The position numbers and the translations under genes are program-made. Below the pieces are notes generated by a model, which was not told the DNA's origin, searched no databases, and saw only the letters and a program-made list of their open reading frames with translations. Below are positions 1-45,048 of a DNA stretch of 45,048 bases, one piece after another (positions within the stretch are counted from its first letter, which is position 1; every line of letters begins with the position of its first letter). The stretch covers positions 1 to 45,048 of the IMG/VR virus record IMGVR_UViG_3300036796_000044; one strand, written 5' to 3'. The DNA comes from a virus. Lineage: Duplodnaviria > Caudoviricetes.

Positions 1-144
1 GATTATCGGACTCAAGGTCAAGCCGACTGGTAAAGGCGAAGACGTGTGGCCGATATCTGTAAGCAGGACTGGTGAGCAGTTCCAGCGGTGGGCGTTCTGG
101 TTCAGGCATACGGCAGAGATGTATGAACAGTATAAGGACGACTA
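1..144. repeat. Terminal direct repeat (assembly circularisation overlap), left copy
   Basis: 1-144 is identical to 44905-45048 except A127 vs G45031 (synonymous GAA/GAG). It lies inside the Cas4-like gene. Confidence 0.95.
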
Positions 145-304
145 CGAGCATACGCCGCGGTATACGCATAGCTGCAACAGATACTTCCGGCCATGCTCAC
201 TGCTAAGTTTCTGTTGTGACACGTTCGAAGGCCGGATCGAGCAGTGGCATGAGATGGTGTCAGCAAGATCAAGTCCATCGGAACTGGCAATCGGAGACGA
301 CTAA
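2..304 (+). CDS. Cas4/AddB-like PD-(D/E)XK exonuclease, C-terminal part (gene wraps from 44072)
   Basis: Frame is continuous with the ORF from 44072 through the terminal overlap. C-terminal Cys cluster CNRYFRPCSLLSFC. Confidence 0.85.
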   Translation: MIGLKVKPTGKGEDVWPISVSRTGEQFQRWAFWFRHTAEMYEQYKDDYEHTPRYTHSCNRYFRPCSLLSFCCDTFEGRIEQWHEMVSARSSPSELAIGDD

Positions 305-528
305 TGTTTAACGCAAAGGAGCCGGGCATGGCTATGGACGATGCACTATTCAAGGCCGCCGTCGAAGCTGCTGTGAAGCTGGAAGGTGCTGAGCGTGCGC
401 CGTTGTTCGAGGCGTTCGCTCATGTTGTCAGGGACTTCTTGCTCGATGTTGAGCGTATGGCGGAAGCGTTGGAGCGTATTGCTGACGCTGCGGAGGGCGT
501 GCCTCTGTCTGAGTCAAACGGAGAATGA
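304..528 (+). CDS. hypothetical protein
   Basis: TAATG coupling to the upstream gene and ATGA coupling to the downstream gene. Confidence 0.7.
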   Translation: MFNAKEPGMAMDDALFKAAVEAAVKLEGAERAPLFEAFAHVVRDFLLDVERMAEALERIADAAEGVPLSESNGE

Positions 529-1406
529 TTATGGTGCAGCCATTCAAAGTAGGTCCAGTGACGGTGCAGTCTGGACGGGAGATCGCTAAGAGGATGGCTA
601 TAATGCTTTGGGGAGCAGCAGCTAGCGGCAAAACCTCATTTGCAGCCACAGCGCCGGGGGATAAGCTGTGGCTGTCGTTCGGGGATCAAGAGCATGTATC
701 GGTCGCGCATCGCTCAGATGTGCATGTCGCTAATCTGTCGGGGCTGTCGGCGGAAGAGTTGTTCAAGCACGCGCTGAGTGACAATCCGTTCGGGATGGAC
801 CAGATACTTGCGGAACATAAGAACATCGAAACGGTTGTGTGTGACTCAGCTACGGCTTTGGTGTATCTGGCGTTGCAGCGATCAATAGAGAGAGGAACTG
901 GCGCGGGCAGGCGTGGCTTCGTACCGACAATCGAAGAGCCAGGACAGTCCGCGTATGGTGCCCGTAATGCCTTGATGCTAAAGGTGCTGACGGGCTTGCT
1001 GCGCGTGACGGCAAAGCATAATGTGCATCTGATAGTCACTGCACATGAAGCTGATCCTATAATGGAGATACGAGACGGCAAGGAGGTAGTGAGTCACATT
1101 AGCGTCATGCTTGGTGGCCAACTAGTCAATAATGTGACGTTCCGGCTGTCGGAGATATGGTATATGTCAGCACAAAGAGAACGCAGGCTGGCTGTAAGGT
1201 CAGTGAGACTGCGAAGGCCGATGAAAACGCGTATGTTTTCAGGTGACGGCGATGCAGAGTTTCCGCTGGAGTACAACTCGGAGTTGCCTGACAAAGGCCA
1301 AATGACTATCGCCGGTTGGTACAACAAATGGGTCAAGCTAGGGACCAAGATACTGCCAAACGGCAAGGATACCCAGGACAGTGGGTCTTCGAAACGCAAC
1401 AAGTGA
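525..1406 (+). CDS. Sak4-like / AAA_24 P-loop ATPase (recombination/annealing)
   Basis: Walker A GAAASGKT, Walker B VVCDS and VTAHE motif. Located between the exonuclease and SSB-like genes. Confidence 0.8.
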   Translation: MIMVQPFKVGPVTVQSGREIAKRMAIMLWGAAASGKTSFAATAPGDKLWLSFGDQEHVSVAHRSDVHVANLSGLSAEELFKHALSDNPFGMDQILAEHKNIETVVCDSATALVYLALQRSIERGTGAGRRGFVPTIEEPGQSAYGARNALMLKVLTGLLRVTAKHNVHLIVTAHEADPIMEIRDGKEVVSHISVMLGGQLVNNVTFRLSEIWYMSAQRERRLAVRSVRLRRPMKTRMFSGDGDAEFPLEYNSELPDKGQMTIAGWYNKWVKLGTKILPNGKDTQDSGSSKRNK

Positions 1407-1435
1407 CTCTGTCCAGTCACTTCTGGAGGATGATA

Positions 1436-1978
1436 ATGGCTGAAGACGATGAAGCCCTCGATATCATCGAGCTTGACGAAAGCCTCGCTGATGTTGAGAA
1501 ACCGGCAGAGTTGCCTGCCGGGCTGTACGTCGGAGAAATCCAGGACGTGCAGGTTGCCACAAGTGCCAAAGGCAACGCTTACTACGCTGTCCGGTTCATC
1601 ATCGGGCCTGACGAGATTCCCGCTGACATTCAGCAGGATTTCGAGGATGGCGCGGTGTTGTTCTGGAACCGGCAGATCAGGCCAAGGGACGGTAAGGATC
1701 GCCGCGCCTTGTTCAATCTGCGCAAGTTCGTTGAGGCTATCGGTCTGGATGCGAATACGTCTTCGATCGACCCCAACGATTGGATGGGTTGCCGTGCCCG
1801 ATTGAGGATCAGGCAGACCATCAATCCGCGCGATCCCACGTCTGGCAAGCGTGCGGAGATTGCGTCGATCGAGCCGCTGGAAGACGCTCCGGCGCCTCGT
1901 GGAGCACCGGAACCGGAGCCAGAGGTAGAGACGGCTCCAGCGGCACGCGGTCGTGCAGGCCGCGGCCGTACGCGGTAG
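1436..1978 (+). CDS. DUF669-like single-stranded DNA-binding protein
   Basis: GGAGG RBS at 1425. LPAGLYVGEIQDV..SAKGNAY pattern, position after the Sak4-like ATPase, and a disordered C-tail. Confidence 0.7.
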   Translation: MAEDDEALDIIELDESLADVEKPAELPAGLYVGEIQDVQVATSAKGNAYYAVRFIIGPDEIPADIQQDFEDGAVLFWNRQIRPRDGKDRRALFNLRKFVEAIGLDANTSSIDPNDWMGCRARLRIRQTINPRDPTSGKRAEIASIEPLEDAPAPRGAPEPEPEVETAPAARGRAGRGRTR

Positions 1979-1986
1979 TTGAGGAT

Positions 1987-2025
1987 GGCCCGACACTGTG
2001 TGAGTCAAACAGTGTCGGGCCTTTT
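1987..2025 (+). terminator. Intrinsic terminator whose apex is the 15-bp palindrome
   Basis: GGCCCGACACTGT-GTGAGTCAA-ACAGTGTCGGGCC-TTTT directly after the SSB stop. Confidence 0.8.
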
Positions 2026-2054
2026 GTGTAAGCAAATAGCAGAGAAGGAGAGAA

Positions 2055-2288
2055 GTGATGGAAGGAGAGCAGGACGTGGAAGATCAAGTATGGGTCCGAG
2101 CGCAGATCGTTGCAGCGCTCTGGGAGAGTGATAACGATTGTAGCGAACCGCACATCGAGCGGCAAGCTGACTCGATTATGAGACTTCTGGAGCGAACAGC
2201 CGGCGCAACAGACACGTATCATGTGTTCGTCGGTTATCTGAACGACCTGCGACTGAGAGGAAAGGCAGGGGAGGGCAGCGATGGTTGA
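2055..2288 (+). CDS. hypothetical protein
   Basis: AAGGAG RBS upstream; overlaps the next start. Confidence 0.65.
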   Translation: MMEGEQDVEDQVWVRAQIVAALWESDNDCSEPHIERQADSIMRLLERTAGATDTYHVFVGYLNDLRLRGKAGEGSDG

Positions 2289-2487
2289 CTCGGTGCAGTT
2301 GCGCCTCGGTGAGTATGTCAGCCGAGGCGTCTGTCAGGTGATTATTCGAGTGCGACTGGAGGACAGAAGAGACATAACGACGGCAGCGCAATTGCTGGGC
2401 CTTACGCAAGCTCAGTTCATGCGTAATGTACTCGTCCAGACAGCTAGAGCAGTCATAGCAGAGGTTAAATCAGAAGAGGCTGCGTAA
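2281..2487 (+). CDS. ribbon-helix-helix DNA-binding protein (DUF1778-like)
   Basis: QVIIRVRLEDRRDITTAAQLLGLTQAQFMR fits the beta-strand/helix/G/helix RHH pattern. Confidence 0.7.
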   Translation: MVDSVQLRLGEYVSRGVCQVIIRVRLEDRRDITTAAQLLGLTQAQFMRNVLVQTARAVIAEVKSEEAA

Positions 2488-2807
2488 TGCGTGTGCGAGT
2501 AATCGCAACTAAGACCACACTCCGCGACCTGCGGCCCGGCGATCTGTACTCGGAACACGATGGTTCATACTGGAACCTCGCAATGTCCGGGCGTGTCCCG
2601 CCACAGGCGCTTGTTTACACAAACGAGACGACTGCTGATGATATCAGCGCAGATTCATATTACGTGTACCGACTAACGATTGTTAAGGAGAGCGTAGACA
2701 AGGACGGTATCAAGACACAACAGCGTAATGCCCATACGTCGGTGGTGCTCGATCCGAACGCGCCTCCGGGGTCAACACCGAAGGAGATTGAACGTGGGAG
2801 AAAGTGA
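2487..2807 (+). CDS. hypothetical protein
   Basis: TAATG coupling and GAGG RBS. Confidence 0.65.
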   Translation: MRVRVIATKTTLRDLRPGDLYSEHDGSYWNLAMSGRVPPQALVYTNETTADDISADSYYVYRLTIVKESVDKDGIKTQQRNAHTSVVLDPNAPPGSTPKEIERGRK

Positions 2808-4056
2808 GCAGTTGACGAGTGTGAGACAAACACGTTTGAGTAGCGAGCAGAAGTACGCCATAGACCTCTGCCAGGACATGACCAGCCGCATTGTTTCAGT
2901 CACTGGCGGTGCTGGGACCGGCAAGACGCTGGTGCTCGGCTATGTGTATCACGAGCTATGCAAGAAGTACAAGGTGGCATTGTGCGCTCCGACTGGCAGA
3001 GCCGCGAAGCGTATTTACGAACTGACAGGCATCACAGCGAAGACCATACACAAGTTGTTGGAGTATCCGCAGCCTAACGACGACCCACTATACGGTGACG
3101 ACGGTGACGAGATACCACCAAGGAACGAGCCGAAGCGGTGCGCTGCATACCCACTCGATGAATTTGTCGTTCTCGTTGACGAGTCGTCGATGATCGGACC
3201 AGAGCTTTATCATGGACTCATAGCAGCATTGCAGAAGAAGGGCGTGATTAGGTTCTTCGGCGACAACAACCAATTGCTACCAGTAGAGGAAGGGCCGCCG
3301 CCATTCAGGACGATATTGGCCAAGTTCCCAGCAGTCACATTGACGTATAACTTTAGATCGGATGACGAGATTGTAAGCAACGCGTATCGCATCCTGCGTG
3401 GTCAAATTCCGTTGCGTAATGATAGGTTCGACGTTCGGTACGAAGACAATCCCACGCTTACGCTGATTAAGCTGATCGAGGGGCACCCTGAGTATGCGGA
3501 CGACGGCAACCAAATTATTATGCCCACGCGCAAGGGACCTGTAGGTACGCTGCGTGTCAATCCGTCTATCCAGGTGAAGCTGAATAAAGACAAGCAGTTG
3601 TTGCGCTTGCCACGATTCGACAAGAAAGAGCGTGATCTTGTCATACGCGCAAATGATAAATTTCTGTGGGTCAAGAATGATTATCAGTTGGACCTGTTCA
3701 ATGGCGAAATTGGTCGTGTAGCTAAGATTGATACCGAGGATGGTTCGATCTGGCTAAAGACTTCCGAAGGGCGTAGCATCGAAGTACCACCGAGCATTAG
3801 GGCATACAATAACTTTCTGCGGACTACAATCAATTACGATCCGCGCAAGCAGCTTGAGTTGGGTTACGCCATCACGACACACAAGGCACAGGGCAGCGAG
3901 TTCAATACTGTGGTCTATTGTATGTCCAGCACGTCACCGTTCCTGTTGAACCGGAACAATTTCTACACAGCCGTGACACGAGCCAAGACGCGCGTGCTCA
4001 TTATAGCGGATCGCAGAGCGATGTTTCTGGCACTCCGCCGCGAGGTACGCACATGA
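2794..4056 (+). CDS. RecD2/Dda-like superfamily 1B helicase
   Basis: Motifs GGAGTGKT, APTGRAAKR, TIHKLL, VDESSM, GDNNQLLPV, YAITTHKAQGSEF and YTAVTRAK. GTG start chosen from AAGGAG at 2781 (ORF is open from 2728). Confidence 0.92.
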   Translation: MGESEQLTSVRQTRLSSEQKYAIDLCQDMTSRIVSVTGGAGTGKTLVLGYVYHELCKKYKVALCAPTGRAAKRIYELTGITAKTIHKLLEYPQPNDDPLYGDDGDEIPPRNEPKRCAAYPLDEFVVLVDESSMIGPELYHGLIAALQKKGVIRFFGDNNQLLPVEEGPPPFRTILAKFPAVTLTYNFRSDDEIVSNAYRILRGQIPLRNDRFDVRYEDNPTLTLIKLIEGHPEYADDGNQIIMPTRKGPVGTLRVNPSIQVKLNKDKQLLRLPRFDKKERDLVIRANDKFLWVKNDYQLDLFNGEIGRVAKIDTEDGSIWLKTSEGRSIEVPPSIRAYNNFLRTTINYDPRKQLELGYAITTHKAQGSEFNTVVYCMSSTSPFLLNRNNFYTAVTRAKTRVLIIADRRAMFLALRREVRT

Positions 4057-4074
4057 CCGAATGGGAGTCTGGAG

Positions 4075-4626
4075 ATGAGCCGTTTGACTCAAACGAGGCG
4101 GCAGCGATATATAGTATTCACAGGGCCATCGCTCAGTGGCAAAAGCACCGCGGCTGCATTGCTCGTGTCATGGTTCCGGCAGAAGGGGTGCTCAGCGGTG
4201 CATTGCTCCTTCGAAGCGCCAATGAAGCATTATCTAGCTATGTCATTAGGGCTGAAGTTAGGGAGCTTCAAGATGGACGAGCCGTTGTCCGTATTATTAT
4301 CAAAAACCTGCAAGGACTTTCTAAGACTTGAGGCGGCGCATCTACGGTTCAACTATGGGCCGAACGTTATGGGCAGCATGTTGAAGGAAAGGACAAAGCA
4401 CTGGCGGCACAATCCTGTATACGTTGTGGTGGATGACGGCGTGAGCATGTTGGATTGTCGTGCGCTCGGAGACTACTTCCTGATTCAGATTGTGCGTGAT
4501 GCGCAAGAGCGCGTATATCCATTCATGATTCCGAACGCGAATGCGCATATCCGCAATGACGGAACGTTGGATGATCTACAGGCGAAGATCGCGAAGATTG
4601 CAACAATCATAGAGGAAGAGAAATGA
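4075..4626 (+). CDS. deoxynucleoside monophosphate kinase-like P-loop protein
   Basis: N-terminal GPSLSGKST, SFEAPMK, VVVDD and C-terminal IRNDGTLDDL, typical of phage dNMP kinases. Confidence 0.7.
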   Translation: MSRLTQTRRQRYIVFTGPSLSGKSTAAALLVSWFRQKGCSAVHCSFEAPMKHYLAMSLGLKLGSFKMDEPLSVLLSKTCKDFLRLEAAHLRFNYGPNVMGSMLKERTKHWRHNPVYVVVDDGVSMLDCRALGDYFLIQIVRDAQERVYPFMIPNANAHIRNDGTLDDLQAKIAKIATIIEEEK

Positions 4627-7094
4627 GCATAGCAGAAGAGTTTGCCGCGATGGCTAGCGCGTATGGCCTTGACGTACAGGCTGTTTGCAGCGGTCCTGCG
4701 GAGGCCGAGACTGCGTTCATAGGTGAAGGGCTCGGCGAGGTAGAGGTGCGTAAGAAGGCTCCGCTTGTTGGCAAGTCCGGTCAATTGCTGTGGAAGCATA
4801 CGGCTCGCTACGGACTCACGCCGGAGAATGTGTATGCGACCAATGTCATCAAGCGGCAAATCACTATGTCGGAGACTTCCAAGTTCAAGATGGATGTGCA
4901 TGAGCTTGCGCAGTGGCATGAGTTGCTGCAATGGGAGTTGTCGCAACTGCCGAACCTCAAGACGGTCGTGCTGCTCGGCGGTTACGCGCTCACTGCCGTG
5001 CTCGGCAAGAACGGCATAGGTTCTTGGCGAGGATCGGTAGTGGATATCAATCTGCCGAACGGTAAGAGGGGAAGTGCTGTTTGTACCAACAATCCAGCGT
5101 ATCCATTACATGAGCCCAAAGCTGAGATCACGTTCCTGATGGATATGCAGAAGGTCGGGCAGGTTGTAGCAGGAACGTTCAAGCCGTACGAGGTTGATGC
5201 AATTATCAACCCGACGTATCGAGAAACCATGTCGTTCCTGCTCGACATGCAGCGCACCAACAAGCCGGTGGCTGCCGACATTGAAGGATTGAATGACGAG
5301 ACTGCGTGTATGGGTCTCGCGAATGAGGCGCATCGCGCCATCTGCATTAACTTCCGTGACGCTGATCGCAATACGTTCACACCAACGGAAGAGCAGGATG
5401 TTTGGATGGCGATCCAGAGGCTGTTTGACTCACACAAGGTCATCGCACAGAACGGAGGGTTCGATGCGTATTGGTGTAGGCTCCGTGACTGGCTCCGCAT
5501 TCGTGTCTGGTTTGATACGTTGCTGGCGCATCACACTCTCTACCCGCAACTACCGCACAACCTTGCTTATCTCACTAGTCAGTACACGAACCACCCCTAC
5601 TACAAAGACGAAGGAGACTACTGGAAAGAAGGAGGAGACATTAACGAGTTCTGGGTCTACAACTGCAAAGACGCAGCCATAACTTGGGCGATTGCGCAGA
5701 GAGAGCGGGCTGAGTTGGAGAAGCAGGGGCTGAGCAAGTTCTTCTTTGAGCATGTCATGCGTGCGCAACCGCATTTGGTGGAGGCAACAGTGCATGGCCT
5801 GCCGGTGGATAAGACAGTGAAGGCAGCGATTGCTATGGAGATTGATAAGGATGTGGCAAGCATCGAGGAGGAATTCCATAGGCTTGTGCATGAGTGTACG
5901 GAGGATTCGACATACTTTCCGAATCCAGGCTCGTGGCAGCAGATGCGTGAGCTATTCTTCGAGCGGCTCAGTCTGCAAGGCGTAGGGCTGTCTACAGACA
6001 AGACGAATCGTGACCACATAATGAAGCACGCGAAGACACGGCCAGTAGAAAGGGAGATGCTATCTGCACTGAATAAGTACAAAGAGGAAGACAAATTTCG
6101 TGGCACGTACGCTAACGCGAAGGAGTCGAAAGATGGGCGGTTTCGGTTTGAGTTTAAGCAGTACGGAACGCAGAATGCTCCTGGACGGCTGTCCTCTGCT
6201 CAGCTTATTAACGGTGAGGGTGGTAACATCCAGAATCAGCCTATGCGAGCCAGAGGCTTCTTTGTTACAGACCCTGGATGTGTCTATATCTACTTTGATC
6301 TGGCACAGGCTGAGGCCCAGGTTGTTTCGTTCAGAGCCGACATTGCTAAGTGGAAGGACCAGTTTGCCAGAGCACGACGTGACGGCAGTTACGATTGCCA
6401 TCGTGCACTGGCCTCGGAGATGTTCAAGGTTCCTTACGCGGATGTACCAAGTTCGGATTGGGACGAGGATAATCGCCCTACGATTCGCTATGTCTCCAAA
6501 CGTTGCCGTCATGGGCTTAACTACCGCATGGAGCGGTTCAGGCTCTCAGAGGTAACAGGCTTGTCGTATCATGTAGCTGCCCGGGCGTTCTTGTTGTATC
6601 ATAAGATCACGCCCGAGTTGCAGGATTGGTGGAAGCAGGAAGAGTATACGTTTAGAAAGGATCGAGCGCTGTACAATGCACTTGGTCGCAGGTTTCGTGT
6701 GTTGCAGCCAGTAGATGACGAGGTGGCCAAGTCCGTCGTGGCGTTTTATCCTCAGAGTACGATCGGCGACAAGGTCGTGCAGGTATGGTACCAGGCAGAA
6801 GAGGATGACGAATGGCCGAAGGGACACGCCAGGGTTGCAATCAATGTCCACGATAATCTTGTGGGTATGGCAGAAACCAAGTATGCAAAGACGGCTCTCC
6901 GCATCTTGAAGAAGTATGCGGAGAGTCCTTTGATGATTCAGGATGCATGGGGACGAAGGCCGCCCGAGCCGTTATCGATCGGAGCGGAATGCAAGATATC
7001 GTATCCAACAAGCTGGGACGAGAAGACGAAGCGTTTCGTGGAGGACCCAAACGGGTTGCATCGCTGGAGCAACATGAAGACTGTTGCTGTTTGA
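4623..7094 (+). CDS. polA: family A DNA polymerase with N-terminal family-4 UDG-like domain and 3'-5' exonuclease
   Basis: UDG-like FIGEGLG..E...PLVGKSGQLL..YATNVIK. Exonuclease ADIE, QNGGFD, YNCKD. Pol motif A DLAQAE, B KRCRHGLNY, C VHD. Confidence 0.93.
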   Translation: MSIAEEFAAMASAYGLDVQAVCSGPAEAETAFIGEGLGEVEVRKKAPLVGKSGQLLWKHTARYGLTPENVYATNVIKRQITMSETSKFKMDVHELAQWHELLQWELSQLPNLKTVVLLGGYALTAVLGKNGIGSWRGSVVDINLPNGKRGSAVCTNNPAYPLHEPKAEITFLMDMQKVGQVVAGTFKPYEVDAIINPTYRETMSFLLDMQRTNKPVAADIEGLNDETACMGLANEAHRAICINFRDADRNTFTPTEEQDVWMAIQRLFDSHKVIAQNGGFDAYWCRLRDWLRIRVWFDTLLAHHTLYPQLPHNLAYLTSQYTNHPYYKDEGDYWKEGGDINEFWVYNCKDAAITWAIAQRERAELEKQGLSKFFFEHVMRAQPHLVEATVHGLPVDKTVKAAIAMEIDKDVASIEEEFHRLVHECTEDSTYFPNPGSWQQMRELFFERLSLQGVGLSTDKTNRDHIMKHAKTRPVEREMLSALNKYKEEDKFRGTYANAKESKDGRFRFEFKQYGTQNAPGRLSSAQLINGEGGNIQNQPMRARGFFVTDPGCVYIYFDLAQAEAQVVSFRADIAKWKDQFARARRDGSYDCHRALASEMFKVPYADVPSSDWDEDNRPTIRYVSKRCRHGLNYRMERFRLSEVTGLSYHVAARAFLLYHKITPELQDWWKQEEYTFRKDRALYNALGRRFRVLQPVDDEVAKSVVAFYPQSTIGDKVVQVWYQAEEDDEWPKGHARVAINVHDNLVGMAETKYAKTALRILKKYAESPLMIQDAWGRRPPEPLSIGAECKISYPTSWDEKTKRFVEDPNGLHRWSNMKTVAV

Positions 7095-7095
7095 G

Positions 7096-7200
7096 TCAAA
7101 CAGGGGGCCTGATTAGCGTGAGGATGAAAATCCAGAATGCAGTCAGGCTTGCCACGACCGCGATCCACATAAGGCAGCCCACCCACTCGTTCTGTGTCAT
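7096..7200 (-). CDS. small single-TM membrane protein (34 aa), not in ORF track
   Basis: MTQNEWVGCLMWIAVVASLTAFWIFILTLIRPPV*. ATGA overlap with the upstream gene; stop is supplied by the palindrome. Confidence 0.6.
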   Translation of the reverse strand: MTQNEWVGCLMWIAVVASLTAFWIFILTLIRPPV

Positions 7201-7427
7201 GATAGTTTCTCGATGTTTGTTGTGGCGCGCCATTGGGCTATTTGCCCGGGCAGTATGTACTTGTTAACTTTTTTATCAGCCGCAAGTATCTTGAGGAACG
7301 CTATCACCTCGCCGTCGCGAATGTTGCCGCCAGCCTTAGCGATAAGCTCGGACTGGCGGCGACCTTGTGTGCCGCCGTCGATTAGGAACTTCGTGATCTT
7401 TACTTGCCAGTCATCGTCCGTGCTCAT
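7197..7427 (-). CDS. small putative winged-helix DNA-binding protein
   Basis: 76 aa; ITKFL..G.RQSEL....EVIAFLKIL..KKV....WRA resembles wHTH topology. Coupled to the giant gene's stop. Confidence 0.5.
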   Translation of the reverse strand: MSTDDDWQVKITKFLIDGGTQGRRQSELIAKAGGNIRDGEVIAFLKILAADKKVNKYILPGQIAQWRATTNIEKLS

Positions 7428-10400
7428 TGTTCCTCCCCAGGTGGAGTGCCAAAGTCTGGCACGCCGTGCGGCGTAATATCTTGTATGGTGATGCGTCTAC
7501 CATACTCGGGATGCCTCGCTGTCATTTCGTCTTCGACGCGAGTAATTGCTGCATTGATCTCTCTTGCAGCCGCTTGCCTGTGACGCTCATACCAACTCCT
7601 AACCGCGAACGGGTCAGTATGGTCTATGCCGGCGTTTTTCAGTGCCTGCATCACATCCGGCCTTTCTTCTATGCGCCGCTTCCATGTGGGCAAGTTGCCG
7701 AAGTCGATGTACCGCATGGACTGAATGGCTTTGGAGTCCGAACTGTACCGATCCCATAGTGATTTGAATCCCATGCCTCCTCTGTCGAGACTATCTTTGT
7801 TGAAGCGCGCATCTAGCAGTGCAGCGAACTCTTTATAGAGTGGATTGGTTGCAGGTACTTGGTCTAGGCCAGGCGAATGCGGTGGTATCTGCGGTCCTAG
7901 CAGACGTGTTGCCATAGCTTCACCTGACGGACTTGTGGGCTTCGCTTTGGTTACGAACTGTTCTCCGGTCATTCCCCATTGATGATAGTATTGGAGAAGT
8001 CCTTTGATTGCCTGATCCCTGTTATACATTTCGTTTACCATTCGCGTGTTGCCAGCCGGTGGCGCAAACGTGTTGAAGGCATTGTTAAGCAAATCCGTGC
8101 GTTGTAGTTGCAGCTTGCCCATTTGTTTGAGGCTGTTCCCTAATGCGTTGGCATACCCGGTTTCGTCCGAGTGCTCATACGCTCCGAGTCCGGCCAGCCA
8201 CATATCAAGGATCGCAGGACTTACAGCCCTGGACAAGCTTTCGTTTAGCTGACTCATTACTTTGTTCGTATCGAATTGGTTCTGTTTACGCATGAAGGTG
8301 TCGCCGCCAATATCAGAAGCGCCTACGTTCTGGCCAAGCGTGTTTCCTAGCGGGCTGCGAAAGAATGCCCCGACGTTGCCTGGCGCGGACGCTCCTAGTG
8401 CCTCCATACCTGCTCCGAATAGTGGGTGTATTGGTGGCAGCACAACATCAAGTGCTGTCGCGAGCGCTGCCTTGGCATCCTGTGATTTAGACCAATGTGG
8501 CGCATTTGGGCCATGGTCATCGCTCCAGTAGTTGTCTCCGTATATGTGTGACATTATGGCTTCCATTCCCATCTTGGGAAAGACAAATTCCTGTGGCCAT
8601 GGCATCTCTATACCTTCTGCTGCGCGCCTTCCTGGCCATGCAATGTACAGGGACATGCCGCGCCTGTATTCGTTTCTGCCATAGAGTTGGTGACGTATGT
8701 ACGGAGTGCCTTCTGGGTCTACGCCCGCAGCCGAGTTCCACATATAGGTAAGCACTGGCGGCGCTATAACGGACGTGAGGGCCTTGAGAGCAAACTTGGC
8801 ACGGCTGCGCTTAGCTGACCTTGGAAATGCCTTTAGTCCTTGCATGGACATGTTATGCCATGGAGACAGTTCACGCAGCGTGTCGTGAGTGCCGACCCAT
8901 GCCTCGGCAACCTTCGCTCTAGCAGCTAGGCCCGCAGACATTGGGTCCTTGGTTTGGTACCTGATGAAATGGCCTTCCTGATTGCGCGCGGTACCGGACA
9001 CCAACGGATCGCCCACTAGCGCGTTTGCATCGGGTACGAGCTTATTGTACGTCGCATCCGTTATCTCTTCATGTGTCGCTGACGGTCCTAGCTCCTTTTG
9101 TGTCTGCTTGTATACGCGCCGGAAGTTCTTCTGCACGCTTGCTGTCTGTAGTGACTGATGCACATCGTTTAGAAAATTCCGGTAGGCGTGACCCAATGTT
9201 GCCAGTTGTCGAGTTCCTGGCCTGGTGCTCATGTCCTGCACCATGGCCCTCAATCGACTATGCGGATTGACCAAGGCGCTATCAGCACCGTATCGCATTA
9301 GTCCGATGGAGTGCGTACCTCTGGCTCGTATGTTCGCAACCGTGCTGCGCGCATACTGATTTGCTAGTATATTCGCTATGTGGTTTGAAGCGTTGTCACC
9401 AAAGGCGTGACGTAACCACCCTCCGCTAGTGGCGTCAAGTGAGTACGATGCGTGTTTGGCTAATCGTGCTAGCGAGGACGATCCTATAGCGTATCCCGTT
9501 CTGGCAAGCCCAGGGGGTCTCTTCGCATATCTCATCCCAGCAGAGTTTAATTTTGCGATGCGGTAGTTTCGAAGCGTATCCCTGACCGCAAAGTATGGTT
9601 GCAACAGCCCTGTTGTGCTGGCTACGAACACCCGCCTTGGAAAGCCTAACACTTTGCTTACTGTGCCCATACTGAAATGATCTGGCCCGAATCTAAGCAG
9701 GTCCTTCATCGTGGGATTGTCCGCGATAACATGCTGCCTCACGCCACGGCGATACATTCTTATATGACGGTTCTGGAGCGACTGCGAGATGTCTCCTGGT
9801 TTCACGAACTTGAACATGTGTTGGCCGCCGGGAGACTGTCGTATTGTATCAATAACCTTGCCGGTGGCTTGTTCGTTTATGGTTTGTCGTGCCTTTGCGG
9901 TCACGTACTCTATGGCTGCCTTGATGGGATCGGGACGGCGTATAGGCTCGCCCATAGCATTCCGGCCGTTGGGATACTTAAGGTATTCTGCACGCCGGCT
10001 CCTGCTGACCGGAACCTCGTTCGGATTGTACGCGTGTTTGTTAAGCTCCTCGCTCTTCGTCATAATCGAGTGCTCGCCCTCGGCCTGTCCTCGGCGCGAC
10101 TCTAGTATGTTCTCTCGGTAGTGACCACGTACGCGTGCCCAGTCTGGGTGGGCTTGTTCCGCACTGTTAAGGCTCTGTAGAATGTCGGCTTCCGTCTTGC
10201 CATGCACCATCGGAGGCCCAACTTGCGGATTTGCATTTGTCGCGGCTGTGCGCTTCCGTTGTATGTTTCGAACCTCATCGAGATCGCTATAGTCGTTCAG
10301 GTACTCTCTGAAACCTTTGTTCTTTCTGAAGTTCGCATACGCCTCGATCTTCCGCAGCGACACAGGCACTTTGAATTCGAAGTGCGGCGATATGGCGCGT

Positions 10401-13400
10401 CCTTCCTCAACTGCCGCATTCGCTAGAGACTGTGATTGTGAGCCGGTGTATTCCCTGAGCATGTCATGTAGCTCGTCTAGCACTTGAGGCGTCAATCCTG
10501 TCTTTGCCGCATACGAATCGATAGGGCCTATTCGGTCGTTGGCAAGAAGCGAATAGTCTTTGGGTGTGAAGTTCGCTTTCCATGTTAAAGACGCAGGCGC
10601 AGCAGTGGGTATCGCCGGTACGCTAGGCGGCGGTATGCTAGGCGGCGGTACGCTGGGCGGCGGCGCGACGGGTGGTGTTTGAGTCAAACTGGGCTGCGGC
10701 GTGCCGGGCATTGGAGGCAGGTTAGGAACCTGATTAGCCGGCACAACGTCCACAGGTATGGCTCTGGTGGCGGCAGGTGCCGGTATGGATACAGCGGCTG
10801 GTCCTGCAGGAGGCCGTATAATAGGCGGTGCTTGTCGTTGCGTTCCTGGTGCAGGCTGCGGAAGCACTGGAGGTTCTGTGCGCTGAGTAACGTCTGCGGC
10901 TTGCACCTCGGCAGCACGACGGGCAGCGACAGCCCTAGGATTCATTCCGAGTGCACGTGGATTTGTTGCGAATGCACGAGCGTTCGGTGGAGGCACCGGA
11001 GGAGCGGCCGGCGGCGGTGGTATTTGGGGAGCAGGCGGCAGTTTGGTCGGTGCAGCCGCCTGCACGGGAGGCTGTGTCTCACGTAATGCAAGAAGCTCTC
11101 CGACAGGACTTAACCCTTTGGTAGCCAGTGGAGGCGCTACGGGTGCCTCGGCCGCAGGAGGTGGTGCGGCGGCGGTAGGCTTCTCGAATGTAGGTTCCAG
11201 GCGGACGAACTTTCCAGTCGCAGGGTCTTTCGGATGCACAGGCATTCCAGGCCGCTCGACGAACTGTCCTGAAGTGTCTCTAGGAAGCTCTGGCATTATT
11301 ATCTTGCCGCCAGCCGAGCCAAGCCCTGTAGGTGTCCTGAATGGCGTGGTTGCTCCTATTGTAGCCTGTGCTGCCTCATTGGCCCAGTCTATTGCTTCCT
11401 GTTCGCGAGTTCCGCCAAGCATATGGCTGATATCGCCGTGGTAAGCCTCTTCTGCCATTCGTCCCGGAGTCATGGCGGTTTCGTATGCACCTTGCGCCAT
11501 GCGTGACGGAAGGCCAGCAATTGCCATACCGACTCGCGCCCCGGTGCTCGCCGCGCCTTCTGGAGGCACTTCTCCAAGCGCCAACGCTTTGGCAATCTGT
11601 GTTCCAGTATTATCAGATAGATGGTCTTGCACATGCGTCATGGACTTCTGGTTCTCGCCGCTCATGTGACTAAGCGGCTTTATCTCTCCGTTCGCAAATC
11701 GTTGCAGGAACTCTGGCGACTGCGCTATGCCCTTCGTCATGCCAATGGTAGGGTCTAGTGCTGCATCGAATGCCTGCACATTTTGCGGCTGCCCGTCAGC
11801 GCCGATCACTGTGTGAGTCAAACTCGGCATATCGGTTGGCAGCATGGCACTGGCCATCCACCACGGGAGAAGGTCAGCGTCCGACGGCGTTGTAGCAGGC
11901 TGTAAGTCTACAGGCGGCACCGGAGGCAACGGCGACACAGGCGCTTGCGGCTGCATAGGACGCTTTAGCTGATCCAGGTATTCGCGCATCGCCGCCACGT
12001 CCTGATCTTCTTGTGGCGGTCCAGCTTCCTCCGGCTGTTGAATCGGTTCGTCAGGCGCACCGGCTATGTTTACGCTGGCCACCTGATACGGTAGCTCGGG
12101 TGATGCATCCGTCATGGTTCCGGTGTCACGTGCTGCATACCGGATAGGCGCTGCCTTACCGCCCATCATCGATGCGACCCATTTCGCATCGGCATTCTCT
12201 TGGACGAAACGTTCGCCGGTACGTGGATCAAATGCCACAGGCGCACCGCCGGAATGCACGCTGCCGCTCTCGTTGCCTGTAGCAAAGTTACTGACGTTTG
12301 AGCCGCGCAGTGCATTCTGTATGTAACCGTTGATACGTCCTTGTTGATCCGGCCCAAAGCCTTCGCCAAGCTTTCTTATGGTTGTGTCAGGGTAGTAGCC
12401 GCGCTGGCCAGTCACGGGATCGATTTGAGAATGGGCGCTCGTAAGAGCCTGATTCAGCGTCATGCCACGCGACGCAGCGCGATTCATCACCGACTCGATG
12501 TACGCCTGCTCGGCTCGCGGTCCCTGCCCGCCGACTTCTGCGTTGACCGAAGCTGCAAATAATCGCCGCGTATTGGGATCAGCAAGCTCTTGGCTGAATT
12601 GCGCCTGCCGCAACTGCATTAGATTGTTTGCAGATGCTGGAGCCGTTGCACCGCCATATGGCCCAGGAGCGCCAGCAGCGCCAGCACCAGGACCAGGAAT
12701 ACTACCGCTAGGACCAGCCGCCCCTGATCGCCCTCCAGCCATCTGGATATGCACAGGGTCGCGTTGGAATGCGCTGCCTTTAAGGAACTCCAGCCCGTAA
12801 CGACCCGCATTCTGATGCAGGTAATCCAGCACCGGACCCTTGCGTATATCTGCCGCCAGACCTTGTTCATGAAGGCTGCGTCCGGGCGGAGCGGCCAACC
12901 CGCCCGTGTTGTTTGGATTCGGCTGGTACGTGGTTCCTCCGAAGGTGACGGGGTGTCTGGTGTAGTCTGCATAGTATTGTGCCTGTATTTCTGCTGGTCG
13001 GTATAGATCGGATAGTGAAGCTTTGGACCCTGTAGCTGATTCGGCAGCTTGTATTGCCTGTGTTAGCCTGTTCGCAAAGGTTGGATTGAGAAACTGCGCA
13101 TTGAGATCAGTGCCGCGACTGAGCAAATATTGATAAGGCTGTACTGCACCCGCAGGCGATGGCATGTTCTGTACAGGTGGAGGAGGCGTGTTCGATGCAG
13201 CAACGGCATACGGCTGCTGTGTTGGTGGAGCAGGCGGCGGTGTGTAAGCAGCCGGAGATAGCGCTTGTAATGTCTCGGCGGGGGATGCCTGCATACCTTG
13301 CAAGTTTCCCATCGGCTGCATTGGTAGCGGCATGGGCGGCGGCGGCACCATGCCGATAGTAGCCCCCTGTGGGCCTTCCTGTGGAGATGCCAGCATGACG

Positions 13401-13558
13401 GCATCCTCCAGTGGAATGTGTTCATCCTGCGGCGGTGGAGGAACGAAAGGTGCAGCCGTAGACGGTAGCGGCTCCGGCTGCAACCCGTACTTCTGGTCGT
13501 CGTCCTGTGTGTCGTCTTGCGGTGCAAGGCTTTCGAGTTCGTCGATGTCATCGGCCAT
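7424..13558 (-). CDS. giant internal virion / DNA ejection protein with M15-like peptidase and SleB-like cell-wall hydrolase domains
   Basis: 2044 aa at the end of the virion module. LYR..Q..APPGRSLHEQGLAADI..DPVHIQ is M15-like; AEVGGQ..AYIESVMNRA is Hydrolase_2-like. Pro-rich linkers. Confidence 0.75.
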   Translation of the reverse strand: MADDIDELESLAPQDDTQDDDQKYGLQPEPLPSTAAPFVPPPPQDEHIPLEDAVMLASPQEGPQGATIGMVPPPPMPLPMQPMGNLQGMQASPAETLQALSPAAYTPPPAPPTQQPYAVAASNTPPPPVQNMPSPAGAVQPYQYLLSRGTDLNAQFLNPTFANRLTQAIQAAESATGSKASLSDLYRPAEIQAQYYADYTRHPVTFGGTTYQPNPNNTGGLAAPPGRSLHEQGLAADIRKGPVLDYLHQNAGRYGLEFLKGSAFQRDPVHIQMAGGRSGAAGPSGSIPGPGAGAAGAPGPYGGATAPASANNLMQLRQAQFSQELADPNTRRLFAASVNAEVGGQGPRAEQAYIESVMNRAASRGMTLNQALTSAHSQIDPVTGQRGYYPDTTIRKLGEGFGPDQQGRINGYIQNALRGSNVSNFATGNESGSVHSGGAPVAFDPRTGERFVQENADAKWVASMMGGKAAPIRYAARDTGTMTDASPELPYQVASVNIAGAPDEPIQQPEEAGPPQEDQDVAAMREYLDQLKRPMQPQAPVSPLPPVPPVDLQPATTPSDADLLPWWMASAMLPTDMPSLTHTVIGADGQPQNVQAFDAALDPTIGMTKGIAQSPEFLQRFANGEIKPLSHMSGENQKSMTHVQDHLSDNTGTQIAKALALGEVPPEGAASTGARVGMAIAGLPSRMAQGAYETAMTPGRMAEEAYHGDISHMLGGTREQEAIDWANEAAQATIGATTPFRTPTGLGSAGGKIIMPELPRDTSGQFVERPGMPVHPKDPATGKFVRLEPTFEKPTAAAPPPAAEAPVAPPLATKGLSPVGELLALRETQPPVQAAAPTKLPPAPQIPPPPAAPPVPPPNARAFATNPRALGMNPRAVAARRAAEVQAADVTQRTEPPVLPQPAPGTQRQAPPIIRPPAGPAAVSIPAPAATRAIPVDVVPANQVPNLPPMPGTPQPSLTQTPPVAPPPSVPPPSIPPPSVPAIPTAAPASLTWKANFTPKDYSLLANDRIGPIDSYAAKTGLTPQVLDELHDMLREYTGSQSQSLANAAVEEGRAISPHFEFKVPVSLRKIEAYANFRKNKGFREYLNDYSDLDEVRNIQRKRTAATNANPQVGPPMVHGKTEADILQSLNSAEQAHPDWARVRGHYRENILESRRGQAEGEHSIMTKSEELNKHAYNPNEVPVSRSRRAEYLKYPNGRNAMGEPIRRPDPIKAAIEYVTAKARQTINEQATGKVIDTIRQSPGGQHMFKFVKPGDISQSLQNRHIRMYRRGVRQHVIADNPTMKDLLRFGPDHFSMGTVSKVLGFPRRVFVASTTGLLQPYFAVRDTLRNYRIAKLNSAGMRYAKRPPGLARTGYAIGSSSLARLAKHASYSLDATSGGWLRHAFGDNASNHIANILANQYARSTVANIRARGTHSIGLMRYGADSALVNPHSRLRAMVQDMSTRPGTRQLATLGHAYRNFLNDVHQSLQTASVQKNFRRVYKQTQKELGPSATHEEITDATYNKLVPDANALVGDPLVSGTARNQEGHFIRYQTKDPMSAGLAARAKVAEAWVGTHDTLRELSPWHNMSMQGLKAFPRSAKRSRAKFALKALTSVIAPPVLTYMWNSAAGVDPEGTPYIRHQLYGRNEYRRGMSLYIAWPGRRAAEGIEMPWPQEFVFPKMGMEAIMSHIYGDNYWSDDHGPNAPHWSKSQDAKAALATALDVVLPPIHPLFGAGMEALGASAPGNVGAFFRSPLGNTLGQNVGASDIGGDTFMRKQNQFDTNKVMSQLNESLSRAVSPAILDMWLAGLGAYEHSDETGYANALGNSLKQMGKLQLQRTDLLNNAFNTFAPPAGNTRMVNEMYNRDQAIKGLLQYYHQWGMTGEQFVTKAKPTSPSGEAMATRLLGPQIPPHSPGLDQVPATNPLYKEFAALLDARFNKDSLDRGGMGFKSLWDRYSSDSKAIQSMRYIDFGNLPTWKRRIEERPDVMQALKNAGIDHTDPFAVRSWYERHRQAAAREINAAITRVEDEMTARHPEYGRRITIQDITPHGVPDFGTPPGEEQ

Positions 13559-13584
13559 CTGTTTGACTCACACAGGCTTGGGGT

Positions 13585-14109
13585 TCAGTATCCGCCACGC
13601 GGCTTCTTGCCCATCTGCTGCTGGGCCATCGCAAGCTCGTCCTCGGTGGACATGGGCTGGATCGAGCCCTGCGATGACGGCTGCGGTGGGCCATTGCCTG
13701 AGAACGCACCGGGAGGCGGTCCACCCATTCCACCACCGCGAGGCGGCGGGGGTCTTCGGCCTAGTCCTGGAGGCGGCATACCACCACCGCCGGGAGGCAT
13801 AGGCATACCACCACCGCCACCAGGAGGCATACCGCCGCCGCCGCCCATGCGACCCAGCAGCATAGGCAGGAACCGCTGGGCAAGCTGTGGAATGATTGAC
13901 GGATTGGCCGCAGCGGCTTGCACCACTTGCGGAGGGATCATCTTCATGATCTGCTGGAGCATTCCCGGCGGGACGCTCGACGCTAGCTGGGCTAACCCTG
14001 GGGGCATTCCTCCACCTGCTCCGGGCGGCATTCCTTGTGGAGGCATTCCGCCGCCTGGAGGCATTCCTCGTGGCGGCGCACCGCCTCCGCTTGGGGGCAT
14101 CATTGTCAT
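13585..14109 (-). CDS. Gly/Pro/Met-rich low-complexity protein
   Basis: AGGAG RBS upstream of ATG 14109; GMPPGGG repeats. Confidence 0.65.
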   Translation of the reverse strand: MTMMPPSGGGAPPRGMPPGGGMPPQGMPPGAGGGMPPGLAQLASSVPPGMLQQIMKMIPPQVVQAAAANPSIIPQLAQRFLPMLLGRMGGGGGMPPGGGGGMPMPPGGGGMPPPGLGRRPPPPRGGGMGGPPPGAFSGNGPPQPSSQGSIQPMSTEDELAMAQQQMGKKPRGGY

Positions 14110-14121
14110 AGTGCTCTCCTT

Positions 14122-14328
14122 TCACTCTTGGTTGAGTTGGCTCATGATCTTGTTAAGTACGCTGGCTCGAAAGTCCGGCATCTTTCCTGACGATGCACGC
14201 TCCGGAAGCCCTTTGTACGCTGTCGGAGGCGTCTTGGCTATGAAGTCGCGGGCAACGACACCTGTCTCACCTGAATCACCTTGATGCGCATACATGAATC
14301 TTTGCTGCGCCTTGGAGACTATTGGCAT
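14122..14328 (-). CDS. small phage protein (MPxxSKAQQR type)
   Basis: GGAGG RBS. MPIVSKAQQRFMYA..KGLPER resembles a small phage protein family recalled from memory. Confidence 0.7.
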   Translation of the reverse strand: MPIVSKAQQRFMYAHQGDSGETGVVARDFIAKTPPTAYKGLPERASSGKMPDFRASVLNKIMSQLNQE

Positions 14329-14337
14329 GTGGTCCTC

Positions 14338-15441
14338 CTATGCAAAGCCTGAATCGCTAGTCCATCCGGTCGAGTCGCCGCCGTAGGAATTCCAGGCGTC
14401 CTGCTGCGGCGGCCCAACTCCTCCAGCGAACGGATTCGAATAATCGCCAGACACGTATGGGATCGCTGGATACGAAGGTGTTGTATCGGTGTATCCTACT
14501 CCAGGGTCCTGCCCAGCCGTCGTATTCGGCACAAGTCCATACTGCGACTGCTGATTACTACTACGCCCGCCGCCGCCGCCGCCACCGCCACCGAACTTGA
14601 TGCCGCTTAGGTTGGGAGACTGCCCGACAGCCCTGCCATAGGCGTCGTATGCGCTACCGACCGCCGACGCTCCCGATGCCATAGCCGACTGGATCGCCTG
14701 TGCTTGTTGTCCTTCGATTGCGTTAAGCTCTTGAGGAACGGTTGAGTACGGATTTGGTGCACTAGACATGCCGCCGGCCATCGTCTTCTGCAACTGGTCC
14801 AGTAGCGGAAGGTAGTGTTGCTGGCGCTGCTGAACGTCCTGCGCGTATTGTGGTATCGATTCTTGGTATGCTTTGGTTAGATTGGCGCCAATGTTCTGGC
14901 CTTGCGCATCGTCCATTGATTTGATAAACGTTGCGTAGTCTGCGCCACGTCCCTGCCGGAGCAACGTGCGCCCAATTGCTTGTCTGTCTCCGCCGACTGC
15001 ATCTTGATTCGCAAGCGACATTAACGAGAACAGCTTGTCTTCATCGGCTGCACGGCTTGGTGCCTGATCGTAGCGGAAGCCGGCAAGAGCCTTCTGGTAG
15101 TCTGGGATCGCCTCAAGGCCGCGCTGGCGTTGCTCTTCGAGGATCAATCTGTTGCGTGTAGCGTCCTCGGTTAGCTGCTTCAATTGCTGTTGCTCGCCTG
15201 CGCCGACGATGCTTCTCTGTGTTGGCGTCAGGTCTGTTTCCCATGTATTCGTTGCTTGATTGTATCGCTGTGTATTGCCATAGGCATCGGTGCGCGTTGC
15301 CGACGCCATGCGTTGCTGTTGCCGAGCCATCTGCTGCTGGAAGCGCAAGTTCATAAGTTGGATTTGCGCTTGCTCCTGCTGGGCACTGTATTGTAGCCCT
15401 GCACCGATTAGACCAACAAGGGCACCTGCGATCTCGGCCAT
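14338..15441 (-). CDS. internal virion / DNA pilot-like protein
   Basis: Hydrophobic Gly/Ala N-terminus (IAGALVGLIGAGL), Gln/Ala-rich helical body, position in the ejection module. Confidence 0.6.
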   Translation of the reverse strand: MAEIAGALVGLIGAGLQYSAQQEQAQIQLMNLRFQQQMARQQQRMASATRTDAYGNTQRYNQATNTWETDLTPTQRSIVGAGEQQQLKQLTEDATRNRLILEEQRQRGLEAIPDYQKALAGFRYDQAPSRAADEDKLFSLMSLANQDAVGGDRQAIGRTLLRQGRGADYATFIKSMDDAQGQNIGANLTKAYQESIPQYAQDVQQRQQHYLPLLDQLQKTMAGGMSSAPNPYSTVPQELNAIEGQQAQAIQSAMASGASAVGSAYDAYGRAVGQSPNLSGIKFGGGGGGGGGRSSNQQSQYGLVPNTTAGQDPGVGYTDTTPSYPAIPYVSGDYSNPFAGGVGPPQQDAWNSYGGDSTGWTSDSGFA

Positions 15442-16541
15442 TATGCTGTCTCCTCTTCGGCATCATCAGGCAGCGGCTCGTATCGCATGTCGCCAGTCTG
15501 TGGTCCACGTGGATCGTTGAATGACTGCGGCCCAACAGGCGGAGCGCTAGGAGTGGCTTGCCCAGGCTCGGTCCCTCCGAACGCGGGAGTGCGCGTGCCT
15601 GTCCACAGATTCTTCAGCGTGTCTAGCACGGCACCAATTGTTCCTCCTGATGCTGCGGGTGGCGGCACAGGCGGCGCAGTAACCAGTGGTGCAGAAGGCG
15701 TAGGTACAGGGGATACAGGGTTTTGATTGTATGATGTGGGCGGTGCACTTGGAGCCACGGCAGCAGCAGGAGCCGCAGCAGCAGCAGGAGTCTGTTGATT
15801 GTATATGGCCTGACTGTTTACCTGCGGAGTAATGACGTTGGTCATCGGTGTCTTACCCTGTGCACCGTACTTTTGGTACTCGTCGAAAGACAGCGGCGGC
15901 TGCTGCATCAACGCTCTTTGGTCGTTATTCGTTTGCCATTTAAGCATTAACGCACGGACGCCAGCCGGTGTTGTTGGCTGTTTCGCCATGACCCTGCCGG
16001 TCGCGGGATCGAATAGTGGCTGACCGCCTTGAGATGGTACGTAGACCGGAGCAACCGCAGCAGCCGCAGGTGCGGATGTGGCAGGTGTGTACGTGGTCGT
16101 CCCGGTAGTAGAAGCAGGCCACGCACCGGCTGCGGGACGAGCAGGCGCGCCTGCTGTACCAGGCATGGCAATTATAGGAGGTGTGTTGGCCGGCAGTAGA
16201 CCTTGAGCTATCATGTTGTTCTGCACTATTTGCGCCTTGTACGCAGCGGCTTGATTGGTTCTGTTGAGACGCTCCTGCACACCGGCAGGAGTATCCCATT
16301 GGCTCGCATAGCGATGCTTTCCGCCAAGCGTTGTATAGCCTCCACCCGCACCGGGTGTTACACCAGGTGTTACGGTGCCATCTGCTGCTGTCGTTGGCGC
16401 ACCAGGCAGCATCTGTATCCTCCCAGGCAATTTCACAATTGTATAGCCTGGGATATTCTGCTCGATCTTATCGTCACGGCTCCCGAATATATTGCCGAAC
16501 GGATCGCCGCTGCCACCTCCACCTGTTGCTGGTCCTGACAT
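15441..16541 (-). CDS. putative internal virion protein, Pro/Ala/Thr-rich
   Basis: AGGAG RBS before ATG 16541; TAATG coupling to the next gene. Confidence 0.6.
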   Translation of the reverse strand: MSGPATGGGGSGDPFGNIFGSRDDKIEQNIPGYTIVKLPGRIQMLPGAPTTAADGTVTPGVTPGAGGGYTTLGGKHRYASQWDTPAGVQERLNRTNQAAAYKAQIVQNNMIAQGLLPANTPPIIAMPGTAGAPARPAAGAWPASTTGTTTYTPATSAPAAAAVAPVYVPSQGGQPLFDPATGRVMAKQPTTPAGVRALMLKWQTNNDQRALMQQPPLSFDEYQKYGAQGKTPMTNVITPQVNSQAIYNQQTPAAAAAPAAAVAPSAPPTSYNQNPVSPVPTPSAPLVTAPPVPPPAASGGTIGAVLDTLKNLWTGTRTPAFGGTEPGQATPSAPPVGPQSFNDPRGPQTGDMRYEPLPDDAEEETA

Positions 16542-16573
16542 GGGACGCTCCTGTGTGTGAGTCAAACAGCGGA

Positions 16574-17485
16574 TCAGAACACGGAGGAAGTGTCAGTATT
16601 CTGCTTCTGGTTCGCCTGTGCGTTCGGGTCAACGACTCCTTGCTGGGCTGTTGGATCGAAGGGCAGGTTCTGGGCTCCTTGTCCGGCTCCTGCGATAGCG
16701 GCCAAGCCTGTAGTATTGAAGAGGTTAGCCGATCCGATTTTACCACGGAGGGTTGTTCCGAGGTTAGTGATGAAGTCGCTGAACTGCTTGTCTGCGGAAC
16801 TGCCGTAAGTGTTTGGATCGAAGGTGTCGCCAAGCTTGAGAGTTGAGGCCTGGGTACGTGCCTGATTTGCGACATCGCGTAGAGACTGCTGCTCAGTGGC
16901 AACAGTACCAGTGCCAATCTCGTTAAGCTTCGCCAGCACACCAGGATTCTGACGGTCGAGTTCCGCCTCAGCGGCGCTCTGACCTGCTGGGGTGATAACA
17001 CCACGGGATAGCATGTTCTGAATGATTGCATCTGCGCTCTGGCGTTGCTCTGTGTCGATGCCCTGAATGTATGGATCGACGGTTTGCATGTTGATACGCT
17101 GCGTTTCGAAGTTGCCGGGGAACAGCTTGTCAAGCTGCTGATTTGCTCTGGCCTGGGCTCCGGTAGTCTCCTGATTGTAGATGCGAGCGCCAACGTCCTG
17201 AAACGCCGCACCAGGATTCGGATCAGTTGGCGAGATGCCAGCAAGGATGCTCGAAATCTGTGAGTCGATATCGGTTGCATATTGTGAAGGGTCGAGCCCC
17301 TGTTGCGAGAAGTAGTCTTTTGCCGATGCCGTTCCGCCTGCTGCCGAGCTTGTGCGTAGTGCCAAGAGGTCGGCCTTGTCCTGTGCAGCCTTCGCATCGG
17401 CCGCAGCTTGGGCCTTCGCGGCAGCCGCTTCTTGCATCTGTTCAACTGCTAGGCTGTTATCTGGAGGCATACTCGGTGCTGACAT
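16574..17485 (-). CDS. putative internal virion protein
   Basis: Gln/Ala-rich helical protein following the GNAT gene, as in many podoviruses. Confidence 0.6.
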   Translation of the reverse strand: MSAPSMPPDNSLAVEQMQEAAAAKAQAAADAKAAQDKADLLALRTSSAAGGTASAKDYFSQQGLDPSQYATDIDSQISSILAGISPTDPNPGAAFQDVGARIYNQETTGAQARANQQLDKLFPGNFETQRINMQTVDPYIQGIDTEQRQSADAIIQNMLSRGVITPAGQSAAEAELDRQNPGVLAKLNEIGTGTVATEQQSLRDVANQARTQASTLKLGDTFDPNTYGSSADKQFSDFITNLGTTLRGKIGSANLFNTTGLAAIAGAGQGAQNLPFDPTAQQGVVDPNAQANQKQNTDTSSVF

Positions 17486-17978
17486 TTTCCTTGCTCCTCT
17501 GTTTGACGCGATAGTGATAGAGTTTCCCTATTGGCTCGAAACCTGCTACCTTGAGTAGCTTGTCCATTCCTTCATCGTTTCCTCCTCCTGTGTACGTGGC
17601 TCCGATTATGGTAGCCTTGCGTGCTAGCGCCCAGTCGCGATATGCTGCTATGAGCTTCAACGCATTCGGCAGCGTGCGATATTCAGGCAGTATAAATAAG
17701 AATATGTCATTGCATACGCGGTCCCAAGAGAATGCCATCGTTACGCAATAAGCGCCGATGCCTCCCACAAGCTCCTCGCGCTCGTTCAGCAGAACGAAGG
17801 TCATGAAGTAGCCATCGTTGTTAATGTTCTGGTCCAGCATGAACTTAATGCGCGACGGATCGACGACTACGCCTTTGTAGTTCGGCAGCTTGGGAATCTC
17901 ACGAGCGGCATGGTCGATTATACCAGGAATGTCGATCTCGGTATATCGCCGTACGTGTGTTTTGCGCGTCGTCGGCAT
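17457..17978 (-). CDS. GNAT-family acetyltransferase-like protein
   Basis: LVGG, LFILPEYR (motif A), KLIAAYRDWA and KLLKVAGF. Located between tail and internal virion genes. Confidence 0.75.
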   Translation of the reverse strand: MPTTRKTHVRRYTEIDIPGIIDHAAREIPKLPNYKGVVVDPSRIKFMLDQNINNDGYFMTFVLLNEREELVGGIGAYCVTMAFSWDRVCNDIFLFILPEYRTLPNALKLIAAYRDWALARKATIIGATYTGGGNDEGMDKLLKVAGFEPIGKLYHYRVKQRSKENVSTEYASR

Positions 17979-17992
17979 CTGTTTGACTCACA

Positions 17993-19372
17993 CTATAGCT
18001 CGGCGGAAAGGTATAGCCGCGCGTTGGCGCTGCCATGTAGCATAGTCGCGTTTCCTCCTACCAGTCCCGATGCAACAGTCGCTGTTAGCATTAAGTGCGC
18101 ATTGCTGCCACTATTTATTCCTAGCGATGCTAAAGCAATAGTAGTATAAGCGGCAGACATTAGTGTCCAATCAGTTAGCGCACTGTAGCTGAAGTTCGGG
18201 GACACTCGCATAGGAGGGGCTAGCGGCACCAATATCTGCGCGTTGGTGGTAGAGGCGCATTGTCCCATGACGTTGCTGGTTCCGCTCTGGCCGGTTATCA
18301 CCTGATAATAACGCAGACACTGTGCAAGCACATCTGCATCATTTCGCCAGTCGTACGGCGAGGCCACAGAGCCTAACTCAAGTTGAATGTTGCTTAAGTT
18401 AATCCATGCGCTGGCGTTGCCAACCATCGCAATACCGCCGTTAGCGGCTTTGAAGTTTCCATTAAGCCATACCCCAACGCTAGATGTACGGTAGTTTGCG
18501 CCGCATCCCAGGTCGAACGTTACAAACATACCATTGACATACGGATTCGAGATCCACAAACCGGAACCGGCAGCGCCATCAGGTGGAATGTTGATGACAA
18601 TTTTCTGCCAAACACTTGCAGTCGTGACATTGAAAGTAAAGACGTATGAGCGACTGCTCGCGCCGTTCAACACCGCTCCGGAATAAGTTCCAGCAGCACT
18701 CGCTTGTATCCAAAACGAAAGCGTTATCGGCGATGCCGCAGCGGTTCCAAACGTGAAATCGGCTATGTTCAGAAATTCGATCAATTGCTGAATCACGGCA
18801 ACGTCAGTTGCTATAGGCGCAAGCGCCGAGACTGTGTTGATTGAAATAATCCCAGTAGCGCCAGCAGGTCCATTTCCTATGCTCTGTATCGTGTGAAATG
18901 ATAATTTGCTTGGCTGTGTTATTGATACTTGCCATCTGTCACTAACATAGCCAGTAGCACTTGGAGTTACCGTTGCATAGTTGTTGTATTGATCGACCAT
19001 GAACTGACCGTTGATAAGACGGTTACGGTTCTGTGCTGCTTTGCTATCAACGTACTGCTTGGTAGCTGCACCAAGAGGAACCGCAGGGTCTGCGCTCAGA
19101 ACAAGCGGTCCAGTCAGAGTACCACCGGAAAGCGGAACCATGCCATCCACGTAGTGCTTATCGGCTGCATCGGTGGGATTGGCAGGATCGCCTAGCAACG
19201 TAAGCGGTGCTGACATGGCCACCGATCCATCCGCATAGATTGGCGTTTTACTAAGGCCTGTGCCCTGTGTAGACCACTTCTCACCGTCCCAGCGGTAAAC
19301 CGGCAGACCTGCAACTAACGGCTGCGGATAAAGCTGACCAACAGTCGGAGTATTTGGAAAGTTGATGCCCAT
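17993..19372 (-). CDS. tail fibre protein 2
   Basis: INFPNTPTVGQ..YRWDGEKW N-terminus, DP..AATKQYVD repeats, NRLINGQF..DQ and QLELGSVASPY. Confidence 0.75.
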   Translation of the reverse strand: MGINFPNTPTVGQLYPQPLVAGLPVYRWDGEKWSTQGTGLSKTPIYADGSVAMSAPLTLLGDPANPTDAADKHYVDGMVPLSGGTLTGPLVLSADPAVPLGAATKQYVDSKAAQNRNRLINGQFMVDQYNNYATVTPSATGYVSDRWQVSITQPSKLSFHTIQSIGNGPAGATGIISINTVSALAPIATDVAVIQQLIEFLNIADFTFGTAAASPITLSFWIQASAAGTYSGAVLNGASSRSYVFTFNVTTASVWQKIVINIPPDGAAGSGLWISNPYVNGMFVTFDLGCGANYRTSSVGVWLNGNFKAANGGIAMVGNASAWINLSNIQLELGSVASPYDWRNDADVLAQCLRYYQVITGQSGTSNVMGQCASTTNAQILVPLAPPMRVSPNFSYSALTDWTLMSAAYTTIALASLGINSGSNAHLMLTATVASGLVGGNATMLHGSANARLYLSAEL

Positions 19373-19399
19373 AGTCCCGTCCTCGTTTGAGTCAAACGC

Positions 19400-22162
19400 T
19401 TAAGGCTGCGAATATATCCAGAAGTTTGTGGAGTTACTAAGCATATACGCACGACCGGCTGTTAGGCCACTGAAATTCCCTGCATCGTATATTCCGCCGT
19501 CTGGATATATGGCATAGGTACTGATATTTGTTGCGCTCTGCTGAGTTGCTACAAACGTCGTCGTGTCGTATACGTTTATGACGCCTAAACTTCCCATCTG
19601 AGCCGCAGGATTGCTTTTCATTCCTACGTGCTTAATAGGGAACCTGATATTTGTTGCACTGTATGCGAACCCAATGTCTCCACGCGTTGCAGGACGGAGA
19701 TATCGCTGGCACACCATATATTCCTGATCCTGCGTACGAAGCACATTTGGCAGTATGCCAAGCGCCGGTCCCTGACTGCCAACAGCAACATGTACTCCAG
19801 TCAATCCAACAATATTGTTAGCTGTGTCGAAGGCATTTGTCATGCCGGCAGCGCCGTAGTAAGAGATCGTAGGCTGCCAACTATTAACATTTGACGTTAG
19901 CATGTTTGCGCCGGCAGCGAACGTCCAGTGAATCCGCACTCCCTCGTATTGCCACGGATACCAGTTCTTTGTTGTCTCGGGTGGAATCACTATTTGTTTA
20001 TATTCCCATGTGCCGGCGTTATTGATTGTGTAAGTTGTTGTGTAGCTGGTGTTATTGCTAGCGTAAGTGTTCCATAATGACAGAGAGTACGTGCCGGGCT
20101 TGCTTGCCATAACCAGAAACGAAATCGTGATCGGCTGGCCAGATGAATATCCCCAACGTGTTTGATTCCATCTGTATCCTTCGATGCTCTGCGTAAGTGT
20201 AACGTAGTCAGTTGCCGGCGGCGTGGCTGCAACTGGTGTCGTCATTTTCATCTGCAAGCTCTGCATAAACCCAAAGGGCCGAGTCGTTAAGTCGTTTTGG
20301 ATTTGCTGGACGGTGCCGGCTGCGGCGCTCAAAGTAAGCCACGATCGCCATGCATCGACCGGAGCGATTGTTGTTGCGGTACCGGACATAGGAACCGCTG
20401 TAGTGCCGTACATTTGCGCTATGTCCATGGAACCATTGACTTGCAACCCTCCAAGCCCTGAGAAGTTATAAGGATTAGCGGTATTGGCCACTTGCGCATC
20501 GACATACTGCTTAGTCACAGCGCCGAGAGCGACAGTTGGATCAGCAGTTAGTGTAAGATTAGACGCTACACCACTAGCTTTAGGCAGGAACAGTGTCGTA
20601 TCGGCCTGCGGCGCTGCAATTACCCATTGAGTGCTGTCCCCGTCATTGTATCTGATCCACAACAAGCCGCTGTCGCTCTCCCACCACAGTGAGTTGTCAG
20701 GCACTCCAGGCGGAGGCGTATCTGAAACGTAAACCGTGGACCCGCCTCCACCGCTTGGTATCTGCCCCATTACGAAGGCGGTCGTGGCGAGCTTGGTCGA
20801 GCTGTCGTTAGCTGTTGGCGTCGGTGCAGTAGGTGTCCCGGTGAGTGCTGGCGAGTTCAGCGGAGCCGCACCGAGAAGTGCCATGGCTTGTGTTTGAGTC
20901 AAACTGATTGGTGCTGCTGCTGCTCCAGTGTTGTTGCCCTTGAGTGTGTTAGCCGGCATCGTTCCAAGCATTGCATCGGTCACACCGGCTGGTGCAACTG
21001 AGAGCGTGACAGCCCCGGAGCCTCCACCTGTCAAACCAGGGCCAGCAGTAACAGTTGTCACACCGCTGGAAACTGCTGCCACAGCGCTCTGCACGAATGC
21101 TGTAGTAGCAAGTTTCGTCGAATTGTCTGTACCGGGAGATACTGTCGGTGCAGTTGGTGTACCTGTAAATGCTGGTGAATTGATGGGAGCGCCGCCGAGA
21201 GTTGTAATGTCGCCGAGCGTCATTGTCACAACGCCTGCACGGCCATTCCAGCTTGTTACGCCACCTGCTGTCGCCACCAGAGACTGTACAAAAGCGGTAT
21301 TGGCAATCTTTGTCGAGCTATCGGTGTTTGGCGTCACAGTCGGAACGGTCGGCGCACCAGTAAACGCTGGACTGGCAATCGGCGCGCCGCCTACGCCAGT
21401 CACGTCGCCAAGCGTCAGCGTCACCGCTCCGTTACGGCCGTTGAATGATTGCACACTGCCTGCTATTAACGCTGCCGCAACCGACTGCACATACGCTGTA
21501 TTAGCAATCTTTGTCGAATTGTCACTTGGCGGCGTGACTGTTGGTACTGTCGGCGCACCTGTAAACGCCGGAGATGCCAGCGGTGCCTTCTTCAAGACGA
21601 CTTCGTCAATGGCGGCCTGCACATTCGTCGCGACTAGGTTACTGGTTGTATTGCTATATCCAATACCAGAGGCGGTCGTAGGCGCCAGGCTATTATATGT
21701 AAACGCCCAGTATGCGGCATCGGTCTGGATACTACCAGTCGCTGTACTCACATGGTCAACAACGCATATCGCATATACGCTGCGACCTGCGGTTGTATCG
21801 TATACCTGATCGCCGATATGGTATGCAGTGTTTTGCAGCCATTGGCCACGCGGCCTGAACGATAGCACAATCGGGGACCAATACGACGGATGGGCCGCTC
21901 TGTCCTGCGCAAACGTCGTCGGTACCGCAGCGCTTATATGTGTCTGAACGCACAGCCAAGTTGTAGCATCAGCACTGTCAATAGCTAGATTTCCGACAAT
22001 GTAATCGTATGAGTTCGCCCATAGCGTAGCGCCTGTTGACTGCGTGACTCCATATAACGCCAAATCGATCGCATCGAACGAATCCCATATGCCTTGTATC
22101 CATGGCTCGGATAGGAAGTCCGTCTTTGGGAGCCGAAAGTATTTCGTATATGTGAGCGTCAT
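19400..22162 (-). CDS. tail fibre protein 1
   Basis: Four AP(L/I)xSPA(F/L)TGxPTxPT..DxSTK(I/L)AxTA(F/Y)V repeats, two SxNGRxGxVT repeats, and a C-terminal domain similar to fibre 2. Confidence 0.85.
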   Translation of the reverse strand: MTLTYTKYFRLPKTDFLSEPWIQGIWDSFDAIDLALYGVTQSTGATLWANSYDYIVGNLAIDSADATTWLCVQTHISAAVPTTFAQDRAAHPSYWSPIVLSFRPRGQWLQNTAYHIGDQVYDTTAGRSVYAICVVDHVSTATGSIQTDAAYWAFTYNSLAPTTASGIGYSNTTSNLVATNVQAAIDEVVLKKAPLASPAFTGAPTVPTVTPPSDNSTKIANTAYVQSVAAALIAGSVQSFNGRNGAVTLTLGDVTGVGGAPIASPAFTGAPTVPTVTPNTDSSTKIANTAFVQSLVATAGGVTSWNGRAGVVTMTLGDITTLGGAPINSPAFTGTPTAPTVSPGTDNSTKLATTAFVQSAVAAVSSGVTTVTAGPGLTGGGSGAVTLSVAPAGVTDAMLGTMPANTLKGNNTGAAAAPISLTQTQAMALLGAAPLNSPALTGTPTAPTPTANDSSTKLATTAFVMGQIPSGGGGSTVYVSDTPPPGVPDNSLWWESDSGLLWIRYNDGDSTQWVIAAPQADTTLFLPKASGVASNLTLTADPTVALGAVTKQYVDAQVANTANPYNFSGLGGLQVNGSMDIAQMYGTTAVPMSGTATTIAPVDAWRSWLTLSAAAGTVQQIQNDLTTRPFGFMQSLQMKMTTPVAATPPATDYVTLTQSIEGYRWNQTRWGYSSGQPITISFLVMASKPGTYSLSLWNTYASNNTSYTTTYTINNAGTWEYKQIVIPPETTKNWYPWQYEGVRIHWTFAAGANMLTSNVNSWQPTISYYGAAGMTNAFDTANNIVGLTGVHVAVGSQGPALGILPNVLRTQDQEYMVCQRYLRPATRGDIGFAYSATNIRFPIKHVGMKSNPAAQMGSLGVINVYDTTTFVATQQSATNISTYAIYPDGGIYDAGNFSGLTAGRAYMLSNSTNFWIYSQP

Positions 22163-22190
22163 GGCTCATGCCCCTGTTTGAGTCACACAG

Positions 22191-24008
22191 TCAGCGCTTG
22201 TATTTGCCTCGTGAGTACAGAAACGACGCGCTAATGATCTGGAGCGGCTTAGTTGTCGTCCCTATGAATCGCAGCTTCAAGAGCTTGAACTTGAGCGGAT
22301 AGCCCCATAGCCTAGGATCGTCCGCACGCCTGCCACCACCCATGGGACCATCATTGTAGCCTGCGCCGAGTGTACCACCACCCGTGAATGGCACAGACAA
22401 CCCCGGGCCGAAACGCACGACGCCGTTATCATCCTTATACATCCCATCTACATATGCCTCTGCTGTAAATTCCGCCGAGCCCAGCGTTCCTATGCTAATG
22501 AAGCGCAAATGCTTTGATTTCATCGGGTCTTTGCCGCTCAGCCACGGTAGTTCCATCTCGAACGCGATCGGTATGCCTGTGTATTTTAACCACCAGGTAG
22601 GGTTGGCAGCAATATCGGCTGCTATGTTTGACGTTCCACTCGTGTGCGCAACCATACACGTATATGAAACGTTGCCAAGCGTATCACGAATGATTTGGCC
22701 CGCGCCATAAATTGTGTTGACTGCCCAGTTAGCATCACGGTCATTCATACAGTCCGCATAGTAGTTCTCGCCAATAAACACAGGGTTGCCATGCTGGTAA
22801 ATTCTTGTGCCGAGCGCATAGAATATACGGCCCAGAAACGTTACACACGCACATGTCCAGGCTTTCGGAAAGTTGTACTCGGACCATGAGCTATAGTGTA
22901 GATTCTCACTGCCGGTATGCACAAAGCATCGTCCTGACGGATTGAATAGAATAGTGTCATGCCACAACGGATCGTGAACCATGAAGCAGTTATTCTGCTG
23001 TTGGGAATCTGTCAAATTACCTGTTATGTTCCGATAGAACGGCTCGATACGATCGCTCACGTGATCGCTGGTAATCACACCACTAAACAGGTTCTTCTTG
23101 GCATCGCTGAATCCATCAAGTCCCGAGAAAATTAGATCGTGCTCTACTGGCGTAACGCATCGTTGTCCAAGCAAGCCAAATTTTGGCAATGTATCAGGGA
23201 ACTGAGGCTTATGAATGCCATTGGAATCGTAATTACCTAGCTGCACAAGTAGCGACTGACCTTGGAAGAACACGATAAGATAGCTTCGAAAGCCTGCCAG
23301 GCCTCGAATTGCAACCGCGCCCTCTGGAGAATAAGCACCAACGTCGATCGAAATGCTATCGTTAGGAGCCGCGTCGCCAGGAAACACACCAGAAGTACCG
23401 ACCGCAGATATATAGATGGTCGTTGGTAGATTCACAACTCCCGCTATGCAATGGTAGTTCTGCGCAACGCATCCGTATTTGCCTATTGGCGTATTCACGT
23501 TGCTACCTACTGCCAAGTCCTGCAAGTAGTCAAACTTGTAATTCTTATCTATAACAATCGGCTTATCGACGCCGTTGTGAATAATAAGCGTATCCTTGAA
23601 CGGCACAAAACTTACTGCAACGTACGTGCTTTTCCAACCACTCGGATGCCCTGGAAGCGCATTGGCAACCCCACTGTTCCATCCAACAGCAACAACACCT
23701 GTAGGCGTCACTGTCGCTATTTCACCGGAGTCCATCACAACGACTATGCGCCCGTTGAAGTAGCACATGTCCATAATGTTGCCGGCCGCAAAGCCTTTCA
23801 CGTCCGCGAACCAGTTGCTCCCAAATCGTACCTGCTGCCCTCCCGATGGCGTGCGGCGAAAATTCTTCAACGTCATAGCATACTTAGGCTCCATGGTGAA
23901 GTCGTCGTCCACGGAGTTCAGCCCACCACCAAAGCCCCTGAGCGATAGACTCAGAAGCTGTGATCTAGGCGTCTTGCCAGAAAAGGTCTTTGGAAACAGC
24001 ATTCCCAT
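22191..24008 (-). CDS. tail nozzle / tail tubular B-like (P22 gp10-like) protein
   Basis: N-terminal GFGGGLNS..LKNF..G..VRFG pattern, beta-rich ~605 aa, follows the adaptor gene. Confidence 0.65.
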   Translation of the reverse strand: MGMLFPKTFSGKTPRSQLLSLSLRGFGGGLNSVDDDFTMEPKYAMTLKNFRRTPSGGQQVRFGSNWFADVKGFAAGNIMDMCYFNGRIVVVMDSGEIATVTPTGVVAVGWNSGVANALPGHPSGWKSTYVAVSFVPFKDTLIIHNGVDKPIVIDKNYKFDYLQDLAVGSNVNTPIGKYGCVAQNYHCIAGVVNLPTTIYISAVGTSGVFPGDAAPNDSISIDVGAYSPEGAVAIRGLAGFRSYLIVFFQGQSLLVQLGNYDSNGIHKPQFPDTLPKFGLLGQRCVTPVEHDLIFSGLDGFSDAKKNLFSGVITSDHVSDRIEPFYRNITGNLTDSQQQNNCFMVHDPLWHDTILFNPSGRCFVHTGSENLHYSSWSEYNFPKAWTCACVTFLGRIFYALGTRIYQHGNPVFIGENYYADCMNDRDANWAVNTIYGAGQIIRDTLGNVSYTCMVAHTSGTSNIAADIAANPTWWLKYTGIPIAFEMELPWLSGKDPMKSKHLRFISIGTLGSAEFTAEAYVDGMYKDDNGVVRFGPGLSVPFTGGGTLGAGYNDGPMGGGRRADDPRLWGYPLKFKLLKLRFIGTTTKPLQIISASFLYSRGKYKR

Positions 24009-24024
24009 GATGCACCTGTTTGAC

Positions 24025-24720
24025 TCAAACGCCAGTACCGACGAGCCATTCGTTAGGAATGCCCGTTCGACCACCGGAGCCGAAGGTTATCTCGTGTGAG
24101 GCAAACTGCGCCAGAATGTCCTTGTAGCGCATCTCCATCATGTTCTTCGCCATATCCGCGGCGGCAGCATTCAGATCGTCAGTGGATAGCGTAGCCCATG
24201 CCGTCCCATATACCAGCATGTCACGATCCATGTAGAACGTGTCCTGCCAGTCCCAAGCATCATTCTGCACTGGATAGAACTTCGCGAACACGTTGATTTT
24301 GCCGACCGAGGTCTTCGGCATCACGAAAATGCGTTTCGTCGCATACAGTGGATTCAGTACATTAAGAGCGTTCCAGTAGAGCGGCCCTGATCCCGAGGAC
24401 ATATCCGGCTGAAACGGACTGATGCCTCGCGGCGCAAGAGTCAAATTCGTAAATGCGCCATCCCTGCGCACGGCAATTATGTCTTCGAAATCCTGCACGT
24501 TCATTAGCTCATTAGTCGTCACCGTTCCCGTCACGCCATCGAGCGCCAATTGCAGCCAGTCGCAATAGTTGCGCCAATTGTACTTCTTGAATAGCATGTT
24601 GAATGCACGAATCGCATCAGCAAACATGCGATCATCCGAATACATCTGCACGCCTGGACCCGATACCTCGCCAACCAATTCCTGTGCGTCGTCAACAATA
24701 TGGCGGATAGTTGCAGACAT
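24025..24720 (-). CDS. head-tail adaptor / tail tubular A-like protein
   Basis: ~230 aa upstream of the nozzle gene. Start 24720 is coupled (TAATG) to the upstream small ORF; stop lies inside the palindrome. Confidence 0.55.
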   Translation of the reverse strand: MSATIRHIVDDAQELVGEVSGPGVQMYSDDRMFADAIRAFNMLFKKYNWRNYCDWLQLALDGVTGTVTTNELMNVQDFEDIIAVRRDGAFTNLTLAPRGISPFQPDMSSGSGPLYWNALNVLNPLYATKRIFVMPKTSVGKINVFAKFYPVQNDAWDWQDTFYMDRDMLVYGTAWATLSTDDLNAAAADMAKNMMEMRYKDILAQFASHEITFGSGGRTGIPNEWLVGTGV

Positions 24721-24881
24721 TATTTCGACTCCTTGCCAAGGCAACTGCTGACCATCTGTGCAATTAACTGATCCCGTCGCTCCGCATGTTCATTGTAGAC
24801 CCACAGGAACACAAGGTTGACTGTCACAAGAGCTATGGCAAGGGGCTGGGACTTCATGCTATCCAACAGGGCCTTGACCAT
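24720..24881 (-). CDS. small single-TM protein (53 aa), possible holin; not in ORF track
   Basis: MVKALLDSMKSQPLAIALVTVNLVFLWVYNEHAERRDQLIAQMVSSCLGKESK* fills the gap exactly and is coupled to the next gene. Confidence 0.6.
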   Translation of the reverse strand: MVKALLDSMKSQPLAIALVTVNLVFLWVYNEHAERRDQLIAQMVSSCLGKESK

Positions 24882-24898
24882 AGTGTTTGACTCACACA

Positions 24899-25612
24899 CT
24901 AGCTGGTGAATTGCTGAATACCGAGGAATCCACCATTGCCGGCAACGTTCACGCTGTTGTCGCCGAACATATCCACGTCGATTCTGGACACGCCATCCAG
25001 CGTCATGATCGGCTGATACGTGCCACGAGGATCGCCAGAGACGTTCGTGGCAGGATCAGTCAGATCAGGCAACGTAAACACCGCCGGTATCGTGATCGAC
25101 GCTTGCGGAACCAAGACGCCGGCTTCGTGCGCAAACGCAATCACGCCCTTGTATGGTAGTCCGAGTCCCGCGCCGGTACCGATTGAGAGTAGAACCGCAG
25201 CCGTCGATGGAGTAACAGTTCGCACTGATATGACACGATAGAACGCTTTTTTGCCAACCAGCGCAGTTGTAGCACCAGCCGCGCCAGTGAACCGCTCGAC
25301 CATGGGCTGACCGATATAGTCTTGCCCAATGACCTCAACGACGTTGGCATTGCCAGGAGCGATCGACGGCGTGACTGTAATCGTACGGCCGTAAGTCGAG
25401 TCTGCAACACCAACGACGGCCAGCGCAGCAACGCTACCAGCCGCACCGTTCGCTGCAATGACGCCTGTTGTGTACTTCGTCGGATTGGCAAGTCCCGGTG
25501 TGCCAAGCGAGAAGTTCTGTGGTTCGAGATCAATCATGTCGGACGAGTATTGCATCGCCTTGACATAATTGTTGATGCCTTGCTGACTGAATCTTCGATC
25601 TCTCGCGGTCAT
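24899..25612 (-). CDS. putative virion structural (decoration-like) protein
   Basis: Ala/Gly/Thr/Val-rich beta protein downstream of the capsid gene; GKKAF and GDPRGTY motifs. Confidence 0.55.
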   Translation of the reverse strand: MTARDRRFSQQGINNYVKAMQYSSDMIDLEPQNFSLGTPGLANPTKYTTGVIAANGAAGSVAALAVVGVADSTYGRTITVTPSIAPGNANVVEVIGQDYIGQPMVERFTGAAGATTALVGKKAFYRVISVRTVTPSTAAVLLSIGTGAGLGLPYKGVIAFAHEAGVLVPQASITIPAVFTLPDLTDPATNVSGDPRGTYQPIMTLDGVSRIDVDMFGDNSVNVAGNGGFLGIQQFTS

Positions 25613-26043
25613 GCTACCTCCTTCTCCGCGACCTGTTCCGGCATCAATTGCGGGCCGGTCTTGGCACAGGCCATTTGGATGACCATGGTTTCCATATCGA
25701 TCATGGCACCGGCACGAGCATCAGCATCCTGTGCCATCATCACACGGCCTAGAGGACTGTTCGGATCAGACAAGCCCTCTAGGTTGATGATTCGTGGCTT
25801 CCTGTGCAATTGGTAGTGCTCAAGAAGTTGGCGATTTGGGATGCGAACAACATGCCCACGGGGAAAGTACACCATATATCCCGCGGGCTCTTCGACCATT
25901 TCCTTCTTCCACTCATACTGGTCGCGTTGCTTCGCATTGCCTTTTCGGGAAAGCACGAGCCGACATTTCTCGCGCTTGACCGTCCCCTGCAACTCGCGAA
26001 CGACGTACGCGAGTCGCGCTCCTATCATGTTCGCTGTAATCAT
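25609..26043 (-). CDS. hypothetical protein
   Basis: GAGG RBS; ATGA coupling to the next gene. Confidence 0.65.
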   Translation of the reverse strand: MITANMIGARLAYVVRELQGTVKREKCRLVLSRKGNAKQRDQYEWKKEMVEEPAGYMVYFPRGHVVRIPNRQLLEHYQLHRKPRIINLEGLSDPNSPLGRVMMAQDADARAGAMIDMETMVIQMACAKTGPQLMPEQVAEKEVA

Positions 26044-26056
26044 GCTGTACCTCGCG

Positions 26057-26488
26057 TTACGCCTTGGGCGGCTTCGACGGGGTCGGGACTGGCATTTCAG
26101 GCGTCACAATGCCAACCGTGACCCAGCCCTTGTCAGCGGTCCAGCCTGACTTCCATTCGATAACGGCGTCGTCACTCGGCGGATCAACTGGAGGCTGATT
26201 CGGAGGAATGAAAATCGGCGGCGTCGGGAATGGCTCATTTCCGCCACCCCAGATTCCTGGAGGCTGACCACCAGGTGCGATGGGATGCGACGGATGCCCA
26301 GGGCTCGGCCAGATGCCTGGAGGCTGGCCACCCGGAGCTATAGGATGCGTCGGGAAGCCTGGTCCCTGTGATGGATGCGGCGGCTGGCCACCGGGAGCGA
26401 TTGGATGGGATGGCCAACCAGGCACTCCAAATCCAGGATCAACAGGACCATCGCCGACTGGCATGATGAAAGCGAGAAACGGCTTCAT
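26057..26488 (-). CDS. Pro/Gly-rich repeat protein
   Basis: AGGAG RBS; three P(S/T)HPIAPGGQPP repeats. Confidence 0.7.
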   Translation of the reverse strand: MKPFLAFIMPVGDGPVDPGFGVPGWPSHPIAPGGQPPHPSQGPGFPTHPIAPGGQPPGIWPSPGHPSHPIAPGGQPPGIWGGGNEPFPTPPIFIPPNQPPVDPPSDDAVIEWKSGWTADKGWVTVGIVTPEMPVPTPSKPPKA

Positions 26489-26521
26489 ATCTATTCTCCT
26501 GTTTGAGTCAAAAAGCTAGGA

Positions 26522-27490
26522 CTAGTTAGTCAGGAACGCGTGTGTCCTGTAGTTACGCCATGTGCAAAGCTGACCCTCCCACACGACGCGCCGGCCGGTT
26601 GCATCCATAGACCACGGAGCAACCAATTGCTTGATCTTCATGTTGACACCACGCAGCACATGCAGCGTCATGTACCCGTCGTTGACAAAATACGCTTGAT
26701 TTGCATTGAGTTTCTCGTCGAACAGCAGTGGAATACCGTTGTGCGTGGTGCCGACGATCCCCAGGTTGACAAGCTTTTTTCCAGTTCCGGTAGCGTCAAG
26801 ATTGATATGTTGCTTGTCTCGGGCGGCCGCTTTGTGCATTCGATAGATGTTGCGGCCCGCAAAGATGACAGTAGGCTGTGGAGAGCTTTGACCGTCTGTT
26901 GACCGATTGAGGTCAAGTTCGGTGATATCATCGAATGCCTCCTCGATGTTCTCCGGCGTCAGCGTGCCTGTGAAGTCGTACGATGAGGTCCTCCACTGGC
27001 TCTCACTCGCCATGCTGATACCACCAACAGACCCGCTGGTCGGATCAACCGGAATGAGATTGCCCAGGCCGTTTGGATCGGTCCCGGCTCCCACGCTCGT
27101 GTGGTACGTAGCAAACTGACGAGAGATTGACTCATCGAGGGCCATGATCTTGCCCTTGATGATTTTGAAGATCGCTGCCCGACCCTGGTTCTCGTCCTCT
27201 TCCTGATCGGAGATAATCAGCGACCCGACGACCCGTGACATGAAGTGATTGACCGTCACGAATTCGTTCGTTTGGTTGACCGGCACGGTGTCGTAATACT
27301 GCATCGAAGTCACGTTGGGGTTCAGGCCAGTAATCAGCGGATTGCTGATCTGGGGTCCGCCGTCCTCAACCACCACACGCTTCTTCGCATGTAGATATGC
27401 GCTCACTGTGCCGGAGATCGCAGATGCCATAATCAACTTGGCACGGCTGCGAGTCAACATCGCGTTGACAACTGTGTCAAGAGTAGCCAT
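26522..27490 (-). CDS. major capsid protein
   Basis: 322 aa directly after the scaffold-like gene. GG..I..PL..G.N...YYD pattern of a phage capsid family. Confidence 0.8.
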   Translation of the reverse strand: MATLDTVVNAMLTRSRAKLIMASAISGTVSAYLHAKKRVVVEDGGPQISNPLITGLNPNVTSMQYYDTVPVNQTNEFVTVNHFMSRVVGSLIISDQEEDENQGRAAIFKIIKGKIMALDESISRQFATYHTSVGAGTDPNGLGNLIPVDPTSGSVGGISMASESQWRTSSYDFTGTLTPENIEEAFDDITELDLNRSTDGQSSPQPTVIFAGRNIYRMHKAAARDKQHINLDATGTGKKLVNLGIVGTTHNGIPLLFDEKLNANQAYFVNDGYMTLHVLRGVNMKIKQLVAPWSMDATGRRVVWEGQLCTWRNYRTHAFLTN

Positions 27491-27512
27491 CGGTAGAACT
27501 CCGTTGTTTGAC

Positions 27513-28592
27513 TCAAACGCCTAGAGAGTCAAGCGTCTCCCTGAGTATCGAGTCGTACGATTGCCCTATAGGCGCCATGCCGTTCGATTGTGTGAACTGT
27601 GGCGATCCGCGCCCGGTTGGTAAGTTCCGTCTCGCTTGTCTCATCTGCCCGTTGCCGTTGTTAGCGGTCAAGCGCATATGGTTCAACTGTATCCTCGCCC
27701 AGACCTCGCTCATGGACATGTGCTGGAACTGGGGTTGACTCAATACTGCATGGAATACTGGTATATACTCCCGCGCTGCGGGGTTCGAGATGAAGAAGCC
27801 ATTGACCTCACGTTCCGTCTCATGATACACACGCTGAGCCGTTTCCTGCTGCTGCTGTTGAAACTGCTCGGCTTGCATACGCTGTTGCAGTGGAGTCAGC
27901 GCCCCTCTGATCTCGTTCTGCACCATACCCATCAACGCCTGGGAGTCCACACCACCAGGCGAAATACCAATTCGTGTAACATCGACGCCGGCAGCGGCCG
28001 CCATTGTCAGAATCTTCTTGAGCGTAGATACAGGATCACGCTTCGCTTCTGACGCAAGTTGCATCGCCTGAATGGACTCGCCATCGTTCAGACCCAGGCG
28101 TGCAGCCGCGGTGTTCCGGTCGTTAAGCTGCGCTGTGAGCCCTTCGATTCGATTATGGAACTGTTGCCCCAATTCAATCGCTCTCGTCAGCCGCGATGTT
28201 AGGTCCTGCGAACGAGCCTGCTCCGTTGCAAGCTCCCGCCGGCTGCGCTGTGTCTCCTGATACATGCGGGCTTCGAAACCCGCCTTGGCGACAACCTTAC
28301 CATCAGCACCGATCAGGTTCCCGCGTTGGTCGGCCTGGACCTCTGCACCGCGAGGCAGTGGTCGCGCCTGCTGCTGCGGTTGTTGTCGCCCCGGCTGTTG
28401 CTGACGAGGCTCACCGTATTCCTGCCGACCTCTGTCTGACTCAAACGACTCGCCGCTTTCCCCTAGTTCTCCGCTTTCGCCTTCCTCTCCGCCTTCTTCC
28501 CCTCCACCGATATCGGCTTCGTCCATACCAAGGTTATCCAGCACCATATCCATGGCGCTCTCTGAACCACCGTCCAGGTTCCGTTCCGTCAT
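27513..28592 (-). CDS. capsid scaffolding protein
   Basis: Acidic disordered N-terminus, coiled-coil body, located between portal and capsid. Confidence 0.65.
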   Translation of the reverse strand: MTERNLDGGSESAMDMVLDNLGMDEADIGGGEEGGEEGESGELGESGESFESDRGRQEYGEPRQQQPGRQQPQQQARPLPRGAEVQADQRGNLIGADGKVVAKAGFEARMYQETQRSRRELATEQARSQDLTSRLTRAIELGQQFHNRIEGLTAQLNDRNTAAARLGLNDGESIQAMQLASEAKRDPVSTLKKILTMAAAAGVDVTRIGISPGGVDSQALMGMVQNEIRGALTPLQQRMQAEQFQQQQQETAQRVYHETEREVNGFFISNPAAREYIPVFHAVLSQPQFQHMSMSEVWARIQLNHMRLTANNGNGQMRQARRNLPTGRGSPQFTQSNGMAPIGQSYDSILRETLDSLGV

Positions 28593-28604
28593 AGCTCACT
28601 CCTC

Positions 28605-30965
28605 TCACTGCGTTGGTGTCATCTTAGCTAATGGCGACTTCTTGGGTAATACTGGAGCAGGCTGACCACCACCGTTAGGTGCCGGGGATGACGGTGGTCC
28701 TCCCGGTGGTGGCTGCCCACCTTGCGCCGCATGTAGCTGGGCCACATGCTGCAACAAGTAGCTCATAATCATGTGCGGATCGGCACCCTGTTGTTTCATC
28801 TGTACAACCTGCTGCTTCACCTGCGGCGGGATATTGGCCAGCAATTGCTCAATGTTCTGTCCAGGCTGCGTACCCGGCCCCTGCGTTCCTGTTGGTGTTG
28901 GTGCACCAGGCGATCCTGCATCTGCACCGCCTGGAGGCTGGTCTGGTGGCTGGTTCCCACCCGGCTGCGTACCAGTCATCGACCCGGTGCCTTGCCCGGT
29001 CTTGGCCTGAATCTCCGCATCGATCGCATCCCAATCCTCCGGCTGAATAACAACCTCGCTAAATGCTTGTTCGAGCACCTTGAGCATCACTTTCAGCGTA
29101 GCTCCAGGTGCTGCCTGCGCAAATTGCCCAATAGCCTGGGCGATCTGAATAGCCTCCTTCTTCTTGAATATGCTATTCGGCTTCTCCATGCTGCCGGCGA
29201 CAATCTCCATATTATACGTGCTGTTGAGCGTCGCCACGGACATTTGCTTGAAATTCTGACCAAGCGCCGGGCCAATCAAACCAACTACATCGTCCACGGT
29301 CATGTATTGAACACACAACTCGGCCAATGAACTGGCTATATCCGCCACGGCGTCTTCCACAACGTCAACCTTCGCACCCACGGATAGCTTCATTGACTCC
29401 TGATACGTGTTTACGGCGTCCTCATTTGTGTTCGTCTTGAACTGCACGCCGCGCAATGCATCGCTGGTATTGGTAATTCTATTGATCGCGTCCAGCAAAT
29501 CCTGCTTGTTGAATAGCTCCTTGTATTGATCCATTTTCGGGTACAGCGACTCGAAAATATCCGAGATTTTCCCCTCACCGGCCTTGACGCCGCACATGTG
29601 CTTATTGTCACTGCCGACATTCTCGCCACGTATGCCGTTCAGCATCTTCTCGACCTGATCGCTGTCCACCTTGTCGGCATTGTAGAAGAAATAGTCGAAC
29701 ACTGACGTGCGCATACGCCGCAACTTGCGATTGATGACGTTGATTTCGTCCTGCTGGTCCAGGTAATACGACGACTCGCCCACGGCAACAGTACCGCCGG
29801 TGCTCATAGTGTAACCAATGATGTAGTACGGGAAAAACCGACTGATGTTCAACGGGTCATCCCAGACCCACAACGGCCATGTCCAGTCATCTCTATGAAA
29901 TAGCATAACTCGATGTGTCAGCCTGTCCCAAATGAGGTAACACTCTGTAGTGTACATATTCAGATATGCAGTGCGTTCATCATCTGTATGGTGTGTACTA
30001 TCCACACCCGATTCCATCGCCTGCTGCACAAATCCAAGGCCGTCGTCACGCTTCCCGTCCGATGTATCAAACGATGCCTTGTGTGTTGGCTTGTAAATTA
30101 GAACTCGCGAGCCGCATTTGAGATCGCCATTCTCGCCGGTGCCTTCCGCCGAATCAGGATCAGGCATTGTGAACCGTTGCGTAAGCATTGCGGTCGGTAA
30201 AAACACTCGCTCGGCCTGCCAGTCCGCATCGGTGCCATCCTGTAATTCGGCATACGGATCGATAATCAAGTTATGCGGCAGCACATTACTCAAACTCGGC
30301 CCACTCGGCTTCATCACCTCCATATTCATCTCTAAGGCTTCCATCTGCCCGTAGAGATTCGAAACCTCTTCTTGGCTCTTCACCGTCGCCAATTGCTGTG
30401 TGATTTCCGTCAATTGCTGCACAGCGACTTCTCGCGAGTCATCCTTTCTGGTATAATCCAGCTTCAAAACGCCGAAATTCGTGAGCAGTCCAACGCCTAC
30501 GCACTTCTTGATCTTCAGCTTCGCACGCAGCGTCGTCCTGAATAGCGTGTTTATCAGCTTCTCCAGCGCCTTGCAGAAATCCTGATCGGTGCTGTCCGCT
30601 GTGCTGACCGTAATGTCGGGATTTTTGCTATAAACCGCCGGTAGCATGACATTCAGGTTCGAGAATACGACATTCTCCGTCACGTCGCCACGCTTGAACA
30701 CACCACGGGACGACTCAATCGCACGACCCTGGCTATTATTGTAATACCGGAACACCTCATCCCATGCAATCGTAACCTGTTCGTACGCCTTGATCGCAGC
30801 ATTGATCCTGCGTTGCCACAGCTTGCCTACCGACGAGCTAATCGCGATACGGCTGCCTTCATAAATGCGATATACTGGCTCCGGCTCGCCGCTACGCCCT
30901 GGTGCTGATGACGTATCGTCGCCATCATCCACATCTGTCTCGTCGGCGCCATATACATCTGTCAT
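28605..30965 (-). CDS. portal protein (P22/podovirus-like, long Pro/Gln tail)
   Basis: 786 aa downstream of TerL; LPAVYSKNPDI, GFGVLK-like NFGVLK, IIDP and QQDEIN patterns. Confidence 0.8.
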   Translation of the reverse strand: MTDVYGADETDVDDGDDTSSAPGRSGEPEPVYRIYEGSRIAISSSVGKLWQRRINAAIKAYEQVTIAWDEVFRYYNNSQGRAIESSRGVFKRGDVTENVVFSNLNVMLPAVYSKNPDITVSTADSTDQDFCKALEKLINTLFRTTLRAKLKIKKCVGVGLLTNFGVLKLDYTRKDDSREVAVQQLTEITQQLATVKSQEEVSNLYGQMEALEMNMEVMKPSGPSLSNVLPHNLIIDPYAELQDGTDADWQAERVFLPTAMLTQRFTMPDPDSAEGTGENGDLKCGSRVLIYKPTHKASFDTSDGKRDDGLGFVQQAMESGVDSTHHTDDERTAYLNMYTTECYLIWDRLTHRVMLFHRDDWTWPLWVWDDPLNISRFFPYYIIGYTMSTGGTVAVGESSYYLDQQDEINVINRKLRRMRTSVFDYFFYNADKVDSDQVEKMLNGIRGENVGSDNKHMCGVKAGEGKISDIFESLYPKMDQYKELFNKQDLLDAINRITNTSDALRGVQFKTNTNEDAVNTYQESMKLSVGAKVDVVEDAVADIASSLAELCVQYMTVDDVVGLIGPALGQNFKQMSVATLNSTYNMEIVAGSMEKPNSIFKKKEAIQIAQAIGQFAQAAPGATLKVMLKVLEQAFSEVVIQPEDWDAIDAEIQAKTGQGTGSMTGTQPGGNQPPDQPPGGADAGSPGAPTPTGTQGPGTQPGQNIEQLLANIPPQVKQQVVQMKQQGADPHMIMSYLLQHVAQLHAAQGGQPPPGGPPSSPAPNGGGQPAPVLPKKSPLAKMTPTQ

Positions 30966-31060
30966 GTGTTTGACTCAAACAGTTGGAGTGTTTCGGGCGA
31001 GACGGTCAGAGGGACGCTCGAACCGCCCCGCCCACGCCCATCACACAGGGGTCAGCCGTG

Positions 31061-31750
31061 TTAAGTTGACGAGCGTTTCCGACGGCGGGACAGCCAGCCC
31101 ATAAGGCCAAACCCACCCGCAAACAACGGCAACGCAGCCGGAATCGGAACGGTAGGAACTGCAACAGCCAATATCTGATCGGTGGGTACCACGTCCAACA
31201 GATCAAAACGAGCGCCCGGATCAAACAGCGCCCCGCCCGACGAAGCTTCCGCCGCCAATGTCACCGATGCAGTAATGTCGGCAAGTCCTGCGGTGCTGGA
31301 GGAAGAGAACGTAAGTCCTGGACCGTATTCCAGCCGCCATATTGCTAGCTGTGCAGCAGCCGGATTATTGTCCAGTGCGCCGCCGAAGTGATCGATGACG
31401 CTCGCCATTTCAGTCACCTGCAACGCGGAAATGGACGGGTTGCCATTCCCAACACTGCCGGGACCGGGGAACGGAACGATGTTGTACGTCCCGGTAGGGT
31501 TCAGGCCGGTAAGGATATCCACGCACCATGCAGCGATGCTTGTGATATTCTGGCCCATGAACGTTCCAGTCCCAGTCAGGGTAATCTCTCCGACCGATGC
31601 CGTGAACGGTGCGTTCAGTAATGTAGGGTCAGTCAACGTGACTGAAATCCCCGGATCAACTGAAAACCCCGTATAGTTGAAGTTATCAGCCCACGCGCCG
31701 CTACCGGCAGTAGCAACAAGCATTGCGCCGGCAAGCAGTAGTTTTTTCAT
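31061..31750 (-). CDS. VPLPA-CTERM (PEP-CTERM-like) surface-sorted protein
   Basis: Signal peptide MKKLLLAGAMLVATAGSGAWA; C-terminal VPIPAALPLFAGGFGLMGWLSRRRKR. Confidence 0.85.
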   Translation of the reverse strand: MKKLLLAGAMLVATAGSGAWADNFNYTGFSVDPGISVTLTDPTLLNAPFTASVGEITLTGTGTFMGQNITSIAAWCVDILTGLNPTGTYNIVPFPGPGSVGNGNPSISALQVTEMASVIDHFGGALDNNPAAAQLAIWRLEYGPGLTFSSSSTAGLADITASVTLAAEASSGGALFDPGARFDLLDVVPTDQILAVAVPTVPIPAALPLFAGGFGLMGWLSRRRKRSST

Positions 31751-31787
31751 CACGTCCTCCTACGTTATGGCGGTCCCGCCGCCACGG

Positions 31788-33308
31788 CTAGAATGCACTC
31801 GGCTTGTGATCTAGTTCCACCTCATGCCAATACGACCATTTCGGAGGCATGGCCGACTCAGGCACGATAATCTTGCTCACCTCTGGTAGATACGAGAGCA
31901 TGTATTTCAACGCATTCATCGCATGGTCATTCGCATCCATCGGCTCATCAATACGCTGGCCGGCCGTATTCTGCTTCCAGTAATATGCCGTCATCTCGTC
32001 GCTAATGAACGCTAAATCGTCCGCAAAATACAACAGCGGACTCGGGTCCTCTTTCGTAATTATATGTGGAACGCCCTTCTTTCCAGCCAAATAAGAATTA
32101 ACCTTCGCAATGCCTGTGACAACATCATTGCTCGACGGTCGCATATAGATTTTATCGTCCTGATACAGTTTCGCAATGGTCGCTCCTGTCTCTCGCATCC
32201 CAGCGACAACCACCTTCTTGAATATCGCGGGATCAGCATGGATTCTGTTGTTGAACATCAGCAAACCGGCATACTTTGCCCGTATGTCCCGGATCGCTTG
32301 CGGCTGTAGATTGTATGGGAAATCGCTTTGGTAATAGCCATCCAGTATAATAACTCTTCCACGGTCATCAACGAAACCCATCAAATAACAACTCGGCGAC
32401 ACTATACCGAAATCGTAAGACTCAATTGCCTGAATCTGAACATGACGAAGTAGGCATTCCGCCAAGTAATTCTCGGCTTCCTCACGCGATATGGTATGGA
32501 CCGACGGATCGTAATCAGGATGCACCAGGCCCTCGAACGCGACCCATTTCCCGAGTAGGAAACGGTCGCGCATCTGACCTTTGTATGTCGATTCGAGTCC
32601 GACGATGTAGTCATGTGATAAGTTATGCTTATTCGCGTAAGTGTCACTCTCAAATAATTCAATGATCGGCATACCCGAATCGGTATCCACAAGCAGCTTC
32701 TCCACTCGCTGTCCGGTCTTCAACCAAAGCAGGTACGGCTGTATGAGTTCCTTGTAGAACCAATTGTGTGATGGGTTTGCCGTAAGCATAAGCCAACGTG
32801 GGCCTGTGGCGGGCATGGATAAATCTTCTTCGTCGGCCTGATAAGGCGTGTCCCCACGAAGACGGCCAAGGAGGTCAAAGAAATCTTTGTGTATGATACC
32901 CGGGTCTTCGATCTGATCGACCCCGATCCAATCATACGTTGCGGATAGAAGATTACTCGTCGAACTCCCATCATTGCGAGCCCTCCCACGCTGCGATATG
33001 TAACGGAAATTGACAACCGAGCCGTTCTTCATGTAGCACGTATTGTCGTCAATCGTCGGCTTCTTCATCACCCAGTCGGGTGGACACCATTTGAAGAACA
33101 CCTTGCGAAGCGTATCATTCAGCTTCGGGTATGTCTCTCTTGCCAGCAATCCATTACAACCAGGGTAATCTTTTACCAGCTTCAATGCCTTGATCGCCAA
33201 CGCCGTCGTCTTACCATTCGCGAACGCACCGCCGAATACCTGAATCTTCGCCCGGCTATGATAAAAGCCCGACTGCACAGAGCCTTCGATGACTTTGTAA
33301 TTCGGCAT
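31788..33308 (-). CDS. terL: terminase large subunit
   Basis: Q motif (QSGFYHS), Walker A GAFANGKT, Walker B IGVDQ, LTANP, nuclease YDFG, ADPA and NDHAMNALKY. Confidence 0.92.
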   Translation of the reverse strand: MPNYKVIEGSVQSGFYHSRAKIQVFGGAFANGKTTALAIKALKLVKDYPGCNGLLARETYPKLNDTLRKVFFKWCPPDWVMKKPTIDDNTCYMKNGSVVNFRYISQRGRARNDGSSTSNLLSATYDWIGVDQIEDPGIIHKDFFDLLGRLRGDTPYQADEEDLSMPATGPRWLMLTANPSHNWFYKELIQPYLLWLKTGQRVEKLLVDTDSGMPIIELFESDTYANKHNLSHDYIVGLESTYKGQMRDRFLLGKWVAFEGLVHPDYDPSVHTISREEAENYLAECLLRHVQIQAIESYDFGIVSPSCYLMGFVDDRGRVIILDGYYQSDFPYNLQPQAIRDIRAKYAGLLMFNNRIHADPAIFKKVVVAGMRETGATIAKLYQDDKIYMRPSSNDVVTGIAKVNSYLAGKKGVPHIITKEDPSPLLYFADDLAFISDEMTAYYWKQNTAGQRIDEPMDANDHAMNALKYMLSYLPEVSKIIVPESAMPPKWSYWHEVELDHKPSAF

Positions 33309-33324
33309 GTGTTTGACTCAAACG

Positions 33325-33540
33325 CTATTGTTTCACCGCCTGCTTCTGCCAGTGCCCCGTCGTTATGTCCGTGGCCTGGAACGTATCACCCGTGTCAAGC
33401 GCAAGGACAGGCTCTCCAGGATAGAGCGGGGTCGCCGTTGCGAGCGCCGCCGCAGTCGCCACGAAACGATTGATCTTCGAATAAGGAGGATCAACGGGTG
33501 GACCTGCATTTGTTCCTGCCTTGTTCACGACCCAAGTCAT
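33325..33540 (-). CDS. hypothetical protein
   Basis: GGAGG RBS; fills the gap between TerS and TerL. Confidence 0.7.
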   Translation of the reverse strand: MTWVVNKAGTNAGPPVDPPYSKINRFVATAAALATATPLYPGEPVLALDTGDTFQATDITTGHWQKQAVKQ

Positions 33541-33549
33541 TCTCGCCTC

Positions 33550-34173
33550 CTAGTTGTCGAGTGTTATCCCATTGACAGCAACCTCGGCGTCACTGTCACC
33601 CTTGACAATCGTGATACGCAACTCGTTCTGCTGACCCTTGCCCTCGGCCAAATCCTTCGGTCGAACGCCCGCACGATCCAGAAGATCGATGCTTGCCTTC
33701 AACACATTGTTTTCTTTCTGGCCATTCATCGCAATGCCGTACACATTGTCCAACGCATCGTCGGCATATGCAGCAATACGGGACACAAGACGCTTCGACT
33801 TCGCGCTGACGAACTCCGACGCGACGATCTCGAACGTCTCACCATATCCCGGATGCGTCCGTACGCTACGAACGTCGGATGGCATAATGTCCAACATCTC
33901 GGCGATATCCCGATCTGTCAGACCCATGATGGTAAGCGTAAACACCATCGCAATACCCTTCATGGCCTTCGTCGAAGCTGGCAACTCAGGAATCGATCGC
34001 TTACGCAACGGCCTGTATTCACTGCTAGATTTTACATGACTCTTCGCAGGATCACTAAACAGCACTTCTGGAGGAATGACTTTGCCGTCTGCCATCACAT
34101 AAGGATCGCCCCAAGCCGCCAGCTTCGAGCGCTTCACAACGGCCTTGTGCCCGTTCGCCGTCGCTTTAGCCAT
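33550..34173 (-). CDS. terS: terminase small subunit (HTH)
   Basis: HTH GLTDRDIAEMLDIMPSDVRSV, C-terminal LKASIDLLDRAG, upstream of TerL. Confidence 0.7.
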   Translation of the reverse strand: MAKATANGHKAVVKRSKLAAWGDPYVMADGKVIPPEVLFSDPAKSHVKSSSEYRPLRKRSIPELPASTKAMKGIAMVFTLTIMGLTDRDIAEMLDIMPSDVRSVRTHPGYGETFEIVASEFVSAKSKRLVSRIAAYADDALDNVYGIAMNGQKENNVLKASIDLLDRAGVRPKDLAEGKGQQNELRITIVKGDSDAEVAVNGITLDN

Positions 34174-34200
34174 TGCAACCCCTCCCTGTTTGACTCAAAC

Positions 34201-34596
34201 TCAACGCGTGCCGAGTGGATTGCCGTCCTTGTTCGGTACTGGATTACTACCGAAGGTTGTACGCGTGGACCACGCAAGCACATCATTCTTGTACTCACTC
34301 ACATCCGCAGCCGTTGTCGCACGATTAATAAGAACTGTCTGCGTAATCGCACGCTTACCACCAAGTTCCACATTCGCTTCCACCTGCGGAAACGTCTGTG
34401 TCGCGACGGCACCGGGAGCTACGCCAGCCGTCGTAATCATGATCTTACGCAACGCTAACATAGACTTCTGAGCCAGGTTCTTGGCAGCAGACGAACGCCT
34501 GCCATCCTTACCACTGATACTCACCAACTGCGAAAGCCCGGCCGAGTCGCCGAACAAACCGCCTTTCACGTTTGCCGTAGCGGTATTCGTTGCCAT
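34201..34596 (-). CDS. hypothetical (possible virion) protein
   Basis: AGGAG RBS; compact ORF between its neighbours. Confidence 0.7.
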   Translation of the reverse strand: MATNTATANVKGGLFGDSAGLSQLVSISGKDGRRSSAAKNLAQKSMLALRKIMITTAGVAPGAVATQTFPQVEANVELGGKRAITQTVLINRATTAADVSEYKNDVLAWSTRTTFGSNPVPNKDGNPLGTR

Positions 34597-34604
34597 GATT
34601 TCTC

Positions 34605-34802
34605 CTATCTGCTGGACAAAACGCGATTGGGCACGACGCCATTGGCTGTGCCCTGCATGATACGCAAATCCAACGCGGGCTCTGATCTGCCTACGTTGGG
34701 CGGAACTGTTGCCGCTTTCGCGGTATTCACAGCTAACTGTGCGACGATATCCGCTGAATTCTTCTTGTGGACTGCGTCACCTTCTGCCGTACTTTGAGCC
34801 AC
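34605..34802 (-). CDS. hypothetical protein (65 aa)
   Basis: GTG start after AGGAG; this is the 3' part of track ORF 34605..35102. Confidence 0.55.
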   Translation of the reverse strand: MAQSTAEGDAVHKKNSADIVAQLAVNTAKAATVPPNVGRSEPALDLRIMQGTANGVVPNRVLSSR

Positions 34803-35166
34803 GTTTCTTCTCCTGTTCCGGTACCGGCTCCGTCTCTTCGTCTTCATCCGGCAACGGTGCATCTTCCGGTATCGGCTGCTGATGCACCGGCCTCGTCGGG
34901 TCCTGCGGCTGTTGCGGCGCCCCTCCTTGGCTCTGCTGCTGAGCCTGCTCTTCCATTGCCCGCTTCGTCTGCTCGGCCGCCCGCTTGTTCGCAGCCTCGT
35001 CGAGCGCCGCCTGCTCCTCGTTATACTTCCGAACCTGTTCCTCGCGAGCCAGATCGTACGTTCTTCGATCAGTTGTCGGTCCAGGATGCGGCTCCGGTAC
35101 AACCACAGTCACTGGCGGCAGTTCGTTATCAGGTGCATCCTCTTCTCTGGTCTGCTCGTCGCTCAT
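34777..35166 (-). CDS. acidic/Gln-rich hypothetical protein
   Basis: ATG 35166 follows a purine-rich RBS, downstream of the palindrome at 35179. Confidence 0.65.
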   Translation of the reverse strand: MSDEQTREEDAPDNELPPVTVVVPEPHPGPTTDRRTYDLAREEQVRKYNEEQAALDEAANKRAAEQTKRAMEEQAQQQSQGGAPQQPQDPTRPVHQQPIPEDAPLPDEDEETEPVPEQEKKRGSKYGRR

Positions 35167-35330
35167 ATTCCTACCCCTTGTTTGACTCAAACAGCTTGCA
35201 GAAATCAGGGGACCGAGTCACCGTCGCAACGTACATGGCCAAACGTACGGATCGTGCTCGGCCCCCTGGCTGGACGGTCCTACCGTGCGGTGGGAGGATG
35301 CAAGCCGCAAAAAACCCATCCAACGCCCCA

Positions 35331-35359
35331 ATTATGACACAAAAAAAGGCCTTTGTCAA
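35331..35359 (-). promoter_or_regulatory. sigma70-type leftward promoter
   Basis: Minus strand TTGACA (35359-35354), N17, CATAAT (35336-35331). Confidence 0.75.
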
Positions 35360-35413
35360 GCACTATTTTTCGTGTGATATCACAAATGATAGCACTAAGT
35401 ATCGGTGTTTGAC

Positions 35414-35650
35414 TCAAACACGCTTAGCCAGACGCCTCAATTTGTCTATTCTTGCCCTGCTTAGCCTATCCATGAGGAGCCATAGAGGCAAAATGACCCG
35501 TTTGCTATCAGAATCAATCACAACAAGACGCTTCGGAAGCATCAATTTATCGCCATCGATGACAAATGCAGCCTGTTTGTAGGTCTCAAAATGCGGCAAA
35601 ATGGTCTCGTACTTGACAATAATACGTCTCGCCGGCCTTTTCGCGGTCAT
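35414..35650 (-). CDS. small basic hypothetical protein
   Basis: MTAKRPARRIIVKY... is flanked by palindromes at 35671 and 35406; the latter provides its stop. Confidence 0.55.
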   Translation of the reverse strand: MTAKRPARRIIVKYETILPHFETYKQAAFVIDGDKLMLPKRLVVIDSDSKRVILPLWLLMDRLSRARIDKLRRLAKRV

Positions 35651-35756
35651 TTTGTGCAGTTCCTGATGGGTGTGTGAGTCAAACACGCGATGCGATTGGT
35701 GCTCGAAATATGTATATATATCCCTCCCGCGGAGCCACCCCACAGCATAACAGTCA

Positions 35757-35785
35757 ACTCTACCACTCTCGTGGCTCCATGTCAA
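35757..35785 (-). promoter_or_regulatory. sigma70-type leftward promoter with extended -10
   Basis: Minus strand TTGACA (35785-35780), N17, TAGAGT preceded by TGG. Shares TGTCAAGCACTATTTT with the 35354 promoter. Confidence 0.6.
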
Positions 35786-35805
35786 GCACTATTTTCACAT
35801 TCACC

Positions 35806-35822
35806 TGCGTCATATTGTCGCA
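35806..35822. promoter_or_regulatory. TGCGWCA-N3-TGWCGCA box (RegA/RegR-like)
   Basis: TGCGTCATATTGTCGCA upstream of a leftward promoter. Confidence 0.55.
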
Positions 35823-36174
35823 CCCCGCTCATAACGAAGTGCGATGCCTGTTCACGGTTTGTTCACGGTGTTTTGCGTTTTTCCGCTCTCTGATCCGCCC
35901 TCTGGGCGTAGCACCTATCCTCTCCTCCGGGTTAGGTCTCTCCTCGCCGCAGGCACGGATAGTCCTAACCCACACACTAAAATCCACCTATGCACATGGT
36001 CTGTTTGACTCAAACACCGCATTCACAATACAACCCAAACGTGCACCGTACCGTGCATCCTGCGAATCTGGCGAGCCTGCGTTTTCGCAAAGGCTCATCG
36101 TGCATCCTGCGATTTCCAGGAGTGCGATCGTGCCGACACCGTACCGCCCCCCCCCATCCCCCCCCGAAAGTCAA

Positions 36175-36191
36175 TGCGTCATAGTGTCGCA
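36175..36191. promoter_or_regulatory. TGCGWCA-N3-TGWCGCA box (RegA/RegR-like)
   Basis: TGCGTCATAGTGTCGCA in the control region. Confidence 0.5.
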
Positions 36192-36230
36192 GTTTGGAAA
36201 TGGGGGCGGAGGGTCGGCCACGGACATGAG

Positions 36231-36263
36231 CAAACAAACACCAAACAAACACCAAACAAACAA
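36231..36263. repeat. tandem repeat CAAACAAACA(C/A) x3
   Basis: Seen directly in the non-coding control region. Confidence 0.85.
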
Positions 36264-37064
36264 CCACCAACTAATGCCGATGGCACGGGCGTTTCTTGCA
36301 TTGTGTGATTTGTTGTTTGATATTTGATTGGAAGGAGGTGATGGAGCCTCCCTAATTTTGTTTGATTGGCGAATGTTTGATTGGTGGTCCGTGCCGGTGA
36401 GGCGCGTCAATTGGCCTGTAGTGGGCACTGTTTGAGTCAAACGATAGCGCGACTTGTTGTTGGTCCGTATTTGTTTGGTTGTTGGTTGTTGGTTGGTTGT
36501 TGGTAGGAGGCGATGGGCTCACTGATAGGATATTCCGTGCCTTCGGCGAGGAATGGCCTATCGTGGTGAGGGAGGTGTGGGACGCGTGGCCGCGTATGGG
36601 CGATTGGGCGATGGGAGATGGCATAGGCCTAGAACGCCATAGGAAGGGCAAGGATGGGCTTGCGCGTGGTGGCCGCTAGGGTAGTAGCCTGTTTGACTCA
36701 AACACGCGTACGGGCATTTGTGGGCGTTCTAGAGGCATGTGCGGCAGGATGACGCAGGATGAAAAAAAGGTCTTGCATGGGTCGTATGGGCTCGGTATGG
36801 TGGCGATATCAGATTGATAGCGAGGTGATGGCAGATAGGTTCTGGGTTGGGTTGCGGGCGCCGGCTCCCATTGTAGACACCGGCATGGACAGATCACGAC
36901 GCATCATGTATGCGTGGCACAGAATGCCCCCTCACACGGGTTGCTGCCCTAGTAGTCTAGGGCGCGTGCCATCAGCGCGGACCATCAGATGACGTACGGG
37001 CATTAGCGCGGACCACAAAGCTCTGATATTAGGGGCGGTCGCGCAAGGTACTCAAACGGGCTTG

Positions 37065-37110
37065 ATTGCCCTACAATGGCCATACGCAATGTGTGGCCAT
37101 TGCGGGCAAT
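37065..37110. other. long imperfect inverted repeat upstream of the first early gene
   Basis: ATTGCCC-TA-CAATGGCCATAC / GTGTGGCCATTG-C-GGGCAAT. Confidence 0.6.
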
Positions 37111-37133
37111 TTTGCCCTATTGGAGTGCAAACT

Positions 37134-37610
37134 ATGAAGATGCTAATTGGTGCTGCTTTGGTGTCGCTTGCGGTTAGTGCGTATGCGCAGTCAAATGCGA
37201 ATGCGCAAGGCGTGCAAGTGATACCGGGCGTTGCTGCCGCTCAAGAGGGTGCTGCGAATAACCCGCCATCGTGGCAGGCTGTTTGCGGTTACAAGTGGAG
37301 GCAGTATCGGCAGGCTACCGGAGCGAGTGGACGCGATGCTTACACTGCGTTTATGCGTACGCCTTCGAAGGATGGCGGCTGCGGCGCAGGTGAGACCACG
37401 ACCACGCGTAAGGTCACTGCCAAGCCGAACGATGATAGGATCAAGACCTATATCGAACAGCTTGGCACGAAGGTTCCGGGAGTTCCGGTTCCGGCCGAAC
37501 AGCGGCCAGCCACTCATGAGGAAGAGGAAATTCAGTTTCCCCATGATCAGCATGGCGAACTGCCGATGACTTGGCAGGATGCACGGCGCGGCGGCGGGCG
37601 TCACGGCTAA
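37134..37610 (+). CDS. secreted/periplasmic protein with signal peptide
   Basis: MKMLIGAALVSLAVSAYA signal peptide, GGAGTGCA RBS, and two Cys. Confidence 0.7.
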   Translation: MKMLIGAALVSLAVSAYAQSNANAQGVQVIPGVAAAQEGAANNPPSWQAVCGYKWRQYRQATGASGRDAYTAFMRTPSKDGGCGAGETTTTRKVTAKPNDDRIKTYIEQLGTKVPGVPVPAEQRPATHEEEEIQFPHDQHGELPMTWQDARRGGGRHG

Positions 37611-37624
37611 CGTGCGATAAGTAG

Positions 37625-37657
37625 AACGGCGTGCCTGTGAGAGAGGCACGCCGTTTC
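37625..37657 (+). terminator. hairpin terminator
   Basis: AACGGCGTGCCT-N7-AGGCACGCCGTT-TC after the 37610 stop. Confidence 0.6.
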
Positions 37658-37684
37658 AGCCTATCGCAAGGTAGGATGGCAGGG

Positions 37685-37701
37685 TGCGACAATATGTCAC
37701 A
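37685..37701. promoter_or_regulatory. TGCGWCA-N3-TGWCRCA box (RegA/RegR-like)
   Basis: TGCGACAATATGTCACA abutting the -35 element. Confidence 0.5.
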
Positions 37702-37730
37702 GTGACAAATGTGTCACACTGTGTCATAAT
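37702..37730 (+). promoter_or_regulatory. sigma70-type rightward promoter
   Basis: GTGACA, N17, CATAAT upstream of the 37773 gene. Confidence 0.6.
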
Positions 37731-37772
37731 GATATCACTGGCAATTCTGCTAGTGCATTTTTGGAGGATGAA

Positions 37773-38837
37773 ATGGTAGTTAAGTCCCGTTTGAGTCAAA
37801 CAAACCCGCGCGCCATGGGAACTAATCCTAGGGCGGCGGTAAGGCCTGTTGAAACGAAAGTGTCGAAGCCCGTACCGAAAGGACGAGCGGAGACGGCGGC
37901 GGAGAAGGCCGCTAACGAGACTACCGGCGGTATCGTGGCAGTCAAAAGGTCCGCGCTATCGGTGGACGTTGGTCCGCGAGTTATTCATGCCCTCTGGAAC
38001 AATTCCAGCCGGGAGATGGAGATCACGGACGAGCTGAACCAATTGCAGGGTCGCAAGCAGTATGAGCAATTGTCACAATTGACGATGGCCATAATCAAGG
38101 CTGCCCGTGCGGACAAGTCTATTGACCTGTCCGTGCTTTACGAAGGCGAGAAGAAGGCGATGGAAAAGCTGAACAATCAGCTTGGCATTGCCTTGGGCTT
38201 TCGTGAAGTCAAGAGCGAACCGGACAAGAATGGAGTGGTTTACGAGAGTGTCGTGACGAGCGCCAGTGTCGGCGACTGCTTCCCAATGCCCGGAGAAACG
38301 GAAACCAACACGACCGACTTCAATCGCAAAAGGACGTTCAGAAGCAACTTCCTTACGCAATTGAAGAAGTGCGCTATGGGCGCGCACAGTGCCATCGAAC
38401 AGAACATCGATGTTAAGTTCGATGAGAAGGCCGGTACCTTGCTAATCTCTGGTCCGGCGGTCAAAAAGCATTTCGGCCAAGAGCGCGTGCTTCTGGACGA
38501 GCGCAAGACCGTCGGATTGGGCGACGCGAGGGTGGAACTGAGCGAGAAGCCTAGCTTCACGTCGCTTGGTCATATCGGTGCTGCGGCGTTGGGCGTTGCT
38601 TCCGTAACTGGTGCCGGTAATCACAGAACCAGGCAAGCTGGAACGGTCGGTGGTACGCTCGCCGCCGGTGCTGCGAAGGCAGCAGAAGTGACGGGCAAGG
38701 AAAGCCTTGACGCCGCGATCCTAACCATCTGCAAGTCTCTGCGGACGGCGCTGGAGAAGACCAAGGAACTGAGCAAGAACGCGGTTGCGGCCTTGGAAGA
38801 GACCAAGAACGCAATCGAGGTACGGCTCGCGAACTAG
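37773..38837 (+). CDS. early protein of unknown function (354 aa)
   Basis: GGAGG RBS, own promoter and terminator, Lys/Ala/Glu-rich. Palindrome lies in codons 6-10. Confidence 0.85.
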   Translation: MVVKSRLSQTNPRAMGTNPRAAVRPVETKVSKPVPKGRAETAAEKAANETTGGIVAVKRSALSVDVGPRVIHALWNNSSREMEITDELNQLQGRKQYEQLSQLTMAIIKAARADKSIDLSVLYEGEKKAMEKLNNQLGIALGFREVKSEPDKNGVVYESVVTSASVGDCFPMPGETETNTTDFNRKRTFRSNFLTQLKKCAMGAHSAIEQNIDVKFDEKAGTLLISGPAVKKHFGQERVLLDERKTVGLGDARVELSEKPSFTSLGHIGAAALGVASVTGAGNHRTRQAGTVGGTLAAGAAKAAEVTGKESLDAAILTICKSLRTALEKTKELSKNAVAALEETKNAIEVRLAN

Positions 38838-38846
38838 GCCAAGGCA

Positions 38847-38882
38847 CGGGCCGGTACAGAAATGTGCCGGCCCGGTCTGTTT
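38847..38882 (+). terminator. GAAA-tetraloop hairpin terminator running into the palindrome
   Basis: CGGGCCGGTACA-GAAA-TGTGCCGGCCCG-GTCTGTTT. Confidence 0.65.
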
Positions 38883-38910
38883 GACTCAAACACTGAATAG
38901 GAGTGCAGAA

Positions 38911-39033
38911 ATGAGCTATACTTGTGGGGTATATCCAAGCGCGCCGTGTATGGAATACGGCCACGACACATTCGCAGTTATAGTGCTCGTGATACTGATT
39001 GCTTTCGCAGCGCTATGTGTGGGAACCGACTGA
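38911..39033 (+). CDS. small single-TM protein (40 aa)
   Basis: AGGAGTGCA RBS; hydrophobic stretch FAVIVLVILIAFAALCVG. Confidence 0.55.
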   Translation: MSYTCGVYPSAPCMEYGHDTFAVIVLVILIAFAALCVGTD

Positions 39034-39037
39034 CGAA

Positions 39038-39067
39038 GGCCCTGGCAGCGCGCCAGGGCTTTTTTTT
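39038..39067 (+). terminator. intrinsic terminator
   Basis: GGCCCTGGC-AGCGC-GCCAGGGCT followed by a T-run. Confidence 0.9.
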
Positions 39068-39071
39068 ATCC

Positions 39072-39113
39072 TGGTCAGGGTCACGACTCCGGCGCTTTCT
39101 TGGTCAGGGTCAC
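39072..39113. repeat. direct repeat TGGTCAGGGTCAC x2
   Basis: Copies at 39072-39084 and 39101-39113, upstream of the strong promoter. Confidence 0.7.
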
Positions 39114-39121
39114 AACACAGG

Positions 39122-39138
39122 TGCGACAAATTGACGCA
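39122..39138. promoter_or_regulatory. TGCGWCA-N3-TGWCGCA box (RegA/RegR-like)
   Basis: TGCGACAAATTGACGCA, 6 bp upstream of the -35. Confidence 0.55.
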
Positions 39139-39144
39139 GGGGGA

Positions 39145-39173
39145 TTGACAAAGTGATATCATTATGATATAAT
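39145..39173 (+). promoter_or_regulatory. consensus sigma70 early promoter
   Basis: Perfect TTGACA-N17-TATAAT. Confidence 0.9.
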
Positions 39174-39238
39174 GGATGGTTCTTCTGTCCAGAGGGGTGG
39201 AGGAACGGGCTGTTTGAGTCAAACAACAGGAGTGCAAG

Positions 39239-39448
39239 ATGGACGCGACGAGCAAAGCTATTCAGGATGCAGCGAAGGTGCATGTCATGAGCACGGTGCT
39301 GGAAGGAATGGTTGATACGGTCGGGCTGGCGAAGGTGTTGGACTTGCTGACCGATATCTGCCACGAGAAGGCCAGTGAGAGCATGGATGATGCCTGGGAA
39401 GACGCAGCGGAAGGCCTGTCGAGAGTAAGTGCCTTCGTTAACGTGTGA
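39239..39448 (+). CDS. hypothetical early protein
   Basis: AGGAGTGCA RBS; bounded by palindromes, with its stop inside the 39442 copy. Confidence 0.75.
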   Translation: MDATSKAIQDAAKVHVMSTVLEGMVDTVGLAKVLDLLTDICHEKASESMDDAWEDAAEGLSRVSAFVNV

Positions 39449-39468
39449 GTCAAACAGAGGGGTAAGCT

Positions 39469-39660
39469 ATGATGAAATGGGTTAAGGGAATGAAGGTGCG
39501 AGCCGACGACGGTTTCAGTTGTATACAAGCTGGTTCCGTGCTGGAAGTCAAGGAGTCGGATGTTGGGCCATACGTGGAATGCACATTCGGGGTTGGGAAG
39601 CATTACCTGTGTGGTGAGGAGCCTGGGTTTAAGTGTGTGAGTCAAACAGAAGGAGAGTGA
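39469..39660 (+). CDS. hypothetical early protein
   Basis: GAGGGG RBS after the palindrome. Confidence 0.65.
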   Translation: MMKWVKGMKVRADDGFSCIQAGSVLEVKESDVGPYVECTFGVGKHYLCGEEPGFKCVSQTEGE

Positions 39661-39661
39661 G

Positions 39662-39964
39662 GTGCGCCACGAACGAGAGAAATTTATCCTCTGCCCTGTG
39701 TGTGAGGGCAGAGGCGTTACCGTCAACCCGAGCATCGATGCGCACGGGTTGACGCGAGCAGACTTCGCGGAAGACCCGGAGTTCGAGCGTGATTACTTCA
39801 GTGGCATGTACGACATTACGTGCCGTGCGTGCAATGGCAAGCGTGTGGTGACGAGAAACCGCTTGCAGGAACTAGATCGGCACGCTAGGGAACGCGAGCA
39901 GGCAGCGCAAGAGGACGGAAACTGGGAAGAGTATCAGGGCGCTCGTGATTGGCGCTTTGGGTAG
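39662..39964 (+). CDS. DnaJ-type zinc-finger motif protein
   Basis: CPVCEGRG and CRACNGKR (CxxCxGxG-type). Confidence 0.75.
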   Translation: MRHEREKFILCPVCEGRGVTVNPSIDAHGLTRADFAEDPEFERDYFSGMYDITCRACNGKRVVTRNRLQELDRHAREREQAAQEDGNWEEYQGARDWRFG

Positions 39965-39997
39965 TGTGAGTCAAACAGGCAAATAGGAGTGCAAACG

Positions 39998-40330
39998 ATG
40001 ATTATCTACGAGCAAACGGCTAAGACTGAACGCGACAAACAGCGCAGCGAACGCGAGTCCGCAATTAGTGTTGCGGGCATTCAGCTAGAGATGCTGATAA
40101 GGCATTTCGCGAAGCGCCGCGAGGTGCCGCGCAGCATATATCAAAGGCTTGTGCAGTCGGTCATAAAGATCGGTGCACATCTATCTTTAACAGTAGAGCG
40201 CGTTGAGGAGTTTGAGAAGAAGCTCCGCAACGCTGCACCTGGAGATCACACAATAAGTATGCAAGGCAACCGCATGTACATCCAGGGCTATTTCGATCTG
40301 GATAAACTCAAAAAGGAGGTGATGTGGTGA
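39998..40330 (+). CDS. hypothetical early protein
   Basis: AGGAGTGCA RBS at 39985. Confidence 0.7.
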   Translation: MIIYEQTAKTERDKQRSERESAISVAGIQLEMLIRHFAKRREVPRSIYQRLVQSVIKIGAHLSLTVERVEEFEKKLRNAAPGDHTISMQGNRMYIQGYFDLDKLKKEVMW

Positions 40331-40599
40331 GCAATCAACTTGGTGACGGGCCGATAGACAAAGCGTATCGTGAGTCAATGAACCAGTTGGCGAAGGATAT
40401 CGATCACGCGTTCAACGGAGATGCCAAAGGCGCTGATCGTAAGGTCGGCTTTGTCATGCTCGTATTTGAGTTTGGCGAATTGGTTGAGGGGCGGTGTAAT
40501 TTCATTTCGAATGGCGCAGACCGAAAGGATATCGTGACGCTGTTCAAGGAAATGATTGCGCGTTTCGAGGGGCAACCGGCGACGAAGGGGCGGGCATGA
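40324..40599 (+). CDS. hypothetical phage protein
   Basis: AGGAGG RBS; GFVMLVFEFG..RCNFISNG. Confidence 0.75.
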   Translation: MVSNQLGDGPIDKAYRESMNQLAKDIDHAFNGDAKGADRKVGFVMLVFEFGELVEGRCNFISNGADRKDIVTLFKEMIARFEGQPATKGRA

Positions 40600-40799
40600 G
40601 CAAGGTGATCGTATGTCGTAAGGTGCGTGTTAACCAAGACGGATATGCGTATAGTGGCAGGCATTACTTCGGTACTGGCGTGCCGCTGTACTATGTCGAG
40701 CGTGAGGATGGACGCAGCGATCATGTGCGTGCATTCTCACGCGATGCAGCGATCAGGCTGTTTGAGTCAAACAGAAGGAGTGCATATTGTGAAGAATAG
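40596..40799 (+). CDS. hypothetical early protein
   Basis: ATGA coupling; GY..G.YFG.G.PLY pattern. Confidence 0.65.
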   Translation: MSKVIVCRKVRVNQDGYAYSGRHYFGTGVPLYYVEREDGRSDHVRAFSRDAAIRLFESNRRSAYCEE

Positions 40800-41190
40800 C
40801 AAGCCGACCTTGTGTGTGGATTTCGATGGTGTGATCCATGCCTACACGTCGCCATGGACTGATGCTGTTACGATCAGTGACGGACCAGTTCCCGGTGCAA
40901 TACAGTGGCTGTGGAAAGCGAGCGAGCATTTCGTTGTGTATGTGTATTCTAGCCGATCGAAGGAGCCGCTTGCGCGTGATGCAATGTGCAAGTGGCTTTT
41001 TAAGTGCCTGCGTGAGGAGTTCGGTCCAGATGATCCAAGGTCGCAGTACATACCGCTTATATTTGCCAGCGAGAAGCCTGCTGCGTTCTTGACTATTGAT
41101 GATCGAGCGTTGTGCTTCGATGGCGATTGGTCAAAGCTCGATCCAGAAGAGTTGCTCAAGTTCAGACCGTGGAATAAGAAGGAAAGTTAA
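40789..41190 (+). CDS. HAD-superfamily phosphatase-like protein
   Basis: Motifs VDFDGVIH (I), YSSR (II), EKP (III) and IDDRA (IV); AGGAGTGCA RBS. Confidence 0.8.
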   Translation: MKNSKPTLCVDFDGVIHAYTSPWTDAVTISDGPVPGAIQWLWKASEHFVVYVYSSRSKEPLARDAMCKWLFKCLREEFGPDDPRSQYIPLIFASEKPAAFLTIDDRALCFDGDWSKLDPEELLKFRPWNKKES

Positions 41191-41191
41191 C

Positions 41192-41305
41192 ATGATGGAA
41201 TTTTCCATTATAGTCCTGCTTTGGGCCGCGACACTGCTTTCGCTGTGCATGTCGTTGGCAGCCATAGCATTCATGGCAACCACTCAGCCACCAAAGGAGA
41301 AATGA
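41192..41305 (+). CDS. small membrane protein
   Basis: AAGGA RBS and a hydrophobic helix. Confidence 0.5.
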   Translation: MMEFSIIVLLWAATLLSLCMSLAAIAFMATTQPPKEK

Positions 41306-41307
41306 GA

Positions 41308-41781
41308 ATGGCTACACGATCCAAGATGAAAGAGCCTGAAGGTGAACAGGCGACACCGAGCACATTCCAGGGCTTGATTGTCAAGGCAATGGGGCTTGTG
41401 ACGAATGATCTACTTAGCAAGATAAAGCAGGATACCGGCAGCGGAGCAAACGTGTCGCGAACGCTGGCGGAATTGTTTATGTGGAATTGGATTAGGAAGT
41501 ACGCAGACGGCAAGTATGATAAGCTGCTTGCGTCGGCTAGAGAAGACGGAATGCTCGGCGATCTGGATAACAAAGACCCAGGAAGCTATTTGGCAGCGGA
41601 GAGTAGGCACTTCGTCATGACCGTTAGCATCAGCGAGCCGGTGCGACGGTTCGATCCTGACGTGCTCGGTGAGTGGGCGTTTGCTACATACAAAGTGCCC
41701 GTCATTGTGCTGAAAGAGCAGATCGAGAAGGCTCGTACTCCCACGAAATCGCAGGTGCGCGTCACAGTCACGGAGCGGTAG
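41308..41781 (+). CDS. hypothetical protein
   Basis: AAGGAG RBS; stop immediately before the palindrome at 41783. Confidence 0.75.
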   Translation: MATRSKMKEPEGEQATPSTFQGLIVKAMGLVTNDLLSKIKQDTGSGANVSRTLAELFMWNWIRKYADGKYDKLLASAREDGMLGDLDNKDPGSYLAAESRHFVMTVSISEPVRRFDPDVLGEWAFATYKVPVIVLKEQIEKARTPTKSQVRVTVTER

Positions 41782-41809
41782 CTGTTTGAGTCAAACAGTT
41801 ACCCCGTGG

Positions 41810-41855
41810 GGAGGCCGGGCTTGATTTGCACTCCGGCTCGGCCTCCTTCTTATTA
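41810..41855 (+). terminator. possible terminator hairpin
   Basis: GGAGGCCGGGC..GCTCGGCCTCC followed by TTCTTATTAT. Confidence 0.5.
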
Positions 41856-41874
41856 TGAAACAGTGGAGGATGAC

Positions 41875-42177
41875 ATGACTGACGTTGATGCAGCAGTGAA
41901 CGGTAGGCCGAATGAGGAAGTTGCGTTGGCCTATACCAAGCCTGACAATGGCGCTGCCAAGCTTCGTGACCAGCTAGGTGCCAAGATCGACGAAGCTACT
42001 GTGCATATCGTCAACGAGTTGGACATGCTCAAGGAAGAGATTGAGCAGATCAAGACTAAGCTAATTACGGATGCGTCGCTAGTGAAGGAGGCACTGGCGA
42101 CGCATTTCATGTTGGGGGCCGAGGCGTTGGCGTTTAGGAGCAAGGTGGCCATGCGGTTGAAGGAGCTAGTGAAGTAA
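41875..42177 (+). CDS. hypothetical coiled-coil protein
   Basis: GGAGG RBS; TAATG coupling to the next gene. Confidence 0.7.
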   Translation: MTDVDAAVNGRPNEEVALAYTKPDNGAAKLRDQLGAKIDEATVHIVNELDMLKEEIEQIKTKLITDASLVKEALATHFMLGAEALAFRSKVAMRLKELVK

Positions 42178-42587
42178 TGGCGCTCGTGCTCCAACCAGCG
42201 TTCAGCGATAAGACGCGAGAAGAGATCGAGCAGCATCTGCTTGTGGTCAGAGCGAGGCGCATGGCAGCGGTTGTGACGTACTACGCTGGCGTGAATGCAA
42301 AGAACCTGCATTTGATTATCAAGGATCGGCAACGCATTGCACGGGAGTATGCCATGCTTGCTCGCGAGCTTGTCAAGATGGACAAGCTCGATGCAATAGT
42401 CGAGACACGATTGGCGAAGCTTACTCAACTCCAGCAGGAGTTGGACATTCATCAAAGCAACATGGTGGAGATCGCGGATGATCGAGAAGAGAGTAGGGCT
42501 GCGGGAGGTGGAGACAAAAAGGGAGCCAACGGAGAGTACAAACGAGCCAGTGGCGCTGTCAGGTCGGGCCGTCCACCAGGCGCGTGA
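42177..42587 (+). CDS. hypothetical coiled-coil protein
   Basis: Translationally coupled start. Confidence 0.65.
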   Translation: MALVLQPAFSDKTREEIEQHLLVVRARRMAAVVTYYAGVNAKNLHLIIKDRQRIAREYAMLARELVKMDKLDAIVETRLAKLTQLQQELDIHQSNMVEIADDREESRAAGGGDKKGANGEYKRASGAVRSGRPPGA

Positions 42588-42741
42588 GCGGTTTCCGATG
42601 GAGTTGCCGCAGCACAAGATGTTGGTCAAGTGCCCTGACGGTGAGCAATCATGGACGATATATGTGGAGTTCACAGATTATCGTCCAATGTGCCCGGAGT
42701 GCGGACAGTTAATGGACGTAATCACAGAACAGGAGGAATAG
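42478..42741 (+). CDS. small zinc-ribbon-like protein
   Basis: CPD..and CPECGQLM motifs. Start uncertain (42478 or 42598). Confidence 0.5.
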   Translation: MIEKRVGLREVETKREPTESTNEPVALSGRAVHQARERFPMELPQHKMLVKCPDGEQSWTIYVEFTDYRPMCPECGQLMDVITEQEE

Positions 42742-42972
42742 ATGCTACATCCCGAAACATTCAACTATTTGCAACCAACGCAAGCGCAGATCAATCGTAT
42801 GCAAACAGTGCGCGACAGGTTCGCCAAGTTTGCGTTTGAGCTTGAATCATTGTTGCCGGACGGGCCTGATAGAACTTATATTATGCGCCAACTGCGGGAG
42901 GTTGCGATGTGGGCAAATGTCACCATTACGCGATTGCCCGATGGTACTCCGCGACATGACGGGGAGTCATGA
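42742..42972 (+). CDS. Acb2/Tad1-like hairpin protein (candidate immune-signal sponge)
   Basis: TFNYLQPTQAQINRM..VR....LPDGPDR....QLREVAMWAN..ITR matches the F.Y..P..Q..R..P..R..L.E..MWAN.I.R pattern recalled for this family. Confidence 0.6.
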   Translation: MLHPETFNYLQPTQAQINRMQTVRDRFAKFAFELESLLPDGPDRTYIMRQLREVAMWANVTITRLPDGTPRHDGES

Positions 42973-43250
42973 CAATGTCGTTGACGTTTAACCAGTTCCA
43001 GAAAGAGTTGCGTCAGATGAACGTCGATGGCAAGACGGCGTATTTTCTCACAATGATCTATGAGCGTCTGATCGACACGGAGAACCAGTTGATGACGTGC
43101 GCAAGGCTCGTGGAGAGTATGGCCGACTCCATGCAGGGCTTTGTGGAGTTGAACGAGGCGCAGCAACGGGAGATGCGAAAGGTGCTGCGTGGTGGTCGGC
43201 CTGACGGCATCGAAGTGGAGAGTGTAGCAATCAAACCGGAGGAAGACTAA
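42969..43250 (+). CDS. hypothetical protein
   Basis: GGGGAG RBS and ATGA coupling. Confidence 0.7.
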   Translation: MTMSLTFNQFQKELRQMNVDGKTAYFLTMIYERLIDTENQLMTCARLVESMADSMQGFVELNEAQQREMRKVLRGGRPDGIEVESVAIKPEED

Positions 43251-43251
43251 C

Positions 43252-43662
43252 ATGAAGCTAGATGGCATCGAGGTGCGTGACGCGATTAGGCCGTGTGTGC
43301 TCAAGATCAACAAGGCCGATGCAAATTCCGGCCAGAAAGACCCATCGACTTGTGCAGCGGCAAAAGCAGCTTGCAGGGTGGGAAACGTAGTGGAGGCGCG
43401 TATCTATCGGACGAGATCGTACCTATTGATAGGCAAGTCGTGGGTACGGTACGCTACGCCCGGAGCGTTGCGCGTCGAGTTGATTGCATTCGATCGCGGC
43501 GGCAGATTCGATCCCGGCGAGTATGTGCTGGAGACACTGCCGGCGAATAAGCAGATCGGCATGGAAAAGAGACGCAAGCCTACAGGGCCGAAGAGACAAA
43601 AGAGAATGGCTCCGCATGTCATCAGGGGTATTCGGCCTCGGGCTCCGGTCACAGCAGGTTGA
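43252..43662 (+). CDS. basic hypothetical protein
   Basis: GGAGG RBS; DP..CA.A.A motif and a basic tail. Confidence 0.7.
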   Translation: MKLDGIEVRDAIRPCVLKINKADANSGQKDPSTCAAAKAACRVGNVVEARIYRTRSYLLIGKSWVRYATPGALRVELIAFDRGGRFDPGEYVLETLPANKQIGMEKRRKPTGPKRQKRMAPHVIRGIRPRAPVTAG

Positions 43663-43907
43663 CAATGTCAGAGATAGGAAGGGTGACGCTAATGGCTGTG
43701 GAAAAGGTTGTGGATTTGGTCGGCGCTGCGAAGGAGTTTGCAGACCTTCATTGCTATGCTAGCGGCGATCAGCGCAGGCTGTTCGAAATAGCGCTCGTGA
43801 GCCTTCTCATAAACACTTACGAGGGAGGTGTCGATACTGGGCGGCGTGAGCGTTTGAGTCAAACAGGGGAATACGAAGAGGAAGGCGGAGAAGATGAGGA
43901 GTGTTAA
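43659..43907 (+). CDS. hypothetical protein
   Basis: Coupled ORF with an acidic tail containing the palindrome. Confidence 0.55.
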   Translation: MTMSEIGRVTLMAVEKVVDLVGAAKEFADLHCYASGDQRRLFEIALVSLLINTYEGGVDTGRRERLSQTGEYEEEGGEDEEC

Positions 43908-44424
43908 GGGCTTTCTGGCTGACGACGGCACCTATTTCGATACGGCTGAGAGTGCGGAACTGTATGAGGCCTTGCACGCCTTGGAGTTCTCGGTCAGGAA
44001 CATAGGTGCCGATCCCGCGAAGTTCATGATCGTGATTGAGGGTTGTCAAGACCAACTCAGGAGGTATCTAAATGCCAAGAATGAATACGAAGAAAGTGAA
44101 GCCAAGGGTCCAGGAGACACCCAACCTGCTGTCAATAACACCAACGACAGCAGAGCAGAGGGGGATGCATCCGTACTCGAACAGCCGGCTAACGAACCTG
44201 AACATGTGCCCGACGTACGGAGTGGTGTCGGCACAGAAGCAGTACCAGACGAACGCAAGATCGATGGCGCTGGAGGCGGGAGCACTCATGCACGAAGTGT
44301 TCGCAGCGCTGCGTATATGGCAACTGTATCGACAGCAGCACTTGCCACGGCACGCGGAGGCAGTGGCGACACGTTTGTTCGGCAGGCCGAAGCAAGGGCA
44401 AAACTATCGCGGGCAGACAAGTGA
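43894..44424 (+). CDS. hypothetical protein (3' part overlaps the Cas4-like gene)
   Basis: GGAG RBS; N-terminal GFLADDGTYFDT..A..YE pattern. Confidence 0.55.
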   Translation: MRSVKGFLADDGTYFDTAESAELYEALHALEFSVRNIGADPAKFMIVIEGCQDQLRRYLNAKNEYEESEAKGPGDTQPAVNNTNDSRAEGDASVLEQPANEPEHVPDVRSGVGTEAVPDERKIDGAGGGSTHARSVRSAAYMATVSTAALATARGGSGDTFVRQAEARAKLSRADK

Positions 44425-45048
44425 TCCAAGCAGATGGAGGCGCTGCTGGCTCAAGAGTGCAGACCAGAAGGATACGCGTGAGTCAATGATGGTGCTCGCG
44501 TTCGAGATACTGCGCAGCAGCGGCTGGGAGGACGATCCAGAGGATAGGATCAGGACGATCGCCAACATGGAATTGGCATCGATCGTATACATCGACGAGA
44601 TTGTCCCGAGAATGTTGAACTCGCCGATCTACGTGGCGGATGAAGCTACTCCGAATTGCACCGTGGGCATCGAGAATGTGTTCGACGTAGTGCTCACATA
44701 TGACGACGAGAAGCAGTTCCGGTTCATTGGCACGTTGGACGGATTGACGTTTAACAAGGCAAAGGATCGTGCGGTGCTGGAGGACAATAAAACGGCAGCG
44801 AGATTGGATGAAGGTTGGAAGGCGTCGTTCCTGTTATCCAATCAAGTGACGGGATATCTGGCGTGTGCTGCGTCTGTGTACGGGTTCGATATCTACGACG
44901 CGAAGATTATCGGACTCAAGGTCAAGCCGACTGGTAAAGGCGAAGACGTGTGGCCGATATCTGTAAGCAGGACTGGTGAGCAGTTCCAGCGGTGGGCGTT
45001 CTGGTTCAGGCATACGGCAGAGATGTATGAGCAGTATAAGGACGACTA
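44072..45048 (+). CDS. Cas4/AddB-like PD-(D/E)XK exonuclease, N-terminal part (continues to 304; ~378 aa total)
   Basis: Translated by hand. GGAGGT RBS; YSNSRL...MCP, GALMH, GTLDG, EDNKT and QVTGY. No stop before the window end. Confidence 0.85.
   Translation, partial: MPRMNTKKVKPRVQETPNLLSITPTTAEQRGMHPYSNSRLTNLNMCPTYGVVSAQKQYQTNARSMALEAGALMHEVFAALRIWQLYRQQHLPRHAEAVATRLFGRPKQGQNYRGQTSDPSRWRRCWLKSADQKDTRESMMVLAFEILRSSGWEDDPEDRIRTIANMELASIVYIDEIVPRMLNSPIYVADEATPNCTVGIENVFDVVLTYDDEKQFRFIGTLDGLTFNKAKDRAVLEDNKTAARLDEGWKASFLLSNQVTGYLACAASVYGFDIYDAKIIGLKVKPTGKGEDVWPISVSRTGEQFQRWAFWFRHTAEMYEQYKDD
44905..45048. repeat. Terminal direct repeat, right copy
   Basis: Matches 1-144 with one mismatch. Confidence 0.95.

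Follow-up and report, generated by a model that had tools for sequence, protein, structure and literature searches.

The complete circular genome of an uncultured soil phage (44,904 bases, to which a terminal repeat is added) raises the question of why a single short palindrome should recur along nearly its entire length. In the window, the whole stretch of 45,048 nucleotides that was analysed, a scan for TGTTTGA-N-TCAAACA found 36 sites with at most two mismatches, spanning positions 506 to 43865. With three mismatches allowed, 39 sites were found, against 1.67 ± 1.35 in 100 shuffles, which bore out the claim of an earlier sequence-only reading that the repeat is not a product of chance. That reading had reported 36 copies of TGT(T/G)TGA(G/C)TCAAACA. 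The number agrees with the count at up to two mismatches, whereas the pattern as written fits only 18 distinct sites (28 strand-hits; none in shuffles); the remaining 18 deviate either at the outermost base or at one of positions 4 and 12. A matrix trained on the genome added two weak sites (2818 and 24093), bringing the total to the 38 listed below. In a contig-level comparison, contigs of two other studies, representing related strains, covered the window from 25 to 45 kb.

506..520, site at the end of a 74-aa gene, just ahead of the Sak4 gene
1997..2011, site within a terminator-like hairpin, the strongest at any site, between SSB and the RHH-helicase-polymerase operon
2818..2832, weak site among the first helicase codons
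4081..4095, site at the helicase/nucleotide kinase junction
5422..5436, site in the DNA polymerase gene at codon 269 (LFDSH), found by 13 of 14 genomes to lie in the same column
7088..7102, site at the polymerase stop, where both arms converge
10676..10690, site in the 2044-aa virion gene, codon 959, SLTQT
11810..11824, site in the 2044-aa virion gene, codon 581, SLTHT
13560..13574, site adjoining the ATG of the 2044-aa gene
16554..16568, site at a junction of late genes
17980..17994, site adjoining the ATG of the acetyltransferase gene
19384..19398, site between both tail fibre genes
20891..20905, site in the 920-aa tail fibre gene, codon 422
22175..22189, site preceding the 920-aa tail fibre gene
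24017..24031, site preceding the 605-aa tail gene
24093..24107, weak site in the 231-aa tail gene
24884..24898, site at a junction of late genes
26500..26514, site following the major capsid gene
27505..27519, site preceding the major capsid gene
28433..28447, site in the putative scaffold gene, codon 51
30967..30981, site adjoining the portal ATG
33310..33324, site adjoining the large terminase ATG
34187..34201, site preceding the small terminase gene
35179..35193, site at the late arm start
35406..35420, site within the divergent control region
35671..35685, site within the divergent control region
36002..36016, site within the divergent control region
36429..36443, site within the divergent control region
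36690..36704, site within the divergent control region
37788..37802, site in the 354-aa early gene, codons 6-10, RLSQT
38878..38892, site directly ahead of a ribosome-binding site, early arm
39211..39225, site directly ahead of a ribosome-binding site, 3' of a sigma-70-like promoter
39442..39456, site at a junction of early genes
39634..39648, site at a junction of early genes
39963..39977, site at a junction of early genes
40759..40773, site at a junction of early genes
41783..41797, site at a junction of early genes
43851..43865, site at a junction of early genes

All 25 genomes of the clade (the window and 24 close relatives), 19 of which had been chosen by protein likeness independently of the motif, carried 33 to 51 sites, with a mean density in the window and its relatives of about one per 1.2 kb. 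Every genome had its own variant of a consensus of the type GT[T/G/A]TG[A/T]N[A/T]CA[A/C/T]AC; in G016 and G017, 40 sites each were found when overlapping TG repeats were counted once. Site cores were 98.6, 97.8 and 86.9% identical to those of three relatives, against 91, 77 and 73% for the flanks. The motif was absent from the sister clade, and sister lineages have private palindromes unrelated in sequence. Relatives of the capsid protein were encoded by 210 viral-contig stretches in public metagenomes. Among cultured phages, no DNA or close protein match was found, nor any relative of the capsid, polymerase or terminase above 27% identity, and a GTDB search for the capsid and a PEP-CTERM-like protein gave no match. 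Literature searches yielded no description of the clade or of gap-filling spacing, and nothing on a RegR/PrrA box. G015 (81% complete) was not among the genomes compared, and G001, near-identical to the window, was excluded from pooled tests.

Gene calls came from a simple in-house caller. Of the 38 window sites, 32 lay no more than 60 nt from the start or end of a gene, against about 21% of all positions. The sequence-only reading had correctly placed most sites at junctions, and missed what proved to be their main feature, selection for gap-free spacing. Among pooled clade sites, 403 of 608 (66%) were at gene ends and 127 (21%) deep inside genes. Gaps between sites had a coefficient of variation of 0.45-0.71 in clade genomes, with the largest gap measuring 2.0-4.2 kb. 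When junction sites were kept fixed and intragenic sites scattered randomly, the real gaps proved more even in every one of the 14 genomes (p ≤ 0.046; window alone, p = 0.0055) and the largest gap was smaller than random at p < 0.05 in 9 of 14, although these per-genome tests are not independent because the genomes are related. All 15 genes longer than 3.5 kb contained a site, at 0.45 sites per kb against 0.14-0.23 per kb in genes below 2 kb. Positions of the sites in the 6-kb gene differed from genome to genome, and the single genome (1 of 14) lacking the polymerase site encodes a different peptide there. Long genes are recoded at the protein level to accommodate sites. Closure of gaps above 2-4 kb even at a cost in protein sequence indicated a job that depends on distance along the DNA rather than on single promoters. 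The bias towards gene ends and the peaks ahead of start codons described below would also be expected from a transcriptional or translational role. In several genomes, G009 and G010 not included, five to eight sites cluster in the divergent promoter region. No window site overlaps the -35 or -10 element of three selected promoters; in G004, one site does overlap a promoter -35/-10.

The symmetry of the sites bears on whether they are read as DNA or as RNA. Deviations from the consensus hit one arm or the other, not both, and at position 4 the arms paired less often than by chance (357 versus 383 ± 7), an anti-correlation that is partly favoured by the score threshold. Mutually exclusive deviations of this kind fit a protein dimer on double-stranded DNA, not a hairpin. 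RNA or single-strand hairpins at translation starts, whether start-associated sequences, processing sites or hairpin promoters, could account for the pooled peaks at 9-10 nt (45 of 608 sites) and 18-25 nt (144 of 608; centre to start) ahead of start codons and for a slight purine bias on the message strand; the strand bias of the sites is mild, and variants occur in both arms. Such a role is nevertheless very unlikely: in the TTT group, 69 of 194 sites had a mid-stem mismatch and none a compensating G-C pair, the stem did not extend past the motif overall in the pooled sites, and the sites deep in genes argue against it as well. In view of the below-chance pairing without compensation, hairpin functions such as N4-type promoters and RNA sites were rejected.

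Together with conservation and clade-wide presence, the arm anti-correlation supports the earlier proposal of a putative dimeric protein bound to double-stranded sites genome-wide. Our preferred reading, to which we give a little less than even probability, is that the sites dock a dimeric, predicted phage-encoded protein that acts on the whole genome. The reader is taken to be phage-encoded because 35-50 sites shift consensus together between genomes and because sister lineages have private palindromes. The phage keeps a 13-15 bp palindrome at 36-38 places, with no stretch over about 2-4 kb lacking one; under this reading, one dimer would read both arms together in a role dependent on distance along the DNA. 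Gene junctions would be the cheapest places for sites, long genes being recoded only where no junction is near. The putative dimer would coat or bridge the entire phage chromosome during replication, labelling it as self instead of controlling individual genes.

Two small proteins were the main candidate readers:

2281..2487, plus strand, 68-aa ribbon-helix-helix (RHH) protein (DUF1778/AtaR-like), leading candidate reader
7197..7427, minus strand, 76-aa protein, second candidate reader; it is a free-standing C-terminal domain from a DUF3987 primase-helicase lost by the clade, and is probably a winged helix

The RHH protein had weak Pfam matches and was DUF1778 in the source annotation; its predicted model (pLDDT 88) had AtaR, KacA, NikA and Arc dimers, all RHH, as top fold matches, at E > 0.3. 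Its gene was present in 24 of 25 clade genomes, the 25th record lacking that region. In 19 of the 21 genomes with a site ahead of its operon, that site lay within a hairpin ranking among the four strongest. In 21 of 29 lattice-free aquatic relatives, a CACACA-N6-TGTGTG-like repeat lies inside the RHH promoter; since this repeat, compared with the lattice site, is inverted and takes in -35 and -10 letters, the shared half-site may be due to chance. RHH strand residues were variable, even from Arg to Glu in two loci with the motif unchanged, and did not change in step with the site. RHH genes also occurred in sisters lacking the lattice, and none was detectable in two sisters that have a palindrome of their own. 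The fold of the 76-aa protein came from weak matches (E 0.24-1.1). In a co-variation screen of 25 protein families in 24 genomes, no phage protein tracked the motif: the RHH protein gave a partial correlation of -0.22 and the 76-aa protein one of -0.31; the best value, 0.38 for a tail protein (p = 0.004), was not significant after 25 tests. No protein column fitted the homoplastic centre, position-1 or position-2 traits. Of the four binders proposed in the sequence-only reading, the genes at 2281 and 7197 do encode an RHH and an apparent winged-helix protein, respectively, neither of which tracks the motif; that at 35414 is not universal, and the 354-aa early protein at 37773 had no family, atlas or DNA-binding fold match, its fold search returning short helical matches. 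The RHH protein is the likeliest single candidate, an assignment that we regard as tentative. The capsid protein had been considered for its high identity within the clade (median 82%, versus 50-57% for enzymes) and was dropped because the contrast recurs in sisters without the lattice (82% for the capsid, 61% for the terminase).

Palindromes whose role depends on their spread over a chromosome region are known from host chromosomes as matS/MatP, SBS/SlmA and NBS/Noc, with sites inside and between genes at far lower density than in the phage lattice; no MatP, SlmA or Noc homologue was detected in the phage. Cluster O mycobacteriophages such as Corndog carry 34 dispersed 17-bp dyad repeats and no integrase (PMC4351075). 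The likeness extends to at least 30 palindromic copies between and inside genes and to the dimeric reader proposed there, so that dispersed palindromes without an integrase are not the new kind of element that the earlier reading had supposed (PMC4351075). Cluster O differs in sequence and host group and has half the site density; its arms are invariant (PMC4351075), whereas clade variants are genome-specific. The 37 Corndog sites, unlike those of the phage, did not exceed random placement in evenness (CV 0.93, 6.9-kb gap, p = 0.41). Cluster K start-associated sequences and the 18-bp inverted repeats of Microbacterium cluster EG also lie just 5' of start codons, and the latter are palindromic and belong to phages without an integrase; both are confined to one genome arm with 8-19 nearly all intergenic copies (PMC3203893, PMC7302621), in contrast to the genome-wide, partly intragenic lattice. 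The sites were not asymmetric, restricted to one arm or 3-7 bp before the start codon, as Cluster K sequences are. RK2 KorA and KorB operators are likewise dispersed palindromes read by element-encoded dimers, and the KorA oligonucleotide used in that work (PMC11790492) shares the outer five bases of each arm with the window's palindrome. Centre and length differ, however, and the likeness is lost in most clade variants; RK2 is a plasmid that needs the ParB-family clamp KorB (PMC11790492), of which no counterpart was found in the phage.

Several other explanations have to be weighed against a genome-wide dimer. RHH proteins are typical repressors, and a repressor bound at every site might block transcription genome-wide, in the manner of symmetric stoperators, for lytic timing or non-integrated dormancy in soil hosts. 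The crowding in the divergent promoter region and the fusion of one site with a terminator-like hairpin ahead of the RHH operon would suit such a role, as would the resemblance in site number, 13 bp core and junction placement to phage L5 of Cluster A, which has more than 20 13-bp stoperators genome-wide, many in short intergenic spaces (PMC9283540). L5 stoperators are, however, asymmetric and orientation-dependent sites of a monomeric repressor in a temperate phage (PMC9283540), and their spacing is uneven, no better than a random one (26 sites, CV 1.14, 10.4-kb gap), whereas the clade's sites are symmetric and gap-filling and no such repressor or integrase was found. Road-blocks at junctions need no additional sites 2 kb within one gene, and window sites miss three selected promoters, the one overlap in G004 aside. 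In agreement with the earlier reading, profile searches gave no PHROGs, Pfam or NCBIfam match to an integrase or CI-type repressor, with unannotated genes remaining; no ParA/ParB or other known spreading protein was detected among 66-71 ORFs, and no prophage forms in GTDB or among 80 metagenome loci. Genome-wide repression is on these grounds rather unlikely. As boundaries for the exchange of gene modules, another role suggested earlier, the sites are hardly credible: many do lie at junctions, and Cluster O repeats have mediated deletions (PMC4351075), but in comparisons with five relatives just 19 of 66 junction breakpoints coincided with a site, fewer than expected from the 40% of junction ends carrying one, and exchange at intragenic sites would disrupt genes.

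A role in replication, with the 76-aa DUF3987 remnant loading or restarting host replication proteins at Okazaki-like spacing, is improbable. None of the 25 lattice genomes had DUF3987, which was present in 2 of 5 sister records, its free C-terminal domain was retained in 24 of 25 clade genomes, and no primase was found among the window genes; in phage P4, the C-terminal winged helix of the alpha protein binds origin repeats. Against this, L535, L507 and G026 retain DUF3987 yet have their own palindromes, L508, L526 and L533 lack it beside the polymerase and have no palindrome, and the 76-aa domain, its fold weakly matched, does not track the motif. DUF3987 loss was rejected as the cause of the lattice, the link being only loose. 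Reading by a host protein, possibly together with CcrM methylation at the GANTC centre in an alphaproteobacterium and with variants reflecting host shifts, also appears unlikely. It is favoured by GANTC in 36 of 36 window sites, by its under-representation outside sites in all 14 genomes (0.43-0.86 of the expected frequency; in 9 of them it ranked lowest among 16 words) and by the failure of any phage protein to track the motif; it is opposed by the unrelated private palindromes of sister lineages and by G016, G017, G020 and further loci, which mostly lack the central GANTC while keeping about 40 sites. A CcrM GANTC core as a requirement was rejected on the basis of its loss from most sites in G016, G017 and G020.

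Extended to the family, the preferred reading of a phage-encoded dimer becomes more doubtful: its lytic phages may repeatedly have invented a private DNA address lattice, with a small phage dimer every 1-2 kb. The docked dimer would create a self-marked, sequence-addressed nucleoid, spared or served by phage enzymes and unprocessable for host silencers and nucleases, a non-chemical substitute for modified bases or for a shell of protein. The clade's version would need no ParB clamp, after loss of its own primase-helicase. Dispersed palindromes in integrase-free phages have been known since Cluster O, and the placement in this clade offers a handle on their role, in that gap closing points to a distance-dependent job. 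Phages of the clade turn up widely in public metagenomes, and none is in culture; with a 68-aa candidate and a 15-bp site, a first test is cheap. Should the lattice mark self DNA, this would represent a new mode of phage genome protection or organisation.

The window record was found to represent a complete circular phage of 44,904 bases plus a terminal repeat, whose nearest cultured-phage matches for capsid, polymerase, and terminase showed 21–27% identity. Among its gene products are Sak4 and SSB, a Dda/RecD-like helicase, a nucleotide kinase, an exonuclease, and a family A polymerase that bears a UDG-like domain. Also present are the terminases, portal, capsid, and tail fibres, along with a virion protein of 2044 aa. 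The sequence-only reading had reported 36 copies of a palindromic site, TGT(T/G)TGA(G/C)TCAAACA. This number was recovered at up to two mismatches to TGTTTGA-N-TCAAACA, while the pattern exactly as written occurred at only 18 distinct sites. With three mismatches, 39 sites were found versus 1.67 in shuffled genomes. In line with the claimed lack of a recognisable integrase or CI, neither these nor ParB were detected among 66–71 window ORFs or 25 selected proteins. Window features, with strand where assigned, were:

2281–2487, ribbon-helix-helix (RHH) protein
7197–7427, late strand, 76-aa protein
7424–13558, 2044-aa virion protein (1304 to 2254 aa in relatives), VanY-like peptidase domain around residues 157–241
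26522–27490, major capsid protein
31061–31750, secreted-type protein with signal peptide and C-terminal VPIPAALPLF sorting-like tail (weak PEP-CTERM match), between portal and terminase; relatives carry different genes in this slot
35805–35823 (minus strand), 37684–37702, and 39121–39139, second, imperfect palindrome TGCG(A/G)CA-N3-TG(T/A)CGCA; a similar one at 36741
36220–36510, control region, low-complexity CAAA/TTGG tracts flanking the site at 36429, possibly origin or terminus DNA
37773–38837, 354-aa early protein
42742–42972, Acb2/Tad1-like anti-defence gene (Pfam E 1.5e-08)

A viral-contig scan for the perfect site yielded 136 loci, and nearly all multi-copy loci carried homologues of window proteins. 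Together with 24 related records of 38–52 kb (5 obtained via the motif, 9 via the capsid protein, and 10 via the helicase), the window formed a clade in which all 25 genomes carried 33–51 sites. The consensus of this site lattice differed genome by genome, with both arms shifting together (GTTTG, GTGTG, or GTATG; centre G/C or free) and, in G016, G017, and G020, an A or T beside the centre. In three pairwise genome comparisons, conservation was higher in the site cores than in their flanks. The border with sister lineages was sharp: terminase loci of at least 54% identity (n = 34) had 0.42–1.68 sites per kb, those of 43–47% identity (n = 42) at most 0.18, and the general site pattern matched none of five sister records. 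Some sister lineages carried palindromes of their own, unrelated to the lattice site and dense in the early arm: 22 exact but unevenly spaced TATAC-N3-GTATA (CV of gap lengths 1.02) in G027 (L448–L450), seven TATACGTATA in G026 (L445–L447), thirteen TGACA-N2-TGTCA in 12 kb (about one per kb) in L523, and six copies each of other palindromic words in L535 and L507. Such private words in neighbouring lineages suggest phage-encoded, fast-changing proteins that read them.

In 15 genomes, 403 of 608 sites lay at most 60 nt from a gene end, versus 18–25% of positions. Another 127 were deep within genes; the remaining 78 occupied open intergenic DNA and mostly formed a cluster of 5–8 sites in the divergent control region. 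Spacing was more even than random (gap CV 0.45–0.71; largest gap 2.0–4.2 kb). When junction sites were held fixed and intragenic sites scattered across coding DNA, squared gaps were smaller than this null in all 14 genomes, while the largest gap fell below it at p < 0.05 in nine of them, the genomes being related and hence not independent. Evenness therefore exceeded that imposed by gene spacing. All 15 genes longer than 3.5 kb contained a site, as did 23 of 33 genes of 2–3.5 kb. Site positions in the 6-kb virion gene shifted between genomes, imposing peptides that include SLTQT, VSHT, and FDSN; in the polymerase, the same site column was used in 13 of 14 genomes, the 14th having another peptide there. 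Neither of two control repeats surpassed random expectation in evenness: in Corndog, the Cluster O repeat had 37 sites with a CV of 0.93 and a gap of 6.9 kb, and the L5 stoperators, located by consensus, had 26 sites with a CV of 1.14 and a gap of 10.4 kb. The palindrome set is conserved, gap-filling, and lineage-specific.

Arm composition argued against a hairpin, whose stem needs arms that co-change. Complementary arm pairs at positions 2–7 numbered 3025 versus 3058 ± 9 when arms were shuffled within each genome (position 4: 357 versus 383 ± 7), an anti-correlation somewhat favoured by the score threshold, and in the TTT group a mid-stem mismatch occurred in 69 of 194 sites with a compensating pair in none. 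That the sites act as RNA elements is accordingly very unlikely. The exception is the site preceding the RHH-helicase-polymerase operon: of the 21 genomes with a site there, 19 had it within a hairpin that ranked among the four strongest, probably a terminator. Anti-correlated arms would be expected from a dimer that tolerates one weak half-site, and docking of a dimer on double-stranded DNA at the sites is very probable. The suggestion that sites are module-exchange boundaries found no backing and is scarcely credible: breakpoints against five relatives neither avoided nor preferred sites, and 19 of 66 junction breakpoints fell at a site versus 40% expected.

The reader would probably be encoded by the phage. 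The RHH gene, a candidate for this role, was present in 24 of 25 clade genomes and had 75 homologues, many named DUF1778; fold searches matched AtaR, KacA, and Arc with weak E-values and a uniform list. Its strand residues varied, Arg to Glu included, while the motif stayed unchanged, and RHH did not track motif distance across the clade. Of 29 RHH promoters in aquatic sisters without the lattice, 21 held a repeat resembling CACACA-N6-TGTGTG between the -35 and -10 elements, which may represent an ancestral single operator. RHH is also insufficient for the lattice and, in sisters, unnecessary. The 354-aa early protein, with a site within its first codons, occurred across the lattice clade and was absent from sisters; no family or fold match was found for it. 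The capsid protein failed as a lead: its median identity across the clade was 82%, versus 54–57% for polymerase, terminase, and portal, but it was likewise far more conserved among sisters.

The 76-aa protein, encoded in 24 of 25 clade genomes, is a C-terminal piece of the DUF3987 primase-helicase, which follows the polymerase in most sisters and occurs in none of the 25 lattice genomes; it also gave weak matches to Z-alpha winged helices. In several relatives its domain lies on the early strand, after the polymerase. No primase or replicative helicase was recognisable in the phage. Loading of replication at the sites by this free helicase domain is nevertheless improbable, since the domain did not track the motif across the clade. 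Reading by a host protein seems about equally improbable. It would fit the depletion of GANTC outside sites, seen in all 14 genomes analysed and a hint of a host among the Alphaproteobacteria, in which CcrM acts on GANTC; however, G016, G017, and G020 had mostly lost GANTC from their sites. GTDB searches with the capsid or PEP-CTERM-like protein found no host, and among 80 of 168 capsid-bearing metagenome contigs none exceeded 48.3 kb, leaving integration without support. In 10 of 14 genomes, the second palindrome lies 1–30 nt ahead of sigma-70-like promoters. It resembles the RegA/PrrA/RegR box of Alphaproteobacteria, a resemblance for which a literature search found no paper; it may be such a box or a phage operator.

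Symmetric stoperators are a less likely account, though ahead of replication loading or a host reader: L5-type stoperators are described as asymmetric (PMC9283540), whereas the lattice site is palindromic. Coating, bridging, or self-marking of the whole chromosome by the bound reader is a tentative proposal, with chances slightly short of even. The closest published case was Cluster O mycobacteriophages, which share many palindromes (34, of unknown function) and lack of an integrase (PMC4351075), although spacing in Corndog, unlike that of the lattice, did not exceed random expectation in evenness. The SAS of Cluster K and the repeats of Microbacterium EG are start-associated and confined to one arm (PMC3203893; PMC7302621), whereas lattice sites are genome-wide. 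KorAB depends on a ParB clamp (PMC11790492), while no ParB-like reader was detected in the phage. Neither this clade nor gap-filling spacing was described in any paper retrieved by a search that covered few subscription papers and no supplements. The lattice is real and strongly selected, and belongs to a known but unsolved kind of repeat, among which it stands out by the lack of any detected ParB-like reader and by its measured gap-filling.
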